In this document: positions 1 through 64,000 of the stretch, piece after piece
Numbering within the stretch: the first letter of the stretch is position 1
How the letters are laid out: each line of letters opens with the position of its first letter
DNA from: a virus
Virus record (IMG/VR): IMGVR_UViG_3300028883_000041
Location: 1 to 64,000 of that record
Strand: one strand, 5' to 3'
Length of the DNA: 64,000 nt
Program-made: the position numbers and the translations under genes
The notes under the pieces: generated by a model
Databases searched by the model: none
Told to the model about the DNA's origin: nothing
The model's input: only the letters and a program-made list of their open reading frames with translations

Positions 1-262
1 AAATATCATATCCGTCTTCAAGATTTTGGCTGAAGGTGATAACTTTGGGGAAATCGATTTTGATGTTTTGGTCTAACTCTTCTCCACACTTGACACAAAT
101 GAGAATGTTGTATGTGTGATAATAATCTTCTAAATCTCCATCTTCATCTGGATACTTCTGTTTGAACCCTTCATAAGCTTCTTTGGGTTCGTGCCAGAGC
201 CACCTAAAAGGTGTTTCTTCCTCACAAGTCTCACAATAATATAATCCTTCTGCTTCAATCAA
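1..262 (-). CDS. Zn-finger hypothetical protein (partial, runs off window start)
   Basis: Manual translation from TTG at 262: IEAEGLYYCETCEEE...ILICVKCGEEL; two CxxC pairs; overlaps the stop of the 255-863 ORF. Confidence 0.65.
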   Translation of the reverse strand, partial: MIEAEGLYYCETCEEETPFRWLWHEPKEAYEGFKQKYPDEDGDLEDYYHTYNILICVKCGEELDQNIKIDFPKVITFSQNLEDGYDI

Positions 263-863
263 CTGTATCAGCCTCACATTCTGCACAAACTTCTATCAAT
301 CCCTCAACACTGTCGATTACTGAAAGGTCTTTGATAGGGTTGAAAACTCTAATACCACATCTTTCACAAGTGCAACAAGTCTCACAATAATTATGTTGTG
401 GGTAAATCCATCTGTGGTGATTGAAATAATTAACAGAGAATGAAGAACCGCACTTATTACAAGTGATAAGTTCGTTGAAATCCCAATCAACCCAGAGGAC
501 AACTTTCTGTTCCATAAAAGCGTTAAAGGATTTCTCTTCCTCATCTATCCTTCTCTCAAATTCTTTACAGTGTGGAAAATCATCTTGAGTGAGTATATCG
601 ATGTCGAAGTAACATACTCGTTGTTGTAACTTCAATTCTCCTTTGTGTATTGTTGCTTTGTATTCGTAATTGAATTTTGCAAAGAATTGGTTCATTAGGT
701 TTCTATCAGTAGCACTGTATCCATTGAAGAACAAGACTTTTCTCTGGGTATGATTGACAAAGAGAATGTTAGTATCAAAGTGTCTGATGGTGATAAAAAT
801 ATCATTCAGTTCGTCAAACATTGGACTACCAGAGATGAGGACTTTAGCGTCTTTCTTACTCAT
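255..863 (-). CDS. Hypothetical protein with Cys-rich C-terminal Zn-binding region
   Basis: CNKC, CETCCTCERC and CAEC motifs; co-oriented, tightly packed. Confidence 0.75.
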   Translation of the reverse strand: MSKKDAKVLISGSPMFDELNDIFITIRHFDTNILFVNHTQRKVLFFNGYSATDRNLMNQFFAKFNYEYKATIHKGELKLQQRVCYFDIDILTQDDFPHCKEFERRIDEEEKSFNAFMEQKVVLWVDWDFNELITCNKCGSSFSVNYFNHHRWIYPQHNYCETCCTCERCGIRVFNPIKDLSVIDSVEGLIEVCAECEADTVD

Positions 864-869
864 TTGCTA

Positions 870-1718
870 TCAACAATCCTCAAAGAAAGCATAGTTAGGG
901 AGTTCAATATTACGTTCTCTCATCAATTCACCTAACTTCTCAAAGTGTTCGTACCAATCAAAATCTTCGTATTGGTGTAAGAGATTAAACCAAGCCTTAA
1001 TGAATGCTCTTCTTTGTTTCTCTGTATAATCATAACGGAATAATTCCATTATCTTCATAGCTACCCAAGTGCTGTGGTTCTCATCAAATCTCGAAGGAGA
1101 TGAAAACACTAACTGTAATCCAAAACTGAAATCTCCATCACATTTGAATAATTCCTCATAATCTTCTCTCTTGATAAAGAAATGAGTAGGTTCTAACCAA
1201 GTCTCTCCTTTCTCATCTTTGAACATCCACTCTTCTTTTTTGCTGATGTCTATCGAAGGATAAGCTCTGCGATACATCTCTTTCAATCTCCATTCAGCCA
1301 AACCGTAATGAGCTTCAAGATTTTCTTGTCTGTGTTCGTAAATGTCTGGTTTGATTTCAATCTCATCAAGAATGATATTATATCTTGTGTGATGTTTCTC
1401 TTCAGCTACTGAAGCAGAGAGATAAGCGTACCCTCTACCATAAGCAGAGGACTTAAGGTTGCTTCCATCTTTGAAGTAAGTCTTGAGCCAACAACCAAAA
1501 GAGACACCACTTAACATAAATCCTATGTTGCCTTTTTTGTTGTAATGCTCTGGTTCAAAGGAAATGACTTTGATATGCATATTACTTGCTGGTTCTATCA
1601 GTTCAGTTCCATTCAATTCTTTGAAGTTCTCTACTGAAATATCTTCAATTGCTAAAACGTCTCCTATCTTCATTTGGAAGTTTCGGATGACTTTCAGTTG
1701 TTCTGTTTCGTTTGACAT
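870..1718 (-). CDS. Hypothetical protein
   Basis: 282-aa ORF with a TATA box about 25 bp upstream of the ATG. Confidence 0.8.
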   Translation of the reverse strand: MSNETEQLKVIRNFQMKIGDVLAIEDISVENFKELNGTELIEPASNMHIKVISFEPEHYNKKGNIGFMLSGVSFGCWLKTYFKDGSNLKSSAYGRGYAYLSASVAEEKHHTRYNIILDEIEIKPDIYEHRQENLEAHYGLAEWRLKEMYRRAYPSIDISKKEEWMFKDEKGETWLEPTHFFIKREDYEELFKCDGDFSFGLQLVFSSPSRFDENHSTWVAMKIMELFRYDYTEKQRRAFIKAWFNLLHQYEDFDWYEHFEKLGELMRERNIELPNYAFFEDC

Positions 1719-1741
1719 AGTATGATACTTTTCTCAAGTTG

Positions 1742-1754
1742 ATTTATAAAGGTT
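1742..1754 (-). promoter_or_regulatory. Archaeal TATA-box promoter, leaderless transcript
   Basis: Minus strand AACCTTTATAAAT about 25 nt before ATG at 1718. Confidence 0.65.
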
Positions 1755-1814
1755 AGTAATATCTCGCTGATAGTCGCTGGATGTCGCTACCTTTATATAG
1801 GTAAAAAATAATTA

Positions 1815-1900
1815 TATCTTGAGACCAAAACTGATATTGTTTCGTTTAACAATTTGGGAGTAATTGGTCTCAACTCCCACCTCAAACATTTTTCTTTTAT
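1815..1900. ncRNA. Candidate structured small RNA
   Basis: 10-bp inverted repeat TTGAGACCAA (1819-1828)/TTGGTCTCAA (1864-1873), inner ATTGTT/AACAAT hairpin, GGGAG/CTCCC pair; TTTATATA upstream and T-tract downstream on the + strand. Confidence 0.4.
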
Positions 1901-1936
1901 TATAGGATGTAGGATGTTGGATGGAAAAAAATAGCC

Positions 1937-2137
1937 TCATCGAAGAGGCTCTAATGGTTTATCACCTTGTATTGCTTCTATACAGACAATACAATATTTA
2001 CCTATACCATTAACACATTTCTGGCAGTAGATTTGGGAACATACTGGACAGCGATACATCTGTGTTATAGGAACATAGTTAAAACAGTTTTGACACTGAT
2101 AGGTCTCTTCTTCTGGTTTGCCGATTATGTCAGTCAT
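1937..2137 (-). CDS. Small multi-CxxC Zn-finger protein
   Basis: CQNC, CPVC, CQKC, CIVC. Confidence 0.75.
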   Translation of the reverse strand: MTDIIGKPEEETYQCQNCFNYVPITQMYRCPVCSQIYCQKCVNGIGKYCIVCIEAIQGDKPLEPLR

Positions 2138-2657
2138 TATGTTCTATCTCTTCATATTTACTCATAAGCATTTCTATAATTTGCTCATCCCAATCGTGAT
2201 AATTGAACACATCAAATTGGTTCTGGGTATATTCTTTTGCTATCCTTACCACAAACAGAGCATTGGCTAACTTATCTTCATTGTTCAAACAGTTGTTACA
2301 GACATAAGCAACTTGCTTTCCTACTGTTCTGTTCTCAACTCTCTTATCGAGACAAACATTACAACAAATCTCTGTCCAACCAAAAGTTTTGAAATAAACT
2401 CTTTGACCTTTAACTGTTGGTACCCAACTGCCTTTTTTATCTTCTGCTGACCATTTAATCGAGTTTTTACAGCTGTTACAGAAGTAGAAAATAGTGTAGA
2501 TTTTAGTTCCATCATTGACATTAGTAATAACCAACTGAGCCTCATGTTTAGCTGGTTTCTTACACTTATGACAAGGTGGAATTGAGGAGGTGAGGTAAGA
2601 CCTCACTAACTCTCTCATTTCTTCAACGGATAAATCAAAGTCATCTTTAGTAATCAT
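2130..2657 (-). CDS. Zn-finger hypothetical protein
   Basis: Four CxxC pairs; overlapping start/stop with neighbours. Confidence 0.75.
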   Translation of the reverse strand: MITKDDFDLSVEEMRELVRSYLTSSIPPCHKCKKPAKHEAQLVITNVNDGTKIYTIFYFCNSCKNSIKWSAEDKKGSWVPTVKGQRVYFKTFGWTEICCNVCLDKRVENRTVGKQVAYVCNNCLNNEDKLANALFVVRIAKEYTQNQFDVFNYHDWDEQIIEMLMSKYEEIEHND

Positions 2658-2957
2658 GAGAACACACCTACTAAAGTAACGAAAACCAGAAAACAGACAG
2701 AAAGTGTAGCAATGAATATAGTCATTCCTCTTACAGTTGCTTCGAGTTTTCTAACTCTTTCTTTCAATTCAATATAGTCTGGAGATATCGAGAATATTGC
2801 TTTCTTAATCATTACTCATCATCCTCTTCAATCAGTTCTACTTTACCGAACCAGATATCAACAAGACTTGAATAGGTATCACTGATTTGTTCGAGAACTA
2901 TCTTTAAATCCTCTCTATCTAAATCTGTATGGACTTCTACATTATAGACTTTCATTG

Positions 2958-5152
2958 TTACACCTCCTCAAGTTTATGGTATTGAAAAAGACTTTTCATA
3001 TCAAAATCTACATCAGTAACATTAGAAGTATATTCCATTTTAAATGGTTTGGTTAAGGCTTTCCCACACCACATACATTCAAAATGAACATCAAATACAA
3101 CCTTTAATGGACTGAATTCTTTTATTCTGATATCATGTAATGCTACATGTTTTCCATACTCATTATGTTTTTTCGGACAGCTGTCTTGTATCTCTTTCCA
3201 ACTCATTATCTTATCCCATCCTCTCTGATGTTGAAACCTTCCATTTCTTGAATAAGGTCTTCAATAGCTATCTTGGTTTCTTTAGAAATCTCGATTGAAG
3301 CGACTGGTATCTCTTCTCTTCTTTTCAGTTCATTAAAGAATGGTAGATAGTCTATTCGATAAATCCTCATAACATATTTGTCTCCTTTCCAACTCATTTG
3401 TCTTCATCTCCATTTTTAACCAAGTAATCTGGGAACTTCTTTAATTCATTATATAATCTTCTTGACATACTCATAATCTCTGATTTAGTTGTAGTCAAAT
3501 CTTTGGGAGTAAATTGGTCTCCATACTTGTCTCCATACTTCTCTTCAATGGCTCTCATCATGCTGGTTTCAAAGTCATCTTGGTCGAGCACAAACCACTG
3601 ATGAGGAACAGATACAATCTTCTCAATGATTATAACTCCACAAGCTTGACACTCATGGAAATGATACCATCCATTGATATTGTCTTCTGTCTTGATAGAG
3701 TTTTCTTTATACTTACAAACTGGACATTGTAACATTATTCTAAATCCTCCTCTTCATATTCTCTGATGAGTTCTCTTGCTTTCTCTTCAGTTATCTCAAC
3801 TTCAAGTAAGTGACTAACAGTAATCATACCGTTCTTCCTCTTGGTTGTTTTTCTGATTTCAAGAATGAAGTGTCTTTCATGGGTACTCATTCTTCTTCAC
3901 CATCCTCTAATATAGCTTCTTGTAGAATTTTCTGTAATCTGTTATATGTCTTTTCATCAATCTTGTAATACCTCTCATTACAAGTAGTCTGATTAGTCCA
4001 GTCTAAATTAGCTGTTGAAATAAGGAATTCCCATTTTCCTTTGTTCCTATATCTCATTATCTGAATTGTCTCATCTTCAATCATTCTTCATACACCTTTT
4101 CTATATATTCAATATATACATTATTCATATCAAACTCAACAGTCTCTATGAATTTTTCATCCTCATAATCATTGAACTCTATCATCTCATAGATACCTTC
4201 ATCTATGTAATAATCTTCTGAGTTCAAATCCATATGAGCCAATACTACTGTGTCTTCAATAAAGTCATCTGGAACTTCAAACATTGCAGACATCTTTCTT
4301 GTCACAGTCTCATTCCATACTATTTTTACTTTTTTCATTGTGTTTTTCCTCCAAAATTTTTCTCTTTGCTTCGACTATATTATCGGTCAAAGCGATTGTG
4401 CCACTGCTGACAAATCTTTTGATAAATCGGTGTAGAGCATTAGCCAACTCTTGTTTAGTTTCACTATACTCTATCTTCAAATCGTTCAAGTATTGAGCCA
4501 CATTTCTCTCATCATTATCGAGAGCTAACATTGGCTCTCCATCAAGCCACTGGTATCTGAGTGTCATTCTTCTTCCTCCAATTCAAGTTCTTCAAGTTCA
4601 AGTTCATAATCAAAAAGAGCTGAACAGTAATAAGTTACTGATTTCATCAGTCTATCGAACTCATAATCTTCTAACCAGACACCACGAAGGAAAGGCATTG
4701 TTTTAAGGGTTCTCTTTTCTGCTGTTTGTAGAATACCCTTCAATTCTTTCTCATAAGCATGAATTTTTTCAAAAGCACGAGAGGATTGAAGTTTTCTCTT
4801 TATCTCTTCTTTGGTTAATTTCTTATAAGTCATATCAGTCATCATCCATCATCTCCTCTATTCCGAAATCTTCATGGTGGTTATAGACATAGTTTTCTAT
4901 GTAAGCCCAGATAGTTCTCTTATCTTCATTGTTTGATTGTTTAAACAATGTAGCAACAAACTCTCTGGCTGGAATTCTGGTTCGAATTCTCTCACCTATC
5001 CAAGAGGTTACTTCAACAATGAAATAATCCTTCTTCTTAAGCCAGTGTGTTTCGAATTGGTCTTCAACAAATTGTATAGCACTTATTCCATGCTCACCTT
5101 CTTTGTGGTCTTGGTCAATGTTTCTGATTGTCATTGGTTTCTTATCTATCAT
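2958..5152 (-). other. Run of small co-oriented early ORFs (2958-3206, 3206-3397, 3394-3735, 3887-4084, 4081-4338, 4310-4567, 4564-4845, 4835-5152)
   Basis: 60-115 aa ORFs with ATGA-type overlaps and GGAG/GAGG Shine-Dalgarno-like motifs; no function recognised. Confidence 0.7.
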
Positions 5153-5589
5153 TGTATCAGTTCTCCTTTAGCTTTAGCGTTCAAGAACAACCACATCTCG
5201 TAGCTGTATAGGTAATGTTCCCTAACATAGTTTGGGAGTTCTATATCAACCTCTCCTAATGGGATTGGTAATTCCTCACCTAATTCTTCATTATACTTGA
5301 AGACTAATAGGTCATCTCTGATTGAGTTACCCCAACCATCTCTTTCTTCTCTGAATAGTTGAAGCATGTAAGAATAATATCCTCCATAAGTATCATCAAG
5401 TCTATCAATCCAAGAAATGATTTCTTTGAATTCATCTGACCTCATATACTCTTCAACATCTGATACTGTGTAGTTATCTGTGTCTTTATCCTTATCCCAG
5501 AGGAAAGTTTCCCAGAACCTATCGATAGTGTCACCCAATTCACTTACTTTAAGGTATCCGAGCATGTGGAATACTACTTCATCGGTCAT
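5149..5589 (-). CDS. Acidic hypothetical protein
   Basis: D/E-rich 146-aa ORF coupled to the upstream Ocr-like gene. Confidence 0.7.
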   Translation of the reverse strand: MTDEVVFHMLGYLKVSELGDTIDRFWETFLWDKDKDTDNYTVSDVEEYMRSDEFKEIISWIDRLDDTYGGYYSYMLQLFREERDGWGNSIRDDLLVFKYNEELGEELPIPLGEVDIELPNYVREHYLYSYEMWLFLNAKAKGELIQ

Positions 5590-6149
5590 AATTTATCATC
5601 TATCCTTTCCCATAGGTTCAAGAGAATGGTTCTGCCAATCTCATATATCTCTGTCATAGCATAAAGTTGTGCTATCTGTAATCTTTGAAAAGCATCAACT
5701 TGTGGATAGCGATATTGTTCTAATGCTTCATCCATTATTGCTGGGTTATCTATTCTACTTGCATACCACTGTAGCAATTGACCAGTGTATAGGTCTGGTT
5801 CTAATTCAGAGATTATCTCATCATGCATATTATCTATCTCTTCTCTATCTAACTCTTCCCATTCTCTCAAATTCCACTCATTGTAGAGCCATTGAGATTG
5901 GAAAGATTGTAAATAGAAATACATCCATTCATAGTGATAATCATAGACTTCAAAACCTCTTGCAAACAGAGTGTTTCTCATACTGTCATCCCAGAAGTTA
6001 TCCAGAATGCTCTGTAGATACTCGTCATCAAAGAAATACAGTCTCTTCTTATCTCTATAAGGAGGGAACTCTCTCATTTCTGACTTCATTGCCTTCTGAA
6101 GAAACTCTCCAAAGGCTTGATTTTTTTGTAATCCGTTGTTGTCGGTCAT
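5586..6149 (-). CDS. Ocr-like acidic DNA-mimic (putative anti-restriction) protein
   Basis: IDNMHDEIISELEPDLYTGQLLQWYAS resembles T7 Ocr [28 protein letters not shown]; strongly acidic; own promoter. Confidence 0.5.
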   Translation of the reverse strand: MTDNNGLQKNQAFGEFLQKAMKSEMREFPPYRDKKRLYFFDDEYLQSILDNFWDDSMRNTLFARGFEVYDYHYEWMYFYLQSFQSQWLYNEWNLREWEELDREEIDNMHDEIISELEPDLYTGQLLQWYASRIDNPAIMDEALEQYRYPQVDAFQRLQIAQLYAMTEIYEIGRTILLNLWERIDDKL

Positions 6150-6168
6150 TTTTGTTCAAGATACCATT

Positions 6169-6233
6169 TTGTAACACAGTATTTAAACCTTTCGGAAAAG
6201 TCGAAACATTTATATATCACATTGTAACACAGT
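6169..6233. promoter_or_regulatory. Divergent BRE/TATA promoters with direct-repeat operators
   Basis: Minus CCGAAAGGTTTAAATA (6180-6195); plus CGAAACATTTATATA (about 6202-6216); TTGTAACACAGT at 6169-6180 and 6222-6233. Confidence 0.7.
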
Positions 6234-6239
6234 TTCAAT

Positions 6240-6377
6240 ATGAAAAACAAAGCCAAATGTCAAAAGTGTGGTAGTAAAACCTTCCATATTTTCAAGAAGC
6301 AACATAAATCAGAGCTCTTTTTATCTCTTGATGTTATATGCTCTCAATGTGGAGAACGTTGGTATGATAAAAAATAA
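6240..6377 (+). CDS. 45-aa TFS/TFIIS-like zinc ribbon lacking the catalytic DE pair (not in ORF track)
   Basis: MKNKAKCQKCGSKTFHIFKKQHKSELFLSLDVICSQCGERWYDKK; own promoter and terminator. Confidence 0.7.
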   Translation: MKNKAKCQKCGSKTFHIFKKQHKSELFLSLDVICSQCGERWYDKK

Positions 6378-6383
6378 GATGTA

Positions 6384-6411
6384 AGATGGGAGACCATCTC
6401 ACTTTTCTTTT
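6384..6411 (+). terminator. Hairpin with GAGA tetraloop followed by T-tract
   Basis: AGATGG-GAGA-CCATCT then CACTTTTCTTTT, between convergent genes. Confidence 0.55.
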
Positions 6412-7932
6412 AACAGTTTTCTATTTCTATTTCTATTTGCTCCCAATCTTGAGCAGATAGTTGTTCAGCACAGCTACCATCTATAGCAAAGTTAATGAGA
6501 TTAGAAGCACTTGTTATCAGATTATAAATATTAGCCTTCAGTGGATAGTCTTTACATTCTGATAGTCTCTCTAATGCTATACAGAGTATCATTTCGTTCT
6601 TACAATCCATATATATTCAGTCCTCCTTTATCTGTTTATAGATTTTAGAAGCGAGTTTCCCAAAACCTAATGACATACAAAAGTTATCACTACAAGTCAA
6701 ACACTCTGGGTACATTTCATCTCCAGCAAAATGGTAGAATGCTGGGTTAGTTTTACAGAACTCACATACTGGTCTCTCATCCCAGTCTCTACCTACATCA
6801 TGTATCTCATAATGTTGGTCGAATTCCTCATCCCATCCAGCTACATCATGTTTAGAACTATATTTGTATATTCCCATATCATTCCTCTCCATAGTAATGT
6901 CTGATAGCTTCATTGACAAACTCATCATAGCTATCATATATCCATCCAAATTCTAATCCCAGAAAGTAATCGAATATATAATCTATTAGGTCATTGAATT
7001 CTCTATCGTCCATAGTTCTATTAGTTCTGTCACAGAATTGTTCTACACAACACTCGACATCTCCTCTGTTCCAGTAGCCTCCAAGTATCTGACCTATGTG
7101 ATATGATTTCTTTTTCTGCCTACTAAAGAGCAATTCTAACAGTTCTTTCTGTTCAAATGCATCCAATCTATCGAACCTATTGAATAACTCCTCTCTAATC
7201 TGCTCTTTGGGTGGTTCTTCTAACATCTTCAGTCTCTTGTCTATCCACTTATAAGTTGCTCTGGTCATTCTACAGAGAACACCAACATTATCTTCCATGA
7301 TATTCTCTACATCATGTATCATAACAAGAGAGGTAGGAGTTAGTTTATCTCTGTTCATACACCCACATCCTCAAAGTAGAACACGATTGTAGCATCATAG
7401 GTTATTTCGGCTGGGTTTGACTGGGAAGAGGTAATAAGAAAGGCACTTAAGATTAGACCGTTCTCATGAGAGTACTTCTTTAAGTCAGTAATCAAACTCA
7501 AGACATCAAAGTATAGATGCTCATTAACATCTCTGGTGATAAACATATCAAATCTTTGTGTGTTCTCATATCTTGTAAAGGTCTCCTTATCAGTGTTCCA
7601 AGAGTTGTCTTGGATTAGTTGTATGAGTTCCAGTTTCATTGTATAGGTTAGCATCCTCATATCAATTCCTCCACTACGAAAGATAGATATCCAGTATATT
7701 CATCAACCCATGCTTTGTCACCAAAACCATAGATAATACAGTCACCAGAGGCATTTTCTAAATCACTCATAATGTCTTCTAAAGCTCCATTACCTTTTGC
7801 ATAATGAAACCGTTCTGACATCTTTGATTTCCAATCAACTGGAAGTTGTTCTCTGATATCTTCCCAAGATAGAGCACACCATTGAGTTGTGTTCAATACT
7901 AATGTAACATCAGTTGCTAATTTTATTCCCAT
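6410..7932 (-). other. Small early ORFs (6410-6610, 6617-about 6892, 6879-7358, 7355-7660, 7657-7932)
   Basis: Co-oriented overlapping ORFs; the 6617 ORF has CEFC/CLTCSDNFC Zn ligands. Confidence 0.7.
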
Positions 7933-8384
7933 GCTGTAGCCTCCTTATAGTTATCACAGTTAAGAGTAAATCTTTGTAATGTTCCTTTTATCAAATCTTC
8001 TATGGTTATAGTCCATTTAACATCTTTATCATTAGTCATGAAGGTCATAGGTAGTTCAATTTCTATAGTGTAGAGCCATTTACTATCTCCAGCTTGGTCA
8101 TAGTCAATACTGTAATCACTCCACAACTCACTTTTTCCTACAATAATCATCTCACCAGTTCTGTAATCCCATTCTTTTTCTATTGAAGTATTATAGACAA
8201 TGAAAGCTGTAGCAATTTTATATCCATAGGTCATCCAATGATAATGAGGGTTCTTTTCTTCCATCATAGTCTGGAATAAGTGTCTAATGTCTGGAACAAC
8301 AGCTGATGGATAACCATCACAGTGTTTGTATAACCAGAGAACGTTTTTACCACTTACAATCTTGATATTTGCTCTTGTTCCCAT
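7923..8384 (-). CDS. Conserved phage early protein of unknown function (MGTR...YxHxDGYP type)
   Basis: N-terminal MGTRANI...LYKHCDGYP signature, which I recognise from many phage early regions. Confidence 0.7.
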   Translation of the reverse strand: MGTRANIKIVSGKNVLWLYKHCDGYPSAVVPDIRHLFQTMMEEKNPHYHWMTYGYKIATAFIVYNTSIEKEWDYRTGEMIIVGKSELWSDYSIDYDQAGDSKWLYTIEIELPMTFMTNDKDVKWTITIEDLIKGTLQRFTLNCDNYKEATAWE

Positions 8385-8833
8385 TATTGATTAGCCTCCT
8401 TAAAGACTGTCTCTTGGACGAAGTTAAGAGCTTCTTGTAACTCTTGTGTATCAGCATTCATCTTATCTTTGATTGCTTTGATGATTACATCAAGGTTCTT
8501 TGATAAGAATAGAATGTCATCTCTGGATAGTTTGTTATCTAATGGGTTAATGTTCTTCCATGCATCGTAGTCAAGAGTAATCTTGGTATCAGCGAAATAC
8601 CAGTCAGTAACATAGGTTAGAGGGTCTAATTTCTTGGCTATTCTATAGTGGTGTTGAGGGTAGTAATTTTGTTCAGATTTAGGTTTAAAATGAATGAAGA
8701 ACCCAACTGGGATTACTTCATCTAACCACTTAAAGACCTTCTGAAGAGTATCATAGAGTTGTTTGGTCATATAGTCTCGACCTTCAGTTGCTTTTCTCAA
8801 CCTTCTTAACTCTTCTTTAGTCAGTACGGTCAT
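8384..8833 (-). CDS. Hypothetical protein
   Basis: Probable start at MTVLTKEEL, overlapping the end of the upstream gene. Confidence 0.65.
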   Translation of the reverse strand: MTVLTKEELRRLRKATEGRDYMTKQLYDTLQKVFKWLDEVIPVGFFIHFKPKSEQNYYPQHHYRIAKKLDPLTYVTDWYFADTKITLDYDAWKNINPLDNKLSRDDILFLSKNLDVIIKAIKDKMNADTQELQEALNFVQETVFKEANQ

Positions 8834-9674
8834 CTTTCTTTTCACCTCTTGTCTTTTCGTAGATATCAATAACCCACTTACTCGCATATTGATAGATTTT
8901 GTATTCGAAGTATTTATCTGGGAGTTTGTTCTTTATGAATATCTCTGTTGCTTCTGCTCCAAAGAAACCCATCAATTCATCGATATCTAATAGTTCTATC
9001 TTAATCAGACTGTTGAAATTAACAGTTACAGACCACATGTTATCAACAATGTGAGCTGGTGAAAATCCGATTACGAATTCCTTATCATACTTCTCTTTCA
9101 TGATTGTATGAGCCTTTTCTAAAGCCAACATGATAACTTCTTTCCTATCTACTTCTGGTGGTTTAGGTTCAGTTATACCGAGTTTGAGTTCTAATGATGC
9201 TAACTTTTCGAGTTTTAAAAGTCTTGCATATATGTCTTGAACCTCATCGTTCAAATCATCAATAGTGCTTTCAGTTCCATCAATCTTATCTGATAGTTCA
9301 GATAGGTCATCATTAGTAACAAAGTTTTCATAGTCAAAGTCATCTGTGGTATAGATATCATGATTACTGATTATAGAATACCAATCAAGGTTACTTATAG
9401 CTTCATCTACATCTCCTTGAATTCTATCATCTACAACATCATTGACTAAATCATCAATTCTTCCAGTTTGAATGACGTCTTCTATCCCTTGTTCTACATC
9501 TATCTCATCAAATATCTCGTTTTTGAGTTCTTTGATTAGAGCATCAAAACTTTGTCTGGCATCAACTGGAATAAGGTCTCGTATTTTCATATAGACTGGA
9601 GTATAATTTTTAGATAATTGTTCATCAGAACCGTTCATTGCTCTCCACCACATACTCTTCGATTGAACTACCAT
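8817..9674 (-). CDS. Acidic coiled-coil hypothetical protein
   Basis: Asp-rich helical N-half with heptad pattern (LSELSDKIDGTESTIDDLNDEVQDIYARL). Confidence 0.75.
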   Translation of the reverse strand: MVVQSKSMWWRAMNGSDEQLSKNYTPVYMKIRDLIPVDARQSFDALIKELKNEIFDEIDVEQGIEDVIQTGRIDDLVNDVVDDRIQGDVDEAISNLDWYSIISNHDIYTTDDFDYENFVTNDDLSELSDKIDGTESTIDDLNDEVQDIYARLLKLEKLASLELKLGITEPKPPEVDRKEVIMLALEKAHTIMKEKYDKEFVIGFSPAHIVDNMWSVTVNFNSLIKIELLDIDELMGFFGAEATEIFIKNKLPDKYFEYKIYQYASKWVIDIYEKTRGEKKDDRTD

Positions 9675-9879
9675 GATAGTAGTTTAAAGCCATCTCAACA
9701 AAATCGTTGATAGTCACCTCAATGTAAAGTCTTAATTTACAATGAGTGCATTCTACTGTAGCCCATAGAGAGCCATAGCAGAAATATTCGTTTGCTGGGG
9801 TTACTTGAACCCAGTCATGAGCTCCAGCATCTTCACATTCTTGCTGGGCTTTGGTCAGTTTGGTCATTTGTGTCGCCAT
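9625..9879 (-). CDS. Small Zn-binding protein, first gene of the leftward early operon
   Basis: Start reassigned to MATQMTK (9879) because a TATA box lies 22-35 nt upstream; C..H..CxxC ligands. Confidence 0.7.
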   Translation of the reverse strand: MATQMTKLTKAQQECEDAGAHDWVQVTPANEYFCYGSLWATVECTHCKLRLYIEVTINDFVEMALNYYHGSSIEEYVVESNERF

Positions 9880-9915
9880 GTAATACAATATGGAGGGGGT
9901 GTTTATAAACCTTTT
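9880..9915 (-). promoter_or_regulatory. BRE/TATA promoter with operator-like motif
   Basis: AAAAGGTTTATAAAC followed by CCATATTGTATTAC immediately before the ATG. Confidence 0.7.
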
Positions 9916-10023
9916 GCTTTTTACACCGAGCCATACCAAATTTACACCATTTTTGATATACTGGAGTTAAATTAGAAGCGTTCTAACCGCAATCTTTAAA
10001 TGTTTCGAAGGTTTTGATAATAC

Positions 10024-10278
10024 ATGAAGTGTCGCTATGTAGAATTCGAAAGATTATCGGAAGTTTTTCGAGAACATCGAGATGATGTGAAGCCATATGT
10101 AGAGTTTAGAGATATTAAAGAGGTGGAGAGCTTCTTGTATGAATGTCTTAATGAAGAAGAAGACATCCATTTCTTTTCTCTCTATGGTCAATTAGCAGTG
10201 ACAACATATCCAAGAGAATTGAAAGAGATAATGATTGATATCATCACAGAATTTAGGAGGTTTGCTAATGCAAGTTGA
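10024..10278 (+). CDS. Hypothetical protein
   Basis: TTTAAA about 25 nt upstream; first gene of the rightward block. Confidence 0.7.
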   Translation: MKCRYVEFERLSEVFREHRDDVKPYVEFRDIKEVESFLYECLNEEEDIHFFSLYGQLAVTTYPRELKEIMIDIITEFRRFANAS

Positions 10279-10474
10279 TGATTTACCAGAGGACTTTTTA
10301 GAGGTCTATGACTATATAGCATGGTATGGAGAAGATTGTAACTTACATGAGAGTTCTATATATCAGAGATTTAGTGGGAGTATGACATCAGAGAACATAG
10401 AAGAGATAATTAACAAACTACTGAAACTGGGGTTCATCTATGAACCAAGAGCCCACTACTATAGAGCTGTTTAA
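10268..10474 (+). CDS. Stand-alone winged helix resembling the archaeal MCM C-terminal WH domain
   Basis: IEEIINKLLKLGFIYEPRAHYYRAV; AGGAGG upstream of ATG at 10268. Confidence 0.6.
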   Translation: MQVDDLPEDFLEVYDYIAWYGEDCNLHESSIYQRFSGSMTSENIEEIINKLLKLGFIYEPRAHYYRAV

Positions 10475-10501
10475 GATGTAAGATGTTAGAAGGTAATTAT
10501 A

Positions 10502-10942
10502 ATGAGTGAATGGTTTGAAAAGCTAAAGTCAAAAACAAGGGTAATAGAATTGAATGATAACACTTACTGGAAGGTAAAGAAGGATGCTCCTAAAACTGAA
10601 AAATGTCTGAATGCTTTTACTAATCTGCTCAAGAAGAAAGGAAAGTCTGTGAAACCTAATAAGATATTTGTTTCTTTCGATGGTTATTATCTTGGAGTAT
10701 ATTTCATATACAAAGACCTAAAAGAATTTGATTGGACAGAACATATTTATGAGCTTGTATGGATGATGTTAAAGAAGAAGGCTATCTTTCGTAATATTAA
10801 GATATCAGAAGGTGAAATTGTTGCCTTTTTTGCCATGAAAAACGCTGAGGACGTATATATTAATGATGGGTCCATCTATTATATTAAAGAAGACGATTTT
10901 AAGTCTTATTTATCTACTTTTAGGGATTTGAACGGTGTATGA
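10502..10942 (+). CDS. Hypothetical protein
   Basis: 146-aa ORF coupled to the SemiSWEET gene. Confidence 0.7.
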   Translation: MSEWFEKLKSKTRVIELNDNTYWKVKKDAPKTEKCLNAFTNLLKKKGKSVKPNKIFVSFDGYYLGVYFIYKDLKEFDWTEHIYELVWMMLKKKAIFRNIKISEGEIVAFFAMKNAEDVYINDGSIYYIKEDDFKSYLSTFRDLNGV

Positions 10943-11208
10943 GTGTAGAATTAGTAATAGGTTGGATAGCAACTATCTTAACCACCTCATGTAATCTACC
11001 TCAATCTATAAAGGTTTTCAGAACTGGTAGAAGTGAAGATATATCTTATGTTTTTATTTTGTTCTTACTTATAGGTATGGTATTCTGGTTATCCTATTCT
11101 ATTCTTATTAATGATGTTCCATTAATGGTAACTAATATCATAGGTCTTGTTACAACTGCCCCCATTTTGTTACATAAACTAATTGTTCAAAACAACCGAA
11201 AGGTTTAA
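10939..11208 (+). CDS. SemiSWEET / PQ-loop (MtN3) family sugar transporter
   Basis: 89 aa, 3 TM helices, LPQSIKVFRTGRSEDIS PQ-loop, conserved W in TM2 and N in TM3 (PLMVTN). Confidence 0.88.
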   Translation: MSVELVIGWIATILTTSCNLPQSIKVFRTGRSEDISYVFILFLLIGMVFWLSYSILINDVPLMVTNIIGLVTTAPILLHKLIVQNNRKV

Positions 11209-11235
11209 ATATTGTATTACCATATTGTATCACAG
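11196..11235 (+). promoter_or_regulatory. BRE/TATA promoter with tandem operator-like boxes
   Basis: CCGAAAGGTTTAAATA identical to 6180-6195, followed by ATTGTATTAC and ATTGTATCACAG. Confidence 0.75.
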
Positions 11236-11242
11236 AACTAAA

Positions 11243-11908
11243 ATGACCGAAAACATATTCAAAGAATTCACCTTACCAACACGCAGACAGCTGATGATTT
11301 TGAAAGGAAAAAGTGAGCTGACTGTTAAAGAGGTAGCAGATTTATTCGGCTACCATGATGGAACGGTGAGAAGGAAGATACATCAAGGGGAAATCCCAGC
11401 GATGAAGCGTGACAAATACTATATACCAGCAAAGAGTATGTATAAAATAGTCTCAACACTTATGTTAGCATTGTCTAATATAGAGATTAAAGAGAAGGAT
11501 ACTCCATCAATATATAGTAGAACCATTTATACAGCAACTTTAATGCATCCAGAACTGGATTTAAAAGTGAGAATAACTTTTGATGTGAAAGTAGATTACA
11601 TAGCAGATAATCTGGTAGATTTCAATATTCATATATTGAAGATTAATGGTGCTGAACCAAACGCTTCTGGTAAGAATTGTATAGCTAAAGTAGAAGTAAG
11701 ATATGATGACAAGAACCTCATAGAACATATGTATATCAGTAAAAAATGGATAGGAGAGAATGACTATGATTCTCAATCAATGTTTCAAACAATGGGGTAT
11801 AAATGGAAAATGGTAATCTATTGGATTGCTAACTATTTCATACTCAAGTTCCATAGAGAAGAGATGAGAGACTTTATTCCACAACTGGAGGAAAAAGGAA
11901 ATGAGTAA
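11243..11908 (+). CDS. Excisionase-like HTH (HTH_17) DNA-binding protein with extra C-terminal domain
   Basis: LTVKEVADLFGYHDGTVRRKIHQGEIPAMK...YYIP; start moved to MTENIF downstream of the promoter. Confidence 0.75.
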   Translation: MTENIFKEFTLPTRRQLMILKGKSELTVKEVADLFGYHDGTVRRKIHQGEIPAMKRDKYYIPAKSMYKIVSTLMLALSNIEIKEKDTPSIYSRTIYTATLMHPELDLKVRITFDVKVDYIADNLVDFNIHILKINGAEPNASGKNCIAKVEVRYDDKNLIEHMYISKKWIGENDYDSQSMFQTMGYKWKMVIYWIANYFILKFHREEMRDFIPQLEEKGNE

Positions 11909-12194
11909 GGTAAAAAATTTTAGAGTACCAGACAGTATTAAAGATTACTTCAAAGAAAGAGGAGAAAAGATAGCAAACATATTCAGACTTGCAAGAATTA
12001 CTCCTATAGTTGTAGAGAAGTCAATCATAAATGAGTATTATGCTGGGTCAGAGACACCAATAAGATTGTCTGATGATGAGTATGATACTATCAAAGATGA
12101 AGCAGATAAGTTAGATATGTTGCCTACAGTATATATGAGATTACTGATGATTAACTACTACCAGCTTGAGAATATGGAGGGTTATCAGCAATGA
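11901..12194 (+). CDS. Putative tandem ribbon-helix-helix DNA-binding protein
   Basis: VKNFRVPDSIKD and TPIRLSDDEYDTIKDEADKLDMLPTVYMRLL patterns. Confidence 0.5.
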   Translation: MSKVKNFRVPDSIKDYFKERGEKIANIFRLARITPIVVEKSIINEYYAGSETPIRLSDDEYDTIKDEADKLDMLPTVYMRLLMINYYQLENMEGYQQ

Positions 12195-12361
12195 CAGTAA
12201 TATGTCCAAACTGCCAATATCATACAACTAAGAACAATGAATACAGACAATTTACAAGTTCTGTCGTTTATAAGTGTAACAATGAGAACTGTGGAATGGT
12301 GTTCAAAGTAGTGATATTCAAAGAGCCTAAAGAATGGATTAACTTGGAGGAGAATGAATAA
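12191..12361 (+). CDS. Ogr/Delta-like zinc finger (not in ORF track)
   Basis: MTVICPNCQ...VVYKCNNENCGMVF; ATGA and TAATG overlaps with neighbours. Confidence 0.65.
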   Translation: MTVICPNCQYHTTKNNEYRQFTSSVVYKCNNENCGMVFKVVIFKEPKEWINLEENE

Positions 12362-14947
12362 TGCCAAAATGTGATATGTGTGGAGACGAAACCAGTTCTT
12401 CTGATTTGACTACTTATGGTATATGGGAATTCTGTGAAGAGTGTGATATTGATGCTGATTGGGCAATCAGAAACATGCTCAGAGAATATGAGAAACAACT
12501 TGAGAACAATCCAGAAACAGAAGCTCAAAGATTAAGAGATAAAGGAATTGATTAAAATGACATTAGTAGATGTAGAATTTGGATTTGATGATTTAACAGA
12601 AAAAGAGAAAAAAGAGTTCAGAAAAGTATTTACTCTACCAAAAAACTACAAAGGTTTTAGAGGTATCTATACTGGAGGAGTATTGACACCAGATAGTTAT
12701 CTTCCAAACGATAAAGTAAAGAGCTTTCCAGACAGAATGCCTCTTGGAGTAGAGAATTACGGAGTAGCTGATAACATAGACCAAGTTATCTTTCTTTATG
12801 GAAACATTCTGGAAGAGGACGAGAGAAAGTGGTTTATCCATTTTGATGTTATCAAAAAGAAACACCAGCCTAAATTATGGGGTTGGAGATGGCATAAGTG
12901 GGGACCTTACATTGGTTGCCAAGAACCCACTGAAGAATACTTGAAAGATGAGCCTAAAATCAAGAAGGTGATAATCTTTCATTTATATGAGGTGATAAAA
13001 TGAAAAAATACAGATATAAAGTAAAATGTATCTACTATTGGCAAGTTGATGGAGAGCAAGATGGACCAGAACAAGATAGTACATTGTTCCATTTTTCTGA
13101 CCGTGAGGATTTGACAGTAGAAGAGATTGTGTATAATATTGAACATGCAGCTTTTGATGCAGAAGAGACCGCCTTTGTAAAAATAAAGGGTATCCATGAG
13201 ATTACTATGGAGGAGATTGAATGAAATTCACAGCACTATTTAGAGATATTGGTGAGAACGCCAAACACACTGAACCATGGGAAGAGACCCATGAAATAGA
13301 TGAAGTGAAGTCTGAAGAGGATGCTATAGAGTGGTGTAAGAAGACCATTGAATGGTTCAATCGAACACATCCAGACCCTAAAGAAGCTGACCGAGAATTT
13401 ATTGGTTTAAAGAAGTTCTATGGGGAAATTTCTTATGCTAATCACGATTGGCATAAAGATTGCCTTCATACTCTCAAAGATAAGAGAGGATTATATGACA
13501 AACAGAAATGTGGTAGATGTGGGATTACTGGAAAGAGACGTGGTCTTAGAGGTTTTGTTGAAAGAGATTATCGATACAGACATAAAGACTTTGCCAGATG
13601 CGATACCTCTCTCAAGAGACTTGGAATGTGGGAAGATTTCATAGGAGACGAAGAAGATGAGTAGTCCAGTATGCTTTTTCTGCGGAAAAAACCACTATCC
13701 TCTTTGGATATGTACCAAATGTGGTTTCATAAACTGTGATGGTTGTGATGACGAATTAATAGAAGAAATCGGTAGATATTATGAAATAAACTGTCCTAAT
13801 TGTCATACTGATGAATATTGGGAAGAGCTTTGGTATGACAAAAAGGAGAAAGTATGGAAAGTAGGAGATGAACTATATAAGGAGGAGGACTGGGAATGAT
13901 ATCAAAGACAAAATATCAAAAGAAATATTAGGAGACTTGGATGAAGATGAGTAGAGCAATAGTAGTTGATGAATTCAAAGTAGGTAAAAGAAAGTGCGTA
14001 GTAGTCAAGATGATTGACAAAGGAAGATATGTTACATCTCTTGGATACTGGCATAATGGCTATGTCCAGAAGCATAAGAGAACCAAGAAAAGAGGTTGGT
14101 CTTATGATAAGGCTATGTCAGAATGTGGCGAAGACCTCCCAGAAGAACTGACCTTTGAAGGAAAGTTAGGAGCATTATTAACTGATGAGACCGAATATTG
14201 GGGATTTGATACTATGCATGTAGGAGATAATGCAGAAACACAGAAATTTGAAACTGTTAGATACAGAACCATAGAGTTAGCAAAGTATCTGATTAAAAAG
14301 AGGATATAGAAATGACAACAAAGCGTGAATTAGCAGAAATTAAGGAAATAGGAGTATTAGAGTATATAGCCAGTGTTGAAGGAAAACTTGAAAAAGATTT
14401 TATCAATGGAGACATCATGGAGTTGTATGAAGATGAAGAGGTCAACAGACTGATAAATCATTTGAAACAGCTCGAAAGTGAAGTCAAGAGCATAAAATCG
14501 ACACTCAAGAAAGTAGATGAAGTAGCTATGGATGCTTTATCCAGAAGAGGGATAAAGAAAGCAGAGAACAACTTCATGAAGATTGCACTGGTTGAACAGA
14601 CCAGATATTCTATAGATGACCAGAAACTCGAAACCTTTTTATCCAAATATGGTAAATCTAAAACAGAGTTTCAGAAATCTAAGGAAATTAAATTCCTTAA
14701 GAAGACCATGAAAAAAGGTGATTAAATGCTCTGGTATCAATTAATAGCTTTAGTAGTAGTTTGGGTAGCAATGTTTGCTACACCAGCTTTTTTCTATTTA
14801 ATCATAGCATGGATACAATTAGCTCTAAGAGACAGAACAAAGTTTAAAGAAAAAAAATATGTCTTGTGGATGATTGTTTTAGTTTTAATGGAAGTAATTT
14901 GTATTGTTACTATAGTTTTAATAGGAATGAGCGGAACTCTATCATGA
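12361..14947 (+). other. Run of small rightward ORFs (12361-12555, 12548-13003, 13000-13224, 13221-13664, 13657-13899, 13941-14309, 14312-14725, 14726-14947)
   Basis: Coupled ORFs with SD motifs; includes Zn fingers, phage-type WRWHKWGPYIG (12548) and YWGFDTMH (13941) proteins, a coiled-coil (14312) and a 2-TM protein (14726). Confidence 0.7.
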
Positions 14948-15226
14948 GTGCATTCTTGTTTTATGAATGTTTAATCCTCTTTTTGAGGATAACTCTTTTC
15001 CGCAAACATCACATATGAAGTAAATTGATGCTTCAATTTCTATGTTTTTATCGAGTTCTTCTGGAAATTCCTCTTCAACATCTACTTCTGCAACCAGTTC
15101 TTCTGGAGTTTCAACGTTTAAAGTAGAAGGCTCTACTTCAATTTGGTAACTCGCTGGAACTTCTATTCTAACAATCTTTTTTTCTGGTATCTCTAACTTC
15201 TTTTTCTTTCGTTTAAATAATCCCAT
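14942..15226 (-). CDS. C2H2 zinc-finger protein
   Basis: C-terminal FICDVCGKELSSKRGLNIHKTRMH. Confidence 0.75.
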   Translation of the reverse strand: MGLFKRKKKKLEIPEKKIVRIEVPASYQIEVEPSTLNVETPEELVAEVDVEEEFPEELDKNIEIEASIYFICDVCGKELSSKRGLNIHKTRMHS

Positions 15227-15230
15227 AATA

Positions 15231-15566
15231 TCACTTCTTTTTCTTTCTTAAAATCTTCCTCTCAGAAGTTTTGATATCTCCATTATTGATTTTCTCTTTA
15301 ATTTCATAATATCTACTCAATTTGAGAGGGTCAATCTTATACACTGGTGTTTGACTGTTTTTCTTATCGAATGCAATCTCTAACACATCGTAGTATCTGA
15401 AAGAATTGATGTGATGATGCACTGTACCAGCTGCAACTCCAGCTTTTTCTGCTAACTCTTTAGCGGACCACCACTGAAACTTGCCCAATGCGTTTTTTTC
15501 CTCAAGACAGTTAAATATTATATCTCTTGTTGTTAATGGTACAACTTCACCGTTGTTTAGTGGCAT
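15231..15566 (-). CDS. Winged-helix DNA-binding protein
   Basis: SAKELAEKAGVAAGTVHHHINSF HTH plus wing. Confidence 0.7.
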   Translation of the reverse strand: MPLNNGEVVPLTTRDIIFNCLEEKNALGKFQWWSAKELAEKAGVAAGTVHHHINSFRYYDVLEIAFDKKNSQTPVYKIDPLKLSRYYEIKEKINNGDIKTSERKILRKKKK

Positions 15567-15684
15567 TTTTTCATCACTAATTTAAAGATATCAATACCTT
15601 TATATAAGTTTATTGTTTTGAACTCTTTGAATTCGCATATGGAAATTAGTTATGAAAAAAAAATGAAAAAGGACGATATATCGA

Positions 15685-15981
15685 TTATTTCGCCTTATTC
15701 TTGTATTTTATGAAATTTTCTGGGGTGGTGTAAAAGTTCGCACCCACTTTGATTAATTTTCCTTCTCCAACCAATTCATTGACAGATTTTGCAATATGAA
15801 ATTTATCAGCATAAGGATACTCTCTGGGAACGTTCATTATTCTCCCAAGGTCTTTTATTGACACAAAGTATTCAGTTGCCTCTAATTTTTCTAAAAGTCG
15901 GTCTTTGATTGCTTGGATATGTCTTTCAAATGTTGTTGCTACATCATCATCTTGTAGTGGCATTACCATCACCAAAATCAC
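15685..15981 (-). CDS. Putative winged-helix protein
   Basis: VSIKDLGRIM...SVNELVGEGKLIKVGANFY. Confidence 0.55.
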   Translation of the reverse strand: MILVMVMPLQDDDVATTFERHIQAIKDRLLEKLEATEYFVSIKDLGRIMNVPREYPYADKFHIAKSVNELVGEGKLIKVGANFYTTPENFIKYKNKAK

Positions 15982-18667
15982 CTATTGATGTTTGTTTAAT
16001 TTCTTTCTTCGGCATAGCCATTTTGATTGGTAATATTAATTGACTATAGACACTATTTAAGATATTAATATATTCTATCGTGTCTATGTCTCTCATATCA
16101 GCCAATTCTATAGGCAATACATGTTTGATTTTTTTCTTCTTAGGTTTAATAGCATGGACATATTCTATTACTGAACCTTTTTTAAATAGTAAATTATCAC
16201 TGATAGGATATGGACTCTTTTGCTTATAAACTTCTAATAACTTTTTAGCTGCTCTTACTTGAGGAACGTTAGCCTTATAATCAGATAAAGTTCTTGATAA
16301 TGTAGTACCTATACTATAATCATCAAGAGTTCCAGACCTATTCATTATTGCTAACTCATAGCTCTTTCTTGATGCTTCCAGTTTGTTTATAAGATGAGGG
16401 ATGTCAGACAGAGTAGAGCAGTTATCTCGTATGATATCGGTCCATCTTTTGAATGCATCTTTGACTATACGTGGGGTATGTTTCTTTTTACCTACTAATC
16501 CTTTAATAATCTTGCCTTTACTACCATCTTTTTTTAATTCTACTACATAGTAATTCTTTTTAGCATGAAATACTATTACTATACCACGTTCTTCCACTTC
16601 TAAATCAACGTTGTAAGTATTACGTATATAATTCACTACCTCTTCATATGCTTCTTCTTTTAGTCTGGTTAGGAACACACTGTCAGTGTCACCTCCTATC
16701 ACCAGAGCACCTATCTCTTCAAACTTCTTCTTGATTGAGAGGGTAGTCTGTTTACCAGTAGCAGTTGTACATTCAGCTGATGGAGCACAGAAAAACGGAA
16801 ATCTATCAAAAGCATTCACACCATAGGATGCATTTATTACAACTTTAAGATATTGTTCTACTGCTTTATATCCTATGACATCATCTTTATGTTGTTTGAA
16901 ATAATACACTCTAACATCTTTAACGAACCCTACCATTGTACTAAAAGTACCATCATATCTGGTGCAGACATGATGAGATGGAACAATAGATTTAAGGTCT
17001 TTTGCAAACTTTAACTCCTTATCTATCTTTTCAATAGGAACACTAAGAGTTGGATATATCTTATTGTTTTTACATTCTGGATGACCACAGTTCATAGTAT
17101 CATAACTTAGATTATGATTGACTATCATAGTAGGATACAATGATGCTACGTCTGCTACTACCAGATTAAAATGTGTTCCCATGACTGGTTCAAGAACTAT
17201 AGCACCAGCAAACTTCTTACCAGTGACAGAGACAGAATGATAACCTCCTATTTGTTCCAGTTCATACTTGTTGATATTAGGCATCTTATAATAGACTAAC
17301 AACCTCCTCATCAAATTTAAGATGACAGATGCTACCTTAGACCTACAAGCATCTTCTACTGCTTTGGTTGCTATCCTCATGGTCATCATTATCAGTTGCA
17401 TTACAATTTCATTATCAAATGTACATAAATCTAATACAAGAGAGTTATCTTGAGCATTATAATAACACAATTCTTGAGTAGGTAGGTTTGTTATTCTCCC
17501 TTCATAATCATATTTTTGTTCATCAAGTAAAGACTTAGATACATCATTAAGACTGTTCCTATCATATTTTCCTTTGAAGGCATAGTTTTTTATAGAAGGA
17601 TTACTAAAAAATCTATAGAGGTCTATGAGATACTTATCAGACACTCCTTTATTCACTCTCTCATATGACCTCTCTTCATTTTCTACTATTGTTTTATAAC
17701 CCCATATCTTATTATTTTTGATATTAAGATAGTTCATTCTACTACATAGATATGGTATATCAAACTCATCTACATTGAACCCAACAATAAACTTCTGTGG
17801 CATACCAACAAGATACTTAACTGCTTCTTTAACAAGTTCTCTTTCGTTACTGAACTCTCTTATCATATGGTTTTCATGCCTTTCATCAAAGGAACTTGCT
17901 TTAGTATTTCTGGTCACATCATCCAGTGCAAAGGTTAGATGTATCATGTTTCCATCTCTATACCAACTGAGAGTGACAGAACTAATAGGTGCTACAGCTT
18001 CAAATGCATCTATAGCATCACGATAATTGAAATCACATTCTATATCTACAGCCAATATATGTTCTTTGAATTGAGGGAATGGTGTAGTAAAGACAGACAT
18101 CAACCAATCAAAAGCAGTCTTTGGCATCTTTCCCATATACTTTTCTATTTCTGGCATAACATAGATAGGATGTTTTTTAATAGCCTTCCAATCTACATCG
18201 AGTTTCATAGTCTCTAAATCATAGGGCATACCCATTGATAGATTGTTCTCATAACAATATACTTCGTGATATTTGACATGATTATTATATACAAATTTAG
18301 GGTCAATTAATTGGCTTAGACCATTACCTTCCTTAGTATTAGTAACATAATGAGGTTTTGTTACAATGACTTTAGTTAATTTGATTGGTTGTCTTGTTCG
18401 TGGATGTGTTAATTCTATCCTCTTACAATCAACTACTTTAGCACTGTTCCAAGTAGGTTTCCCATTTACCATTAGTGTGTATTTATCTGTTTGAACTTGA
18501 AAGATATTCATTATCTGTTTTTCTGTAAGAGTGGTATAAAAAAAAGGTAAGTGGTCTTCTTCATAGGGTTTTTCTATTATCTTTCCAGTTTCGTCATCAA
18601 AGAACCTAAGTATTTGACCACTTTTAGACTTCTCTTTTGGATACATGGTCGACATGAGCCATCTCAT
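15947..18667 (-). CDS. polB: Family B DNA polymerase, archaeal PolB1-like, with C-terminal PIP box
   Basis: Exo DIECD, GFNVDEFDIPYL, YNAQD; Pol DVASLYP, KVVINASYG, GGDTDS; QTSIGDF PIP box; start at MRWL with GAGGAG SD. Confidence 0.95.
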   Translation of the reverse strand: MRWLMSTMYPKEKSKSGQILRFFDDETGKIIEKPYEEDHLPFFYTTLTEKQIMNIFQVQTDKYTLMVNGKPTWNSAKVVDCKRIELTHPRTRQPIKLTKVIVTKPHYVTNTKEGNGLSQLIDPKFVYNNHVKYHEVYCYENNLSMGMPYDLETMKLDVDWKAIKKHPIYVMPEIEKYMGKMPKTAFDWLMSVFTTPFPQFKEHILAVDIECDFNYRDAIDAFEAVAPISSVTLSWYRDGNMIHLTFALDDVTRNTKASSFDERHENHMIREFSNERELVKEAVKYLVGMPQKFIVGFNVDEFDIPYLCSRMNYLNIKNNKIWGYKTIVENEERSYERVNKGVSDKYLIDLYRFFSNPSIKNYAFKGKYDRNSLNDVSKSLLDEQKYDYEGRITNLPTQELCYYNAQDNSLVLDLCTFDNEIVMQLIMMTMRIATKAVEDACRSKVASVILNLMRRLLVYYKMPNINKYELEQIGGYHSVSVTGKKFAGAIVLEPVMGTHFNLVVADVASLYPTMIVNHNLSYDTMNCGHPECKNNKIYPTLSVPIEKIDKELKFAKDLKSIVPSHHVCTRYDGTFSTMVGFVKDVRVYYFKQHKDDVIGYKAVEQYLKVVINASYGVNAFDRFPFFCAPSAECTTATGKQTTLSIKKKFEEIGALVIGGDTDSVFLTRLKEEAYEEVVNYIRNTYNVDLEVEERGIVIVFHAKKNYYVVELKKDGSKGKIIKGLVGKKKHTPRIVKDAFKRWTDIIRDNCSTLSDIPHLINKLEASRKSYELAIMNRSGTLDDYSIGTTLSRTLSDYKANVPQVRAAKKLLEVYKQKSPYPISDNLLFKKGSVIEYVHAIKPKKKKIKHVLPIELADMRDIDTIEYINILNSVYSQLILPIKMAMPKKEIKQTSIGDFGDGNATTR

Positions 18668-18809
18668 TTCTAATCTCCTCTTGTTTCTCAAACTTATCAA
18701 AGGTAATTCTTTTGAGTCTCCCATTCTCTAATACATAGAGATTGTTTGTATAATCAGAGATATACAGTCCTTCTACTTCTGTCTCCCTAACACTAACAAA
18801 GCTCATCAC
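18624..18809 (-). CDS. Small hypothetical protein
   Basis: GAGGAG SD upstream; directly upstream of polB. Confidence 0.55.
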   Translation of the reverse strand: MMSFVSVRETEVEGLYISDYTNNLYVLENGRLKRITFDKFEKQEEIRNEMAHVDHVSKREV

Positions 18810-18942
18810 TATGCTCCTCTTTAGTTTGGGTTACATGACCGCATTTCATACATGTTATCTCTATAGTATAAGGGTCCTTCAGTCTTACTCTAAACTGTTT
18901 ACTTCCACATTCTGTACATGGTTTTATTTCTGGTTTTGACAT
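18793..18942 (-). CDS. 49-aa zinc-ribbon protein (not in ORF track)
   Basis: MSKPEIKPCTECGSKQFRVRLKDPYTIEITCMKCGHVTQTKEEHSDELC; AGGAG SD. Confidence 0.7.
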   Translation of the reverse strand: MSKPEIKPCTECGSKQFRVRLKDPYTIEITCMKCGHVTQTKEEHSDELC

Positions 18943-19763
18943 TCTTTTATTCTCCTTTTAGTTGTGTTTATAGATGCATCACTGATATCACAGACATAGT
19001 AATTACATCCAAGTTCTTCTGCTACAACAGCTGTTGTTCCACCACCACAAAATGGGTCGTATACAGTCACTGGTTCTATCCCAAATTTAGGATGTGATTT
19101 GATACACCATTCTGGTAATTGAGGGGGAAACTCGGCTGGATTGTAACGTCTGAGGTTCTGACCATATTTTAAAATAGGTATAACCCACACATCTCCTACG
19201 TCTTTATATGCTCTATCAAACTTATCTATCATACGTTGGATTGCTGGTTTATATCTTTTGTCTTTTAGATATTCTGGTGTGAGTTCTTCACCTATATTTG
19301 CTCTATTAATGAGTGTCTTTCCTTTACTAAATAGGAATATCTTCTCATAGTATCTTGAAAACGATTTATCTGTCCTCATAGCATTGGTATGTTGTTTGTT
19401 TGGCATCACCCAAATGATTTCTTGAACGAATTTCCAACTACTATTAGCCACTATTTCCCTTACGACAAAATTCATATCTTCCATACTTTGTAGGGGTGAT
19501 TTTCTATCACCTTTTAAGTTCAAATACATCAAAGAAGGTTCGTTACAGATTTTGTCGGTGGGGTGTAGGCTATAGATTAATAGGTCCAACCAATGTTCTC
19601 TGGAAACATCATCTTTGTAACCAGTATATGGGACACCGATATTATAAGGAGGTGATGTTACTACGACATCAACTTTAGGATATCCATAATGTTCGGTGTA
19701 TCCGTATACAAAGTTATGAAATGATATTGCATCGTATTGTTTAACAATCATTTTATTGGTCAT
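18924..19763 (-). CDS. Beta-class N4-cytosine/N6-adenine DNA methyltransferase
   Basis: TSPPY motif IV before YDPFCGGGTT motif I; start at MTNK behind TATA at 19787-19800. Confidence 0.9.
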   Translation of the reverse strand: MTNKMIVKQYDAISFHNFVYGYTEHYGYPKVDVVVTSPPYNIGVPYTGYKDDVSREHWLDLLIYSLHPTDKICNEPSLMYLNLKGDRKSPLQSMEDMNFVVREIVANSSWKFVQEIIWVMPNKQHTNAMRTDKSFSRYYEKIFLFSKGKTLINRANIGEELTPEYLKDKRYKPAIQRMIDKFDRAYKDVGDVWVIPILKYGQNLRRYNPAEFPPQLPEWCIKSHPKFGIEPVTVYDPFCGGGTTAVVAEELGCNYYVCDISDASINTTKRRIKECQNQK

Positions 19764-19839
19764 ATAAGTTACATTATGTTTGACCATATTTAAACCTTTT
19801 GAATGCTCGTGTATGGAAAGTGCTTCCAAAAATTTTTTG

Positions 19840-19935
19840 AAAAAACGAGAAGGCTGACCAGACCTTCTCCGAGAAACAAAGAACCCAAACAAGGAGCAAC
19901 ACAATGAGTTCAGAAATGTATCTATACGAGCATAT
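19840..19935 (-). ncRNA. Candidate ~95-nt small RNA with its own promoter and terminator
   Basis: GAAACCTTTAAATA at 19953-19966; hairpin GAGAAGG/CCTTCTC (19847-19869) followed by T6; no real ORF on this strand. Confidence 0.45.
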
Positions 19936-19970
19936 AATATTCACAATACAAATATTTAAAGGTTTCTATC

Positions 19971-22900
19971 CTATTGACCAGTGTCTTTAATGAACATTAA
20001 GTCATCTAATCTATCATGTTTGACCAGAGAAATGCCAAAGTATTCGAGTAGGTCTTTGGCTACCATGATTTCTTGAATAAACTTTTTCGGTTCAGCAACA
20101 CGTTCATTCCTATTCTTCTTAACTATGTTGTGTGCATTAGAAACAAGAAGATAATTATGTTTATCAAGATATTTGAGTAGTTTATTGAACCTATAGTCAA
20201 CAAGATAACCAAATTTCTTCCATACCTTACCTATTACAAGCATCTCTTCTTTAGTAATTAATTTATTAGTCTTTGCAATATGAGGCATAGGAACATCATC
20301 ATCCATCTTGATAGTCTTCATCACTTCATTATAACTCATACCCCAGTTATAAACAACACTGAAATCTTTAGCCATTGGGTCTTTGGCTCTACCTATTGTC
20401 TGATAGAATGTTTGATGAGCATTCATTATTTCTAATCTACCAGATAACTCTTCTATATCCATACCTACAAACATCCCTTGCTCTTGGTAGTAGTTTGCTA
20501 ACCAAAGAGATGAGTTCTTTGGAGGATTAGGAGGACAGATAGTTACCATCACTCTTTCCTCTTTAGCTACACCTATCGTTTCGTCAGACCTATAGTAGGT
20601 TACTGCTACTTGAGGTATCTCTTCCTTCTTTTTTAAATCCCACATCATATTGAATGTAAAAATATTAGACACAATCAACAACACATTTTGAGTTCCATGT
20701 TGCTTACAAACATTCTTTATGAACTGTTTTAAATCTTCTAAGTCATCATACTTACCAGTAGCTTTGGTTTTTGACAATAGAGTTCTGATATTTATTACCT
20801 TGTTAGATGGAACAATTAATTGTTTATCACAAGTATTTCGTGGGTCTCCTACATTGAACCTTTCAAAGTCTAACCCAAATACATCAGAAGGTTTAGCTAA
20901 AGGCATGGTAGCATCAGTAACTATGATTTGTTTTCCTCTGTTATGCATTTCAGTAACAAATCCAGTAACTTTTCTTATCTTAGGAGAGGTAACAAAACAA
21001 GCATTAATTTTTTTATCAATTGTTGGTGTGTTCTGTAACCACCATACATCAGACTGCAATAACTGTAGCATCTTAATGATATTAGGTAGAGGTTCATTGG
21101 TTCTCTTAACGAAACTCGATATAACAGATAGATAAGCAAAGAAGTTATCTCTGAATTCTTCAAGTTCTTCTGGACCATTCTTAAGTAATACATTCTCTAC
21201 CTTCTCACAATAAACTTTGTCTAATTCACCATCAAACTTTTTAGTCATAACAAACTTCTCATAATGAAGGCAAAACTTTTCTTTGATAAGTCTAAGCTTA
21301 TCTATAGTTTTCATTTGATTGGTATTAAAGCTGACATGAGTATTAGGATTAGGAGGTCCATCAAGTCTATTGAATTCTTCATGAAGATTTTGTATAAAGT
21401 TTCTTGAATTGATTGTGGTCTTGTTGTCATTAGCATCATAATAACTCTCATCATATACAGTTATAGCAAGAGGAGATGATTGAACAAGATTAGATATCTC
21501 ATCCATGAACACCACATCAAATGCATCAAAAATCATATTTAATAATGCTTTAGACTCTGGCTCATTATTTTTAGCAAGAGCAGACATTTTGTCATAGGTC
21601 ATGAACAATACATCATAGTCATATATCCTCTGCATCACAGTTTGGTAGGCACAATACCCTTGTTTCTGTTGATACTGTTGATATTGACTATCATCTGATT
21701 TCCAGATAGGCATAGGAGTTCCATCCTCTTCTCGATGTGGAAACACAAAAGTCTCTCTATAATAAGGACACTCTACCTTTTGACCAGTCTCTTTTGTGAC
21801 TATACAAGAAGGTTTAGTATGGAATGGCATATTCAACCACTCCACCTCTGGTGTAGGACCCCAGTTAGGTTCTTCTTTCTTCTTATTTTTAAGGTCAGTT
21901 ATCTGAAACCTAAGTTTAAGGCAAGAGTTTTTGTTTGAGGAAAGAACAGCACCATTAATCCTCTCTCCATACTGCTCGTAAATTATTCTCATTGCACTGC
22001 TGAATACTTCTTCTGCTATCCTATTTGTAGGAACTAAGACCAACGTACGTTTCTTCATATAGGTTGCAACTCGTATCAAAGTTGTTGTTAGACCAGCACG
22101 AGTAGTTTTGATTGCCTCAAAATGTTTGTGTGGTTGTTGTAACATCTGTGATACTCTATGCGTTATAACATCGAAGTCTCTTTCTTCTTGTGCTTCTGTT
22201 AGAGCTTGGACTATAACTGGTGACGGTTTCTTCCTCAAACAATAACTCCTCCCACACTTGGGTGCATCCTTTGCTGGGTCACAGAAATAAAAATCACTAT
22301 GAATGTCTTGCATCTTGGAACAAGACGGAGGTTTATCTGGCTCTTCTGGATTACCAAGATAAGCTCTTATACTTGTAAAGAGTTTGTTCTTATTTTGTGG
22401 TAGGTTATCTTCTTCATCATTAATTCTAAATCTAAAAAACATTGCCAAGTCGTCTGGAGAGTAGTTCTTATTATGAGAATAGTAATCATATTTCATTGAT
22501 GCTAAGTATCTTAATAGCACCACGTTCTTATGATGACCCCCAGCATGTAGAGCATTATAAATACATGGTGGTGTCTTCTCTGGGTCATTACTTGAGATGA
22601 GTTTAAACATTTCATCTACTTTCTTCTCTTGTTTTTCATCCAGTAAATCATGTGGTTCTGGACATGTAATTTTATAGTAAATTAATGGCTTCTTGAATTC
22701 TTTGATTGTACCTACTCTCTGAACTTTTCTTGACAATTCTTCTATGTCTTCTGTATCCATACTTCTTGTAATATAATCAATGAATTGGAACGGAGGAACT
22801 ACTATTGGTGCAACTTGTATGTTACCTAATTCTGTTTGTTTAATTGTTTCCTCTACATTATATGCACCATTTTGTTTAACAACTGGGACACAATAAAAGG

Positions 22901-23549
22901 TCTTATACCCAAACTTCTGGTATGCAGAATATGGCACCCTAAATATATGTCCTCCTCTCTTATATAACACTGTATCAATAATGATAAGGTATTCAACTGA
23001 TTTATATGTAAACTTTTTACATATCCCTTGGTGGCGTTTAGACTTCTTTCCCTCTTTATTCTTAGGGTAATAAAGGCTAAAGCCTTCATTCTTCTTAAAT
23101 AAGCCATTAACATTATCATCATCCCAGAGCACTGGTAGAAATACGAGTTTACTAACTGCTTTATTATATTTCTGTACTCTATACATTCCTTTACCAGAAA
23201 CATAATCATAGAAACTGATATCTGGATGGTTTTTATCCCACTCTTCCCAAAATTTCATGACTGCTGTCAGTATCATCTTTCTTTGTTGTTCTTTGGTGTT
23301 TAGTTGCTTAGCATAAGGGGTAAGTATCTTCACATCTGTATCAATAACAAACATGGTATGGTCTTTACCTTCTATTGTTCTAAACAAAGGAGTTAAAGGA
23401 TTAATAGCATTAAGGTCAAACTCAGTTTGCCACTTACCAATCTTTTCTCCTCCACCAGTAGCTCTTTCTGCTTTTGATATAGCATTAGCTCCTTTAACAA
23501 AGGGCTTGATAGCATTCCTCATCTTTAGAATTTTACTGTCTTCGGTCAC
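19971..23549 (-). CDS. Primase (AEP-like) / Cys-rich Fe-S / SF2 helicase-like fusion
   Basis: FVIDTD, YVSGKGMY, HIFRVPYS (AEP-like); PPCI...PPSC...C...C (PriL-like); TTRAGLTT, VVFMDEI, QTIGRAKD (SF2-like). Confidence 0.7.
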   Translation of the reverse strand: MTEDSKILKMRNAIKPFVKGANAISKAERATGGGEKIGKWQTEFDLNAINPLTPLFRTIEGKDHTMFVIDTDVKILTPYAKQLNTKEQQRKMILTAVMKFWEEWDKNHPDISFYDYVSGKGMYRVQKYNKAVSKLVFLPVLWDDDNVNGLFKKNEGFSLYYPKNKEGKKSKRHQGICKKFTYKSVEYLIIIDTVLYKRGGHIFRVPYSAYQKFGYKTFYCVPVVKQNGAYNVEETIKQTELGNIQVAPIVVPPFQFIDYITRSMDTEDIEELSRKVQRVGTIKEFKKPLIYYKITCPEPHDLLDEKQEKKVDEMFKLISSNDPEKTPPCIYNALHAGGHHKNVVLLRYLASMKYDYYSHNKNYSPDDLAMFFRFRINDEEDNLPQNKNKLFTSIRAYLGNPEEPDKPPSCSKMQDIHSDFYFCDPAKDAPKCGRSYCLRKKPSPVIVQALTEAQEERDFDVITHRVSQMLQQPHKHFEAIKTTRAGLTTTLIRVATYMKKRTLVLVPTNRIAEEVFSSAMRIIYEQYGERINGAVLSSNKNSCLKLRFQITDLKNKKKEEPNWGPTPEVEWLNMPFHTKPSCIVTKETGQKVECPYYRETFVFPHREEDGTPMPIWKSDDSQYQQYQQKQGYCAYQTVMQRIYDYDVLFMTYDKMSALAKNNEPESKALLNMIFDAFDVVFMDEISNLVQSSPLAITVYDESYYDANDNKTTINSRNFIQNLHEEFNRLDGPPNPNTHVSFNTNQMKTIDKLRLIKEKFCLHYEKFVMTKKFDGELDKVYCEKVENVLLKNGPEELEEFRDNFFAYLSVISSFVKRTNEPLPNIIKMLQLLQSDVWWLQNTPTIDKKINACFVTSPKIRKVTGFVTEMHNRGKQIIVTDATMPLAKPSDVFGLDFERFNVGDPRNTCDKQLIVPSNKVINIRTLLSKTKATGKYDDLEDLKQFIKNVCKQHGTQNVLLIVSNIFTFNMMWDLKKKEEIPQVAVTYYRSDETIGVAKEERVMVTICPPNPPKNSSLWLANYYQEQGMFVGMDIEELSGRLEIMNAHQTFYQTIGRAKDPMAKDFSVVYNWGMSYNEVMKTIKMDDDVPMPHIAKTNKLITKEEMLVIGKVWKKFGYLVDYRFNKLLKYLDKHNYLLVSNAHNIVKKNRNERVAEPKKFIQEIMVAKDLLEYFGISLVKHDRLDDLMFIKDTGQ

Positions 23550-23630
23550 GTGTTGGTCTCCACATGAATGGTAATTTAACTTAATTTTTTGTACCTTAAA
23601 AACATTTCTTATGAGTGTACCACGAATATT

Positions 23631-23728
23631 CGAAAGGTTTAAATACCATCAAGAAAATAGTAATTTACTAGCTTGAATTAGGATGCTTTCAATACTGAAA
23701 GTTAAGGAGGATTTCCTCCTTCCTCCTT
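23631..23728 (+). promoter_or_regulatory. Promoter and structured leader of the SSB-like gene
   Basis: CGAAAGGTTTAAATA at 23631-23645; AAGGAGG-ATTT-CCTCCTT-CCTCCTT at 23704-23728. Confidence 0.6.
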
Positions 23729-23758
23729 TAAGTTATAGAAAACAAGTAAAAAAAGTAA

Positions 23759-25204
23759 GTGATTGAAATGGTTGATGAACTATTTTTAATGAAAAAACTG
23801 AAAGAAGTCGAATTTGAAGACTTTGATGTATCTGTGGATGATTATCTACAGAAGCAAACTGACCTTGATAAAATCAAGGAGTATTACAAAGACGATGCCA
23901 ACATGGATGCTCAGCTTACTGAGGTAGCAAAGGAAATATTTGATGATAAGATATATCAGATTACTACAGTAAGAGGAGCTATCAATGCAGTGCTCGGAAA
24001 AGTAAGAGAACAAGTCTATGCCAAACTAAGCGAAAATGCTTTAGAGGAAAAGATTGAAGAAGGAGATTATATCATAGAAACTGGTACAATCTTAGGAGCT
24101 TATGATTTTCCAATCCGTAAGGATGATGGGTCTACCTTTACTAAGAACTTTATGGTTCTATCTACTGATGATGGGATAATAGAGATTACATGTATTGGTG
24201 ATAAGATTGGTCCAAGAAAACGTGCTGTTCCTATACCCTTTATGAAAAGAGCATCTTATGTTATTAATCCTAAGAAATTCACCAGAGCTAATGGTGTTCA
24301 AGATGTGGATTATGCAGCGATGAGAGTAGGTGAGGTTAGTGATGAGTTTGATATCATAACTGAACACTTAGCAGCTGCTGAGAATACAGAAGGTGGTCTG
24401 TGGGATATTGATAGAATTGTTGATGAGTTCCCACCAGAAGGTCAACTCAAGAGAGGAGATTGGATTTGGTTTAAAGGGATAATCAGAAACATTGAACCTT
24501 TCCCAATATTTGAAGGAAGAGAGATGACTGGTCAATACCATCATTTAGTTACATATGATAAATATAATGAACCTACTTATGCTTTCAATTTATCTGCAAG
24601 AGGTAAGTTCTTTGATGATGAGGCTTTCTATCCTACTATAAGATTACAGCCAACTGAGATTGGATATACACAAGTAGAATGGGATGGTGTTGAAGAGTTA
24701 GTAACAGCATTAACAGAAGCTCAGAATGATATGGACCCTTCAGACCAATTCAAAACTCTTGATAACGAGATTACTGATAGAGTGTTTTATGCTCTTGTAA
24801 AAGTAGCAAAGATTGAACAACGTAAAGGTCAAAGCAGACAAGAAGGTAGAGAAGGAGAAACAGTAGATAGGTTCTTCATTAATCTAAATGCAGTATATGT
24901 CAGAATAACTGATGAGATTATTCCATGGAAACCTCAAACCAATGAGGAAGAAGAGGAAGAAGAAGAGAAACCAGCTAAAGCTCCAGCTAAGAAATCTCCT
25001 CCTAAAAAGAAACCAGCGACACCAGCTAAAGCAACAGCATGGAAAGCACAAGCAGTAAAGCAAATTACTGAATGGAGAAAAGCTATTCCAGATGCAGATT
25101 TTGAAACACTCGTAGACAACGATGCTTTCGATGATGATGTGTTCAAAGGCGTAGACGAAGCAGCCCTTAAAACTGTCTTTGAAGATTTAATAAAGGATGA
25201 TTGA
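23759..25204 (+). CDS. Putative ssDNA-binding (OB-fold/RPA-like) protein
   Basis: Beta-rich acidic core, E-run and K/P/A linker, acidic tail; coupled to a Sak4-like ATPase. Fold is inferred. Confidence 0.45.
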   Translation: MIEMVDELFLMKKLKEVEFEDFDVSVDDYLQKQTDLDKIKEYYKDDANMDAQLTEVAKEIFDDKIYQITTVRGAINAVLGKVREQVYAKLSENALEEKIEEGDYIIETGTILGAYDFPIRKDDGSTFTKNFMVLSTDDGIIEITCIGDKIGPRKRAVPIPFMKRASYVINPKKFTRANGVQDVDYAAMRVGEVSDEFDIITEHLAAAENTEGGLWDIDRIVDEFPPEGQLKRGDWIWFKGIIRNIEPFPIFEGREMTGQYHHLVTYDKYNEPTYAFNLSARGKFFDDEAFYPTIRLQPTEIGYTQVEWDGVEELVTALTEAQNDMDPSDQFKTLDNEITDRVFYALVKVAKIEQRKGQSRQEGREGETVDRFFINLNAVYVRITDEIIPWKPQTNEEEEEEEEKPAKAPAKKSPPKKKPATPAKATAWKAQAVKQITEWRKAIPDADFETLVDNDAFDDDVFKGVDEAALKTVFEDLIKDD

Positions 25205-26051
25205 AATGTCAAGAAGAGCAAGAACAGTAAGTAATATAACTTTGAAGGATACTACAGCCAATAGTATCTATACTCCATATGTTAAAGGTATAGTGTATGG
25301 TGGAACTAACTTAGGCAAGACTTATTTGGTTCTTAACTCTTATTTCAATACTGAAAAGAAGAAGAAAGTATTATTCATTAATACTGACCAACCAGAGAAC
25401 TTTCTCAAGAACTTTAATCATTTGACAGATGCACAAAAACTGCGAGTAGTACAACCACATGAAGAGATGAAGATAGGACATACATTAGATGATGTAAAGA
25501 ATATCTCACCTCTCATCAAACAAATTTTAACTCCTCCTATCTCAAAAGAGATACATGATGGAACCATAGGTCTCATTGTTATTGATACTATTGATGTTAT
25601 TCAAGAGGCATATGAGAACAATGCTATGGACAACGATTTTAGTGGTACTCCAGAAATGTTTGTTAAAGGAAGAGGTAGAGCACAGATGGAACGAGAGTTC
25701 CTCAAACCTCTTATCAAACTTCCATGTAACTTCATTGCTACTTCTGCATTTGACATTGTTTACAAAGAAGGTAAAGGTCCTCTAAAAGATATTGCTACTA
25801 AAGAAGTAGATGGTAAAGATATCCATATTCATAAGCCAAGACTTAACGCTAAGATGTGGAAACACTTTACAAATATCATGGAACTCAGAGACATTTACCA
25901 ATTCGATGAGAAAAAGAGTCAGATTAATGGATACTTCATTAAATCAAAAAGAGACCAAGGGTTATATACCTATAATGTATTAAAAGGAGATAAAGAGTCT
26001 GGAAAAGGTCCAAGCTATGCTAAGTACATGGCTTATGACAGAGGACTCTAA
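25197..26051 (+). CDS. RecA-fold AAA_24/Sak4-like ATPase
   Basis: IVYGGTNLGKT Walker A; LIVIDTID Walker B. Confidence 0.75.
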   Translation: MIEMSRRARTVSNITLKDTTANSIYTPYVKGIVYGGTNLGKTYLVLNSYFNTEKKKKVLFINTDQPENFLKNFNHLTDAQKLRVVQPHEEMKIGHTLDDVKNISPLIKQILTPPISKEIHDGTIGLIVIDTIDVIQEAYENNAMDNDFSGTPEMFVKGRGRAQMEREFLKPLIKLPCNFIATSAFDIVYKEGKGPLKDIATKEVDGKDIHIHKPRLNAKMWKHFTNIMELRDIYQFDEKKSQINGYFIKSKRDQGLYTYNVLKGDKESGKGPSYAKYMAYDRGL

Positions 26052-26391
26052 TCCTATTTTTTTTTCGGTGAGAGAAATGAGACTTGGAGAGTTAGATGAA
26101 CATACACAGTACCAGATACTCAAGAGATACTTAGATGGACATGAACCAGAGTATGAAGGGAAACCAGTAGTAATACCAAACAGTATTACCGTAAGGTTTA
26201 CTTGTTCTAACTATATGTGTGGTAAGTTAATCATGCCTTCCTATTATAAGTCTGACTTAGAAAACATACCTAATAGGATTATGTGTCCTCTTTGTGGTCA
26301 ATGGGCAACCAGACATTATATGGGTGCTACTGTAGATTTACAGAAGGAAGTCAAGAGAACAGTGCAAAAGCGGATGATTGATTACCAATAA
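26017..26391 (+). CDS. Zn-finger protein with PIP-like C-terminus
   Basis: CSNYMC...CPLC; ends QKRMIDYQ. Confidence 0.65.
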   Translation: MLSTWLMTEDSNPIFFSVREMRLGELDEHTQYQILKRYLDGHEPEYEGKPVVIPNSITVRFTCSNYMCGKLIMPSYYKSDLENIPNRIMCPLCGQWATRHYMGATVDLQKEVKRTVQKRMIDYQ

Positions 26392-26457
26392 AAGAATTGG
26401 AGTCATATATAACAGAAAAGTTTTAATATTTACTAATAGTAGGTAAACACGATACAT

Positions 26458-26889
26458 ATGGTCGATTTAAGTAATGCTGATTTCTGGATACAAGTAGGAT
26501 TTTACGTAGCAGCTATTAGTGCTGGTATATTCTATTACTTCAGAGCAAAGAAAAAAGGAGAGGCAGCTCCTCCTCAATTGATGCAACTATTTCAAAGCCA
26601 AACATCCATGTTAATGGAATGGTTCTTTAAAGCAGTTGCAGATGGTGTTATAACAAAAGAAGAAGCTCAAGAGCTAAAGGCAAAGTTCACAGCTAATCTG
26701 GATGATACTTTGGAAACTATTTTAAGGTTTTATTTACCCACGGAAGACGTGATTATAGAACCAGAACCAGTTCCAGTTCCAGAACCAGTAGTGGTTGAAG
26801 AACCAGTGGTTGAAGAACCAGAAGTAATTGATGAAATTGCTTCAGAAGAACCTCCAGTTGAAGAACCAGTAGAAGACACACCAGAATAA
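26458..26889 (+). CDS. Single-TM membrane protein with Pro/Glu-rich tail (holin-like candidate)
   Basis: N-terminal TM FWIQVGFYVAAISAGIFYYF; ADGVITKEE; EPV repeats. Confidence 0.65.
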   Translation: MVDLSNADFWIQVGFYVAAISAGIFYYFRAKKKGEAAPPQLMQLFQSQTSMLMEWFFKAVADGVITKEEAQELKAKFTANLDDTLETILRFYLPTEDVIIEPEPVPVPEPVVVEEPVVEEPEVIDEIASEEPPVEEPVEDTPE

Positions 26890-27711
26890 TTAGATTAATC
26901 TATCTTTACCTCTTTTTCCTCTTTCCATTTTTTTAGGAAAGTTAGTATTTAGTTCAAGCCAGTATTTGTTTCTGTCTTCAGAGGTAACTTTCTTTCTGTT
27001 CTTTTTCTTGATTATCATAGGTAATACCCAAAAACCAGTGAGACCTAATGTCACTGCGATGAGTAGAATAGCAAGAGGGTTGTTGATAATCCATGCAATG
27101 ATACCGCTGTCATAGTTAAGTAATGATAAAGCAGTAATTAAAATAGATGAGATGTAACCACCAGCAAGTATCCCTTTCTTACCAGAACTGAGAGAACCTT
27201 TGAAAGTTTCCACTACACTGGAACTTTTTTCTGCTACTCTCATAATAAGCATAGTTTGTTGTTCAATCATACTTTCTAAATCAACAGTCCTTTGAGCAAG
27301 TTGAGCAACAGATGTTTCAAGAGTATATATTCTTGCTCTCATAATATTAACAGAGACCTTATCTACATGTGCTTCGATTGATGATAGTAAGGTAGGTAGA
27401 TTGATTGCTTTCTTGGAGAAATGAGCCTTAACTCCTTCAGCCATCTGTTCTATTTCTTGATGACCAGAGATAGTTATAATGTTAGCATCTGGGTCCATCT
27501 CTAAGATTTTTTCAGTTGCTTCTTCTCCACCCATGGTTGGCATAACTAAATCCATGAGTACTAAGTCTGGCATATTTCTCCTATATACCTTTACAGCATC
27601 CTCTCCACTGAACACTTGGATGATATCATATCTATCTTTGAGTTTATCTCTAAGTCCATTAGAGTATATCTCATTATCATCCACAATCATAATAGTACTC
27701 TTGTATTCCAT
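26890..27711 (-). CDS. Response-regulator receiver domain fused to coiled coil and two TM helices
   Basis: IMIVDD, PDLVLMDLVMPTMGG, ITISG, K at FSKK; hydrophobic C-terminal hairpin. Confidence 0.85.
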   Translation of the reverse strand: MEYKSTIMIVDDNEIYSNGLRDKLKDRYDIIQVFSGEDAVKVYRRNMPDLVLMDLVMPTMGGEEATEKILEMDPDANIITISGHQEIEQMAEGVKAHFSKKAINLPTLLSSIEAHVDKVSVNIMRARIYTLETSVAQLAQRTVDLESMIEQQTMLIMRVAEKSSSVVETFKGSLSSGKKGILAGGYISSILITALSLLNYDSGIIAWIINNPLAILLIAVTLGLTGFWVLPMIIKKKNRKKVTSEDRNKYWLELNTNFPKKMERGKRGKDRLI

Positions 27712-27751
27712 AGACCTCTATGTTTTATTAGCAAGATGATTATAAAAACTA

Positions 27752-27961
27752 TTAGGTGTTTAGAACAACTGTTGATAATTCATTAATCAAATCAATTAGT
27801 TCTATACTAACTTCATGAGGTCCATAAAGTATCTTATCACAGACAGCACATTCTCTGCTATAGATAATAATATTCTCATTATCTGTAGGTTTAAAGCAAG
27901 TCTTAGGAATATGCTTCCCAAACCGACATCTCATCTTCATCCAAAATTGTGTAACTTTCAT
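27752..27961 (-). CDS. Small Zn-binding protein
   Basis: CRFGKH...CAVC. Confidence 0.6.
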   Translation of the reverse strand: MKVTQFWMKMRCRFGKHIPKTCFKPTDNENIIIYSRECAVCDKILYGPHEVSIELIDLINELSTVVLNT

Positions 27962-28859
27962 CTTTCATCACTGGTATTTCTAATTCGCCCATAAGATACT
28001 CTCCACACTCAAGTATATGTTCACACACTGCACATATTCCTCCAGTCAATCCTACATGACCAGAACGAGTGTTTATTGGAAGCGGTCTTGGGTCACGAAA
28101 TTTTTTCTGTGCTTTCCTAAAGTCGTTTACATTTACACTGTACCACTTTGCTTTATATTTTGATGCACCTAACAACACACACAGAACTTGAGGTTTTCCG
28201 TCCTCTATATAATAAGGATATTTTTCTAAGAACCCTTGCTTAGCTAACTCAGCATAATACTCACTCTCTACGAGTAGAGGATTGTAGTATCCAGATAACT
28301 GTAGATAATGTGATGGAATAACAGTAGAACCACTCTTCCAATCTATGATTAATAATCTCCATCCATGCTCTGTCTTATACAAAGCAAGTAGGTCTATGGT
28401 ACCAGCTAAACTATTATATGGGTCCACCTTACCATTAGGTAGTTTTTTTATGTTTCTTATTTTCTTTTCGACAGCTATAATTCTGATATAGTCTTTATAC
28501 TCATTCCAAAATTGTAGGAAGTTGTTGAATGCTTTCTCTATCTTATCCAAGAATATCCTATACCTTTCTGGCTTCTTTATCAGAGCCTTTATCTGTGCTT
28601 GGTCTGCTTTACTTAGAACCAACGTCTGAGCTGGTATTCCTATCAGTTCTCTTAGAAATGTTTCTATCCTATCATGGACTATTGTCCCAGCAACAGCAGC
28701 AAGATTGTATCTAACTATAGGATTAGAATGTATCCCCTCCCACTCATCTCTCTCTTTTTTATTAACTGGGTTAAGCCAAGCTGTCATCTCACATTGTAAA
28801 GCAGATGCTACCTCTGTTACTCTTGGTATTAAGTCATCTTTGTCGTATAGATATGGCAT
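27903..28859 (-). CDS. Cas4-like PD-(D/E)xK exonuclease
   Basis: GTIVH, AVEK, AGTIDLL, IIDWKSG, QLSGY; N-terminal Cys plus CAVCEHILEC. Confidence 0.85.
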   Translation of the reverse strand: MPYLYDKDDLIPRVTEVASALQCEMTAWLNPVNKKERDEWEGIHSNPIVRYNLAAVAGTIVHDRIETFLRELIGIPAQTLVLSKADQAQIKALIKKPERYRIFLDKIEKAFNNFLQFWNEYKDYIRIIAVEKKIRNIKKLPNGKVDPYNSLAGTIDLLALYKTEHGWRLLIIDWKSGSTVIPSHYLQLSGYYNPLLVESEYYAELAKQGFLEKYPYYIEDGKPQVLCVLLGASKYKAKWYSVNVNDFRKAQKKFRDPRPLPINTRSGHVGLTGGICAVCEHILECGEYLMGELEIPVMKDESYTILDEDEMSVWEAYS

Positions 28860-28860
28860 C

Positions 28861-29448
28861 TTAATCTTTCCTCAAGTTTTGAAGATTGCTTAAGCTGTTA
28901 ATCCTTTTCTGTGCTTTCAATGCAACATCAGTATAACCTTTTTTCTCTGCATCTTTCATCATGATAGATAACATCTTCAAGTCAGAACAACTCTTAATCT
29001 CTTCTTCCATATTTTTCTTCTCTTCTTCAATTATCTTAACATTATCCTCAGTAGGCTTATCATCTTCAATATAAGAAGTAGAAGGGATTTCAGATGCTGT
29101 TTCTTTTTCCTTCATTCCTAAAGCCTTAAGGATATCAGTAGGATTAGCATAACTTTGTACTGGAGGAGTAGGAGCATTTAACTCTTCAAGTGTCATAGAA
29201 GGTGGTTCTGGTATTGGAGTTTGTGATGAGATTGCTTCTTGTAGTAATCTTTGATGTTCTTCTTCTTCTTTAGCCATCTCTTCATTATAATACATATCAT
29301 ATCGAGCCATATAGATAGGGTTATGAACACACTGATATTGACCACACCATCCATGAGGTTTGGCTTTACCAGTGGCACTATCAATCATTCTAATATAACG
29401 GTCACATTTTTTAGATTTTATCTGACCTACATAATAATTACATTCCAT
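28861..29448 (-). CDS. Hypothetical protein, Cys-rich N-terminus
   Basis: Promoter GAAAGGTTTAAAA at 29471-29483 (minus strand). Confidence 0.7.
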   Translation of the reverse strand: MECNYYVGQIKSKKCDRYIRMIDSATGKAKPHGWCGQYQCVHNPIYMARYDMYYNEEMAKEEEEHQRLLQEAISSQTPIPEPPSMTLEELNAPTPPVQSYANPTDILKALGMKEKETASEIPSTSYIEDDKPTEDNVKIIEEEKKNMEEEIKSCSDLKMLSIMMKDAEKKGYTDVALKAQKRINSLSNLQNLRKD

Positions 29449-29509
29449 AGGAGTGTATTGTATTTAAATCTTTTAAACCTTTCTATAATAAAAAGTAATC
29501 GAGAGAATG

Positions 29510-30873
29510 TTACTCTGTGAGTTTGTGGCACCATTCTCTAAATTTGTTTTCTATCCTATCCCAGATGCTTTGGATAAACGTTTCTATGGAAGTAGCACTT
29601 ATCTCATCATCAACCAGTTTCTTAGTGACTTCTTTCAAGAATATCATCTGGTCATTGATGAAACAATCAAACTCTGCTTTCATTCTCCAAAACTCTAAAC
29701 CAGTCATAATCTTTCTGACTGAGCCATCGGATTTGATACCATATTTGCTTTCTTTACCGTCTTTTATGATGACTTTTTCTATCATCTCTTTATCGAATAT
29801 CTTAGGCATCTCTTCTTCTCCACCAACTGAATAGTCATCATGATAATACTTCTCAGCATCATCGTAGCATTTGATTTTGTTCATGGTATCATCGTAGCTC
29901 TTTGTTTTTATAGCACTAAGGTCTCCAGCAGAGGATTGAAAATGGTCTGCTATTGACTCTATCTCCAGTGTTCTGTCTCTTTCTGGTATATCAAAAGCCT
30001 CATCATGACATAGAGATGTGTATCTCTGCTTCATACGATAATCATAGTCATCGAACAACGCACTTTTTATATCTCCAGATACATAGGCTATGAACTTCTT
30101 ATCACTATCATCTTCCTTTTCTATGATGAATAATTTATCAGTTATCTCGTCTCTAAAGAGAGGGGGATAGTAACCATCACGATATTTTATATCAATGTTG
30201 TTGTCAAGCCAACCCATAAGAGTTATGTCTTTTGATACTAACTCTTTATTCACAGATGAAATAGTTATTCTATTCATCTTTTTACCTTCACAAATCCACC
30301 ACAGTTTTTCTATTAGTTCTCTGTCTTCAGTCATCGTAAGTCACTGCTCCTTGATGTTCCATTGACACACGGAATTTGATATAATTATTATCAAGCATTT
30401 TAACTTCTGCTTCTATTTCTATGGCTTTATTATGTTCTATTATGATATCATATCTATCTCCAAGTTCTTCTTTAAATTTACATCTACCTAATACAGCAAC
30501 TCTTACCAACTCATTACCTAATGAGATAGGGTCTATACTATCTGTTAAATCAAAATACATCTGGAAATACATATAATATTCCATAGCACCTTTTCTCAGT
30601 TTATTGTTTTCATCATGCACATTATTCTGCATTCTTAATCTCCTCTATTATTTCTTCTAATATTCCATCTTCTACTTCATAATGGAAGGCAATTCGATTG
30701 ATTAATTTAACAAAGAACTCATCCTTTGGATACCGTCCAACGTCATAAAACCATTCTTCTTCATATCTATCTCCTCTAAATATATCATTTAGAACTGCTT
30801 TTGTTAATGGATGAAATGATTTATCATTATTATAATCATAATATCCATCTCTAAATTTGTCTTTTTTACTCAT
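29510..30873 (-). other. Three hypothetical ORFs (29510-30334, 30327-30632, 30622-30873)
   Basis: Coupled ORFs downstream of the helicase. Confidence 0.7.
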
Positions 30874-32410
30874 TGAAATTCACCTCTTCTATTATTTCTA
30901 ATTCTGGTATTCGTTCTAAGAAGGTTCCGTCCAGAATTACATCGAACCCTTCTGCTCTCCAAGCTTTCACTCGTTCTACAGAGTGCTCCCATAAATATTC
31001 ACAGTTGTTTGCGTAGTCTATGAATATAGCATTATTCTTATCAGCAGATGTTCTGATTAAACGACCCAATGTCTGGATGCTTCTGGTCTTACTCTTCCAT
31101 GTACCAGCCAATACCATTGCACCTAAGTTAGGAAAGTCAAACCCTTCTCCTACTAATTGGACCGTGCATATCATGATATCTATCTCATCAGTATTCATCC
31201 ACTTATCAAACATCTCTTCTCTGTCTGGATGGTTAGCATCTACACCTACAGCTCTACCCATAGTTTCTTCATCTAAGCTCATCATGGCTTCCAGCATTTT
31301 GATATGTTTTACCCTATCAGTAAGCACTAAAACTTTCTTACCTTTTAACATCCATTTGGCAGCTTCTGTTACTATGAGTGAGTTTCTATGGTCATTATAA
31401 ACAATATAGTCTTCTACTATCTCATTATACTTCTTGTTTCTTGGATAAGACCTCTGTCCTACTGGTCTAAATATCACTGTTGCTTCGGTTGCTCTACCCA
31501 TCTCTACCAAGTCTTTCTGTGTTATTTTTCCTACTACTGGACCAAGATATCCAAGATAGATTATGTCAGTATTATCAGACCTCATATTTACTGTTCCAGA
31601 TAGACCTATTCTATAGTATGCATTAACAGCATCTAATATCTCTCTGGACTGCTTTGTTGAGGCATGATGACATTCATCATAGATGACAGTACCCACATCT
31701 CTCAAAAACAGTCTACAAAGCTCATACTCCTCTTGTTTTTTAGAATTAGTCTTATAGTATATGTTATGGGTATAACTTCTCGTAGCGACCATAAAAACAG
31801 CCTTATTTTTGATTTGGTAAACCCTTGGCATATCAGTTTCTTGCATATCAAAATGGTTCTTCATTCTGGCAACCCATTGTTTTTCTAAGGTGGCGTTAGG
31901 CACGACAATAAGAGTTTTAGTTTTGAATAAATTAATCAGAAACATGGCAAGTTCTGTCTTACCTCCACCAGTACCAACATCTACTATACAACGACCATCA
32001 TACTCAATGATTTCATCAACTACAGCATCTTGAAAATCAAAGAGGTTAATATCATTATATGTTTCTATTTCTTCATACTCTATTGGTGTTATAAAGTTGC
32101 CTTCAACCTCACTATCTGGATATAGACCTAAGACCAGATACCATAATCCAGCTGGAAAAGTCAGTCTCCACTTATCAAGCAGATGAATTCTTCCATCCCA
32201 ATCAAGCCACTCTCTTTTCTTATCAAGTAAATCGAGTTCTTCTTTTCTGGTCTTGGCTCTTGACATCTTATGAGTAATCTCACTAAGTCTGTAATCTCTT
32301 ACCCTTTCTTTTTCTGGATGCTCGTATGACATAACAGAACGTAGTCTTGATATCTGTTCTTTTGTAGCATCTCTCAATTCTGCATGTATGTTACCTATTA
32401 TTATTTTCAA
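30866..32410 (-). CDS. SF2 DNA helicase (UvsW/XPB-like)
   Basis: GTGGGKT, YDECHH, GLSGT, VGEGFDFP, QTLGRLIR. Confidence 0.92.
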   Translation of the reverse strand: MKIIIGNIHAELRDATKEQISRLRSVMSYEHPEKERVRDYRLSEITHKMSRAKTRKEELDLLDKKREWLDWDGRIHLLDKWRLTFPAGLWYLVLGLYPDSEVEGNFITPIEYEEIETYNDINLFDFQDAVVDEIIEYDGRCIVDVGTGGGKTELAMFLINLFKTKTLIVVPNATLEKQWVARMKNHFDMQETDMPRVYQIKNKAVFMVATRSYTHNIYYKTNSKKQEEYELCRLFLRDVGTVIYDECHHASTKQSREILDAVNAYYRIGLSGTVNMRSDNTDIIYLGYLGPVVGKITQKDLVEMGRATEATVIFRPVGQRSYPRNKKYNEIVEDYIVYNDHRNSLIVTEAAKWMLKGKKVLVLTDRVKHIKMLEAMMSLDEETMGRAVGVDANHPDREEMFDKWMNTDEIDIMICTVQLVGEGFDFPNLGAMVLAGTWKSKTRSIQTLGRLIRTSADKNNAIFIDYANNCEYLWEHSVERVKAWRAEGFDVILDGTFLERIPELEIIEEVNFNE

Positions 32411-33186
32411 TGTTATAACCTCTCTTTTTCATCTCATCTACTATGTTTTTAGTTGTAGCCATCCTAATATATTTAGGAGTAGGTAATCTTGGTATTGTTT
32501 CTTCTTGTGGTGTTGGTATTATTGGCAACTCCTTTATCTCTATACAGAAATCTGCTTTTTCGATAAATTCTGGATGGTCTTCTACATCATGTAAAATCGG
32601 ATAAATAACATCACCGTTCCAACCACATCTACAAGAGATATGATTATATAAATCAAATTCAACACCAAGTAATACTTCATGGTTACATCTTGGACACATA
32701 ATATGTTGACAATCATATTCTGTAATTATTTCCATTATCATTTCAATCTCTCCTTATCTCAATTCTTGCTTCACCATCATCGCCTACTACTAATTGCATA
32801 TGCTGGAAGTGTATTATTCTATCTCTATACTCTTCATTCCCTCTTGGGTCAATAGGACTAACTATAACTTCTATACCTTTTTCATTTTCTAATATAACAG
32901 TATAACATTTACCATGAACCATTAACATCTGGTCTTCTGCTACTCTGGTTTTTGTAGTTATTGTTCTAATCTGGTCTGCAACTATATCAGTAGGTTTGGA
33001 TATCTCTTCCAACTCTTTTTCTATCTTCATAAGTTCTAATCGCTTGTTTTCTTTTGCATCTTGAATTTTTATTAATAGTAAATCTCTGTCTTCTCGCTTT
33101 TCTGGTATAGGTATTGTCTTGATATATTCTAACAGTTCTTCATCTGACATTCTTTCTATTTCATTTCTTTTCTTCTCGTTGTACAT
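32391..33186 (-). other. Two hypothetical ORFs (32391-32741 Zn ribbon; 32743-33186)
   Basis: CPRC...CRCGW in the first; coupled spacing. Confidence 0.65.
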
Positions 33187-33388
33187 TTAACCAATCTTCC
33201 TTATCTAAAAACACATATTGGTGTTGTGATAAATCTCGTCCTCCTTCTACTGGACGTTGCTTTTCTATGACTAACAATGTGAGGAAATCTCCATCTTGTA
33301 TATCATATAGTTTTCTTACGGTCTTTGGTATTGTAACCCTACCGTTCTTCTGGACTTCTACCAGTATCTCTCTGTTTTTTAAACTCAT
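33161..33388 (-). CDS. AbrB/MazE/SpoVT family DNA-binding protein
   Basis: VQKNGRVTIPKTVRKLYDIQDGDFL. Confidence 0.85.
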   Translation of the reverse strand: MSLKNREILVEVQKNGRVTIPKTVRKLYDIQDGDFLTLLVIEKQRPVEGGRDLSQHQYVFLDKEDWLNVQREEKK

Positions 33389-34308
33389 AGTATTGCCTCC
33401 TCTATTCTTCTTACAAAGTTAAAATTACAAGTAAATTCTGTTATGAACTTATCTTCTGGTAAGTTAGATTTGATTACTCCTACTTCTTTTTTACCAAGTT
33501 TCTTAGGTTCAGTAGGAACAAAACTGGTGTTCATAAATACTGTCTTACCAAAATCATAGTATCCATTGTATAAGTCTTCAATATAATTGTTAAGTCTGAT
33601 ACTCTTTTCTCTGTCTTTCTTCATAAGTTCTGGTGTAGCAAATATCACTAACCTTACATTGTCCTCTTTAATGAGTGTATCTATAACTTTATCTCCGTTA
33701 GGATAGACATTATCTAATATGATTGTCATCATAGTTTCTTGACCTAATACATCTCTGGCTATGAAATATCTTTTCAGATAGTCTTCTTGAGAGGCTACAA
33801 ATCCTCTATATCCTTTGAAAGCATTAGGTAACAGCTTGGACCAATGACTCAAATGATAATACAATATTTTCTTGGCTGCTTTTTTATCTCGTCCTATAAT
33901 TAAGGTAGGCTCACCAGATTTTATTGATGCTAAGGTTGCTGTTGTTGTTTTACCAGTTAATCTTCCCCATAGATTTATATATAAACCATATTTATTAATG
34001 TCTTCTATCAATCCTTTTTGGTATTTGTAAAGGACTATATTATCTGGTTTATATCCATCTACAAAGAACATGGTCATTGGTCTTCCTCTTTTACTCACAC
34101 TAACACTATATGATTTTACTAACTTTCTATTCATCAGATGATTAAGATGGTCATACAGTGTTGTTCGTGGTATCTCGATATAATTTAACAGTTCATCTCT
34201 ATATGATGCTCCTTTCAGCTTTAAAAGATTGTAAATCGTATTACAAACTGGACAGTCTGTTAAATCATCTAACTCATTATGATAAATCAACTTCTTCATT
34301 CTATTCAA
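33385..34308 (-). CDS. wHTH fused to a degenerate terminase-like ATPase domain
   Basis: IPRTTLYDHLNHL...KRGRP wHTH; WGRLTGKT, IILDNV, VIFATP, FITEFTCNF parallel the TerL motifs. Confidence 0.65.
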   Translation of the reverse strand: MNRMKKLIYHNELDDLTDCPVCNTIYNLLKLKGASYRDELLNYIEIPRTTLYDHLNHLMNRKLVKSYSVSVSKRGRPMTMFFVDGYKPDNIVLYKYQKGLIEDINKYGLYINLWGRLTGKTTTATLASIKSGEPTLIIGRDKKAAKKILYYHLSHWSKLLPNAFKGYRGFVASQEDYLKRYFIARDVLGQETMMTIILDNVYPNGDKVIDTLIKEDNVRLVIFATPELMKKDREKSIRLNNYIEDLYNGYYDFGKTVFMNTSFVPTEPKKLGKKEVGVIKSNLPEDKFITEFTCNFNFVRRIEEAIL

Positions 34309-34358
34309 TACGTTAAAAAGGGTAATATATAAAAGTTTCGATAAAAATAGTTAGAAGC

Positions 34359-34919
34359 CTAATCATCTTCATTTTCTATTTCTTCTCTAATCTTAGCCAG
34401 ATGTATTGAAAACGAGTCTTCATTAGATTTGGCAACTGTTTTACTTCTACGTTCTTTAGGTGTAGCGAGTAATTCTTTTTGAACACGAAGATATTCTTTA
34501 GTATAATCAGAAATAGTTTTATGATTGGATTTTAATAGTTGTACTGCTTCTTTAACCCCTTGGAATTCTGAACGTTCATCAAAGATAGCAAGTTTGGACG
34601 CACTTCTCCAAGCACCTTTGAGCTGGATAAACCCTAACATGATTAACATTTTATCTTTAGGATTACCCCCTTGAGCCATAATCTCTTTAAGATGTTCTCT
34701 GAAAAGATTACGTTCTATCTGGCAGTTACCATGCTCTTGATATACTTTACACCCATGCTGGGCAAATATACAGTTATCGCAACGAGTATAAGTATACTCA
34801 ATAAAATCTTCTGTTTCAAGTAGTATAATTTTTTCATCTGCATCTACAACAGCTGAAGGCATGTTAATAAAGTCTTCGTTTTCTAAATCTGTCATAGGGT
34901 TAGGCAAATCTTCACTCAT
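34359..34919 (-). CDS. Putative terminase small subunit
   Basis: Adjacent and divergent to TerL; LLATPKERR resembles the P27-type TerS motif; CDNC..C..C. Confidence 0.5.
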   Translation of the reverse strand: MSEDLPNPMTDLENEDFINMPSAVVDADEKIILLETEDFIEYTYTRCDNCIFAQHGCKVYQEHGNCQIERNLFREHLKEIMAQGGNPKDKMLIMLGFIQLKGAWRSASKLAIFDERSEFQGVKEAVQLLKSNHKTISDYTKEYLRVQKELLATPKERRSKTVAKSNEDSFSIHLAKIREEIENEDD

Positions 34920-34969
34920 GAGTTATATTACAAGAAAGTATATATAAAGGTAGTCACTCTCATATAATC

Positions 34970-36601
34970 ATGGACAGCGATGATATCATACATAAGATTG
35001 CCAGAGGGATGGTAGAAAATCCAGTATTATTCATCGAGCAGACCATGGGAAGAACACCTTACTATTATCAAGAAGAGTTGCTTAGAAGTGAGGATAGGTT
35101 CTTAGTAGCATGTTGGGCAAGACAGACTGGTAAGAGTTGGATAGTTAGACAGAAGGCTATCTATGAAGCTTTTACTAAACCAGACCAATTGATTATTATT
35201 ATCTCAGCAACAGAAAGACAAGCACTACATTTCTATCGTTTGATGATGCAAGAGATAGAGAGTTCTGATTTGTTGGTTAATGAGATAGCAAGATTTACTA
35301 AGACCATGGCAGTTCTAAAAAACGGTAGTCAGATTATCTGTCTGGCACCAAGTGAGAAATCTGTCAGAGGTTACTCAGCAGATATGGTTATCTTAGATGA
35401 AGCAGATTTTATACCAAGAGAAGTAATCGTTGCTGTAGAACAGACCATAGTAGCAAGAAGAGGAAAGATGATAATGATATCTACCCCATCACCAGAAGGT
35501 GTGGGAGGATTATTCTATCAATACTTTAATGATGCTATGGAAGCACATAAGAGAGGAGAAGAATTTGGAAGTGCTGGATATAAAGCATTTCATTATGATT
35601 ACACAGTAGGCTTACAAGTCACTCGTAAAGAAGGTAAGCATTGGGTTACTCAGTTGGACCCAGAAATGGTTAGAAGAAAACAACAGACCATGGCTGAGTG
35701 GGAGTGGAAGAGAGAATACATGGCTACATGGGCTGATGATGTAGGAACGTATTACAACAGATTACATATAGAAGCATGTACCAATCCAGATTATAAGATG
35801 GTCTATAGACAGTTAGAGAAAGGAGTTAAAGAATATGTTGGAGAATTCCCAGACCAATTTGGTGGAGTGACTTTCGCTGGGATGGATTTTGCTAAGCAAA
35901 TAGACAACACTGTCTTATGTATTATTAGAATGGTCTCTGATGGTAAATATAAGATAGTTTATTTCTTAGAAATGAATGGAACAGACTATGCTAAGCAAGG
36001 TGCATATATCATAGCAGCAATAACAAAATACAGAGTAGAAAAAGCATGGGCTGATAGAACTGGTGTAGGAGAAGCTTTTGTTGATTACCTTAATAGGATT
36101 ACCAGAAATTCTAACGCTTCATTATATCTTCAACAAATTGAACCAGTATATTTAACTAACATGAAGAAACAAGAAATATTTGGTAATTCTTTTCCTTATG
36201 TAGCACAACAATTAGTAGAGTTTCCAGTCCATAAACAATTCAAACAAGAGATGATACATCTTAAGAGAGAAGTAACTCCAGAAGGGAACTTGAAGATAGT
36301 AGGACCAGAAGAGATGAGTGATGTCAATGATGATTACCCAATGGCTTTTGCTCTGGCTATGATGTGTGAATATAATCCTAACTATGGACCAGCCTTTGTA
36401 CAAAATACTCCTTCTTATGCTGATAGTCCTATTCATAAAGAAAGACAACGAGATGCTTTTAGTGAAAAACAGATACCAGCTTATAGAGATGATGATGACT
36501 TATCTATGTTCTATAATCCAGATAAATTAAATACTACCTTTGGTTTTTCTTTCAATAGAGGTAGTGCAAGAGGTAGAAAAAGAAGGAAAGATTTATTATA
36601 A
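34970..36601 (+). CDS. terL: Terminase large subunit
   Basis: WARQTGKS, VRGYSADMVILDEAD, MISTP, REYMA; nuclease GMDFAKQIDNT, DRTGVG, NDDYPMA. Confidence 0.95.
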   Translation: MDSDDIIHKIARGMVENPVLFIEQTMGRTPYYYQEELLRSEDRFLVACWARQTGKSWIVRQKAIYEAFTKPDQLIIIISATERQALHFYRLMMQEIESSDLLVNEIARFTKTMAVLKNGSQIICLAPSEKSVRGYSADMVILDEADFIPREVIVAVEQTIVARRGKMIMISTPSPEGVGGLFYQYFNDAMEAHKRGEEFGSAGYKAFHYDYTVGLQVTRKEGKHWVTQLDPEMVRRKQQTMAEWEWKREYMATWADDVGTYYNRLHIEACTNPDYKMVYRQLEKGVKEYVGEFPDQFGGVTFAGMDFAKQIDNTVLCIIRMVSDGKYKIVYFLEMNGTDYAKQGAYIIAAITKYRVEKAWADRTGVGEAFVDYLNRITRNSNASLYLQQIEPVYLTNMKKQEIFGNSFPYVAQQLVEFPVHKQFKQEMIHLKREVTPEGNLKIVGPEEMSDVNDDYPMAFALAMMCEYNPNYGPAFVQNTPSYADSPIHKERQRDAFSEKQIPAYRDDDDLSMFYNPDKLNTTFGFSFNRGSARGRKRRKDLL

Positions 36602-36603
36602 TC

Positions 36604-38226
36604 TTACCAATCGTAATTTTCTGTTATAGAATACAGAGCTATTGATGAGGTATTTCCTACATTGACTGTATTAGCTTCTATTTTGACCCTATATTGTCTT
36701 GTAGAACTAACTACTGGAGTAACTGCAACTTCTAATGTCCAGTATTCTGTTAACGTTTCATCAGCATCACAAGCTTCACAATTATGAGTGTCAGAACCAC
36801 AAGAAGTCCAAGAACCTAAAGTAGGACTGCTATCTCTGTATTGTAAAGTCATAGTAATGCTTTGACTTCCTAACCAAGTTTCAGTTAATTCATTATACCA
36901 ACCAATAGTAATACATTTCCCTCTTAAATCGAGTTGACTACAACCTTCAGATATATTTATAGGTAAATAAATTATATTCTCATGAGTTCCTTGAGACCAA
37001 CTTTCAGCTAAATGATTATGATATGTAGCATCATCCCAATCAAAATTAGCAGTATCTCCAGTCGCATTAAGATAATTCTCAAATGTATGAGTTCTCTTTC
37101 TTGTTTCAGTAACTGTCAAATCATTGACTGTAACATCTTTAAGATTAGCATCCCCAGCGTTATCTACATAATAGGTTGTACCACCAGCAAAATTGACTTG
37201 ACCAGTTACACTGAGAGCACCAGTAACATCAAGCGTTTCTGCTACAGTACCACTACCAGTTATATCTACATCATGAACTGTAGTTTTTCCAGTAACATCT
37301 AAAGTCTCAGTAACAGTTCCGCTACCTCCTATGACTAAATCATCTACTGTAGTTAATCCAGTTACATCGAGAGTTTCTGCAATAGTACCAGACCCACCTA
37401 TTACAATATCATCCACTGTGGTTAATCCAGTGATGTCTAAAGTCTCTGCTATTGTACCGCTACCACCAATAACTAAATCATCAACGGTTGTAAGACCAGT
37501 TACATCTAACGTCTCTGCTATGGTTCCACTTCCTCCAACAACTAAATCATCTATAGTTCCAATTTTGGTTACGGTTAAATTGTCTGGAACAGTAATAGTT
37601 CCAGATGTCATTGTTAAAAGGACTTTCCCTTTATAATCTTTAACTCTCATAGACTCTTCGTTTAATGATATCCATTCATTAGCTCTAACTTCTGGATAAT
37701 CATCACTATGAAGATTAGTTACAGCAGATACGCCACTGGCTGCATCTCTGGTTATTAACGCTATTGGTAATACATTATCTGGTATTTCAGCATCAGAACC
37801 ACTCTCCCAAACATAAAATACTTCTCCACTTTCATCTCTGATATTACCAACACTGTCGGTAATACTATCAGCAGCTTCATTAACGTAAATACCTACTATT
37901 CTCTCACCAGCTACTGTTGTTTCTTGATATAAATCTGTAACAAGAATATTAGTTGTTCCACTTGTGAACCACCATCTCCCATTTACTAAAGCTGCACCAG
38001 ATGATATATCGAAAGAAGTTCCAGCACCACTGCTGATACCAAGACCCCATCTAACTCTTGATTGTGGACCTAAATCTAACATATCTTCTATAGTTCTTTG
38101 AGCATTGGTAAGTATAGACCTTTCATTTCCAGAAGCATTCCACTGCATATCTTCTATTACTATACCTCCACCGTCTTGAACATTTGATTGAGTTATATGT
38201 CTTTTACTAATTGATTCTTTTGCCAT
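36604..38226 (-). CDS. Tail fibre-like protein with 23-aa repeats
   Basis: Last gene of baseplate module; GGSGTIAETLDVTGLTTVDDLVI repeats. Confidence 0.7.
   Translation of the reverse strand: MAKESISKRHITQSNVQDGGGIVIEDMQWNASGNERSILTNAQRTIEDMLDLGPQSRVRWGLGISSGAGTSFDISSGAALVNGRWWFTSGTTNILVTDLYQETTVAGERIVGIYVNEAADSITDSVGNIRDESGEVFYVWESGSDAEIPDNVLPIALITRDAASGVSAVTNLHSDDYPEVRANEWISLNEESMRVKDYKGKVLLTMTSGTITVPDNLTVTKIGTIDDLVVGGSGTIAETLDVTGLTTVDDLVIGGSGTIAETLDITGLTTVDDIVIGGSGTIAETLDVTGLTTVDDLVIGGSGTVTETLDVTGKTTVHDVDITGSGTVAETLDVTGALSVTGQVNFAGGTTYYVDNAGDANLKDVTVNDLTVTETRKRTHTFENYLNATGDTANFDWDDATYHNHLAESWSQGTHENIIYLPINISEGCSQLDLRGKCITIGWYNELTETWLGSQSITMTLQYRDSSPTLGSWTSCGSDTHNCEACDADETLTEYWTLEVAVTPVVSSTRQYRVKIEANTVNVGNTSSIALYSITENYDW
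37220..37560 (-). repeat. About five 69-bp (23-aa) coding repeats
   Basis: Repeated DDLVIGGSGTIAETLDVTGLTTV units with synonymous divergence. Confidence 0.85.
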
Positions 38227-38227
38227 T

Positions 38228-38926
38228 TTATCTCACTTCTACTTTTATTCTAAATTTAATGCCTAAAGGCTTTACTAAGTTTACTACTTGTCTAAGTAAT
38301 AATCTTTTTTCTGTTTGGTTCCAGTATTCGTATCCACGAGTGTCTGTAATATCATACGTTCCACTGATTAAATATATTGTTATATCAAACGCTTCTGCAT
38401 CAGAATTTGTAGACCAATAACTGTAATGAACTGTTTCATCTCTGGGACCACTTGCTATGGTACTCCATAAAGACACACCAGCATCATTATAATAATATAT
38501 CGTTCCATCTTGAGATGGGTCTTCGATACGGATGTTTGTGGTAGTTTGCCAAGTTTCACTTTGGAAGGCACCACTACCTATGTAATGATAAATTGCTCGT
38601 TTAATACTGTCTTCATTTCCTCCTCCTTCAAACTCAGACCAATATTTTTCTGCTCTTGTAGATAAGTTTGTAGTTGTTTCTTGAGGGAATTTAGTCATAC
38701 CCCAATACAATATGTTATCTTCAAGAGGTTGCCCAACAGCATTGATAAGTTCTCTATCTTCATCTCTGATATCATGATAATTCTTCAATGTATCATAAAC
38801 TTGCATGATTGCTAAGAATAATCTGTGAGCATTACTATCATCATCTTTGAAAAAAGCAGACGGATAATATTGATACGGACCACTGCCAATCAGTTCTCCA
38901 AATGTTTTTTCATATGCTGTTGTCAT
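38228..38926 (-). CDS. Baseplate wedge protein (P2 gpI-like)
   Basis: Follows baseplate J; AVGQPLE...GGGNEDSIKRAI...VNLVKPLGIKF. Confidence 0.65.
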   Translation of the reverse strand: MTTAYEKTFGELIGSGPYQYYPSAFFKDDDSNAHRLFLAIMQVYDTLKNYHDIRDEDRELINAVGQPLEDNILYWGMTKFPQETTTNLSTRAEKYWSEFEGGGNEDSIKRAIYHYIGSGAFQSETWQTTTNIRIEDPSQDGTIYYYNDAGVSLWSTIASGPRDETVHYSYWSTNSDAEAFDITIYLISGTYDITDTRGYEYWNQTEKRLLLRQVVNLVKPLGIKFRIKVEVR

Positions 38927-38931
38927 TTATA

Positions 38932-41247
38932 TCATTCCTTTGCTGAGTTAGTAAATACAATATCATATAATATTGCTACTTCTGACTTATAAATCACGTT
39001 ATCAATTGTAGCATTATTAGTTCCACTTATAGGCATCATCACTGAAAATTTAGCATGGTTAGTGTTAAGAGCCCAAGCTGCTGGACCAGCTTCTTCATCC
39101 CATACCATTGCGTATTCTCCAGTCCATGGAACATTACCATCTGTATCAGTACCTACATAAGTATTAGAACCGCTGAAAGCCGAACCAGATATCACTACCC
39201 AATGTTTGGCTGTTGGGTCTGCTAATGTTAATCTACTTGCAAGTTCTACATAGATGTTTTGAGCTGTAGTTGTAGTTAAAGTATGACTTCCGCTTTCTAA
39301 AGCACTTCCAGAAGGACCAGCATCTGTTCCAGAAAATATATAAACATCAAGAGCATCACCAGTTGTTCCGCTGACATTAAGTAAAACTGCATCAATGTCT
39401 GTATAATCATAGTTCTCATAATTGAAGATAAGAGTATCTGTTCCACTTGTAAGATATGGGTCAGCAGAACCAGAACTTCCAGAAGTAATTGTAATAGTTG
39501 TCCCATCATGAGTTGAATAAAAGTCTTGAGCATATAATGGGTCTCTAATCCATACACCATCATTGTCTTGTTTAGCACGAAAAACTGTTGGTGTAGCTCT
39601 TGATACTTGAGATATTTGTGTTCCACTCATAGTAACTGCACCAGCACCAGAATAAGTAAAAATATCTTTATAAGATTTAGTTCCCATTTGGAATTGGTGT
39701 GCATATGAAGCAGTTCCACTTGTTTGTAAATCTATGCTATAAGTTAAACCATATGGTGTGTAAGAATAGGTAGAAATATCAAAATCATCAATATCTAAAG
39801 CATAGACACCATTAATTCCCATTCCTTCTTCTATGATTTGTGAATAAACTACATCCTCTCCAACTTTAAGAGTATCGATATAATCATCTATAGCATTCTC
39901 TACAGATGTATTTAGGGTTGTTCTATTAGCCCACCAATCACTATCTGGTGTTAAATCTATTTCTAAATAGACCCATTTTAACATAGGTTGGTAAATTTGA
40001 TATCTTGTTCCTACTGGTCTTTTCGATGATACCGTATCTTCTACAGTATCAATCAACGCACTATTGGTTATAAGTTTGCTATCTCCTACAACAAACACAT
40101 GAATTTGATTAGCAGCGATATAAGGTTTGTTTTCTAAATCATAGACTTTACAATCAGAAATTCCATCTATATCTTCTACTGCTGCTTCTATTGCACTGTA
40201 AGTTGCAGACCCTTGTTTCTTTGAGGCTCTATATATTCTTGTTCTCAGCTGCTCATCAGTTTCTTGGTCTGCACCATTATTAAATAGATTTGTTGAACCT
40301 AAATGAGTTGATGGATTACTGCAAGTTAAATCAGATACTTGTGTAGCTAATGATGTGTCTGTCCAAATTCTATTTATAGTTGTTGGAGCAACATTATATG
40401 ATTTACCAGTTGCTACTGCTCTAACTTCTACTGCTTCTGTTGCACCACTTGCTATATCTACTTCTACTAAAGGTTCATAGACTAATGACCTATCTGCTAT
40501 AGAACATCTATATGAAGTAGTTACTGTAGTATCACTACCAGAATTAGTAACATATACATATCCAGTAGATTTGGTTGCAGCAGTTCTGGTTAATCCCCAT
40601 GGATAAGCCAGTTCATCTAAAGCATCTCCAGTTGCTGTTCTAACAAAACTGTTCTTGAAAATAGTATAATTATTACTATCTAATTCATGAAGATAACTTG
40701 CTATTGCTTCTACTAATGATGTGACAACGGTTCCGTCTGAAAAATTATTTAAGCTTGATTGAACAGTGCTATCATAAACTTTGTATGTTACCTTAAATAT
40801 AGAACCATCTTTAGGTCTATAACCAGAAGCATTGTTCCATTTTATAGCATTAAATACATAATCCCCATCATAAACTGAAGTATCTTGATTGATTGTTTGT
40901 TCAGTTCCAGACCAATACATATAATAATTAATTGTTGGTTCATCATTTTCTACAGCTCCACTCATTGCTGCTGAACCTTCTGCTATTTGTCCTCTACTAC
41001 CTTCTGTCCAAGCAGAAATACCATTAAATGTTCCAGTTGGAGGAACCCAATTTCCATCTTCATCTGTTCCTTCAACAGAAATAATTTCAACAACATTAGG
41101 TGTGGTAGTAGTTGAACCACTAAGAACATAAGTAGCAGTATTCTGGTCAAAGGTATATTGCTCTCTTTCTATCCTAACTATACCATCTCTCATCTGTTCA
41201 ATAATCTGATTTTTTATTTCTGTAGTAGTTTTAGTTTCATAACTCAT
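38932..41247 (-). CDS. Baseplate J-like wedge protein
   Basis: TATGDALDELAYPWGLTRTAATKSTG, GADQETDEQLRTRI, KRPVGT, LKVGEDV. Confidence 0.9.
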   Translation of the reverse strand: MSYETKTTTEIKNQIIEQMRDGIVRIEREQYTFDQNTATYVLSGSTTTTPNVVEIISVEGTDEDGNWVPPTGTFNGISAWTEGSRGQIAEGSAAMSGAVENDEPTINYYMYWSGTEQTINQDTSVYDGDYVFNAIKWNNASGYRPKDGSIFKVTYKVYDSTVQSSLNNFSDGTVVTSLVEAIASYLHELDSNNYTIFKNSFVRTATGDALDELAYPWGLTRTAATKSTGYVYVTNSGSDTTVTTSYRCSIADRSLVYEPLVEVDIASGATEAVEVRAVATGKSYNVAPTTINRIWTDTSLATQVSDLTCSNPSTHLGSTNLFNNGADQETDEQLRTRIYRASKKQGSATYSAIEAAVEDIDGISDCKVYDLENKPYIAANQIHVFVVGDSKLITNSALIDTVEDTVSSKRPVGTRYQIYQPMLKWVYLEIDLTPDSDWWANRTTLNTSVENAIDDYIDTLKVGEDVVYSQIIEEGMGINGVYALDIDDFDISTYSYTPYGLTYSIDLQTSGTASYAHQFQMGTKSYKDIFTYSGAGAVTMSGTQISQVSRATPTVFRAKQDNDGVWIRDPLYAQDFYSTHDGTTITITSGSSGSADPYLTSGTDTLIFNYENYDYTDIDAVLLNVSGTTGDALDVYIFSGTDAGPSGSALESGSHTLTTTTAQNIYVELASRLTLADPTAKHWVVISGSAFSGSNTYVGTDTDGNVPWTGEYAMVWDEEAGPAAWALNTNHAKFSVMMPISGTNNATIDNVIYKSEVAILYDIVFTNSAKE

Positions 41248-41696
41248 ACTGTCAACCCCATAGTTATTTTTCCACCGTTTGTGGTTTTAATATAAACATC
41301 AAAATAAACTATCCCATTACTCTTTAAAGTTGCTGATGAAAAATCTATTCCAACTATAAGGTCTCCAAAGAATTTGTAGATAGAAGTAATGACTTCAGAC
41401 TTGATAATTTCTATGAAGTCATCATCTGGAACTGGGTTCATTATTAAGAACTTGAACGCAGAACCAAACTCTGGATGAAAAGGAAGTTCTCCCCTTCCTT
41501 TATTATAATCATAAACAGTTAATAACAAAAACAACGAGCCATTGGATACTAATTCAGTTAATCCATTGGTAAGTTTGAAATCTCCTCCATCACTTACAAC
41601 AAAGTCTAAATAGCCATCTGAGCAACCTAATTTCATATCTCTGCCAAAGATAATATTCTCTTGAGCTGTAGTAAGAGTGTTTATTTTAAAGGACAT
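41244..41696 (-). CDS. Baseplate gp25/gpW-like protein
   Basis: GRDMKL...GDFKL...GELPFHPEFGS. Confidence 0.75.
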   Translation of the reverse strand: MSFKINTLTTAQENIIFGRDMKLGCSDGYLDFVVSDGGDFKLTNGLTELVSNGSLFLLLTVYDYNKGRGELPFHPEFGSAFKFLIMNPVPDDDFIEIIKSEVITSIYKFFGDLIVGIDFSSATLKSNGIVYFDVYIKTTNGGKITMGLTV

Positions 41697-41739
41697 CTGT
41701 TATGGTAATTATATAAAGCAATATAATAACTTTATGCTT

Positions 41740-41976
41740 CTAAGGAACAACCTCTTCATAATTATACATGACATTCAAATATCCTAAACCAGCAGATATA
41801 CTAAACCCAGATACTTCATCATATCTGTTAATAATATGGTCTAATTGGTTATCTGTATATGTACCATCTATCCTTAAGAGAATAACATCTGTTCCGCTGG
41901 GATATGCTTTCCCATCAACCCCTTGGGTTGCAGCTAAATCGTTAATATAATCAACTATTTCTTGTAAAGTTGCCAT
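41740..41976 (-). CDS. Small protein, single copy of the MATL domain
   Basis: Start at MATLQEIVDY with TATA upstream; paralogue of 42433-42906. Confidence 0.75.
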   Translation of the reverse strand: MATLQEIVDYINDLAATQGVDGKAYPSGTDVILLRIDGTYTDNQLDHIINRYDEVSGFSISAGLGYLNVMYNYEEVVP

Positions 41977-42014
41977 GATAAAAAAGTAGAAAGAGGGATA
42001 TAAGAACTTTATGC

Positions 42015-42392
42015 TTAGAGGATATCCAAGTATCTCTTCCATTTTTTCTTGACGACTGGTTGAGATGTATAATCTAACTTAGTCTCTCTGTCTGTTATGA
42101 ATACTATGTCTGATAATAAATCACCAACAAACTCTAACTCCATATCACATTCCCCACAATCACAAGCAAAGGTATAATGAAGGTCTCCTCTTGCTTCTGG
42201 ACCTCTTAACTTTCCAGTCCATTCTTCTGGGTCATATTTAACAGATTTCATATTGAGTTCTTTTTCGTTGCTACCTACTATTCGTATTCCAGTTCTTAAG
42301 TTTCCCACAAATTCAAGATATCTACCACAACCACACTTACACATACAGTAATAGCTTCTATCTTCTGGTATAATTTCAACTTCTTCTGACAT
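42015..42392 (-). CDS. Protein with two CxCG(E)C...LEFVG repeats
   Basis: Start at MSEEV behind AAAAGGTTTAAATA (42415-42428). Confidence 0.7.
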   Translation of the reverse strand: MSEEVEIIPEDRSYYCMCKCGCGRYLEFVGNLRTGIRIVGSNEKELNMKSVKYDPEEWTGKLRGPEARGDLHYTFACDCGECDMELEFVGDLLSDIVFITDRETKLDYTSQPVVKKKWKRYLDIL

Positions 42393-42432
42393 GAATAAAA
42401 AAAGGAAGGGAAGATATTTAAACCTTTTGACA

Positions 42433-42906
42433 CTATGAACCAGATAATGTTTCGTCATAGAGATAGTAGATTACAATTGGTCCATCACCTTCATAGAGAG
42501 TGAAAGTGGTTATCTCATCTGGATAATGATTGATAAGGTGTTCAAGACCAGTTTTATTATATTGACCAATAAATCTAATCTTAACATTCTCATCATCTGG
42601 TGTCCAAACCATAGCCTCTATCTTATCATTATTATCTATCAAATTCTGAACATAATCAACGATATCTCCTATAGTGTTACTACCAGAAGTATAAGGATAA
42701 ATCAAGTCTAACCATCCCCTAATACTTTGAACAGCATAACTATATATCTCTGAGTATTGGTTGATAAGCCAATCTAATTGACCTTTACTATAACTTCCTT
42801 TAGAAGTAATTCTGATATTACTACCAGTCCATAGTCCTATGGCTTCTAAATCTTGAGCCTTTATCAAGTTTTGAACAGTTGTTTCTATTTCGCCTAATGT
42901 TGCCAT
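42433..42906 (-). CDS. Protein with two tandem MATL domains
   Basis: TLGEIETTVQNLI / TIGDIVDYVQNLI; QLDWLINQY / GLEHLINHY. Confidence 0.75.
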   Translation of the reverse strand: MATLGEIETTVQNLIKAQDLEAIGLWTGSNIRITSKGSYSKGQLDWLINQYSEIYSYAVQSIRGWLDLIYPYTSGSNTIGDIVDYVQNLIDNNDKIEAMVWTPDDENVKIRFIGQYNKTGLEHLINHYPDEITTFTLYEGDGPIVIYYLYDETLSGS

Positions 42907-42914
42907 TTAATCAC

Positions 42915-45764
42915 CTAACTATAATAATATTCACACAACGGAGCTTTACAGTCTAAATCGTTTGCATTGGTACAGATGAAATCCAATCTAAGATGTACCC
43001 AATCATAAGCACTAACGTCTGTAGTTGTCCAACCTATATCTGTTCTAAGACTGTATTCTATACCAGTATTGTAATTATTCAATGCTGTTTGACTGTCTAA
43101 CAGAGTACTGGTTCTACCACTATGAGCGTAGACATATACTCGGTCCCATTCATCACCATTATCAGCATCAAGAAGATTGACTAAGAAATCGTATATCTGT
43201 AATTCTAAAGTTCCTTCTCCTCTAACAGTTGGTAGAGGCACTACGCCTACAGCTATAAAGTCTTGAGCACCTACGTTAGATATAGTCATAGCTGAAGAGT
43301 TCCATCTCCAATCATCATAATATCCAGCTGCTGTATTACCATTCATCATGATAGGTATCTTATGTCTGTCAGTAGATTTGGAAGACCAACCTATGACTTT
43401 AGATGCTCCTCTACTAATAGACCCATCACTTGTAGATAAGTTTCCTTCTATCCACAATTCATCTATCGCTGCACCAGAAGCACCTATACTGTAACTATCA
43501 TCAGTATCTACGAGAATATCTCCACCTATGGTTGTTGTGCCTCCTATGGTGACGTTTCCAGTGACATCTAAAGTCTCACCTATAGTTCCAGACCCACCTA
43601 CAACTAAGTCATCCACGGTAGCCTCACCATCAACAACTAAGGTTCCAAAACCTCCTTCTCCAGTAACTTCTAAGTCTTCTGTTACAGAAGCAGAAGTACC
43701 AACAGACAAACCAGCGGCTGTAGAAATATTTCCAGTCACATCCAGTGTTTCAGCCACAGTTCCAGAACCACCAATGACCAAATCATCCACCGTAGTTAAA
43801 CCAGTTACATCTAAGGTTTCAGCAATGGTACCGCTTCCTCCTATGGTTATATCATCGACTGTGGTTGAACCACTCATGGTTGATGTTCCAGAAACGATAA
43901 GATTACCAGCAACTGTCGCATCCGTACCATCATCGAAAAGGATACTATCAGTTATATCTTTAGCTGTTCCACTTTCCCATTTGGTAAGATAATTATCTGT
44001 ATGACTTGTCCCTTGAACTACATCTCCAGAACCGCTTCCAGCAGCACCAGAAACTGCTGATGGTTCCCATTTACTGTTAGCTTCTACCCAAACAAGAGAG
44101 TCACCATCACTTGGAGACCCAGCATCTACATCATCTAATTCGTTTAAAACTATACCGCTTGTTGCACCACTAAAAGCAACGGTTCCACTAAAGACTGTTG
44201 AACCACTGAAAGCCCAATCTCCAGTAACTATCTCGTTCTGAGCTAAGGATGCGTATTGTGGATGGTCATCATCTGATAACCCAGCTAAATCTCCGTGGTC
44301 CGTAACTGGAACAACAGTAAATTGTGTATCAAGAGGACTGAGAATAAGGTCTATATTGGAAGCATCTCGTTCTATGATGACTTTACCAACAAGTAACCCA
44401 AAATCTCTTAACAAAGGAGGAGGAGTTGGTATTGCAGATGCTTCTGCTTCTCCTAATTTATTATAATCATCTTGACCATATTGAACATGTAAACTACCGT
44501 CTTGTAAAACATAAACTAAATGAACACCATAATCATTACTACCAACTGTTCCTAAAGTTCCGTCTCCATCATCATAATTAGTATTACTTATCTGTGCTTG
44601 GTCAGTAACTTCTGTCCAACCACCGCCATTAGCCCTATACCAATAACTAAATCTATCACCATTATTTGTATTTAGAGCACTGATAGTCTCTCTATTATGA
44701 GCACAATATAAGACCCCAGCAGTTAATGAAAGATATCGTTCTCCTTCTTCTGCTAAACTCAATCCACTTGCTCGTTCAAAGCCATGTATTTCAAAGTCTC
44801 TATAACATGCCTTAGTCATATAGTCAGTGATATCTTGACCTACATTATAGATGTAAAGAGTTGTTCCGTCTCTATACACTCTTCCAATAACTATTTCTGT
44901 ATGAAGGTCTAATGAAGTAATATCTACTGTTGCATCAACTTCTGGTGACCCACTACTATAAGACAAATAAATCCAATTGGTATTGTTATCTGTTAATGAT
45001 ACACTATCATCCTCAGCCCAATCAAAGAACACATTACTTCCTATATCACTATCTGTTGTTTTGATGATACCAGTTCCAGAGCCAACAGTAGCTGAACCAT
45101 CACCATTATCACTTATAGTACCACCAGTGATAAATCCAGCACTTTGAGTATTGTTCCACCAGTCTTCTAAAGTCTTATAAGTAGAACCAGAAATGATACT
45201 ATGATTGATTTGTTCATCATCTAATTCAAATGATGAAACAGCCATAGATTGTAACTCTCCACTATCTTCAAAGAGAATATTATCTGTAAGAGCAGCTGCA
45301 TCAATAGTATCAACTACCAGTTTTCCTCCTACTGTGATAGTATCATCACCAGCATTCTGTGTTACAATACTGTCTGCTAATTCGTTAGCAGCACCACTCC
45401 ACATAGGGATAGTTCTTATTGTTCCAGAACCACCTACACCGTAGTAAGTTCCAGAACCCCACGCTTCATAAGGTATGGCTACTCCAGATATGATAACGAA
45501 TATATTATTATCATCTGCTCTGAACCCATATTTTGTTCCATCTACTATAGTATCTTTAACATCACCTATAGTTCCACTTCCAAACCCCAACATGGCTTTG
45601 GCTGCATCAAATTCTACATAACCGCTGTTATTAGTCCATGTTTTATTAGTTACTGTTCCACTTACTAAATCAACATCATATCCATCTGTATCAACATACA
45701 ATACAGTATAACAATCACTTGAACCACTTACTAAATTATCAGAACCTATATAATATGTCGCCAT
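42915..45764 (-). CDS. Large tail fibre / virion surface protein, SG[ST]-rich
   Basis: Acidic, Gly/Ser/Thr-rich; DHGDLAGLSDDDHPQY and LNELDDVD fibre-type motifs; same 23-aa repeat as the 36604 gene. Confidence 0.75.
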   Translation of the reverse strand: MATYYIGSDNLVSGSSDCYTVLYVDTDGYDVDLVSGTVTNKTWTNNSGYVEFDAAKAMLGFGSGTIGDVKDTIVDGTKYGFRADDNNIFVIISGVAIPYEAWGSGTYYGVGGSGTIRTIPMWSGAANELADSIVTQNAGDDTITVGGKLVVDTIDAAALTDNILFEDSGELQSMAVSSFELDDEQINHSIISGSTYKTLEDWWNNTQSAGFITGGTISDNGDGSATVGSGTGIIKTTDSDIGSNVFFDWAEDDSVSLTDNNTNWIYLSYSSGSPEVDATVDITSLDLHTEIVIGRVYRDGTTLYIYNVGQDITDYMTKACYRDFEIHGFERASGLSLAEEGERYLSLTAGVLYCAHNRETISALNTNNGDRFSYWYRANGGGWTEVTDQAQISNTNYDDGDGTLGTVGSNDYGVHLVYVLQDGSLHVQYGQDDYNKLGEAEASAIPTPPPLLRDFGLLVGKVIIERDASNIDLILSPLDTQFTVVPVTDHGDLAGLSDDDHPQYASLAQNEIVTGDWAFSGSTVFSGTVAFSGATSGIVLNELDDVDAGSPSDGDSLVWVEANSKWEPSAVSGAAGSGSGDVVQGTSHTDNYLTKWESGTAKDITDSILFDDGTDATVAGNLIVSGTSTMSGSTTVDDITIGGSGTIAETLDVTGLTTVDDLVIGGSGTVAETLDVTGNISTAAGLSVGTSASVTEDLEVTGEGGFGTLVVDGEATVDDLVVGGSGTIGETLDVTGNVTIGGTTTIGGDILVDTDDSYSIGASGAAIDELWIEGNLSTSDGSISRGASKVIGWSSKSTDRHKIPIMMNGNTAAGYYDDWRWNSSAMTISNVGAQDFIAVGVVPLPTVRGEGTLELQIYDFLVNLLDADNGDEWDRVYVYAHSGRTSTLLDSQTALNNYNTGIEYSLRTDIGWTTTDVSAYDWVHLRLDFICTNANDLDCKAPLCEYYYS
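43550..43870 (-). repeat. 23-aa coding repeats shared with the 36604-38226 gene
   Basis: VDDITIGGSGTIAETLDVTGLTTVDDLVIGGSGTVAETLDVTG. Confidence 0.8.
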
Positions 45765-46681
45765 TATTCCACCTTTTCCTTTCTGTTTTGACCACTTATA
45801 GTTCCACCTAATTGTGTTGTACCAGCATTAGCAGTAAGATTAGTCATAGGAGATTGTAACAAAGCGATAGGGATAGGAGCACCACTAATAGGACACGCTG
45901 CTAAAGTTCCCCCTACACAACTAAAAGTAGATGCAGCAGTTATTTGAATTTGTCCGTTGGTTCCTAATGTTATAGAGTCTCCATCTGCTACAACAGAATT
46001 ACTCCCACTTTGAAATAATACATTACCATCAGAATTAATATTAATAGCTCCTTTAGCATTAACATCAATACTACCATCAGCATTAAGAACAATGGATGTT
46101 CCACTTGTAGACTCTGAACTTCTGAGGGTGATACTCCCAGAAGACATATGAAATATATCACCATTATCTGTCTCTATGTAGAACCCTTCTTCTGGATAGG
46201 TAGGAGAATATGTTGGGTCAGCACTCATAAAAGTTTTTGTATCTCCCTTAAAATCAGCACTGGCAAACTCTCTGTTGAAATGTTGATTAAAATCTGTTAC
46301 ATCTCCTACAGACAAAACAACTCTTTTACCACTTAATGATAATGAACCAGCACCAGAAGCAGCTTCTGTAAAACCAGAACCATCTCCTAAATGAACCTTT
46401 GCTCCTTCACTATCTAATAATACTGTTTCTCTGTTTAATATACCACTAACACTATGAGTTGAACCTAAAATATAACCAATATCTCCTTCTATGAATACTA
46501 AAACATTCTCATTTGGAGAGTAAGTAGGAATAAATCCAGCTCTTGCACCACTCATTGTTCCCATAATTGATATAGGACTACAAGATATGTCTGTTCCGTC
46601 TATATTTATTGTATAAACATTACTATACCCCTCATCCTCTTCTTCCCTTTGGACGTTTTTTATTGTTGCCGATTTAATCAT
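45764..46681 (-). CDS. Baseplate spike (gpV/gp5-like)
   Basis: OB-like N-terminus (PTYSPNENVLVFIEG..YILGS) and beta-helix-like SIVLNADGSIDVNAKGAININSDGNV. Confidence 0.75.
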   Translation of the reverse strand: MIKSATIKNVQREEEDEGYSNVYTINIDGTDISCSPISIMGTMSGARAGFIPTYSPNENVLVFIEGDIGYILGSTHSVSGILNRETVLLDSEGAKVHLGDGSGFTEAASGAGSLSLSGKRVVLSVGDVTDFNQHFNREFASADFKGDTKTFMSADPTYSPTYPEEGFYIETDNGDIFHMSSGSITLRSSESTSGTSIVLNADGSIDVNAKGAININSDGNVLFQSGSNSVVADGDSITLGTNGQIQITAASTFSCVGGTLAACPISGAPIPIALLQSPMTNLTANAGTTQLGGTISGQNRKEKVE

Positions 46682-46682
46682 C

Positions 46683-49600
46683 TTATACCATCCTTTTCCA
46701 ACTTAAAGGCAAATTCTCTGATAATGAAGACCTTTGTAAAAATGTCGATAATTGTCTTGTAATCACATTGTCTTCATCAAAAGGCATGTTACTGTTAATT
46801 GGGTCATCTACTAAATATATTTTACTCATGAACCCACTTGTTGTTCCGAAGTTACCGATATATTGAACATGTCTATAAACAAACCATCTTACTACCTCAT
46901 TCTCTTTTGCAGTATTTAGTTTAACAATATCATCATCTATAAATGCAGACCCTTCTCCATTATTTTCTAAATCTCTTATATACTTTTTTTCATTCAACAT
47001 AGAAGTAAATTCTTTAGTCTTTCCAATAGCAGCACTCGCTATACTGACTACTCTATCTGTATCAATAATATCTACTGGTGCTACTCTTTTAGACAATTTT
47101 TCTAAGTAATAGTTTGCAAATCCTTCTCTCTTTTCTTGTAAAAAGATGGTATCACCAACTTGTATATTAGGTCTGGCTCCCATATATATTGAACCATTTC
47201 TCCCTTGCATTGTAGCCAATTCTATTAACATTGTCTCTACTGTTTTACAAGTCATCTCTATTATTCCAAATATTAAAGCTACCATAAACTTTTTTATTGG
47301 TATTGCTTTTTGTGTGATGTTTCTAACAAATTCATAATATGGTTCTTGACCAACTTGATAATCTGATATTTCAGTTGCATTATACTTTACAACCTCTGAT
47401 AAAAATCTCAACGTGTCATCTGCATCATCTAAATATTGATATATACTTTTCATCACTTGGGTTACAGCATTAAGACTGCTTTTTCCTATTGACTTAGCAG
47501 TTAGGTAGGTGTTTTTGATATGATAATCAATGTCTTTACTTACACCAAATACAGTTTGACCTATACTTTCTAAACTACTATCTGATAGAAAATCTTGACA
47601 CATCTCAAAGAACTCATTATAACTATATTTTTCTTTTAGTTGGAATGTTTTACTGCTACTATATTTGATATTGAATGTACCAGTTTGTTTTATTTTCTCA
47701 CTGATGGGAACAGCTATAGAAGAAAAAGAACCAAATAAACCATTGAGATTGAATTCTAATTCAAAGGTTTTAGGGTTAATACCATAAGAATTAAGAGTAT
47801 CGGTAATAGGATTATTAGAAGTGACAGATACCCCTTGTGTGTATGATAACATGTTATCTACTTTTTCTCTTAGTTCTAAGTAATAACCATCTTCCAAAGA
47901 TACAGAAGAAGTATTAACTGTTGACTCTTTATAATCTACTAAAGGTTTTTGTGTTTCAAAAACAACCATCTTAGGAACATTAGAATAGATGTTGTTCTTC
48001 GTAGAAAAATTATTTTTTAAAGACACAGACATTATAGGAGCAGAATTAACATCATCTGGGTCCACTAAATGACATTCTGCTATCTGTCCTCTTCTGTTTA
48101 CCTCAAAGATATCTATTTCAGACACCTCATCAAGATAAAGTTTGTGTTTTCTATCTGGAACTAATAAATTACCAGCAGCATCTCTCCCACTAAATGTAAA
48201 TAATAAGCATATAACTATTCCAGTTCCTTTCTTTCTATTTGGAACATCTTGGTTAATGAACATATCAGATTTAACCCATAAGTTCTTTGAAGCATCACCA
48301 TAGATAATCTTGTTAATATAGATAAAATTACTTAGATACATATTAACAAAATCTATTATTGATGGTGTGTTAAAGGTTGTATCTAACTCTGGTCTGGTAT
48401 AGAGGTCCAACTTATCTGGCGTCCATCTCTCACTTGTTCTAACATTAAGAACATTAGTTAATGCACGAGCAAGAGGTATAGTTCCAGAAGCTTTACCACT
48501 TTTATCATCTAAATAAAGATAAAACTGTTCTGCTTTTCCCCCCTTATCTGCTACTAAAAATGATATCTTACCAGAACCATCTTTCTTAATCTTACCAAAT
48601 AAATTCATGATTATCTTATCAAAAGAAATAAGCAGTTTATCAGTCTCATTTTCTTGTACTCTTCTTGTTTCAGCAAACACCCTATCACCAAAAGCAGCAA
48701 AAAATCTGCTTGAAGTTATCATAAATTTTTTCATGGTTCTTCCTCTATTATCTGGGTCATCAACCTCTGTTGCTGGAAGAACACTGGTAGTCATACCATT
48801 ATTAATACAAAACTTTACTGCTTTTGATATGGTTGTTTGCCATAAAGTATTTTTATCATAATCTTTTAATGTATAAGCTTCGTTATTATCGTTATCTTCT
48901 TTCTTGATACCATAATTAATTTTAAGATGTTGGAACATTCTTGCTGGGTCTTGAGCATTCATCCTTAACTGAGTAGAACCTCCCATATGAAGGTTTTTAA
49001 CTGTAATAAACCCAGAAAAATGAGGTCTGTCTCTCTCTATTCTGGTAGTAAATCTACTCTTCTTAATCTTCTGTTCTTTTTCTCCAGACTTACATAACGT
49101 ACCTATTAAAGAGGTATTTGTAATAGAAACGTTTTGAAGATTTGTACCAATCTTCTTTTTTGTTAAGAAGTCTTTAACTCCTACAGCATATTTAACATCT
49201 TGATTATACATCTCATAAAACAATAACTTTGAAGCAGCAAAATCCGCTCCAGATATAGCAGCAGAAGCCAAAGTTTTAGAAAGGTTCTGCGTCCAAACGA
49301 ATATCACATCATCTGTTCTAACTATCTTATAAAGTAATCTTTCATAATCAGAAAAAGTTATTTCTATTTTAACACCGTATCTCGAACTTTCATCAATTTG
49401 AACACCAAGAAGAGTATTCTGTTCATAAGAATTTGTAAAAGGATTTGATACCAAGTTCTTGCTTAAATATCTCATAGATTTATCTGGTTCAGTTACAGCA
49501 CCTACAGCTTCATCTTCATGAAGTCTTGTAAGTTCTTCTTGGCTTAATACTTTTGTATCAACTTCAAACTTATAATAAGGTTTGAGGTCAACAAACTTGA

Positions 49601-49721
49601 ACATACCTTTTTCAGTTCTTCTCCATATTTCAACAGCAACAATAACATGTTGTTCATTATCGAAATTGAATTTAAGAACTTCTGATGATGTTGGTTGTAA
49701 AAACTGAGAAAGGTCTGACAT
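46683..49721 (-). CDS. Putative baseplate hub protein
   Basis: Synteny; HFSGFIT...MNAQD and GARPNIQVGDTI resemble gpD/gp27-like hubs. Confidence 0.55.
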   Translation of the reverse strand: MSDLSQFLQPTSSEVLKFNFDNEQHVIVAVEIWRRTEKGMFKFVDLKPYYKFEVDTKVLSQEELTRLHEDEAVGAVTEPDKSMRYLSKNLVSNPFTNSYEQNTLLGVQIDESSRYGVKIEITFSDYERLLYKIVRTDDVIFVWTQNLSKTLASAAISGADFAASKLLFYEMYNQDVKYAVGVKDFLTKKKIGTNLQNVSITNTSLIGTLCKSGEKEQKIKKSRFTTRIERDRPHFSGFITVKNLHMGGSTQLRMNAQDPARMFQHLKINYGIKKEDNDNNEAYTLKDYDKNTLWQTTISKAVKFCINNGMTTSVLPATEVDDPDNRGRTMKKFMITSSRFFAAFGDRVFAETRRVQENETDKLLISFDKIIMNLFGKIKKDGSGKISFLVADKGGKAEQFYLYLDDKSGKASGTIPLARALTNVLNVRTSERWTPDKLDLYTRPELDTTFNTPSIIDFVNMYLSNFIYINKIIYGDASKNLWVKSDMFINQDVPNRKKGTGIVICLLFTFSGRDAAGNLLVPDRKHKLYLDEVSEIDIFEVNRRGQIAECHLVDPDDVNSAPIMSVSLKNNFSTKNNIYSNVPKMVVFETQKPLVDYKESTVNTSSVSLEDGYYLELREKVDNMLSYTQGVSVTSNNPITDTLNSYGINPKTFELEFNLNGLFGSFSSIAVPISEKIKQTGTFNIKYSSSKTFQLKEKYSYNEFFEMCQDFLSDSSLESIGQTVFGVSKDIDYHIKNTYLTAKSIGKSSLNAVTQVMKSIYQYLDDADDTLRFLSEVVKYNATEISDYQVGQEPYYEFVRNITQKAIPIKKFMVALIFGIIEMTCKTVETMLIELATMQGRNGSIYMGARPNIQVGDTIFLQEKREGFANYYLEKLSKRVAPVDIIDTDRVVSIASAAIGKTKEFTSMLNEKKYIRDLENNGEGSAFIDDDIVKLNTAKENEVVRWFVYRHVQYIGNFGTTSGFMSKIYLVDDPINSNMPFDEDNVITRQLSTFLQRSSLSENLPLSWKRMV

Positions 49722-50234
49722 CTAAAAAGCCACCTCTAATGGATACTTTATCACTGGAGGAATTCTTAATACTTCATATAACTCTAAAGTATATTTATAG
49801 ACCATTCTTTCATCTCCAGACTGTTCCCAACTCATCTTATCTATAGTTACAAAAGCCATATCTAAATCTGCTTTCATAAATATAGGAGAATCGTAAGTAT
49901 AAAGATACTCTATGAAATACTTTACTGCTCTTGCATCATAGGAAAAGAAGAACCAAGCCTTTTCCCCTCCAACACCAGCAAGACCTTTGAAATATCTATT
50001 CCATTTTCTAAAGAGGTTCTCAAAATTGAGTTCTCCTTTGATTACAAACTTAGTACTTTTTGTACCGAACTTTTGTCGGATAGAGCCTATCCTACCTATT
50101 GGATTTAACTCATTCACCCTTTTTTCATATGTCCCTTGCCAGAAATTGGCTTGTGGGTCTATAAGAAAAACTGGTGGTACATAAAGTAGAACTTTTCTTG
50201 AAACTAATGATTTTAATGTATCTATCGTTGACAT
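49722..50234 (-). CDS. Tail tube initiator (gpU-like)
   Basis: Position after tape measure; RQKFGTKSTKFVIKG...YKYTLELYEV. Confidence 0.55.
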   Translation of the reverse strand: MSTIDTLKSLVSRKVLLYVPPVFLIDPQANFWQGTYEKRVNELNPIGRIGSIRQKFGTKSTKFVIKGELNFENLFRKWNRYFKGLAGVGGEKAWFFFSYDARAVKYFIEYLYTYDSPIFMKADLDMAFVTIDKMSWEQSGDERMVYKYTLELYEVLRIPPVIKYPLEVAF

Positions 50235-50236
50235 TT

Positions 50237-51577
50237 TTATTCTTCACCTATATCATATTCTGGATTAATCGCAAATCTTTTTGTAGTATTGATATTAAAC
50301 TCTTTTTCAACACGTGTTATACCTATTGCCATACCCTTTGCTGCTGTAGATACTCTACCTAATTTGTTTTGTAATGAAGCGAAATCTGAAGACCTATTCA
50401 AGAAGTCACTTATTGTACTGTATAGTTCCCCTTGCTGTCTCCTCATCTCTCCTAAATTGAAATCTATAGTCAATAAATTATCTAATTTTAACTTACTAAA
50501 CAATCCATCGACAACACCAGTTATCACTTTATTTGATAGTCCTTCTTGGTCTATGGTTGCAGTAATCACTCCTCCAGAAGATGAACCACTTCGAGATGGA
50601 GTAGAAGCAGTTGAAATAGAAGACTTAGAACCCATCTTATCTAACAAACTTTCTATGACTGTATCTACCATAGTATATGACTCAGTAAAAGCATTTGGGT
50701 CTGGAGCTTCAGAAGTTCTTGTCCTTAATTCTCCTACAAACATTTCTTCTATAGCACTTCTTACCTCTGGTTTTTTAGATGCTTCTTCAAATGATAAACC
50801 ATTAGCTCTTGCATATTGTGTTATCACATATTCAGCATCAGATAAATTTTTACCCATATGTTTAGCAACCATATCTGGTCTAAGCTCTGGGTTTGGTAAT
50901 GATGAGAGGTATCTTGAGCTGTAGTATCTTTCCACTTCTAATGCTTTTGATTCTTGTGGTCCTCCAAACGACTTCATGATATTAGATACTTCGTTATTAA
51001 GATATTCAAATACAGATAACATATTTGGAGAATCCTTAACCAAAGACAACAAATCTCTTGTTTGGTTTTGAGCATTTTTACTTCCTTTAATTTGTGGGAA
51101 TAAATCATTTAATTTAGAAAGAAACATTAATGATTTGTCCATGATTTCTGACCACTTATCTGGGTCTTGTTCAAATCCTACACTTCTAATCATGGCTTCT
51201 AAATTATTCAAATACTCAAAAGGACTTACACCACCAAACACTGTTTCACTAATAACATCTTTGTTTATTTTTAGTCTTGCTAACTGGTTTCTTGTTTGAT
51301 TGATAGCAGTCTGTGTTTGGAGAGTAGGAGCAGAAGAAGAATATTTAGTACTGGTTAAGAGACTATAGTTCATCTTTACATATTCTTTTATTTCATGTAA
51401 CAAATCCCAGTTCCCACCAACTTTACTAACACCTCCTTCACTCATAGAATTAACTGCTGTAGTAAAATTGTTTTTAACAGTATCACTAAGAGCACCAAAA
51501 TCACTAAAAGCCTTATAGATTTCTGACATGTTAGTTATTTCAGCTTGAGCACTTAGTTTGATATTTAGTTCAGCCAT
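50237..51577 (-). CDS. Putative short tape measure protein
   Basis: Helical; directly follows the frameshifted chaperone gene. Confidence 0.6.
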   Translation of the reverse strand: MAELNIKLSAQAEITNMSEIYKAFSDFGALSDTVKNNFTTAVNSMSEGGVSKVGGNWDLLHEIKEYVKMNYSLLTSTKYSSSAPTLQTQTAINQTRNQLARLKINKDVISETVFGGVSPFEYLNNLEAMIRSVGFEQDPDKWSEIMDKSLMFLSKLNDLFPQIKGSKNAQNQTRDLLSLVKDSPNMLSVFEYLNNEVSNIMKSFGGPQESKALEVERYYSSRYLSSLPNPELRPDMVAKHMGKNLSDAEYVITQYARANGLSFEEASKKPEVRSAIEEMFVGELRTRTSEAPDPNAFTESYTMVDTVIESLLDKMGSKSSISTASTPSRSGSSSGGVITATIDQEGLSNKVITGVVDGLFSKLKLDNLLTIDFNLGEMRRQQGELYSTISDFLNRSSDFASLQNKLGRVSTAAKGMAIGITRVEKEFNINTTKRFAINPEYDIGEE

Positions 51578-51755
51578 TATAAATCACTTTCATATTGTTC
51601 TACACACTCACTAATAAAAAGGATTTCTGTCCAATTCATTCTTATCAGTTCTCGGAGAGGAAGAGAGATTTTCTTTGACAGAGCATAAAGAAATCTACCC
51701 ACATTTGTATGTGCTAATTTTCTAATTTCTTGCTCTCCGAGTGCTGAGAAAAAGA
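51577..51755 (-). CDS. -1 frameshift extension of the tail assembly chaperone (GT-like)
   Basis: The -1 frame from TCT TTT TCT is open to a TAA overlapping the TMP ATG: FSALGEQEIRKLAHTNVGRFLYALSKKISLPLRELIRMNWTEILFISECVEQYESDL. Confidence 0.7.
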
Positions 51756-52115
51756 GATTTCTTCCACAGCACTGATTAGTGATTGTTGCATACCAAGAGG
51801 CATCATATCTACTTCTTTATAACTCAAAGGACGACCATCTGTAGTTGTTACCAACTTGGTTATCATATGTTTATACCGTTCTAACGGAGTGTTGAACATT
51901 TCTAATTCTAATTGTATTGCAACAGTAAGAGGTTTGACTATGAAAGACATCCCATCATCAATATCATCATAAATAATATTAACAGTAACTTCTTTGGCAT
52001 CAAGTATTTGCTGAAGTTTTTCTATGATGTTTTCTTTCTTAATTTCTCCCACAGCTTTTTTTAATTCACCAATAGTAGTGATAACTTCTTTCTGTCGTTG
52101 TTCTTCTTCTTCCAT
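51714..52115 (-). CDS. Tail assembly chaperone
   Basis: Between tube genes and TMP; FIVKPLTV...EVDMMPLG; frameshift extension. Confidence 0.7.
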   Translation of the reverse strand: MEEEEQRQKEVITTIGELKKAVGEIKKENIIEKLQQILDAKEVTVNIIYDDIDDGMSFIVKPLTVAIQLELEMFNTPLERYKHMITKLVTTTDGRPLSYKEVDMMPLGMQQSLISAVEEISFSQHSESKKLEN

Positions 52116-52153
52116 GGGAGGTAGTTATCAGAACTAATATTTAGATGTTTCTG

Positions 52154-52738
52154 TTAGAGGTGTCTTAAAGAACTATCAATAAGAGGAAGGTTTGATGCGT
52201 TGGGGAAAGACCTTTCTGTATATTCTTTAACATCTAAAGCAGTAAAACTTAGTGTCTCAGCCATAAATTGACCTTGATTAATACCACCTTCTACAGAAGT
52301 TGGAGTAATTCTTGAAAACACATATCCTTTCCCTACCCCTTGAGCATAAAACCTTAACCTAACATCACTAAAAGGTATAAGTAACTCTCCTACATTATCA
52401 AAACCACTACCAACTTGATGTTTCAAATCATAAGTTCCAAGAAGAAGTTTTGTTCCAATGTCTATATAATCAAAATTAGCACTTGAGTGTTTGATAACCA
52501 CAGAAGATAACTGTCCTTCTGCTGATAGATTGTTTCTAAAAATGTCTGAACCTAAAGGATTATCATCTCCTATAGCACGATAAGTTCTTGTGTTCCAAAC
52601 ATATCTCCAAGAAAGCTTGTCTGCAAACCCTATTGGAAAGTTTTGAAATAGAAACTCATCATCTCTCTGTCCTTTAACTGTTAGAAATATTGCTACATCA
52701 TCAGCATGAATAGTATTATTTTGTGTTGAATAACTCAT
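52154..52738 (-). CDS. Tail tube-like protein 2
   Basis: PIGFADKLSW...YRAIG...MAETLSFTALDV. Confidence 0.65.
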   Translation of the reverse strand: MSYSTQNNTIHADDVAIFLTVKGQRDDEFLFQNFPIGFADKLSWRYVWNTRTYRAIGDDNPLGSDIFRNNLSAEGQLSSVVIKHSSANFDYIDIGTKLLLGTYDLKHQVGSGFDNVGELLIPFSDVRLRFYAQGVGKGYVFSRITPTSVEGGINQGQFMAETLSFTALDVKEYTERSFPNASNLPLIDSSLRHL

Positions 52739-52776
52739 TATGAATAAAAAAAGGATAAGAAGATTAAAAATCTTTC

Positions 52777-53355
52777 TTATGGATGAGAAGTTATTGAGGA
52801 AGATGGGTTACTATAACCGAATTCACCTTCCATTTCAATTATGGTGAAGTCCCCTTGACCAATATCTTTTGACCTTCTGGTAAAGATACAATCGTGTAAT
52901 GTATCTTCGAACCCAGTTCTTAGGTTTCTTATCTGGATAGTAAATCTTAAAGGAGCAACATATTTACTTGGGTCATCCGCAGTACCAGCACCATGCATTT
53001 CTGGAGGAGTAACTGTTCCAGCACTAATAGCATCGGAAAGCAATGAATTGACATCAGATGTCCCTTCATTCATTCGAGCACCTAATGCTTGTTGTATCAA
53101 CCGCATGTTGATGGCAGTAGCTCTAAATCTGCATCTGAAGACACCTCTATAGTTAGTTGTTCGAGCATCAACTCGAAACTTAGTTCCGATAGCTCTTACT
53201 TCTCTTAACTCTTCACTGTCTTCATATCTGATACTGTCTAATCTTCCAAGAGTATATTCTACTAAATCATTAGTTAGATTATCTCCACCAACAACGAGCA
53301 TCTTGAGGATTATATCGTCCCCAAATTCTGTATTATAATAGTTTAGATTTGACAT
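52777..53355 (-). CDS. Tail tube protein
   Basis: Immediately after sheath; LGRLDSI...EVRAIG...FTIQI...LHDC. Confidence 0.7.
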   Translation of the reverse strand: MSNLNYYNTEFGDDIILKMLVVGGDNLTNDLVEYTLGRLDSIRYEDSEELREVRAIGTKFRVDARTTNYRGVFRCRFRATAINMRLIQQALGARMNEGTSDVNSLLSDAISAGTVTPPEMHGAGTADDPSKYVAPLRFTIQIRNLRTGFEDTLHDCIFTRRSKDIGQGDFTIIEMEGEFGYSNPSSSITSHP

Positions 53356-53361
53356 TTTTTA

Positions 53362-54657
53362 TCACCCTATTTGTAATGTTGCTGTAAGATTTATCACTAT
53401 CTTCAGTGTCTCAAAGACTGGTGTCACATCAACTTGACATCTCATAATGTTGTTTGCTTCATCATTAGCAGAAGCATACACATTTGCAGCAAATGCTTTA
53501 ATCATCCCTTGTCTCTTTCTATCAGCAAGTTTAGTTTCTATCGAAGTTTTCGCAGAAGCTCTTGTACTTGAAGTGTTAGAACTGAACAAGTATTGTCTCA
53601 TAATGTTTCTTGCATCTTTTGCAATCGTATCTAAGATTTGTCTTGTAGTTATCAATGTTACATCTGCAGCTGAACTTGCAGTAAACGTCCAACCTTTGTC
53701 GTAAGACCAAGTACTATTTGTACCATTGGTCCATCTTCTTGGAAATATCACGTGGTCTCCCCACATGCTTTCCAATGTTGTCTTACCAAATATATGTAAG
53801 TTTTCATCACCTTTGTAAGAAGGCGACCATCCAGTAATATAACTCAGTGGAGTATGAGCATCTTGGCTTGATAATCTTCCAGCAACATAAGCTGCTAAGA
53901 AGTTTCCACCTATTTCATGTGTTCCACTTGCGAAAGTTGTATAATCTTTCAGATGTGTATCTGTAGTTTCAGTAGAACCGCTTGTTGCAGTAAATTTATA
54001 GGTTGTATTAGCAAGAAGACATATCACTCTTCCAGTATCGCTTTGTTGAGTATCAGCAGTTGGGAATGAATATGTATATGAAGAACCACTCAATGCTCTT
54101 TGCAAAGAAGTTCCAGTAACATAAACCCTTTCTTTACCTTCTGAAGCTGCTGAAGCAGCAACTACTTCTGTTACGACAGCTGCTATTGGATTAGCACCAG
54201 CCACAACCAAATAATAAACATCATCGAATGCTCTTAAAGCTGATAAAGCTTCTGAAAGACCAGTTGGTGATGTTTCAGCGTCAGTTCCAGTTCCACTAAG
54301 AACACAACCATAAACTTTTTTAGCACCACCAGCAAAAGCTAATTCTACTGCTCTCATAAAGTTATGGTCTGGGCAATAAGGAGAGTCGCTTGTAGCACCT
54401 AAATCATAAGTTCCACTTGACCAATTGGTACCTAATGCAATTCCCATCTTATTCTTATAATCAACAAGTGAGTCATATACAAAAACTGTCCCAGTATTAC
54501 CAGTTGTAAATAAATCACTGTCTGCTACATCATAATCTGAACTACCAGATGCCATATGTCCTATGACAGCAACATATCGACCAGTATCTAATGGGCTGGG
54601 TCTGATATCGTCTGTGGTTTGTTCCACATAAACACCAGCTAAAGTATATTCGCTCAT
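53362..54657 (-). CDS. Contractile tail sheath protein
   Basis: LAGVYVEQ N-terminus; AFAGGAKKVY; LAAYVAG; ITTRQILD...VDVTPVFETLKIVI. Confidence 0.88.
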   Translation of the reverse strand: MSEYTLAGVYVEQTTDDIRPSPLDTGRYVAVIGHMASGSSDYDVADSDLFTTGNTGTVFVYDSLVDYKNKMGIALGTNWSSGTYDLGATSDSPYCPDHNFMRAVELAFAGGAKKVYGCVLSGTGTDAETSPTGLSEALSALRAFDDVYYLVVAGANPIAAVVTEVVAASAASEGKERVYVTGTSLQRALSGSSYTYSFPTADTQQSDTGRVICLLANTTYKFTATSGSTETTDTHLKDYTTFASGTHEIGGNFLAAYVAGRLSSQDAHTPLSYITGWSPSYKGDENLHIFGKTTLESMWGDHVIFPRRWTNGTNSTWSYDKGWTFTASSAADVTLITTRQILDTIAKDARNIMRQYLFSSNTSSTRASAKTSIETKLADRKRQGMIKAFAANVYASANDEANNIMRCQVDVTPVFETLKIVINLTATLQIG

Positions 54658-54690
54658 AAGCTATTCTCTACATAATGAGTATAAAAAGAT
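54658..54690 (-). promoter_or_regulatory. Late-type promoter conserved with 61191-61222
   Basis: CTACATAATGAGTA at 54668-54681 and 61202-61215, both preceded by AAGCTA next to the start codon. Confidence 0.65.
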
Positions 54691-54695
54691 TATTA

Positions 54696-55442
54696 TCAAC
54701 TTCCACTCTCTGTACCAGACCAAGAAAGTGTTCCGCTCTCGGTATCAACACTTTCTAAGACCCCAGAACTGGTTTGATAGACTTCTATAGGAACTTCTCC
54801 TACAAGATAACCATCTGAACCACTTCCAGTTGGAGGAATAAACCTTACTTCAGTTGTAATCAATAAATCAAGATATCTACGATAGACCATGGTCGCACCA
54901 TTATGATGAGCTACATCTTTAATAAATCTATCAGCATCATCATATCCTATAAGGTCACTACTAACAGTTTTAACTTGTTTAATACCTAAATCATAAAGAG
55001 TATTAGACTGTGGAGACTTATACCAATTAAACAGATTATCTATTTTACCAGACAAAGAGTCTCTCATCCATGGGTCCTTAGCCCAAGAGTCACATCTGAC
55101 AATGTAGATTTTTTCATGACCGTATACTGTATCATATGAACCAGAAGAAGCAACCCCACCACCACTATTTACATATTCAAAAAGAAAGTTACCTATATAC
55201 TCACTCATCTCTCTTTGCCCTTGGACACTAACTACAATAGTAGGAAGTTCCATATTCTCTGCTGTAGGATAATCACCATAACAATTAATTGTTGTTTCTG
55301 TACCAGAAGTACCTAATGATATAGTTCCAATATTAGTCCTTATGAAGTCAACTATATGTGCTTTAAGAGTATCTGTATCAAATAAATAACCATCTTTAGA
55401 CGATAATACTGAACCGCTATAACTTTCCCATGTCCAAGTCAT
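54696..55442 (-). CDS. Tail terminator / neck protein
   Basis: Upstream of sheath; YPTAENMELPTIVV, CDSWAKD...RDSL. Confidence 0.6.
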   Translation of the reverse strand: MTWTWESYSGSVLSSKDGYLFDTDTLKAHIVDFIRTNIGTISLGTSGTETTINCYGDYPTAENMELPTIVVSVQGQREMSEYIGNFLFEYVNSGGGVASSGSYDTVYGHEKIYIVRCDSWAKDPWMRDSLSGKIDNLFNWYKSPQSNTLYDLGIKQVKTVSSDLIGYDDADRFIKDVAHHNGATMVYRRYLDLLITTEVRFIPPTGSGSDGYLVGEVPIEVYQTSSGVLESVDTESGTLSWSGTESGS

Positions 55443-55480
55443 TGTTATTACCTTTTATTCATGCCTTTTGAAGTTTTCCC

Positions 55481-56923
55481 TTATTCATCATCATTAAAGA
55501 ATTCTCCAAGAGATTTGTTTTTCCTTTTGTTTTCCATTTCTTTTTGTCTTCTGGCAACTCTATTACGTTGGTTTATTCTTTCTCTACGTAGAGATACTGT
55601 TGGCTTTGCTTTTGTAGGTAATTTTTGTTCTGGAGTTTTATTTATGAAATTCCACACATTATAACCCATAAACTTATGATATAATCTTTTTGCTGCTTTA
55701 TAGGATAAAGGTGTTTTACCACCCCCATGTTTTCTTGCAATAGCCTCTACTGTATCATGAAACTTAACTCTCTCTTTTGCTCTTTCTATCCTTTGTTCTT
55801 CTATTAACTGTGCTTCATTTTCTATCTTTAATTTTCCACTCCTAATGAACTGGTTCAAATTACCTCTGTTTTCTATTATTTTGTTTCTTAAAATTTGTTG
55901 CTTTCTGTCCAATGATTTTACTTTTCTTTTTGCTTCTTGTGTTTCTTTCCTTTCTCTTTCTTTCTTTGTAGGTTGACCCATAACTACACGGTCATGAAAA
56001 TCATCACTATTCTCATAGTTAATATCTATAATCATTTGTTTTTCTCTAAAGGCTCTACTTGCAGCTCTCTTCTGTGCTCCTTCGCTATATCTCCATTTCT
56101 TTCCCTTATAATCTCCATCAACTTCTTCTCCAGCTTCATTTAACCAAATAGTTGAAAACTTTTTCCCTAAACTTTGTAATTCCTTCTTTCTTGCTTTCTC
56201 TCTTTCTTTGAGTTCCTCTAATTTGGCTTTACCTATTTCACTTGTAGCTGGTAATCTACTCAAAGGAACTTTTGCTGGTGCTATACCTTTTGTCGCATCT
56301 CCCCATGAATCTTTAATCCAATCTTCTGCTGATAATAAAACCTCATTATATATTGTTGGTTGCAGCATAGGTCTGGAGTCAAAAGGATACCCTTTAAATT
56401 CAAAATAACCATGACCTCTAATATCCATATAACCATCATAAGTTTCTTCATCTGTATTTTGAACAACATGAACATCAGAAACATAAGAGTCTCTTGCAGC
56501 ACTGGCTTCTGCTGTATAATCTACTGTCAGTCCTTCTGGTGTGGTCGTAGAAGACTCATTAGTCCATGAATGACCTTTCTTGTTAAAAAAGGTTTCATAT
56601 AACCCTCTAAGAGTTTCACCAGTATCAATCATACCGCTTCTATTATCTGGATTAGGATGAGGAGTTTTCTTTGGAGGAAAACCATATTTAGAATAGGCAT
56701 GTTCTACAACATCTATAGCTATAAGATTAATATTATCTAAACAGTTTTCAAAGAACTGAGCAAATACTCTTTCAAATCTATCTATTGCATGAGCATTTTT
56801 CCTTAATACAAATCCGTGTTTTGTATATATTGCTTCAGTAAGAAAATTAATTCCGATATGTAACTCTAACTCAGCCATTCTCATTAATACGTCTTTTTCA
56901 TATGAAGTTAAAGTTATCATCAA
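55481..56923 (-). CDS. Neck (HK97 gp10-like) domain with long basic C-terminal extension
   Basis: IDTGETL...YFEFKG..FDSRPMLQP; K/R-rich C-half. Confidence 0.45.
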   Translation of the reverse strand: MMITLTSYEKDVLMRMAELELHIGINFLTEAIYTKHGFVLRKNAHAIDRFERVFAQFFENCLDNINLIAIDVVEHAYSKYGFPPKKTPHPNPDNRSGMIDTGETLRGLYETFFNKKGHSWTNESSTTTPEGLTVDYTAEASAARDSYVSDVHVVQNTDEETYDGYMDIRGHGYFEFKGYPFDSRPMLQPTIYNEVLLSAEDWIKDSWGDATKGIAPAKVPLSRLPATSEIGKAKLEELKEREKARKKELQSLGKKFSTIWLNEAGEEVDGDYKGKKWRYSEGAQKRAASRAFREKQMIIDINYENSDDFHDRVVMGQPTKKERERKETQEAKRKVKSLDRKQQILRNKIIENRGNLNQFIRSGKLKIENEAQLIEEQRIERAKERVKFHDTVEAIARKHGGGKTPLSYKAAKRLYHKFMGYNVWNFINKTPEQKLPTKAKPTVSLRRERINQRNRVARRQKEMENKRKNKSLGEFFNDDE

Positions 56924-56952
56924 ATAATAAAAAGAAAAAGGAGTAAAAAAAG

Positions 56953-57303
56953 TTATTGTTTGTCTTTAGGCACAAGTTTATCTTCGATATCTTGTTTATC
57001 AAATTCAGTTACATCTTCAAAGTTGTTATTTGCTGAGTAGTGTTTAGGTAACAATCCTATGAAATCGTCATCCCATACCACATCTTGAGCATGACCTACA
57101 ACACGAGTAAAACCGAGAACTACTTGTTCTCTTATCCATTCACCTTGATGTAAATCAAACTGTCTTTGTAACTTTATATGTTGAACACCATTAAGGTCTT
57201 CTATACCAACAAATTGCATGAGTTTTACAATTCTTTGGTCTAAACCAACATCATCCAACTCTTCAGTTTCTTCTTCTAACTCTTCAAAATCATCCTCTGT
57301 CAT
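56953..57303 (-). CDS. Acidic hypothetical protein
   Basis: Coupled to the GT4 gene. Confidence 0.65.
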   Translation of the reverse strand: MTEDDFEELEEETEELDDVGLDQRIVKLMQFVGIEDLNGVQHIKLQRQFDLHQGEWIREQVVLGFTRVVGHAQDVVWDDDFIGLLPKHYSANNNFEDVTEFDKQDIEDKLVPKDKQ

Positions 57304-58417
57304 CAGTAATCACATCCGCAAGTTTCTTGGCTGCTGATTTCCAAGTCCATTTCTTGACATCTTTTAGCCCTTGAACTGACCTCTTCTTTCTTCCTTCAAC
57401 ATCATCAACAACTTTTCTCATTATATTACGAATATTCTTTATTGAAGGTTTAGCCCAATAAAGCCCTTGGTTTCTATCGTAAGGACCTCTACCATCAGTG
57501 ATATCCATTGTTTCTGGTTTAATGATGTAGGAGTTCTTAGTATTCATATATTCCAATTGACCACCAAACTTTTGTGTGATACATGGAACACCACAAGCCA
57601 TAGATTGAATATAGGGTAATCCCCAACTCTCACCTTTGCTTGGTAATATGAACGCATTAGCAGAGTTATATAATCTTCTCATATTAGGTTCAGTTAGCAT
57701 CTGACCATTGATTACAATTTTTGGAGGGTTCTTATTCTTGAATTGAAAGGTTCTGGTTTTGATAGCATTAGTTATTCCTAACATAGTTGAGAAATTATTA
57801 TCCATACCATATGTTTTTAACATTAACACTACTTTATCATCTCCAGTAAATTCTTTAAGATAAGCATCTACAAGTTCTTCAAACCCTTTTCGTTTAATCC
57901 ACTGACCTACAGCCAAAAATACGAAGTCATCACCAAAGTCAAATAATTTGTCTTTATCTGGATAGAATATAGAAGTATCTATACCATGAGGAACTATATG
58001 AATTGGTCTGGCATCTGGACCTTTTTCTGTTATGGCTCTTTCTATAGAGTCTTTACAAAACTTAGTATTTGTTATGAACTCATCATAAAGGGTGAGCTCT
58101 TTCTTCCATAGAGGAGGTAAATCAAGTAATTCCCAAACAAACATGAGTATGTTTCTATTGTGGTCTGGAGGAGACCTATCAAATACTACTGGAGTTCCAT
58201 ATCTTATATAAGGAACTGTTTTATCAGAAGTCTTAGCAAACATATCTTGGAATATCGCTGCTTGGTCTGCTGGTAATCTAATTATTAAATCATCCATTTT
58301 TCTTTCTTGAAGATGAACATCTAATCCTTCTTCATGAAGACCTAACACCATTTTTCTGGCTGCATAAGCATAACCAGAAGGAGATAATACTGTTGTTTCT
58401 ATTCTTACATCAACCAT
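57290..58417 (-). CDS. GT4 family glycosyltransferase
   Basis: SGYAYAAR, VPHGID, RKGFEELV, LPSKGESWGLPYIQSMACGVPCI. Confidence 0.92.
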   Translation of the reverse strand: MVDVRIETTVLSPSGYAYAARKMVLGLHEEGLDVHLQERKMDDLIIRLPADQAAIFQDMFAKTSDKTVPYIRYGTPVVFDRSPPDHNRNILMFVWELLDLPPLWKKELTLYDEFITNTKFCKDSIERAITEKGPDARPIHIVPHGIDTSIFYPDKDKLFDFGDDFVFLAVGQWIKRKGFEELVDAYLKEFTGDDKVVLMLKTYGMDNNFSTMLGITNAIKTRTFQFKNKNPPKIVINGQMLTEPNMRRLYNSANAFILPSKGESWGLPYIQSMACGVPCITQKFGGQLEYMNTKNSYIIKPETMDITDGRGPYDRNQGLYWAKPSIKNIRNIMRKVVDDVEGRKKRSVQGLKDVKKWTWKSAAKKLADVITDDRG

Positions 58418-59749
58418 TTACATCACCAACTCTATATTGGTATTAACTTTTTCAAATAAGTCAATCCACATCTTATTTACTACCGTCCAATCATAATGAC
58501 TGACTGCCCAATCACGAGCATTTTTACCATGTAGTTTTCGTAGTTCTTCATCTTTCCAATATTTCTGGAAAGCTTGAGCCATCTTCTTAACATCTATCCA
58601 AGCCTTTCTAACTCCACATCTTTCCATATAAGCAGTTACATAAGGAACAGCAATTCCTCTTTGTTCTTCTTTAGGAACAACTTCTTCATTATCACCAAGA
58701 AGTAAAAACTCTTCTGTGGTTGTATAATTGGTTGCTACTGTTGGAAGACCACAAGCCATGCCTTCTACTATAGGAATTCCAAATCCTTCTCCACCAGTTG
58801 ATAGAGCATGAACGTCAAAACAATTATATAACAACGATAAATCTTGTGGGGGTATCCCTTCTAAGAAATTATATTTTTTTCTGGATTGATTTGATGCTGG
58901 AGTAATGATAACGTTCTCTCCTATTCCTCTACATTCAATCTGCTCTAAGAAGAAATAATCGTGGTTAGCATCCCCTATATATAATGGGTCTTTAGCATCT
59001 AAATGAAGATAGAGATAACAAGTTTCTTTCTTCAACTTTTTCTCTTCTTTACTTCCAGCATTCATAAACATCCTAAATGCTTCAAGTAATCTCATATGAT
59101 GTTTTCGTTTATTCAATCTGGCTACGCAACCTATAATGAACATATCTTTAGGGTCTGTTTTAAACTTCATACCATATTCACCAAAGAATGCTTGTCTTGC
59201 TGCTAATTTGTTTATAGGACTAAATATAGATGTATTTATACCATGGGGTACATATTCTGCATCAATTTTAAGTTGTTCTTTAGTAAGTTTTTGACCATAT
59301 TTACTCATTGCTATTGGAACATCAACAGCCATTAGAACTGACTCTATCATACTGTTGATTGGGTCTCCATCAAGAGGATAATATAACATCCAAAAAGGTC
59401 TTGGTTGTCTTGCTAATACATCAACCATATGAGCATCCCCTTGAGTAAAGAGAACATCTGGAGCTATTTCATGAAATACGTCTTGATAACTATCCTTACC
59501 AAACATAGCATTTCCTCTCACTCCATGAACTTTATAGTTAAATCCAGAAATTGGAGGATTGCCTCTTGTTTGCCATCCTAAATAATGAGTATCCCAATTG
59601 AAGAACTTAGATACTGTATTAGCTATAGTTCCACATTGTATAGCAAACCCAGTAGGATAGTAAGGGCTATCAGAAGCAAAAAGTATAGTTGGTCTTCTTC
59701 TATTCAACTTAATTTCGGTTTTTGTCTCTATATCTACTTTTTTTGACAT
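58418..59749 (-). CDS. GT4 family glycosyltransferase
   Basis: PTGFA, VPHGIN, ARLNKRK, STGGEGFGIPIVEGMACGLP. Confidence 0.92.
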   Translation of the reverse strand: MSKKVDIETKTEIKLNRRRPTILFASDSPYYPTGFAIQCGTIANTVSKFFNWDTHYLGWQTRGNPPISGFNYKVHGVRGNAMFGKDSYQDVFHEIAPDVLFTQGDAHMVDVLARQPRPFWMLYYPLDGDPINSMIESVLMAVDVPIAMSKYGQKLTKEQLKIDAEYVPHGINTSIFSPINKLAARQAFFGEYGMKFKTDPKDMFIIGCVARLNKRKHHMRLLEAFRMFMNAGSKEEKKLKKETCYLYLHLDAKDPLYIGDANHDYFFLEQIECRGIGENVIITPASNQSRKKYNFLEGIPPQDLSLLYNCFDVHALSTGGEGFGIPIVEGMACGLPTVATNYTTTEEFLLLGDNEEVVPKEEQRGIAVPYVTAYMERCGVRKAWIDVKKMAQAFQKYWKDEELRKLHGKNARDWAVSHYDWTVVNKMWIDLFEKVNTNIELVM

Positions 59750-59793
59750 GTATATATATAAACACCTAATCTTATTAAATCTTTTGATGGCTT

Positions 59794-60330
59794 CTAACTC
59801 ATTGGCTTTGTTGGGTCAGTCTCACCAGTCTCTGAATAAGGCTTTCTAACAATCTTTAATAAAGTATAAACTTTCTGACCAAATGAACCGTATTTTGTTT
59901 CGTTTAGCATTATATCATATTCGTACCTTGTATAATTGGTATCAATAGGAAAAATGATTATGTCACCAACTGCAAAGTTATCGTGTTCCCAGCCATAAGT
60001 CCATAACCGATGAGTATAACGTTGAACTAAACCAGCTGGTGTCACATAATCACCTACTCCACTTCTTCCAGTAGGAGGTATTTGCTCTACGTAAGCTTTT
60101 ACTTTTCGTTCAGATGATGTCCCCTCAGTAAAGATAAATCCAGACCCATTACATACAGAACAAGTAGAATTAGGACGACCATATAAACTATTCCAACAAG
60201 TACATTTAGTAGCACTTTTTTTAGACCTATGAATGACATCTTGTCCTACATTAGTTAAGATATGTCTCATATAATAGTCATCAATAATAGGAACATGAGG
60301 TGTTCCCATAGTCCATTGTCTAAATGCCAT
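59794..60330 (-). CDS. Putative head-closure / neck protein with Zn finger
   Basis: Start MAFRQW; KCTC...CSVCNGSGF; position in morphogenesis module. Confidence 0.55.
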   Translation of the reverse strand: MAFRQWTMGTPHVPIIDDYYMRHILTNVGQDVIHRSKKSATKCTCWNSLYGRPNSTCSVCNGSGFIFTEGTSSERKVKAYVEQIPPTGRSGVGDYVTPAGLVQRYTHRLWTYGWEHDNFAVGDIIIFPIDTNYTRYEYDIMLNETKYGSFGQKVYTLLKIVRKPYSETGETDPTKPMS

Positions 60331-60332
60331 AG

Positions 60333-61190
60333 TTAAACACCATCTCCAGCAAGGTTCATCCCTTGTACCCAACCACTATAAATGGTCTGGTCGCTTGTTA
60401 CATATATCCTACCACTATCAACAAAGATTGCTGCTTGATTAAGAGTAACTCTGTTAGAACTAAGAGGAAAGCTTCTGGCATAATAAGGTTTAGAACCAGA
60501 ACTCCTATCGATAATAACGACTGGAGCTTGGTCATATGCCAATTTCAGTATGTTCTTTAAATTATTAACTTTATCTTCATACATTCTAAACAGTTCTCCC
60601 ATAGACATACCTTCTCCCCAAAGTTTGGTTTGAACTCCTAATTCTCCAAGATTATAACTAAACCCTCCTTGGATAGCATTAGAACTGTTTAATGCTAATA
60701 TCGAATATTTGACAGCAATAGCATATACTAATAAAATAGCAAGTTGTTCAACGGTATCAGTTGTTGTTAAATCATAATCCCATGTCATATCAAATTCATG
60801 ATTGACTTCTTGTTTTGCTGACTCTAATTCCATCAATATTTGACTATTAGTAAGTCCAGCTTCATAACGATAGGTACATCTTACCTTCTCACCTATCACA
60901 ACATTTGCACCAGAAGCAAGAATAACTTGTCCAGTGTTCTCAGTAAAATCAGAACCACTGGTTGTATTATAATAATTACTACCAGAATGTGTCAAATCTG
61001 TATGTTCCCAAATTCCAGCAACACCTCCAAGGGGAACATTAAAAACATATATCTCATACCCACTTGAACCAGAAAAAACTACTTGTAATTCATCTTCAAT
61101 AGTCGGACTTTGCACTACCCCAGCTTGTGTTAACATATCCCTTACGTTGCTAATATGGTCAGCGTTTTCTGTCGTGCTTAAGAAACTCAT
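60333..61190 (-). CDS. Putative head-tail adaptor
   Basis: GFSYNLGELGVQ...YEDKVNNL adaptor-like tail; SG[ST] motifs; shares promoter with sheath. Confidence 0.5.
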   Translation of the reverse strand: MSFLSTTENADHISNVRDMLTQAGVVQSPTIEDELQVVFSGSSGYEIYVFNVPLGGVAGIWEHTDLTHSGSNYYNTTSGSDFTENTGQVILASGANVVIGEKVRCTYRYEAGLTNSQILMELESAKQEVNHEFDMTWDYDLTTTDTVEQLAILLVYAIAVKYSILALNSSNAIQGGFSYNLGELGVQTKLWGEGMSMGELFRMYEDKVNNLKNILKLAYDQAPVVIIDRSSGSKPYYARSFPLSSNRVTLNQAAIFVDSGRIYVTSDQTIYSGWVQGMNLAGDGV

Positions 61191-61229
61191 TAAGCTAACT
61201 ACTACATAATGAGTAAAAAAGGGTTTTGG

Positions 61230-62213
61230 TTAAATTCTTGTTTTTCCGTTGACTTCAAAACCACAGTTTTTGAACGTAACTTTTCCACCATTTAACCAAG
61301 TAATAACCTTATCAAAATCATTTTCATCAACATTCATGACAGATACCTTATCATTAGCATCAATCATAGCAAGACCTCTTCCAGCAATAATAAAATTCCA
61401 TGGTCTAATATCTGTAGCATGTTCATATTTCAAATCTCTAAGTAACTTTTCTATGTTAGCAACATATGGAAAAGTTCCATTGAACACCATAAAAGTATAA
61501 AGATTTATACCTTTAATCCATACTCTTTTTCTACCATCTTGATGATGATAATGTTTATGTTTCCATGAAGACTCAATACCAACCTTACTTCTTAGATGAG
61601 GAGGACAGTTGTAATATCTTTTCTTCATTCCATTCTTAATAGTAGTTATCATATAGATAGGTCTTTTTCCCCCTTTGGTAACATGAGAGTCTCCTTCTCC
61701 TATTTGTTCTACTTTACCATAGAATAAATCTGGATTTATCTTAACAACTTTATGAGGATTACAAGCATTGGTAGTATTAGGAAGCTCAATAATTAGCCTA
61801 TCTCCAAGAGCAGACATTTCATTAACAACATCATTAGGGTCTCCATCTATATGATGAACTACACTCATTGCTAACACTACATCAAAATGTTCTATCTCAG
61901 ACAAAACTTTAATTTTGTATAAATCCATATGGGTTTGTAACAATATGATATTATTCAAATCGTTTCTTACAGCAAGATTTTGTAATTGTTTTCCATAGAA
62001 ATTTGGAGACTCAATCATAACTACAGAACTCATTGGATAATCTTCTGCTATCCTAAATGAGAAGTAACCAAGATTAGCACCTATGTCTAACACAGTAAAA
62101 CTCCTCTCAAACTTATCAAGAACCTTTTTTATTACTTGATACCTTTTCTCACACTCTCTTACACCTTTCTTTTCCAATTTTCCTTTAACCCATATATCTT
62201 GATATTGTTCCAT
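61230..62213 (-). CDS. WbdD-like SAM methyltransferase with C-terminal kinase-like motifs
   Basis: YQDIW...RECEKR, VLDIGANLGYFS, FDVVLAMSVVHHI, HATDIRPWNF...MID. Confidence 0.75.
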   Translation of the reverse strand: MEQYQDIWVKGKLEKKGVRECEKRYQVIKKVLDKFERSFTVLDIGANLGYFSFRIAEDYPMSSVVMIESPNFYGKQLQNLAVRNDLNNIILLQTHMDLYKIKVLSEIEHFDVVLAMSVVHHIDGDPNDVVNEMSALGDRLIIELPNTTNACNPHKVVKINPDLFYGKVEQIGEGDSHVTKGGKRPIYMITTIKNGMKKRYYNCPPHLRSKVGIESSWKHKHYHHQDGRKRVWIKGINLYTFMVFNGTFPYVANIEKLLRDLKYEHATDIRPWNFIIAGRGLAMIDANDKVSVMNVDENDFDKVITWLNGGKVTFKNCGFEVNGKTRI

Positions 62214-62971
62214 TATATTCCTAACTCCTTATACCATGTTTTTATGTTCTCACCAGCAATAATATCTGCTTTTGTTCTCATTTCATCAGTCCAGTTTTCT
62301 ATTGAAGGATAGATATACTTATTAGCCCAGCTATCATATTTCTTTATAATCAAATCACTGAAATCATAATCTATACCTATAAAAATGTTAAATAATAACA
62401 TATCAGTGTAAGGAGGATTGAACATATCTTCCATCTTTAATAACATCATAGGTATAGTCTTTGCAAACTCTTGAGCAACATTTAAATATTTATTCCATAT
62501 CCAAAGAGCTTTCATAAATGCTTGTTTTTTAGTTCTATCTCCTTTTTTCCACCACTGTGTTGCTGGGTCATCTTTAAACAGAAACGGACTTAATCTATCT
62601 GTTACTATACTTTCTTCTGTGTTCTTAGTAGTATATCTTGTAGCAAATGAACGGACAAAATCTACTGGATTTCTTATGATATAAACAATCTTAGATTCTG
62701 GATAACAATCATGAATAATATCAACGATTGGTGTAAAAGCCCAGTTACTCTCAAAGTAATGTTCTGCATTTCCTCTTATCTTTTCTGTTCTATCCTTAAA
62801 GATTTTAGATAACTCATCTCTTGTTATCTCTCCTTTGTAATATGAAACTATATTATGTCTCAGTCTTGGATGTGGTTCATGTTTTCCAAGATAATGAGTG
62901 TTCTTATTAATGTTATGTGCTAACCAACCAGTACCAGTTCTACCAGTCGATACCACAAATACTTCTACCAT
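62213..62971 (-). CDS. PAPS-dependent sulfotransferase-like protein
   Basis: VFVVSTGRTGTGWL (5'-PSB loop), HEP, KIVYIIRNPVDFVRS (3'-PB motif). Confidence 0.82.
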   Translation of the reverse strand: MVEVFVVSTGRTGTGWLAHNINKNTHYLGKHEPHPRLRHNIVSYYKGEITRDELSKIFKDRTEKIRGNAEHYFESNWAFTPIVDIIHDCYPESKIVYIIRNPVDFVRSFATRYTTKNTEESIVTDRLSPFLFKDDPATQWWKKGDRTKKQAFMKALWIWNKYLNVAQEFAKTIPMMLLKMEDMFNPPYTDMLLFNIFIGIDYDFSDLIIKKYDSWANKYIYPSIENWTDEMRTKADIIAGENIKTWYKELGI

Positions 62972-62990
62972 TTTTTACACCTTTAATTTA

Positions 62991-63644
62991 TTATTTTACG
63001 AATACTTCAATCATAGACAACCTATTTAGAAGGTGAGGACTATCTACCCAATATGGTTTCATATCAACTATTCTATAATCATGTCCCCACTTGTGACAGA
63101 TTTCTTTCATATCTTTTTCAGAATAAAAGAAACTTAAAGGAGGTTTAAAAAAGCCCCATGGTTTGGTCTTTTTACCTATCCACACAGTAACAAATACTTT
63201 TGTTGTAGGCTTCATAATCTTCCATAGATTCTGGATAAATTCTTCAAACATAGCAATAGGATTGTGGTTCAATACAGACACCGCTATAATGTAATCTACT
63301 TTTGGTAGATAATCAAAGCCGAAATCAGTATTAATATAAAACTCTGCTATCTCTTGCTTATTTCCTACTAATACCTTTCCAGCTTCTATGGCTTCTGGAC
63401 ATATATCTACACCTACATAACTTCTACAACCATAGTCATATACCTTATCTAATAATGGTAAAGTCCCACAACCCAAATCTAACAGAGAGTGTTCTGGTTT
63501 AAAACCATTATCTTTTAACAACTGTAAAATCTTCTTAGAACCAACATCCCATGAATAAGTTGATGTTCCAGCAGACTTGGGGTCTATTGCAACTTGCTCC
63601 TTCATGAATTCAGCATAATTATTTATGTGCTCATCATGTGTCAT
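62991..63644 (-). CDS. Class I SAM-dependent methyltransferase
   Basis: LLDLGCG, YVGVDI, DYIIAVSVLNH. Confidence 0.85.
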   Translation of the reverse strand: MTHDEHINNYAEFMKEQVAIDPKSAGTSTYSWDVGSKKILQLLKDNGFKPEHSLLDLGCGTLPLLDKVYDYGCRSYVGVDICPEAIEAGKVLVGNKQEIAEFYINTDFGFDYLPKVDYIIAVSVLNHNPIAMFEEFIQNLWKIMKPTTKVFVTVWIGKKTKPWGFFKPPLSFFYSEKDMKEICHKWGHDYRIVDMKPYWVDSPHLLNRLSMIEVFVK

Positions 63645-63682
63645 GATAACATTTAAATATTTCTAACTTTATTAATCTTTTG

Positions 63683-64000
63683 ATGACTAAACTTAAGATA
63701 GCAGTACCAGCTATACATAAATCACGATTAAGACAAATAGCACGAACTGGTCATGAGATATATTACTTTGATGACGATAGAGAAGTAGAAAAGGGTTATA
63801 ACTCAATATTCGATGAGTTCACCAAAGAATTAAACAACATAGAATTCATAGCAAAAAACGATTTTGTTAATAACCCAACAAAATATGATTTAATAATATT
63901 GCCTAATCAAGCATCTATGCATGAGTTTAGTAGTTATAGTAATTTGCCTAAAGCTTTTATTTGGACTAATGTATGTGATATAAATGATAAGGTAAAAAAG
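63683..64000 (+). CDS. Partial ORF, possible glycosyltransferase N-terminus
   Basis: MTKLKIAV...ARTGHEIYYF...YDLIIL, open to the window end; GT-B-like start. Confidence 0.5.
   Translation, partial: MTKLKIAVPAIHKSRLRQIARTGHEIYYFDDDREVEKGYNSIFDEFTKELNNIEFIAKNDFVNNPTKYDLIILPNQASMHEFSSYSNLPKAFIWTNVCDINDKVKK

Follow-up and report, generated by a model that had tools for sequence, protein, structure and literature searches.

Ser-Gly-[Ser/Thr/Ala], a tripeptide enriched on the outward-facing virion proteins of a probably archaeal tailed virus, is a candidate sugar-attachment tag

Introduction

In Gram-positive bacteria, serine-rich-repeat adhesins are modified by GtfA–GtfB, a two-subunit GT-B O-GlcNAc transferase. 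Its adjacent GT-B/GT4-type proteins form a heterocomplex of one catalytic subunit and one degenerate, substrate-binding partner, and many serines of the surface protein receive their sugar in the cytoplasm. The eukaryotic xylosyltransferase site for glycosaminoglycans also has a Ser-Gly core in which Ser is the acceptor, but it requires acidic flanks, and attachment involves GT14 and linker glycosyltransferases in the Golgi lumen. Among viruses, the capsid glycans of chloroviruses are N-linked at atypical sites, and the glycosylation sites of mycobacteriophages lie in C-terminal Ser/Thr stretches of capsid and tail-tube subunits. The capsid and tail-tube proteins of mycobacteriophages Che8, Corndog and Myrna are glycosylated by phage-encoded glycosyltransferases (Freeman et al. 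2023, via PMC12363180).

Here we describe a window of 64,000 nucleotides (the whole stretch of DNA analysed) from an uncultured tailed virus, probably an archaeal one. In this virus and its close relatives, the ordered tripeptide S-G-[S/T/A] (SG[STA]) occurs at about eight times expectation on outward-facing tail, baseplate, fibre, neck and head-cement proteins. Since the viruses rich in it keep a pair of GT4 glycosyltransferase genes (GT4a and GT4b) in the particle-building operon, it makes a good candidate tag for attaching sugar to virion proteins.

As represented in the source cited above, the mycobacteriophages resemble this proposal in being tailed viruses whose virion proteins are modified in the cytoplasm by soluble glycosyltransferases that the virus itself encodes, in some cases together with methyltransferases. 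Their targets in that source are capsid and tail-tube subunits and their glycosylation was measured, whereas here the capsid protein has one SG[STA] and the tube none, the sites are dispersed internal turns on sheath, baseplate, fibres, terminator and cement protein, and glycosylation is proposed from sequence. The top solved relative of both GT4 proteins is chlorovirus B736L (PBCV NY-2A, PDB 3oy2/3oy7; 3oy2 at E 3.6e-9 and 3.8e-6), likewise a virus-encoded retaining GT-B enzyme of family GT4, from a virus that needs no host pathway to glycosylate its structural protein; identity to the GT4s here is, however, about 20–25% over part of the protein. To our knowledge, neither a gene pair nor an S-G-[ST] tag has been described for the chlorovirus system. 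Like GtfA–GtfB, the pair combines a member with EX7E (GT4b) and one with E...Q (GT4a) that are predicted to bind each other, but no GtfA or GtfB chain appears among the PDB matches of either protein, there is no detectable sequence relation, and the substrates differ: long disordered Ser-rich repeats there, dispersed turns in folded beta proteins here. Another bacterial adhesin system shares a dedicated cytoplasmic glycosyltransferase encoded beside its substrate, about 19 Ser/Thr sites over a beta-rich adhesin and recognition tied to local structure; its enzyme belongs to another family and follows no sequence consensus, unlike the sharp tripeptide on the virion. With the xylosyltransferase site the common element is the Ser-Gly core; here D/E are depleted at -2/-1, GT14 and linker enzymes are absent, and the action proposed is cytoplasmic.

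Results

The excess of SG[STA] is confirmed and robust. Ten virion proteins encoded on the 85.6-kb viral contig together contain 83 occurrences, against 10.2 expected (z 23.8). The enrichment persisted after correction for local composition: shuffling within 8-, 12-, 20- or 40-residue blocks gave expectations of 11.8–15.8 (z 18–22), with 15.8 and z 18 for the 8-residue blocks. Among all 400 dipeptides, none was more over-represented in these proteins than SG, and 77 of 100 SG were followed by S, T or A. Order mattered, GS[STA] having no significance under the local shuffles of the ten proteins; TG[STA], AG[STA], SS[STA] and N-x-S/T were at expectation in the virion set, and the DG and NG dipeptides were not enriched. 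The excess is ordered and Ser-specific, and, with only 7 of the 83 sites in a 23-aa fibre repeat, neither repeats nor shared domains explain it. Because 106 of 108 (AGY|TCT)GGN words fall in frame 0 and both Ser codon families encode the motif serine, the signal lies at the amino-acid rather than the DNA level. The residues preceding the motif are usually uncharged, often hydrophobic and at a strand end. Non-virion proteins of the virus show no avoidance of SG[STA].

The protein-by-protein Ser-Gly counts made by hand in the initial annotation were all reproduced, and its placing of the motif on outer virion proteins was borne out. We compared the source virus with two relatives, G001 and G002, whose orthologues share 26–65% identity; the motif-bearing genes given by coordinates below are on the minus strand. 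The 540-aa tail fibre (36604..38226) has 13 SG, 10 of them SG[STA] (1.2 expected), and carries five of the 23-aa tandem repeats (...GGSGT[IV]AETLDVT...), a segment also present in the 949-aa fibre (42915..45764; 28 SG, 21 SG[STA], 3.0 expected). A 232-aa baseplate- or fibre-associated protein (38228..38926), for which family searches returned no match, has 4 SG and 2 SG[STA] (0.2 expected; 2 and 5 in the G001 and G002 orthologues). In the 771-aa Baseplate J-like wedge protein (38932..41247; Pfam PF04865, Baseplate_J, E 4.6e-32), 18 of the 19 SG are SG[STA] (1.6 expected, z 13), 13 of them in the clade-specific C-terminal part (residues 500–771), and the orthologues have 14 and 12 sites, 8 being common to all three viruses. 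In a small 157-aa baseplate-region protein (42433..42906), paralogous to a 100-aa ORF at 41740-42042, both SG are SG[STA], one of them C-terminal. The 305-aa central spike, a VgrG-type, DUF2345-like beta-helix (45764..46681; PF10106 at E 4.4e-7, slightly under the cut-off; phrog_9992, baseplate assembly), has 10 SG and 6 SG[STA] (1.3 expected).

All six SG of the 431-aa contractile tail sheath (53362..54657; PF17482) are SG[ST], at residues 37, 81, 121, 190, 226 and 244, with none in the conserved C-terminal domain. Its AF2 model (pLDDT 80, pTM 0.86), which Foldseek matches to phage and contractile-injection-system sheaths with probability 1.00, places the sites in loops or at strand ends. The 248-aa neck-position protein (54696..55442) has 10 SG and 7 SG[STA], three within the last 13 residues (...ESGTLSWSGTESGS), and 5 and 7 sites in its G001 and G002 orthologues; ESM Atlas leads (Phage_tail_terminator_9, E217_gp29, T4 gp15-like; TM about 0.56) suggest that it probably terminates the tail or stabilises the sheath. 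Another conserved gene, located between those for the capsid and the two GT4s, encodes a 285-aa protein (60333..61190; 8 SG, 5 SG[STA], 0.6 expected) of no known family, unmatched in Pfam, PHROG and NCBIfam, whose orthologues have 3 and 5 sites, 3 of which are common to all three viruses. Finally, a 205-aa protein adjoining the capsid gene has six SG, all SG[STA]; it resembles a capsid cement protein by ESM Atlas (score 0.95–0.96), a likeness that fits an exposed position.

By contrast, tube, tape-measure-like, portal and replication proteins lack the motif. Tube-like proteins, terminase, PolB and the 1192-aa primase-helicase have 0–2 SG and 0–1 SG[STA] each. The 1012-aa tape-measure- or hub-like protein (46683..49721, minus strand) has 8 SG, of which only 2 are SG[STA] (0.8 expected), and its G001 orthologue has none. 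Directly after the sheath gene, two proteins of 194 and 192 aa (52154..53355, minus strand), assigned to the tube from gene position only, hold no SG[STA], and neither do their orthologues in G001 and G002. The major capsid protein, with the largest exposed surface, has one; its gene and that of the portal lie beyond the window end. A probable 192-aa head/neck structural protein (59794..60372, minus strand; phrog_1004 'virion structural protein', E 4.2e-6), which carries a CxxCxGxG zinc-ribbon-like motif and is kept beside the GT4 pair in G001 and G002, is not enriched.

Enrichment in G001 and G002 falls on the same orthologue groups and spares their internal virion proteins and replication proteins. 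Of the sites, 21 are common to the three viruses, 19 to two and 86 confined to one lineage. The fibres, about 30% identical between viruses, have 10/7/9 (540 aa) and 21/11/9 (949 aa) sites in the source virus, G001 and G002, mostly at differing positions; motif density is thus kept while positions turn over. Within the sheath family, L-S-G-[ST] of motif-rich members corresponds to L-D-G-V at the same conserved turns of motif-poor distant homologues. L077, from the wider clade, has the GT4 pair, but clear enrichment is confined to its sheath, and its terminator-position protein has no SG[STA]. Tail proteins at large do not show the excess: in 58 distantly related baseplate-J tail modules, 793 ORFs gave 399 SG[STA] against 360 expected (ratio 1.1), and their S+G+T-rich subset 178 against 138. 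Distant homologues from viruses without GT4 genes, where equal enrichment would have spoken against the initial annotation, show none.

The gene content ascribed to this module (Baseplate_J, sheath, two GT4s, a sulfotransferase and two methyltransferases) was confirmed by Pfam. GT4a (375 aa; 57290..58417, minus strand; PF00534, E 2.8e-13) reads E...Q at the EX7E position (GESWGLPYIQ), as do its orthologues, and is conserved in G001, G002, L077, L076 and L079. GT4b (443 aa; 58418..59749, minus strand; PF00534, E 2.8e-15) has a canonical EX7E motif (EGFGIPIVE) and, at 45% identity across the wider clade, is more conserved than the sheath (about 33%). All motif-rich viruses have two GT4 genes between the head and neck/sheath genes, and the pair lies directly upstream of the latter in the source virus, G001, G002, L077 and L076; L079 has one complete GT4 in that place, the preceding ORF being interrupted by the contig end. 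PF00534 was above cut-off in none of 20 motif-poor distant relatives, 14 of them at least 90% complete, and within IMG/VR the GT4b-type gene was found only in the motif-bearing clade. Cultured bacterial phages with distant GT4b homologues lack an SG[STA] excess, among them two in which the gene lies between the capsid and neck genes. Since motif and gene pair co-occur in one clade only, their association amounts effectively to one or two independent events.

Structure prediction joins GT4a and GT4b in a heterodimer with an ipSAE of 0.83, against 0.02 for the best of three controls; at least 83% of contacts were common to the runs and partner pLDDT was at least 89. Of 80 solved complexes, 58 reach this ipSAE mark, as do 2 of 110 mismatched pairs; these counts hold only roughly because author-made alignments were used, and since GT-B enzyme dimers have already been solved, the pass may partly reflect likeness to them. 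Both proteins are generic GT4s that missed every NCBIfam cut-off, which leaves lipids, polysaccharides or other molecules as conceivable acceptors.

Next to this pair lies an accessory island (61230..63644, minus strand) of a methyltransferase (61230-62213), a sulfotransferase (62213-62971) and a second methyltransferase (62991-63644), assigned by Pfam. Its further members, past the window and up to 68302, are a weak GT2-like match (under the Pfam cut-off), an NDP-sugar epimerase/dehydratase and a cupin; all NCBIfam matches of island proteins were under cut-offs. As a block it occurs in the source genome only and is absent at the corresponding place in G001 and G002. The GT4 pair accompanies the motif, as the initial annotation expected of glyco-genes; of sulfotransferases, G001 has only one elsewhere in its genome and G002 none. 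Only the GT4 pair, as opposed to methyltransferase, sulfotransferase and sugar-nucleotide genes, is conserved with the motif.

Discussion

The motif statistics, the restriction to one clade and to certain proteins, the turnover of sites at kept density, the co-inheritance of the GT4 pair and the predicted GT4a–GT4b binding make up the established part of this work. Our preferred, tentative reading is that SG[STA] marks exposed surfaces of the virion for O-glycosylation by enzymes of the virus itself; the presence of a sugar, the identity of the acceptor residue and the function of the coat we infer. The tripeptide would be a recognition tag overlaid on exposed Gly turns of sheath, terminator, baseplate J, spike, fibres, head cement protein and the 285-aa head/neck protein. 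Late in infection, the two GT4 enzymes would act as a cytoplasmic heterodimer, GT4b being the putative catalytic subunit and GT4a, with its degenerate E...Q motif, either a second enzyme or a substrate-binding partner. Sugar would then pass from a nucleotide sugar directly onto the tag serine of folded or assembling virion proteins, involving neither lipid carrier nor oligosaccharyltransferase. In the source genome only, the non-conserved island (methyltransferases, sulfotransferase, weak GT2-like match, epimerase/dehydratase and cupin) may elaborate the glycan. Several observations weigh against this reading: the single site in the major capsid protein, the limited enrichment in L077 despite its GT4 pair, the cultured phages that have distant GT4b homologues and no excess, the association within one clade, the generic class of both GT4s, and the lack of avoidance of the motif in non-virion proteins.

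The main rival, which we consider somewhat less likely, is that S-G-[S/T/A] is a clade-specific beta-turn idiom, a preferred strand end or tight turn in beta-rich external proteins with nothing attached. D-G and N-G, the common choices, would have given way to it, perhaps under selection against charged surfaces, and the GT4 pair would act elsewhere, for instance on glycans of the host envelope, on a glycolipid or on a polysaccharide. The sites do lie at strand ends and turns in two AF2 models (sheath, and baseplate J, a poor model at pLDDT 56), and many stand on a Gly conserved in motif-poor homologues, which have D-G there; yet a preference for turns leaves unexplained the strict order and Ser specificity (TG[STA] at expectation, DG and NG not enriched) and the lack of the motif in the tube and other internal proteins rich in beta structure. 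Likewise, the 21 sites conserved in position at 41–65% identity and the scarcity of K, R, D and E around the motif agree with a structural role, but the ongoing creation of new sites in fast-evolving fibres does not. That distant GT4b homologues in cultured-phage structural modules come without the motif also fits such an idiom; the confinement of the motif to one clade (observed/expected 1.1–1.3 in the 793 control ORFs) does not, and the conserved late-operon GT4 pair, a predicted heterodimer, would be left without a role.

A real tag might also be read by something else, namely a host general O-glycosylation system, a kinase or another Ser-modifying enzyme, with the viral GT4s merely extending a host-initiated glycan or unrelated to it. 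Kept density with shifting positions is how any enzyme-read tag behaves, the tie between motif and GT4s is only indirect, and L077 combines the pair with weaker enrichment. We nevertheless regard this as improbable: no kinase is conserved among the three viruses, the AglB sequon N-x-S/T is not enriched, and tailed viruses build their particles in the cytoplasm from proteins folded there, beyond the reach of membrane-bound oligosaccharyltransferases.

The proteoglycan-like, glycosaminoglycan-type coat of the initial annotation, with Ser-Gly in acidic context sulfated and methylated by neighbouring enzymes, can hardly be upheld: although a sulfotransferase, two methyltransferases and sugar-nucleotide enzymes adjoin the GT4 pair and G001 too has a sulfotransferase, D/E stand at 0.0–0.4 times expectation at -2 and -1 rather than being enriched, K/R are depleted from -5 to +7, no GT14-, GT7-, GT31- or GT43-type enzymes accompany the GT4s and the weak GT2-like match, and the genes at 61230-68302 that such a glycan needs are mostly missing from the equally motif-rich G001 and G002.

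What survives the in-silico attempts at refutation is the core of the earlier interpretation, an O-glycosylation tag, shorn of its proteoglycan-like, acidic-context and sulfated/methylated part. If the outward-facing proteins of these viruses do carry a sugar coat written into their sequence as S-G-[S/T/A], shielding, stability or adhesion would be its proposed roles.

Genomic setting of the late genes

The parent IMG/VR contig, of which the window is the first 64 kb, is 85,587 bp long, has a GC content of 35% and is about 60% complete (CheckV). The virus is uncultured and known from this metagenomic contig alone. Since distant relatives of its baseplate J protein were found in Bathyarchaeia and other archaeal metagenome-assembled genomes, the host is likely archaeal.

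A contractile-tail module occupies positions 36604-56923 on the minus strand. It runs in order from the fibres to Baseplate_J (PF04865, E = 4.6e-32), a VgrG-like spike, a long tape-measure/hub-like protein, two tube-like proteins and the sheath (PF17482), and ends with a 248-aa protein at the neck position (54696-55442) that falls close to tail terminators and T4 gp15 in the ESM Atlas and is called the terminator below. The AF2 model of the sheath (pLDDT 80) matches phage and contractile-injection-system sheaths with a Foldseek probability of 1.00. The fibre genes at 36604-38226 and 42915-45764 share a 23-aa tandem repeat (consensus about VDDLVIGGSGT[IV]AETLDVTG), present in five copies in the 540-aa fibre and three in the 949-aa fibre, with 42-50% identity across 120-190 residues; this common repeat suggests that a module was exchanged between the two genes.

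Upstream of the tail module, in the sense of transcription, lie two GT4 glycosyltransferase genes on the minus strand, GT4a (375 aa, 57290-58417) and GT4b (443 aa, 58418-59749), followed by a 192-aa virion structural protein (phrog_1004), a 285-aa protein of no assigned family, and an island with a methyltransferase, a sulfotransferase and a second methyltransferase. The 192-aa protein (59794-60372), adjoining GT4b, matches PHROG "virion structural protein" families and carries a DnaJ-like CxxCxGxG motif (CSVCNGSG); it is possibly a neck or adaptor protein of the zinc-ribbon type. The series continues past the window end with two paralogous genes, a GT2-like match too weak to reach the Pfam cut-off, and genes for an NDP-sugar epimerase/dehydratase and a cupin, and then an HK97-type capsid protein, a 205-aa protein (genome positions 69308-69925) that groups with phage cement proteins (ESM Atlas scores 0.95-0.96), a 402-aa protein and the portal. 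Further on, at genome positions 73892-74926, a receiver domain is fused to a histidine-kinase-type ATPase domain (PF00072 and PF02518); the orthologue in the related genome G001 is longer.

Strength and form of the Ser-Gly excess

The initial annotation had counted Ser-Gly dipeptides and SG[STA] (Ser-Gly-(Ser/Thr/Ala)) tripeptides by hand, and all of its counts were reproduced. Measured against shuffles within each protein, baseplate J contains 18 SG[STA] versus 1.6 expected (z 13), the 949-aa fibre 21 versus 3.0, the 540-aa fibre 10 versus 1.2, the terminator 7 versus 0.7, the sheath 6 versus 1.1, the spike 6 versus 1.3, the 285-aa protein 5 versus 0.6, and the 205-aa cement-like protein past the window 6 versus 0.6. 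Pooled over the ten motif-bearing virion proteins, 83 were observed versus 10.2 expected (z 23.8). Within this set SG is the most over-represented of the 400 dipeptides (z 11), while it occurs at expectation in the remaining proteins of the window. The residue following SG is Ser in 30, Thr in 33 and Ala in 14 cases, together 77 of 100.

Composition, global or local, is not the cause, as the excess persists under both whole-protein and block shuffles. With blocks of 8 to 40 residues, which keep the local Ser/Gly/Thr richness, the expectation rises only to 11.8-15.8 and z stays at 18-22 (18 for 8-residue blocks), and the reversed motif GS[STA] is no longer significant. In the same protein set TG[STA], AG[STA], SS[STA], SD[STA], SG[DE] and SG[VILMF] all lie at expectation. 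The excess is thus ordered and residue-specific beyond composition, as a sequon would be.

Several trivial causes can be set aside. The 23-aa fibre repeat holds merely 7 of the 83 sites, and all-against-all BLASTP joins only the two fibres, which dismisses tandem repeats and a shared domain family, respectively. A DNA-level origin fails as well: the (AGY|TCT)GGN words stand in frame 0 in 106 of 108 cases and both the AGY and the TCT codon families are used, so that the signal is one of protein. N-glycosylation by AglB finds no footing, with N-x-S/T observed 33 times versus 40.9 expected (z -1.5).

At the DNA level we observed a separate feature. CAGG/CCTG and GATC are wholly missing in the window's contig and in its two motif-rich relatives, G001 and G002 (0 versus about 87-270 expected each), and CTAG is scarce in the window's contig (5 versus 269 expected), which points to strong, clade-wide avoidance of restriction sites. 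None of the 142 Ser codons that precede Gly is TCA, although TCA makes up 21% of Ser codons; this follows from the genome-wide avoidance of CAGG and not from the SG[STA] motif. Likewise, Pro-Gly does not occur in the ten virion proteins (0 versus 8.8 expected), since CCA-GG and CCT-GG would give rise to avoided words.

Restriction to one clade and to outer virion proteins

A profile search with baseplate J returned 61 IMG/VR loci, 58 of them distant and mostly tail modules of 80-90-kb viruses. The 793 ORFs at these distant loci contain 399 SG[STA] versus 360 expected, and those rich in Ser, Gly and Thr contain 178 versus 138; only one ORF reached p < 1e-3. Distant tail modules thus lie near expectation, and a general property of tail proteins cannot account for the excess. 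At five archaeal genome loci no ORF has a significant SG[STA] excess. The sole control ORF with a comparable excess (L029:7425-8945; 506 aa, 15 SG, 10 SG[STA] versus 2.1 expected) lies on a 12.9-kb piece of an unrelated virus with 59% GC, which has no GT4 gene but is just 16% complete.

We compared the contig with two whole relatives, G001 (79 kb, with terminal repeats) and G002 (80 kb). In both, the excess falls on precisely those orthologue groups that carry it in the contig, with identities of 26-65%. The numbers of SG[STA] in the window's contig, G001 and G002 are 18, 14 and 12 for baseplate J, 21, 11 and 9 for the 949-aa fibre, 10, 7 and 9 for the 540-aa fibre, 7, 5 and 7 for the terminator, 6 in each for the sheath, 6, 5 and 6 for the cement-like protein, 5, 3 and 5 for the 285-aa protein, and 2, 2 and 5 for a 232-aa protein. 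Across the trio, the tube-like, tape-measure-like, portal, capsid, terminase, polymerase, primase-helicase and glycosyltransferase proteins have 0-1 each; in the window's contig the capsid protein has one and the tube-like proteins have none. In the aligned orthologue trios, 21 sites are common to all three viruses, 19 to two, and 86 are confined to a single lineage. The fibre sites are nearly all lineage-specific with their density retained, and per-protein counts are kept overall while positions turn over, as expected for a sequon.

The sheath gives the same picture at greater depth. A search of 1.84 billion representative proteins found 26 homologues, of which the nearer ones (P0006-P0010, P0012, P0013, P0017 and P0018) have 5-8 SG[STA] where about 1 is expected, and the farther ones 0-2.

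Sequence and structural setting of the sites

We aligned the flanks of 196 non-redundant sites from the three viruses. Lys and Arg are nearly missing from -5 to +7 (0.0-0.6x expectation), Asp plus Glu stand at 0.0x at -2, 0.4x at -1 and at most 1.3x downstream, and hydrophobic residues are raised to 1.3-1.5x from -5 to -1. Position 0 of the tag is Ser, not Thr.

Two conserved turns at strand ends read L-S-G-[ST] and [LFY]-S-G-[ST] in motif-rich sheaths, but L-D-G-V and [WF]-D-G-V in motif-poor homologues. Because the motif-poor sheaths have D-G at these same turns, the motif is, judging from the alignment, an overlay on Gly turns that were already present. In the AF2 model of the sheath (read for secondary structure) the six sites fall in loops or just past strands, and all six lie within the non-conserved N-terminal 57%, which we take to be the outer domain from what is known of two-domain sheaths. 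The baseplate J model is poor (pLDDT 56, below 50 in the C-terminal domain), leaving 13 of its 18 sites not mappable.

A conserved pair of GT4 genes and an accessory island

GT4a and GT4b both match PF00534 (E = 2.8e-13 and 2.8e-15), which identifies them as virus-encoded glycosyltransferases. GT4b has a Glycos_transf_1 domain with the canonical EX7E motif (EGFGIPIVE) of a GT4 enzyme; GT4a has the same domain with the second Glu replaced, reading E...Q. Both fall below every NCBIfam cut-off and are generic GT4s, and the closest solved relative of both is the chlorovirus glycosyltransferase B736L.

The two genes are kept in G001 and G002, and in all motif-rich genomes they stand between the genes of the head and those of the neck and sheath. 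Three loci of the wider clade, L077, L076 and L079, repeat this arrangement: in L077 and L076 two GT4-sized genes lie immediately upstream of the sheath genes, and in L079 a single complete GT4 follows an ORF truncated by the contig end. Pfam confirms the L077 pair and the L079 gene as GT4. Window and L077 GT4b are 45% identical, and the sheath is less conserved. The pair is present in 3 of 3 motif-rich viruses and constitutes the only glyco-genes common to all of them, but these positives form a single clade; in L077 and L079, which have GT4 genes, SG[STA] enrichment is clear in the sheath only. PF00534 was found above cut-off in none of 20 motif-poor distant relatives, 14 of which are at least 90% complete. 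Within IMG/VR, the GT4b-type gene belongs to this clade only, and scans with either GT4b or the sheath returned no other.

GT4a and GT4b are predicted to bind each other. Their modelled complex reached an ipSAE of 0.83, versus 0.02 for the best of three controls, with at least 83% of contacts common between runs and a partner pLDDT of at least 89. In calibration, 58 of 80 solved complexes reached the ipSAE mark, as did 2 of 110 mismatched pairs; these counts are only rough, given the custom alignments used. Since GT-B enzyme dimers have already been solved, this pass may partly reflect likeness to them.

In G002, GT4a (L084:6874-8886) is 670 aa long instead of 375, with an insert of about 290 aa just past the conserved ...QSMA|C. 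Having Cys as its first residue, ...VHN at its end and a Cys directly after, the insert resembles an intein placed in the enzyme's most conserved loop. The PolB of G002 (46853-50482) is about 280 aa longer than that of the window.

The rest of the island (61230-68302) is missing from G001 and G002, except that a sulfotransferase lies elsewhere in G001; G002 has no sulfotransferase. The two paralogues inside the island (genome positions 63680-64699 and 64690-65682, the first beginning within the window) lie on the opposite, plus strand. They encode 339 and 330 aa, are 36% identical, and have neither a Pfam or NCBIfam match nor an orthologue in G001 or G002.

Comparison with known glycosylation systems

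The initial annotation had likened the motif to proteoglycan attachment sites. This analogy does not hold, because it fails on acidic flanks (Asp plus Glu being depleted at -2 and -1), on enzyme families (Pfam found only the GT4s and the weak GT2-like match, and no GT14 or linker glycosyltransferases) and on conservation of sulfation genes with the motif, the sulfotransferase being absent from G002.

To our knowledge, chemical proof that a tailed virus directs the glycosylation of its own particles exists for only a few mycobacteriophages, and we know of no short sequon for this process. Those phages resemble the present virus in encoding their own soluble glycosyltransferases. Their targets are capsid and tail-tube subunits, modified in C-terminal Ser/Thr stretches; in contrast, the candidate sites here are internal and on other proteins. 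GtfA/GtfB offers a second likeness, two GT-B subunits in a complex (here predicted only), but its substrates are Ser-rich repeats, unlike the dispersed sites seen here, and no GtfA or GtfB chain occurs among the PDB sequence hits of GT4a and GT4b. An S-G-[ST] sequon is not listed in a review of bacterial O-glycosylation.

Six cultured phages with distant GT4b homologues were found, and we examined four, Mae-JY09, phiPsal1, TJE1 and S-EIVl. None has an SG[STA] excess, and the motif-GT4 link is not extended beyond this clade by the comparison. The result speaks neither for nor against the link, because enzymes 22-26% identical need not share an acceptor motif. In two of these phages, the bacterial siphophages Microcystis phage Mae-JY09 (L093, 9787-10971) and Pontimonas phage phiPsal1 (L094, 6979-9351), the homologue (about 26% identity) lies between the major capsid and neck/adaptor genes, a late-operon place like that in the window, with proteins lacking the excess; in phiPsal1 a SAM methyltransferase and a GT2 come next.

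Interpretation

The data fit a tag read by an enzyme better than any trivial cause, because the motif is ordered, Ser-specific and limited to outer virion proteins, because it is limited to a lineage with a conserved transferase pair in the late operon, and because its density is kept while sites turn over. We therefore rank virus-encoded O-glycosylation at S-G-[S/T/A] first among the readings, giving it somewhat less than an even chance. Its more specific form, which we hold more tentatively, is that (uncharged/hydrophobic)-S-G-[S/T/A] at exposed Gly turns would be a cytoplasmic code of what is probably an archaeal tailed virus, read by a virus-encoded heterodimeric GT4 that sugar-coats folded outer proteins.

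The main rival, a turn idiom peculiar to this clade with the GT4s acting on something else, seems less likely to us but keeps a fair probability. In its favour we count the position of the sites on conserved Gly at the ends of strands, the membership of all positive genomes in one clade, a capsid protein almost without the motif, the weak enrichment in L077 beyond the sheath, and the four motif-free cultured phages, two with the gene between capsid and neck genes. Should the excess be purely such an idiom, it would warn against taking Ser-Gly excess in tail proteins as glycosylation.

If O-glycosylation at the motif is correct, the motif would be the first sequon to be defined for O-glycosylation of virions in the cytoplasm, a tripeptide that labels the tail's entire outer surface and is inherited together with a transferase module of two genes. 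Glycosylated virions would then be predictable from sequence alone, and the pair and its tag would form a minimal system, for which two genes and a single small substrate protein would suffice in an E. coli test. It would also open a new angle on how the particles of uncultured archaeal viruses are shielded or stick.

Follow-up and report, generated by a model that had tools for sequence, protein, structure and literature searches.

A short WbdD-like methyltransferase with a minimal kinase-like domain in the glycan gene island of a tailed virus

The genome of a tailed virus, recovered from environmental metagenomic data, encodes a 327-amino-acid protein that is almost certainly a true homologue of WbdD in both of its halves. 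[quoted passage not shown] The viral protein is a new short variant of this enzyme type. Judging from its sequence, it probably phosphorylates the end of a virus-made glycan in an ATP-dependent step and then methylates it, and the glycan is probably displayed on the virion. The basis computed here is homology in both domains, conservation of the residues needed, a kinase-like fold and a context of glycan genes.

The window examined is the first 64,000 nt of the IMG/VR record IMGVR_UViG_3300028883_000041, which is linear, 85.6 kb long and estimated to be about 60% complete. The record carries terminase, portal, major capsid protein, tail sheath and baseplate genes, and so the earlier placement of the gene in a virus was correct. 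Its terminase has about 24% identity to any known phage, with the best matches in Thermus phages and a Methanobacterium virus, and no relatives of its tail sheath were found in IMG/VR.

The gene is a real, uninterrupted open reading frame on the minus strand (61230..62213), with an ATG start and a stop codon at 61230-61232. All of the motifs quoted from it in a first-pass annotation are present, with coordinates that were re-derived and checked by translation. These are YQDIW, RECEKR (62142-62159), VLDIGANLGYFS, LAMSVVHHI, HATDIRPWN (61395-61421) and MID, whose Asp is D285 (61359-61361). Curated libraries recognize only a generic class I methyltransferase over residues 1 to ~170, with Pfam matches at or under their cut-offs and the PHROGs label “methyltransferase.” The C-terminal 135 residues have no match in Pfam, PHROGs or NCBIfam. 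A role in tRNA modification was rejected because the NCBIfam CmoB models score the protein at 34 bits, far short of their cut-off of 209. AlphaFold (AF2) modelled the whole protein with very high confidence (pLDDT 94, pTM 0.93).

When the single sequence is compared with the PDB, WbdD is the best match but a weak one (E 0.0065), with a second, sub-threshold stretch over the kinase catalytic loop. Relatives were therefore gathered (180 full-length sequences), and 56 of them were aligned to build a family profile. With this profile, four WbdD entries are retrieved at E 7e-22, far ahead of the next methyltransferase (2.6e-5), and a second collinear stretch again falls on the catalytic loop. For comparison at the level of families, a 16-member WbdD alignment was built from the WbdD gene that E. 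coli HS carries in its O9 locus, with wzt and wbdA on either side. With hhalign, the two families match at a probability of 99.6% and E 7e-25 over 281 aligned collinear columns. The path is unbroken and pairs residues 1-291 of the phage protein with WbdD 13-375, from the N-terminus through the DFG-type Asp. This continuous alignment is obtained with default column handling, and the option “-M first” split it and reported the methyltransferase domain alone.

Structure comparison gives the same ranking. In a Foldseek search with the whole model, five WbdD entries come first, and only WbdD aligns over both domains, although the predicted arrangement of the two domains is not superposable on WbdD as a single rigid body (Foldseek, VIA-align). 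WbdD is the top match by sequence profile, Foldseek and hhalign alike. The likeness that had been proposed earlier is far beyond chance, as the profile (E 7e-22) and profile-profile (E 7e-25) comparisons establish. Matches are not confined to tRNA or small-molecule methyltransferases, and a kinase-like fold is present at the C-terminus.

The N-terminal half (residues 1-192; 61638..62213, minus strand), delimited by VIA-align and the hhalign residue map, is a class I SAM methyltransferase domain of the WbdD type. VIA-align superposes 187-190 residues of it on WbdD with Z 16.1, an rmsd of 2.6-2.8 Å and 24% identity, compared with Z 13.3 and 16% identity for the next methyltransferase. In WbdD, the phosphate site consists of R203, H132 and H133, and the substitutions Y16F, H132A, H133A and R203A abolish phosphate methylation while the kinase remains active (PMC3482155). 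An anion pocket unique to WbdD includes R31, C33, R36 and H197 among its lining residues (PMC3482155).

These residues are kept in the viral copy. With top alignment confidence, hhalign places WbdD Y16, H132, H133 and R203 on Y4, H120 and H121 (61851-61856), and R184 (61662-61664). With the same confidence it places the anion pocket on R19, C21, R24 and H177, the first three of which form an R-x-C-x-x-R motif (62142-62159). Among 219 family members, conservation is 99% for Y4, 99% for H120, 91% for H121 and 68% for R184, the phosphate-binding Arg of the last position being replaced by Ser in 23% of the family. The pocket residues are similarly constant (R19 93%, C21 89%, R24 96%, H177 93%). 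The case for a phosphate as the likely acceptor of the methyl group rests most firmly on this retention of the WbdD phosphate site and anion pocket.

The remainder of the protein has a layout that is recognizable in the model as that of a kinase. Three N-lobe strands are followed by a hinge motif (G235-I-N237-L), a helix and the catalytic loop, and then by two strands, the metal-binding Asp and a single helix. When residues 191-327 were modelled alone, the topology was unchanged (pLDDT 85). All 50 of the top 50 Foldseek matches to this segment are kinases, with WbdD first and OspG and NleH2 included, and the individual E-values are weak (0.08-0.4). VIA-align, which is independent of Foldseek, was run against 48,161 representative chains and likewise returned kinases for all of its top 50 matches, among them Rad53, OspG, Rio1, Rio2, NleH1 and APH(3')-IIa. 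Its Z values of 5.5-6.5 (103-130 of 137 residues aligned) are modest, so that the weight of this result rests on the uniformity of the kinase matches and not on any single score.

Compared on their own with hhalign, the C-terminal halves of the two families still match at E 9e-8 between the hinge and the metal-binding Asp. Language-model neighbours of the domain, which serve as a lead only, are the same-clan sugar and LPS kinase families YrbL, WaaY, Kdo/InaA, RIO and APH (0.78-0.84), and they also include Kinase-PolyVal. As modelled, the C-terminal 137 residues have a protein-kinase-like fold, within which we delimit a minimal kinase-like domain at residues 193-310 (61284..61637, minus strand) from the model, Foldseek, VIA-align and hhalign.

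The residues on which the WbdD kinase depends can be followed into this small domain. In WbdD, D351 is essential, with D351A being kinase-dead, and N356 and D369 bind two Mg ions (PMC3482155). The viral catalytic loop, H265-A-T-D268-I-R-P-W272-N273 (61395..61421), corresponds to WbdD H349..D351..W355-N356. Within it, T267 is a one-residue insertion peculiar to the viral copy, which turns the H-G-D motif into H-A-T-D. D285 (61359..61361) corresponds to the DFG Asp D369, a Mg ligand, by both the profile and hhalign, and the spacing between the two Asp residues is 17 residues versus 18 in WbdD. Conservation among the 219 members is 97% for D268, 98% for N273 and 97% for D285.

Overall, the anchor pairs obtained with hhalign are collinear and are invariant or nearly invariant in both families. 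In the order phage/WbdD, they are Y200/Y230, K220/K252 (within one position), W232/W305, G235/G313, H265/H349, D268/D351, W272/W355, N273/N356 and D285/D369. K220 (61554..61556) is a candidate for the ATP-binding β3 Lys. It starts the modelled strand 220-223, and its position is occupied by Lys in 85% and by Arg in 5% of the 219 members. Y200 (61614..61616) lies in a low-certainty stretch of the hhalign alignment and would match Y230, the acceptor-binding Tyr of the G-rich loop whose change to Phe inactivates WbdD (PMC3482155). Its position holds Tyr in 64% and Phe in 14% of the family. When the C-terminal half alone is aligned with global or relaxed hhalign settings, the N-lobe alignment is of low confidence and differs from the full-length one. 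Because the two N-lobe alignments disagree, the K220 and Y200 assignments are tentative. As a proxy for the Y230-W355 stack of WbdD, we asked whether an aromatic residue at position 200 goes together with one at position 272 across the family, and the result was uninformative.

A kinase part much shorter than a full domain and the lack of a coiled-coil ruler had both been remarked upon earlier, and both observations hold. About 135 residues follow the methyltransferase domain, whereas WbdD, with 708 residues, devotes about 250 to its kinase and about another 250 to the ruler and anchor behind it. The AlphaFold model contains neither a coiled coil nor a membrane helix, its longest helix past the methyltransferase domain spans 10 residues, and the protein ends at residue 327. 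The hhalign path shows a deletion of about 41 residues equivalent to WbdD ~255-296, which removes helix αC (R270 and the Mg ligand E274) and strand β4. Consistent with this deletion, strands 220-223 and 229-231 of the model follow one another with no helix between them. A β3-αC Lys-Glu pair was sought, and K220 provides a Lys candidate with no conserved Glu as its partner. The Gly-rich loop is also absent.

Further losses are found downstream, where the full C-lobe of WbdD is reduced to one helix. Only 42 residues follow D285 (family median 31), compared with about 90 C-lobe residues and then the ruler in WbdD. From the methyltransferase domain to the catalytic Asp the family median is 94 residues versus 154. 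Relative to WbdD, about 60 residues are thus missing before the catalytic Asp and about 50-60 from the C-lobe. WbdD itself needs C-lobe elements, since removal of the αQ-αR loop and bundle helix severely attenuates its activity (PMC3482155). Conservation nevertheless suggests that the reduced core may bind ATP.

The short form is common. An exhaustive profile search retrieved 3004 cluster representatives at E <=0.001, 1455 at <=1e-10 and 641 at <=1e-30, and nearly all of the best 150 span both halves. Full-length copies are present on at least 60 IMG/VR contigs. Cellular copies occur in Nitrosopumilaceae, Babeliales/Dependentiae, Chlamydiota, Acidobacteriota, Chlorobi, a Methanobacteriota bin and relatives of cable bacteria. 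The family is therefore not virus-specific but is widespread in archaea and bacteria. In databases, its members carry no label beyond “class I SAM-dependent methyltransferase,” and no family model covers the kinase half.

Many relatives are surrounded by glycan genes or fused to them. GT4 genes are neighbours at about 34 of 80 viral loci, a GT8 gene adjoins the family gene at locus L008, and a Desulfurivibrionaceae genome has a NeuB/cytidylyltransferase/epimerase cluster around it. Fusions join the module to GT4, GT2 or GT9 domains, to extra methyltransferases or to TPR repeats, in proteins of up to 2346 residues. In a quick tree, the window copy groups (support 0.90) with the IMG/VR contigs L001/L002, L003 and L010 and with a small Methanobacteriota-binned contig. 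On L001 and L003, the family gene has a C5 DNA methylase and an ArdC-like anti-restriction protein as its neighbours, and no glycosyltransferase could be recognized there. The glycan link is thus the dominant pattern of the family and is clear in the window, but it is not universal.

Variants of the architecture bear on whether the small domain is an active kinase. Mycobacteriophages Tweety and LittleE carry the kinase as a gene of its own (167 aa), immediately upstream of a homologous methyltransferase gene. The LittleE product (gp16) reaches the APH family threshold, and Tweety gp102 matches the short-form family at E 1.4e-4 over a stretch bounded by the hinge and the metal-binding Asp. On three viral contigs, a kinase domain of unrelated fold, the CTP-dependent riboflavin kinase domain PF01982, is fused to this methyltransferase type. 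From these split and fused variants we argue that the methyltransferase needs a kinase partner. Forms from Chlamydiota, Babeliales and Gemmatimonadota retain the methyltransferase, N-lobe and hinge and end before the catalytic loop. In the family, G235, N237 and P249 are 98-99% conserved. Given the forms that lack the catalytic loop, the segment of N-lobe and hinge may have a function on the methyltransferase side as well.

The extent of these reductions raises the rival view that the protein is a methyltransferase only. The C-terminal domain would then be a degenerate kinase remnant with a structural or acceptor-binding role, and the enzyme would methylate a sugar hydroxyl or a phosphate supplied by other means (compare the kinase-less O8-type WbdD). 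We regard this view as unlikely, because the constancy of D268, N273 and D285 (97-98%) and of K220 (85%) in 219 diverse members is hard to explain without catalysis. The missing αC with its Mg-ligand Glu, the missing G-rich loop and the loss of most of the C-lobe do speak for a remnant, as does the insertion in the HATD motif of the viral copy. Similarly, the Chlamydiota, Babeliales and Gemmatimonadota forms show that N-lobe and hinge can exist without kinase chemistry. The repeated recruitment of kinases by this methyltransferase type, even non-homologous ones, points the other way. The Ser that replaces the phosphate-binding Arg in 23% of the family also favors the rival view, but the phosphate site (R184, H120 and H121) is kept in the viral copy.

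The setting of the gene in the viral genome favors a glycan as the acceptor. The order on the minus strand is portal, major capsid protein, NAD-dependent sugar epimerase/dehydratase, methyltransferase, sulfotransferase, the methyltransferase-kinase gene, a 285-aa protein of no known family, a virion structural protein, two GT4 glycosyltransferases, neck proteins, sheath and baseplate. Two plus-strand genes of no assigned family lie between the epimerase and the methyltransferase. The latter (62991..63644, minus strand; 217 aa; Pfam Methyltransf_23, 1.7e-12) is a second, generic class I enzyme and the first gene of the same-strand run. It is followed by the 252-aa sulfotransferase (62213..62971, minus strand; Pfam Sulfotransfer_3, Sulfotransfer_1 and Sulfotransfer_4), whose stop codon overlaps the start codon of the methyltransferase-kinase gene by one base (TAATG). 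This overlap suggests that translation of the two genes is coupled.

Beyond the methyltransferase-kinase gene, the 285-aa protein (60333..61190, minus strand) has no Pfam, PHROG or NCBIfam match. The 192-aa virion structural protein (59794..60372, minus strand; phrog_1004, phrog_38102) is interleaved with the glycan genes. The two GT4 enzymes comprise 443 aa (58418..59749, minus strand; Pfam Glycos_transf_1 2.8e-15, phrog_2170 1.4e-30) and 375 aa (57290..58417, minus strand; Glycos_transf_1 2.8e-13, phrog_2170 3.5e-32). The island as a whole is embedded between head and tail genes, with structural genes interleaved. Ser-Gly dipeptides exceed the number expected from composition in the baseplate wedge (19 vs 5.3), a 949-aa fibre (28 vs 11), a 248-aa neck protein (10 vs 3) and the 285-aa protein (8 vs 2.4). 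They are almost absent from replication proteins and from the enzymes of the glycan island. This enrichment in outer tail proteins is suggestive only, but it could mark acceptor sites.

Even with the same chemistry, the target might differ, and the enzyme might act on cell-surface glycans of the host that are remodelled during infection, for instance to block superinfection or mask receptors. Most cellular homologues reside in surface-glycan clusters, an earlier proposal gives the sugar methyltransferases encoded by archaeal viruses a role of this kind (10.1101/2021.07.29.453957), and no feature of the 327-aa protein ties it to virion proteins. The location of the island among head and tail genes, with structural genes interleaved as in LittleE, argues instead for a virion target, and the Ser-Gly enrichment described above could be a further sign of one. 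In addition, experiments have established virion glycosylation in mycobacteriophages, and phages of clusters F, O and C are reported to use their own enzymes to glycosylate capsid and tail-tube proteins (PMC12363180, PMC11600133). On balance we find a host target improbable.

A non-glycan substrate (counter-defence, a small molecule, or modification of nucleotides or DNA) is suggested by the C5 DNA methylase and ArdC-like neighbours in the closest clade (0.90), by Kinase-PolyVal among the language-model neighbours and by weak CmoB matches, but we consider it very improbable, as those matches are far under their cut-off, the fusion partners in the family are glycosyltransferases and not nucleic-acid enzymes, the local genes form a glycan island and the WbdD-specific active-site residues are kept. 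DNA hypermodification in particular was set aside in view of the glycosyltransferase fusions and the location in the structural module.

For the preferred reading, capping of a virus-made glycan, the following mechanism can be proposed. The gene product would be a bifunctional enzyme of the WbdD type that is soluble, short and devoid of a ruler. Its mini-kinase, with ATP and Mg held by K220, D268, N273 and D285, would phosphorylate a hydroxyl of the terminal sugar of the glycan, and Y200 would partly position this acceptor. The N-terminal domain would then transfer the methyl group of SAM to the phosphate, held by R184, H120 and H121 with Y4, to yield a methyl-phosphate cap. The acceptor would most likely be a glycan made by the two adjacent GT4 enzymes, possibly sulfated as well, on co-produced virion proteins. 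Virion proteins are put forward as the carriers in view of the location of the island, with head genes on one side and tail genes on the other. We infer the activity of the mini-kinase, the order of the two reactions and the nature of the acceptor from these considerations, and the cap may also stop growth of the chain. Capping of the virus's own glycan chains had been suggested earlier from the WbdD likeness and is a candidate function.

A bolder reading can be offered with guarded credence. The C-terminal domain could be an active sugar kinase of about 100-120 residues without αC, which would be the smallest protein-kinase-like enzyme known. Together with the methyltransferase it could form a widespread, unannotated, ruler-less module for capping glycans with methyl-phosphate in tailed viruses, giant viruses, archaea and bacteria. 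In the present virus, the product might be a capped, sulfated glycan coat on the virion.

To our knowledge, methyl-phosphate capping is known from two bacterial O-antigen systems only, both of which employ large ruler-bearing enzymes. The present finding points to a compact, soluble version of such a capper that is spread over 641 or more clusters of sequences. Activity of the mini-kinase, if confirmed, would redefine how small the catalytic core of the protein-kinase fold can be, and glycobiologists would gain a small tool for two-step capping. For virology, the finding adds a specific, testable chemistry to virus-encoded glycosylation, namely a methyl-phosphate of +94 Da, possibly accompanied by sulfate. 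Cultured mycobacteriophages with split kinase and methyltransferase genes offer a system in which the capping chemistry can be tested directly.

Among known systems, WbdD is the closest to the viral methyltransferase domain in both sequence and structure, and it has the same domain order, with the methyltransferase preceding the kinase. The differences are equally clear, as WbdD is a protein of 708 residues that carries a coiled-coil ruler, a membrane helix and a polymerase-recruiting region, whereas the viral protein of 327 residues is without all three. Among the genes scanned at 57-76 kb of the virus record, none encodes a Wzm/Wzt ABC transporter or a WbdA-type processive polymerase. All known terminators carry a coiled-coil ruler, and the characterized ones also have a membrane anchor (PMC11231755). 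With no ruler, membrane anchor or ABC transporter, chain-length control in the manner of WbdD cannot apply to the viral enzyme. Because a ruler, an anchor, αC, a full C-lobe and a transporter context were each looked for and found lacking, the protein is no WbdD orthologue.

The N-terminal methyltransferase-kinase of Klebsiella O7 ORF6 is the second methyl-phosphate capper and terminator demonstrated by experiment, and its 223-aa kinase is cryptic (PMC11231755). It resembles the viral family in that its kinase domain is invisible to sequence annotation and in its fusion to glycosyltransferase modules, as in some family relatives. The ORF6 kinase is AmiN/APH-like and is reported to be distinct from that of WbdD in sequence and structure (PMC11231755). 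ORF6 also carries a coiled coil and a CBM, and it is compared here by its published description.

The effector kinases OspG and NleH1/2 (PDB 4q5h, 4bvu, 4lrj, 4o96) are among the best structural matches to the small domain (Z 6.4 and 5.6), and they too are kinases without an activation segment and lower C-lobe. Unlike the viral domain of about 120 residues, they keep αC and span 160-170 residues. Moreover, these protein kinases require host partners, and none is fused to a methyltransferase.

The idea of a viral WbdD-like cap is not wholly new, because a “WbdD” methyltransferase has been annotated in Fenrir, a virus of Asgard archaea, with a proposed role in terminating mannose chains (10.1101/2021.07.29.454249, preprint). 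We found no published description of the reduced kinase half, of the conservation of phosphate-site residues, of the size of the short-form family or of its variants with split or non-homologous kinases.

A parallel in cultured phages is provided by the mycobacteriophage cassettes of cluster F (Che8/Tweety), cluster J (LittleE) and cluster O (Corndog). These cassettes combine phage-encoded glycosyltransferases with a methyltransferase that is homologous to the viral domain at 28-30% identity. They differ in that kinase and methyltransferase are separate genes in the reverse order, in the lack of a sulfotransferase and in their actinobacterial hosts. In LittleE, the cassette occupies the interval from the capsid gene to the head-tail connector, which is the same placement as that of the viral island. 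As in a phage-type cassette, the virus described here carries its own glycosyltransferases and a homologous methyltransferase beside its structural genes.

The methyltransferase-kinase gene overlaps its sulfotransferase neighbor by one base. The sequence TAATG at window positions 62211-62215 overlaps the stop codon of the sulfotransferase with the start codon of the methyltransferase-kinase, and the ATG is preceded by an AAGGAG motif at a distance of 11 nt. A gene for an NAD-dependent epimerase/dehydratase, a type of protein that modifies sugar nucleotides, is positioned between the glycan island and the capsid gene at 66693-67604 of the virus record (3693-4604 of L154, the part of the record that continues past the window), and this lengthens the island to ~10 kb. 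Three genes within the island had no match in a Pfam search. Two of them are ORFs on the plus strand, opposite to the other island genes, and encode 339 and 330 aa (window 63680-64000 on into L154:680-2682); the third is at L154:2663-3430.

Proteins of the outer tail, baseplate, and neck (encoded within window 36604-55442 and 60333-61190) carry Ser-Gly dipeptides at 2.5-3.6 times the expectation from composition. Examples are a baseplate wedge protein (19 observed vs 5.3 expected), a 949-aa fiber (28 vs 11), and a 248-aa neck protein (10 vs 3). The residue after Ser-Gly is S, T, or A in most cases. Such dipeptides are nearly absent from the replication proteins and the glycan enzymes.

The virus represents a deep lineage that is unplaced. 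Its large terminase (window 34970-36601) shares only ~24% identity with that of any reference-collection phage, and the best matches are Thermus phages and a Methanobacterium virus. The virus also encodes a hybrid protein (L154:10892-11926; ~73.9-74.9 kb of the virus record) in which a response-regulator receiver domain precedes an ATPase domain of the histidine-kinase type.

The nearest viral relatives of the methyltransferase-kinase gene (L001 and L003) are neighbored by genes for an ArdC-like anti-restriction/metallopeptidase protein and a C5 cytosine DNA methylase (L001:4213-5226, L003:7778-8635, and L003:12502-13497), and no recognizable glycosyltransferases adjoin these two relatives. 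BFVD entry K7YUZ4 from the giant virus Megavirus courdo11 (401 aa), annotated as a "methyltransferase domain-containing protein," aligns over 318 columns with the full AlphaFold model and may belong to the short-form WbdD-like family as a protein with both domains.

Kinase-less forms appear to occur naturally. Shortened members from Gemmatimonadota (L123, L124, and L130) and from Chlamydiota and Babeliales (L125, L138, L143, and L145) keep the methyltransferase, the N-lobe of the kinase, and the hinge motif "G-I/V-x-L-x-T-F...G-x-Y-P," and end before the catalytic loop. Three IMG/VR contigs (L066:9380-10948, L069:9944-10924, and L074:9581-10906) encode a fusion protein that joins the WbdD-like methyltransferase domain to PF01982, a CTP-dependent riboflavin-kinase-fold domain (E 2e-11 to 3e-13), which looks like the exchange of one kinase partner for a non-homologous one. 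Phages LittleE (L155:3926-8323) and Tweety (L156:3486-5210) encode the two parts separately, with a 167-aa mini-kinase gene directly upstream of the WbdD-like methyltransferase gene and glycosyltransferases adjoining. The LittleE cassette of mini-kinase, methyltransferase, and glycosyltransferases is flanked by the major capsid gene on one side and the head-tail connector on the other.
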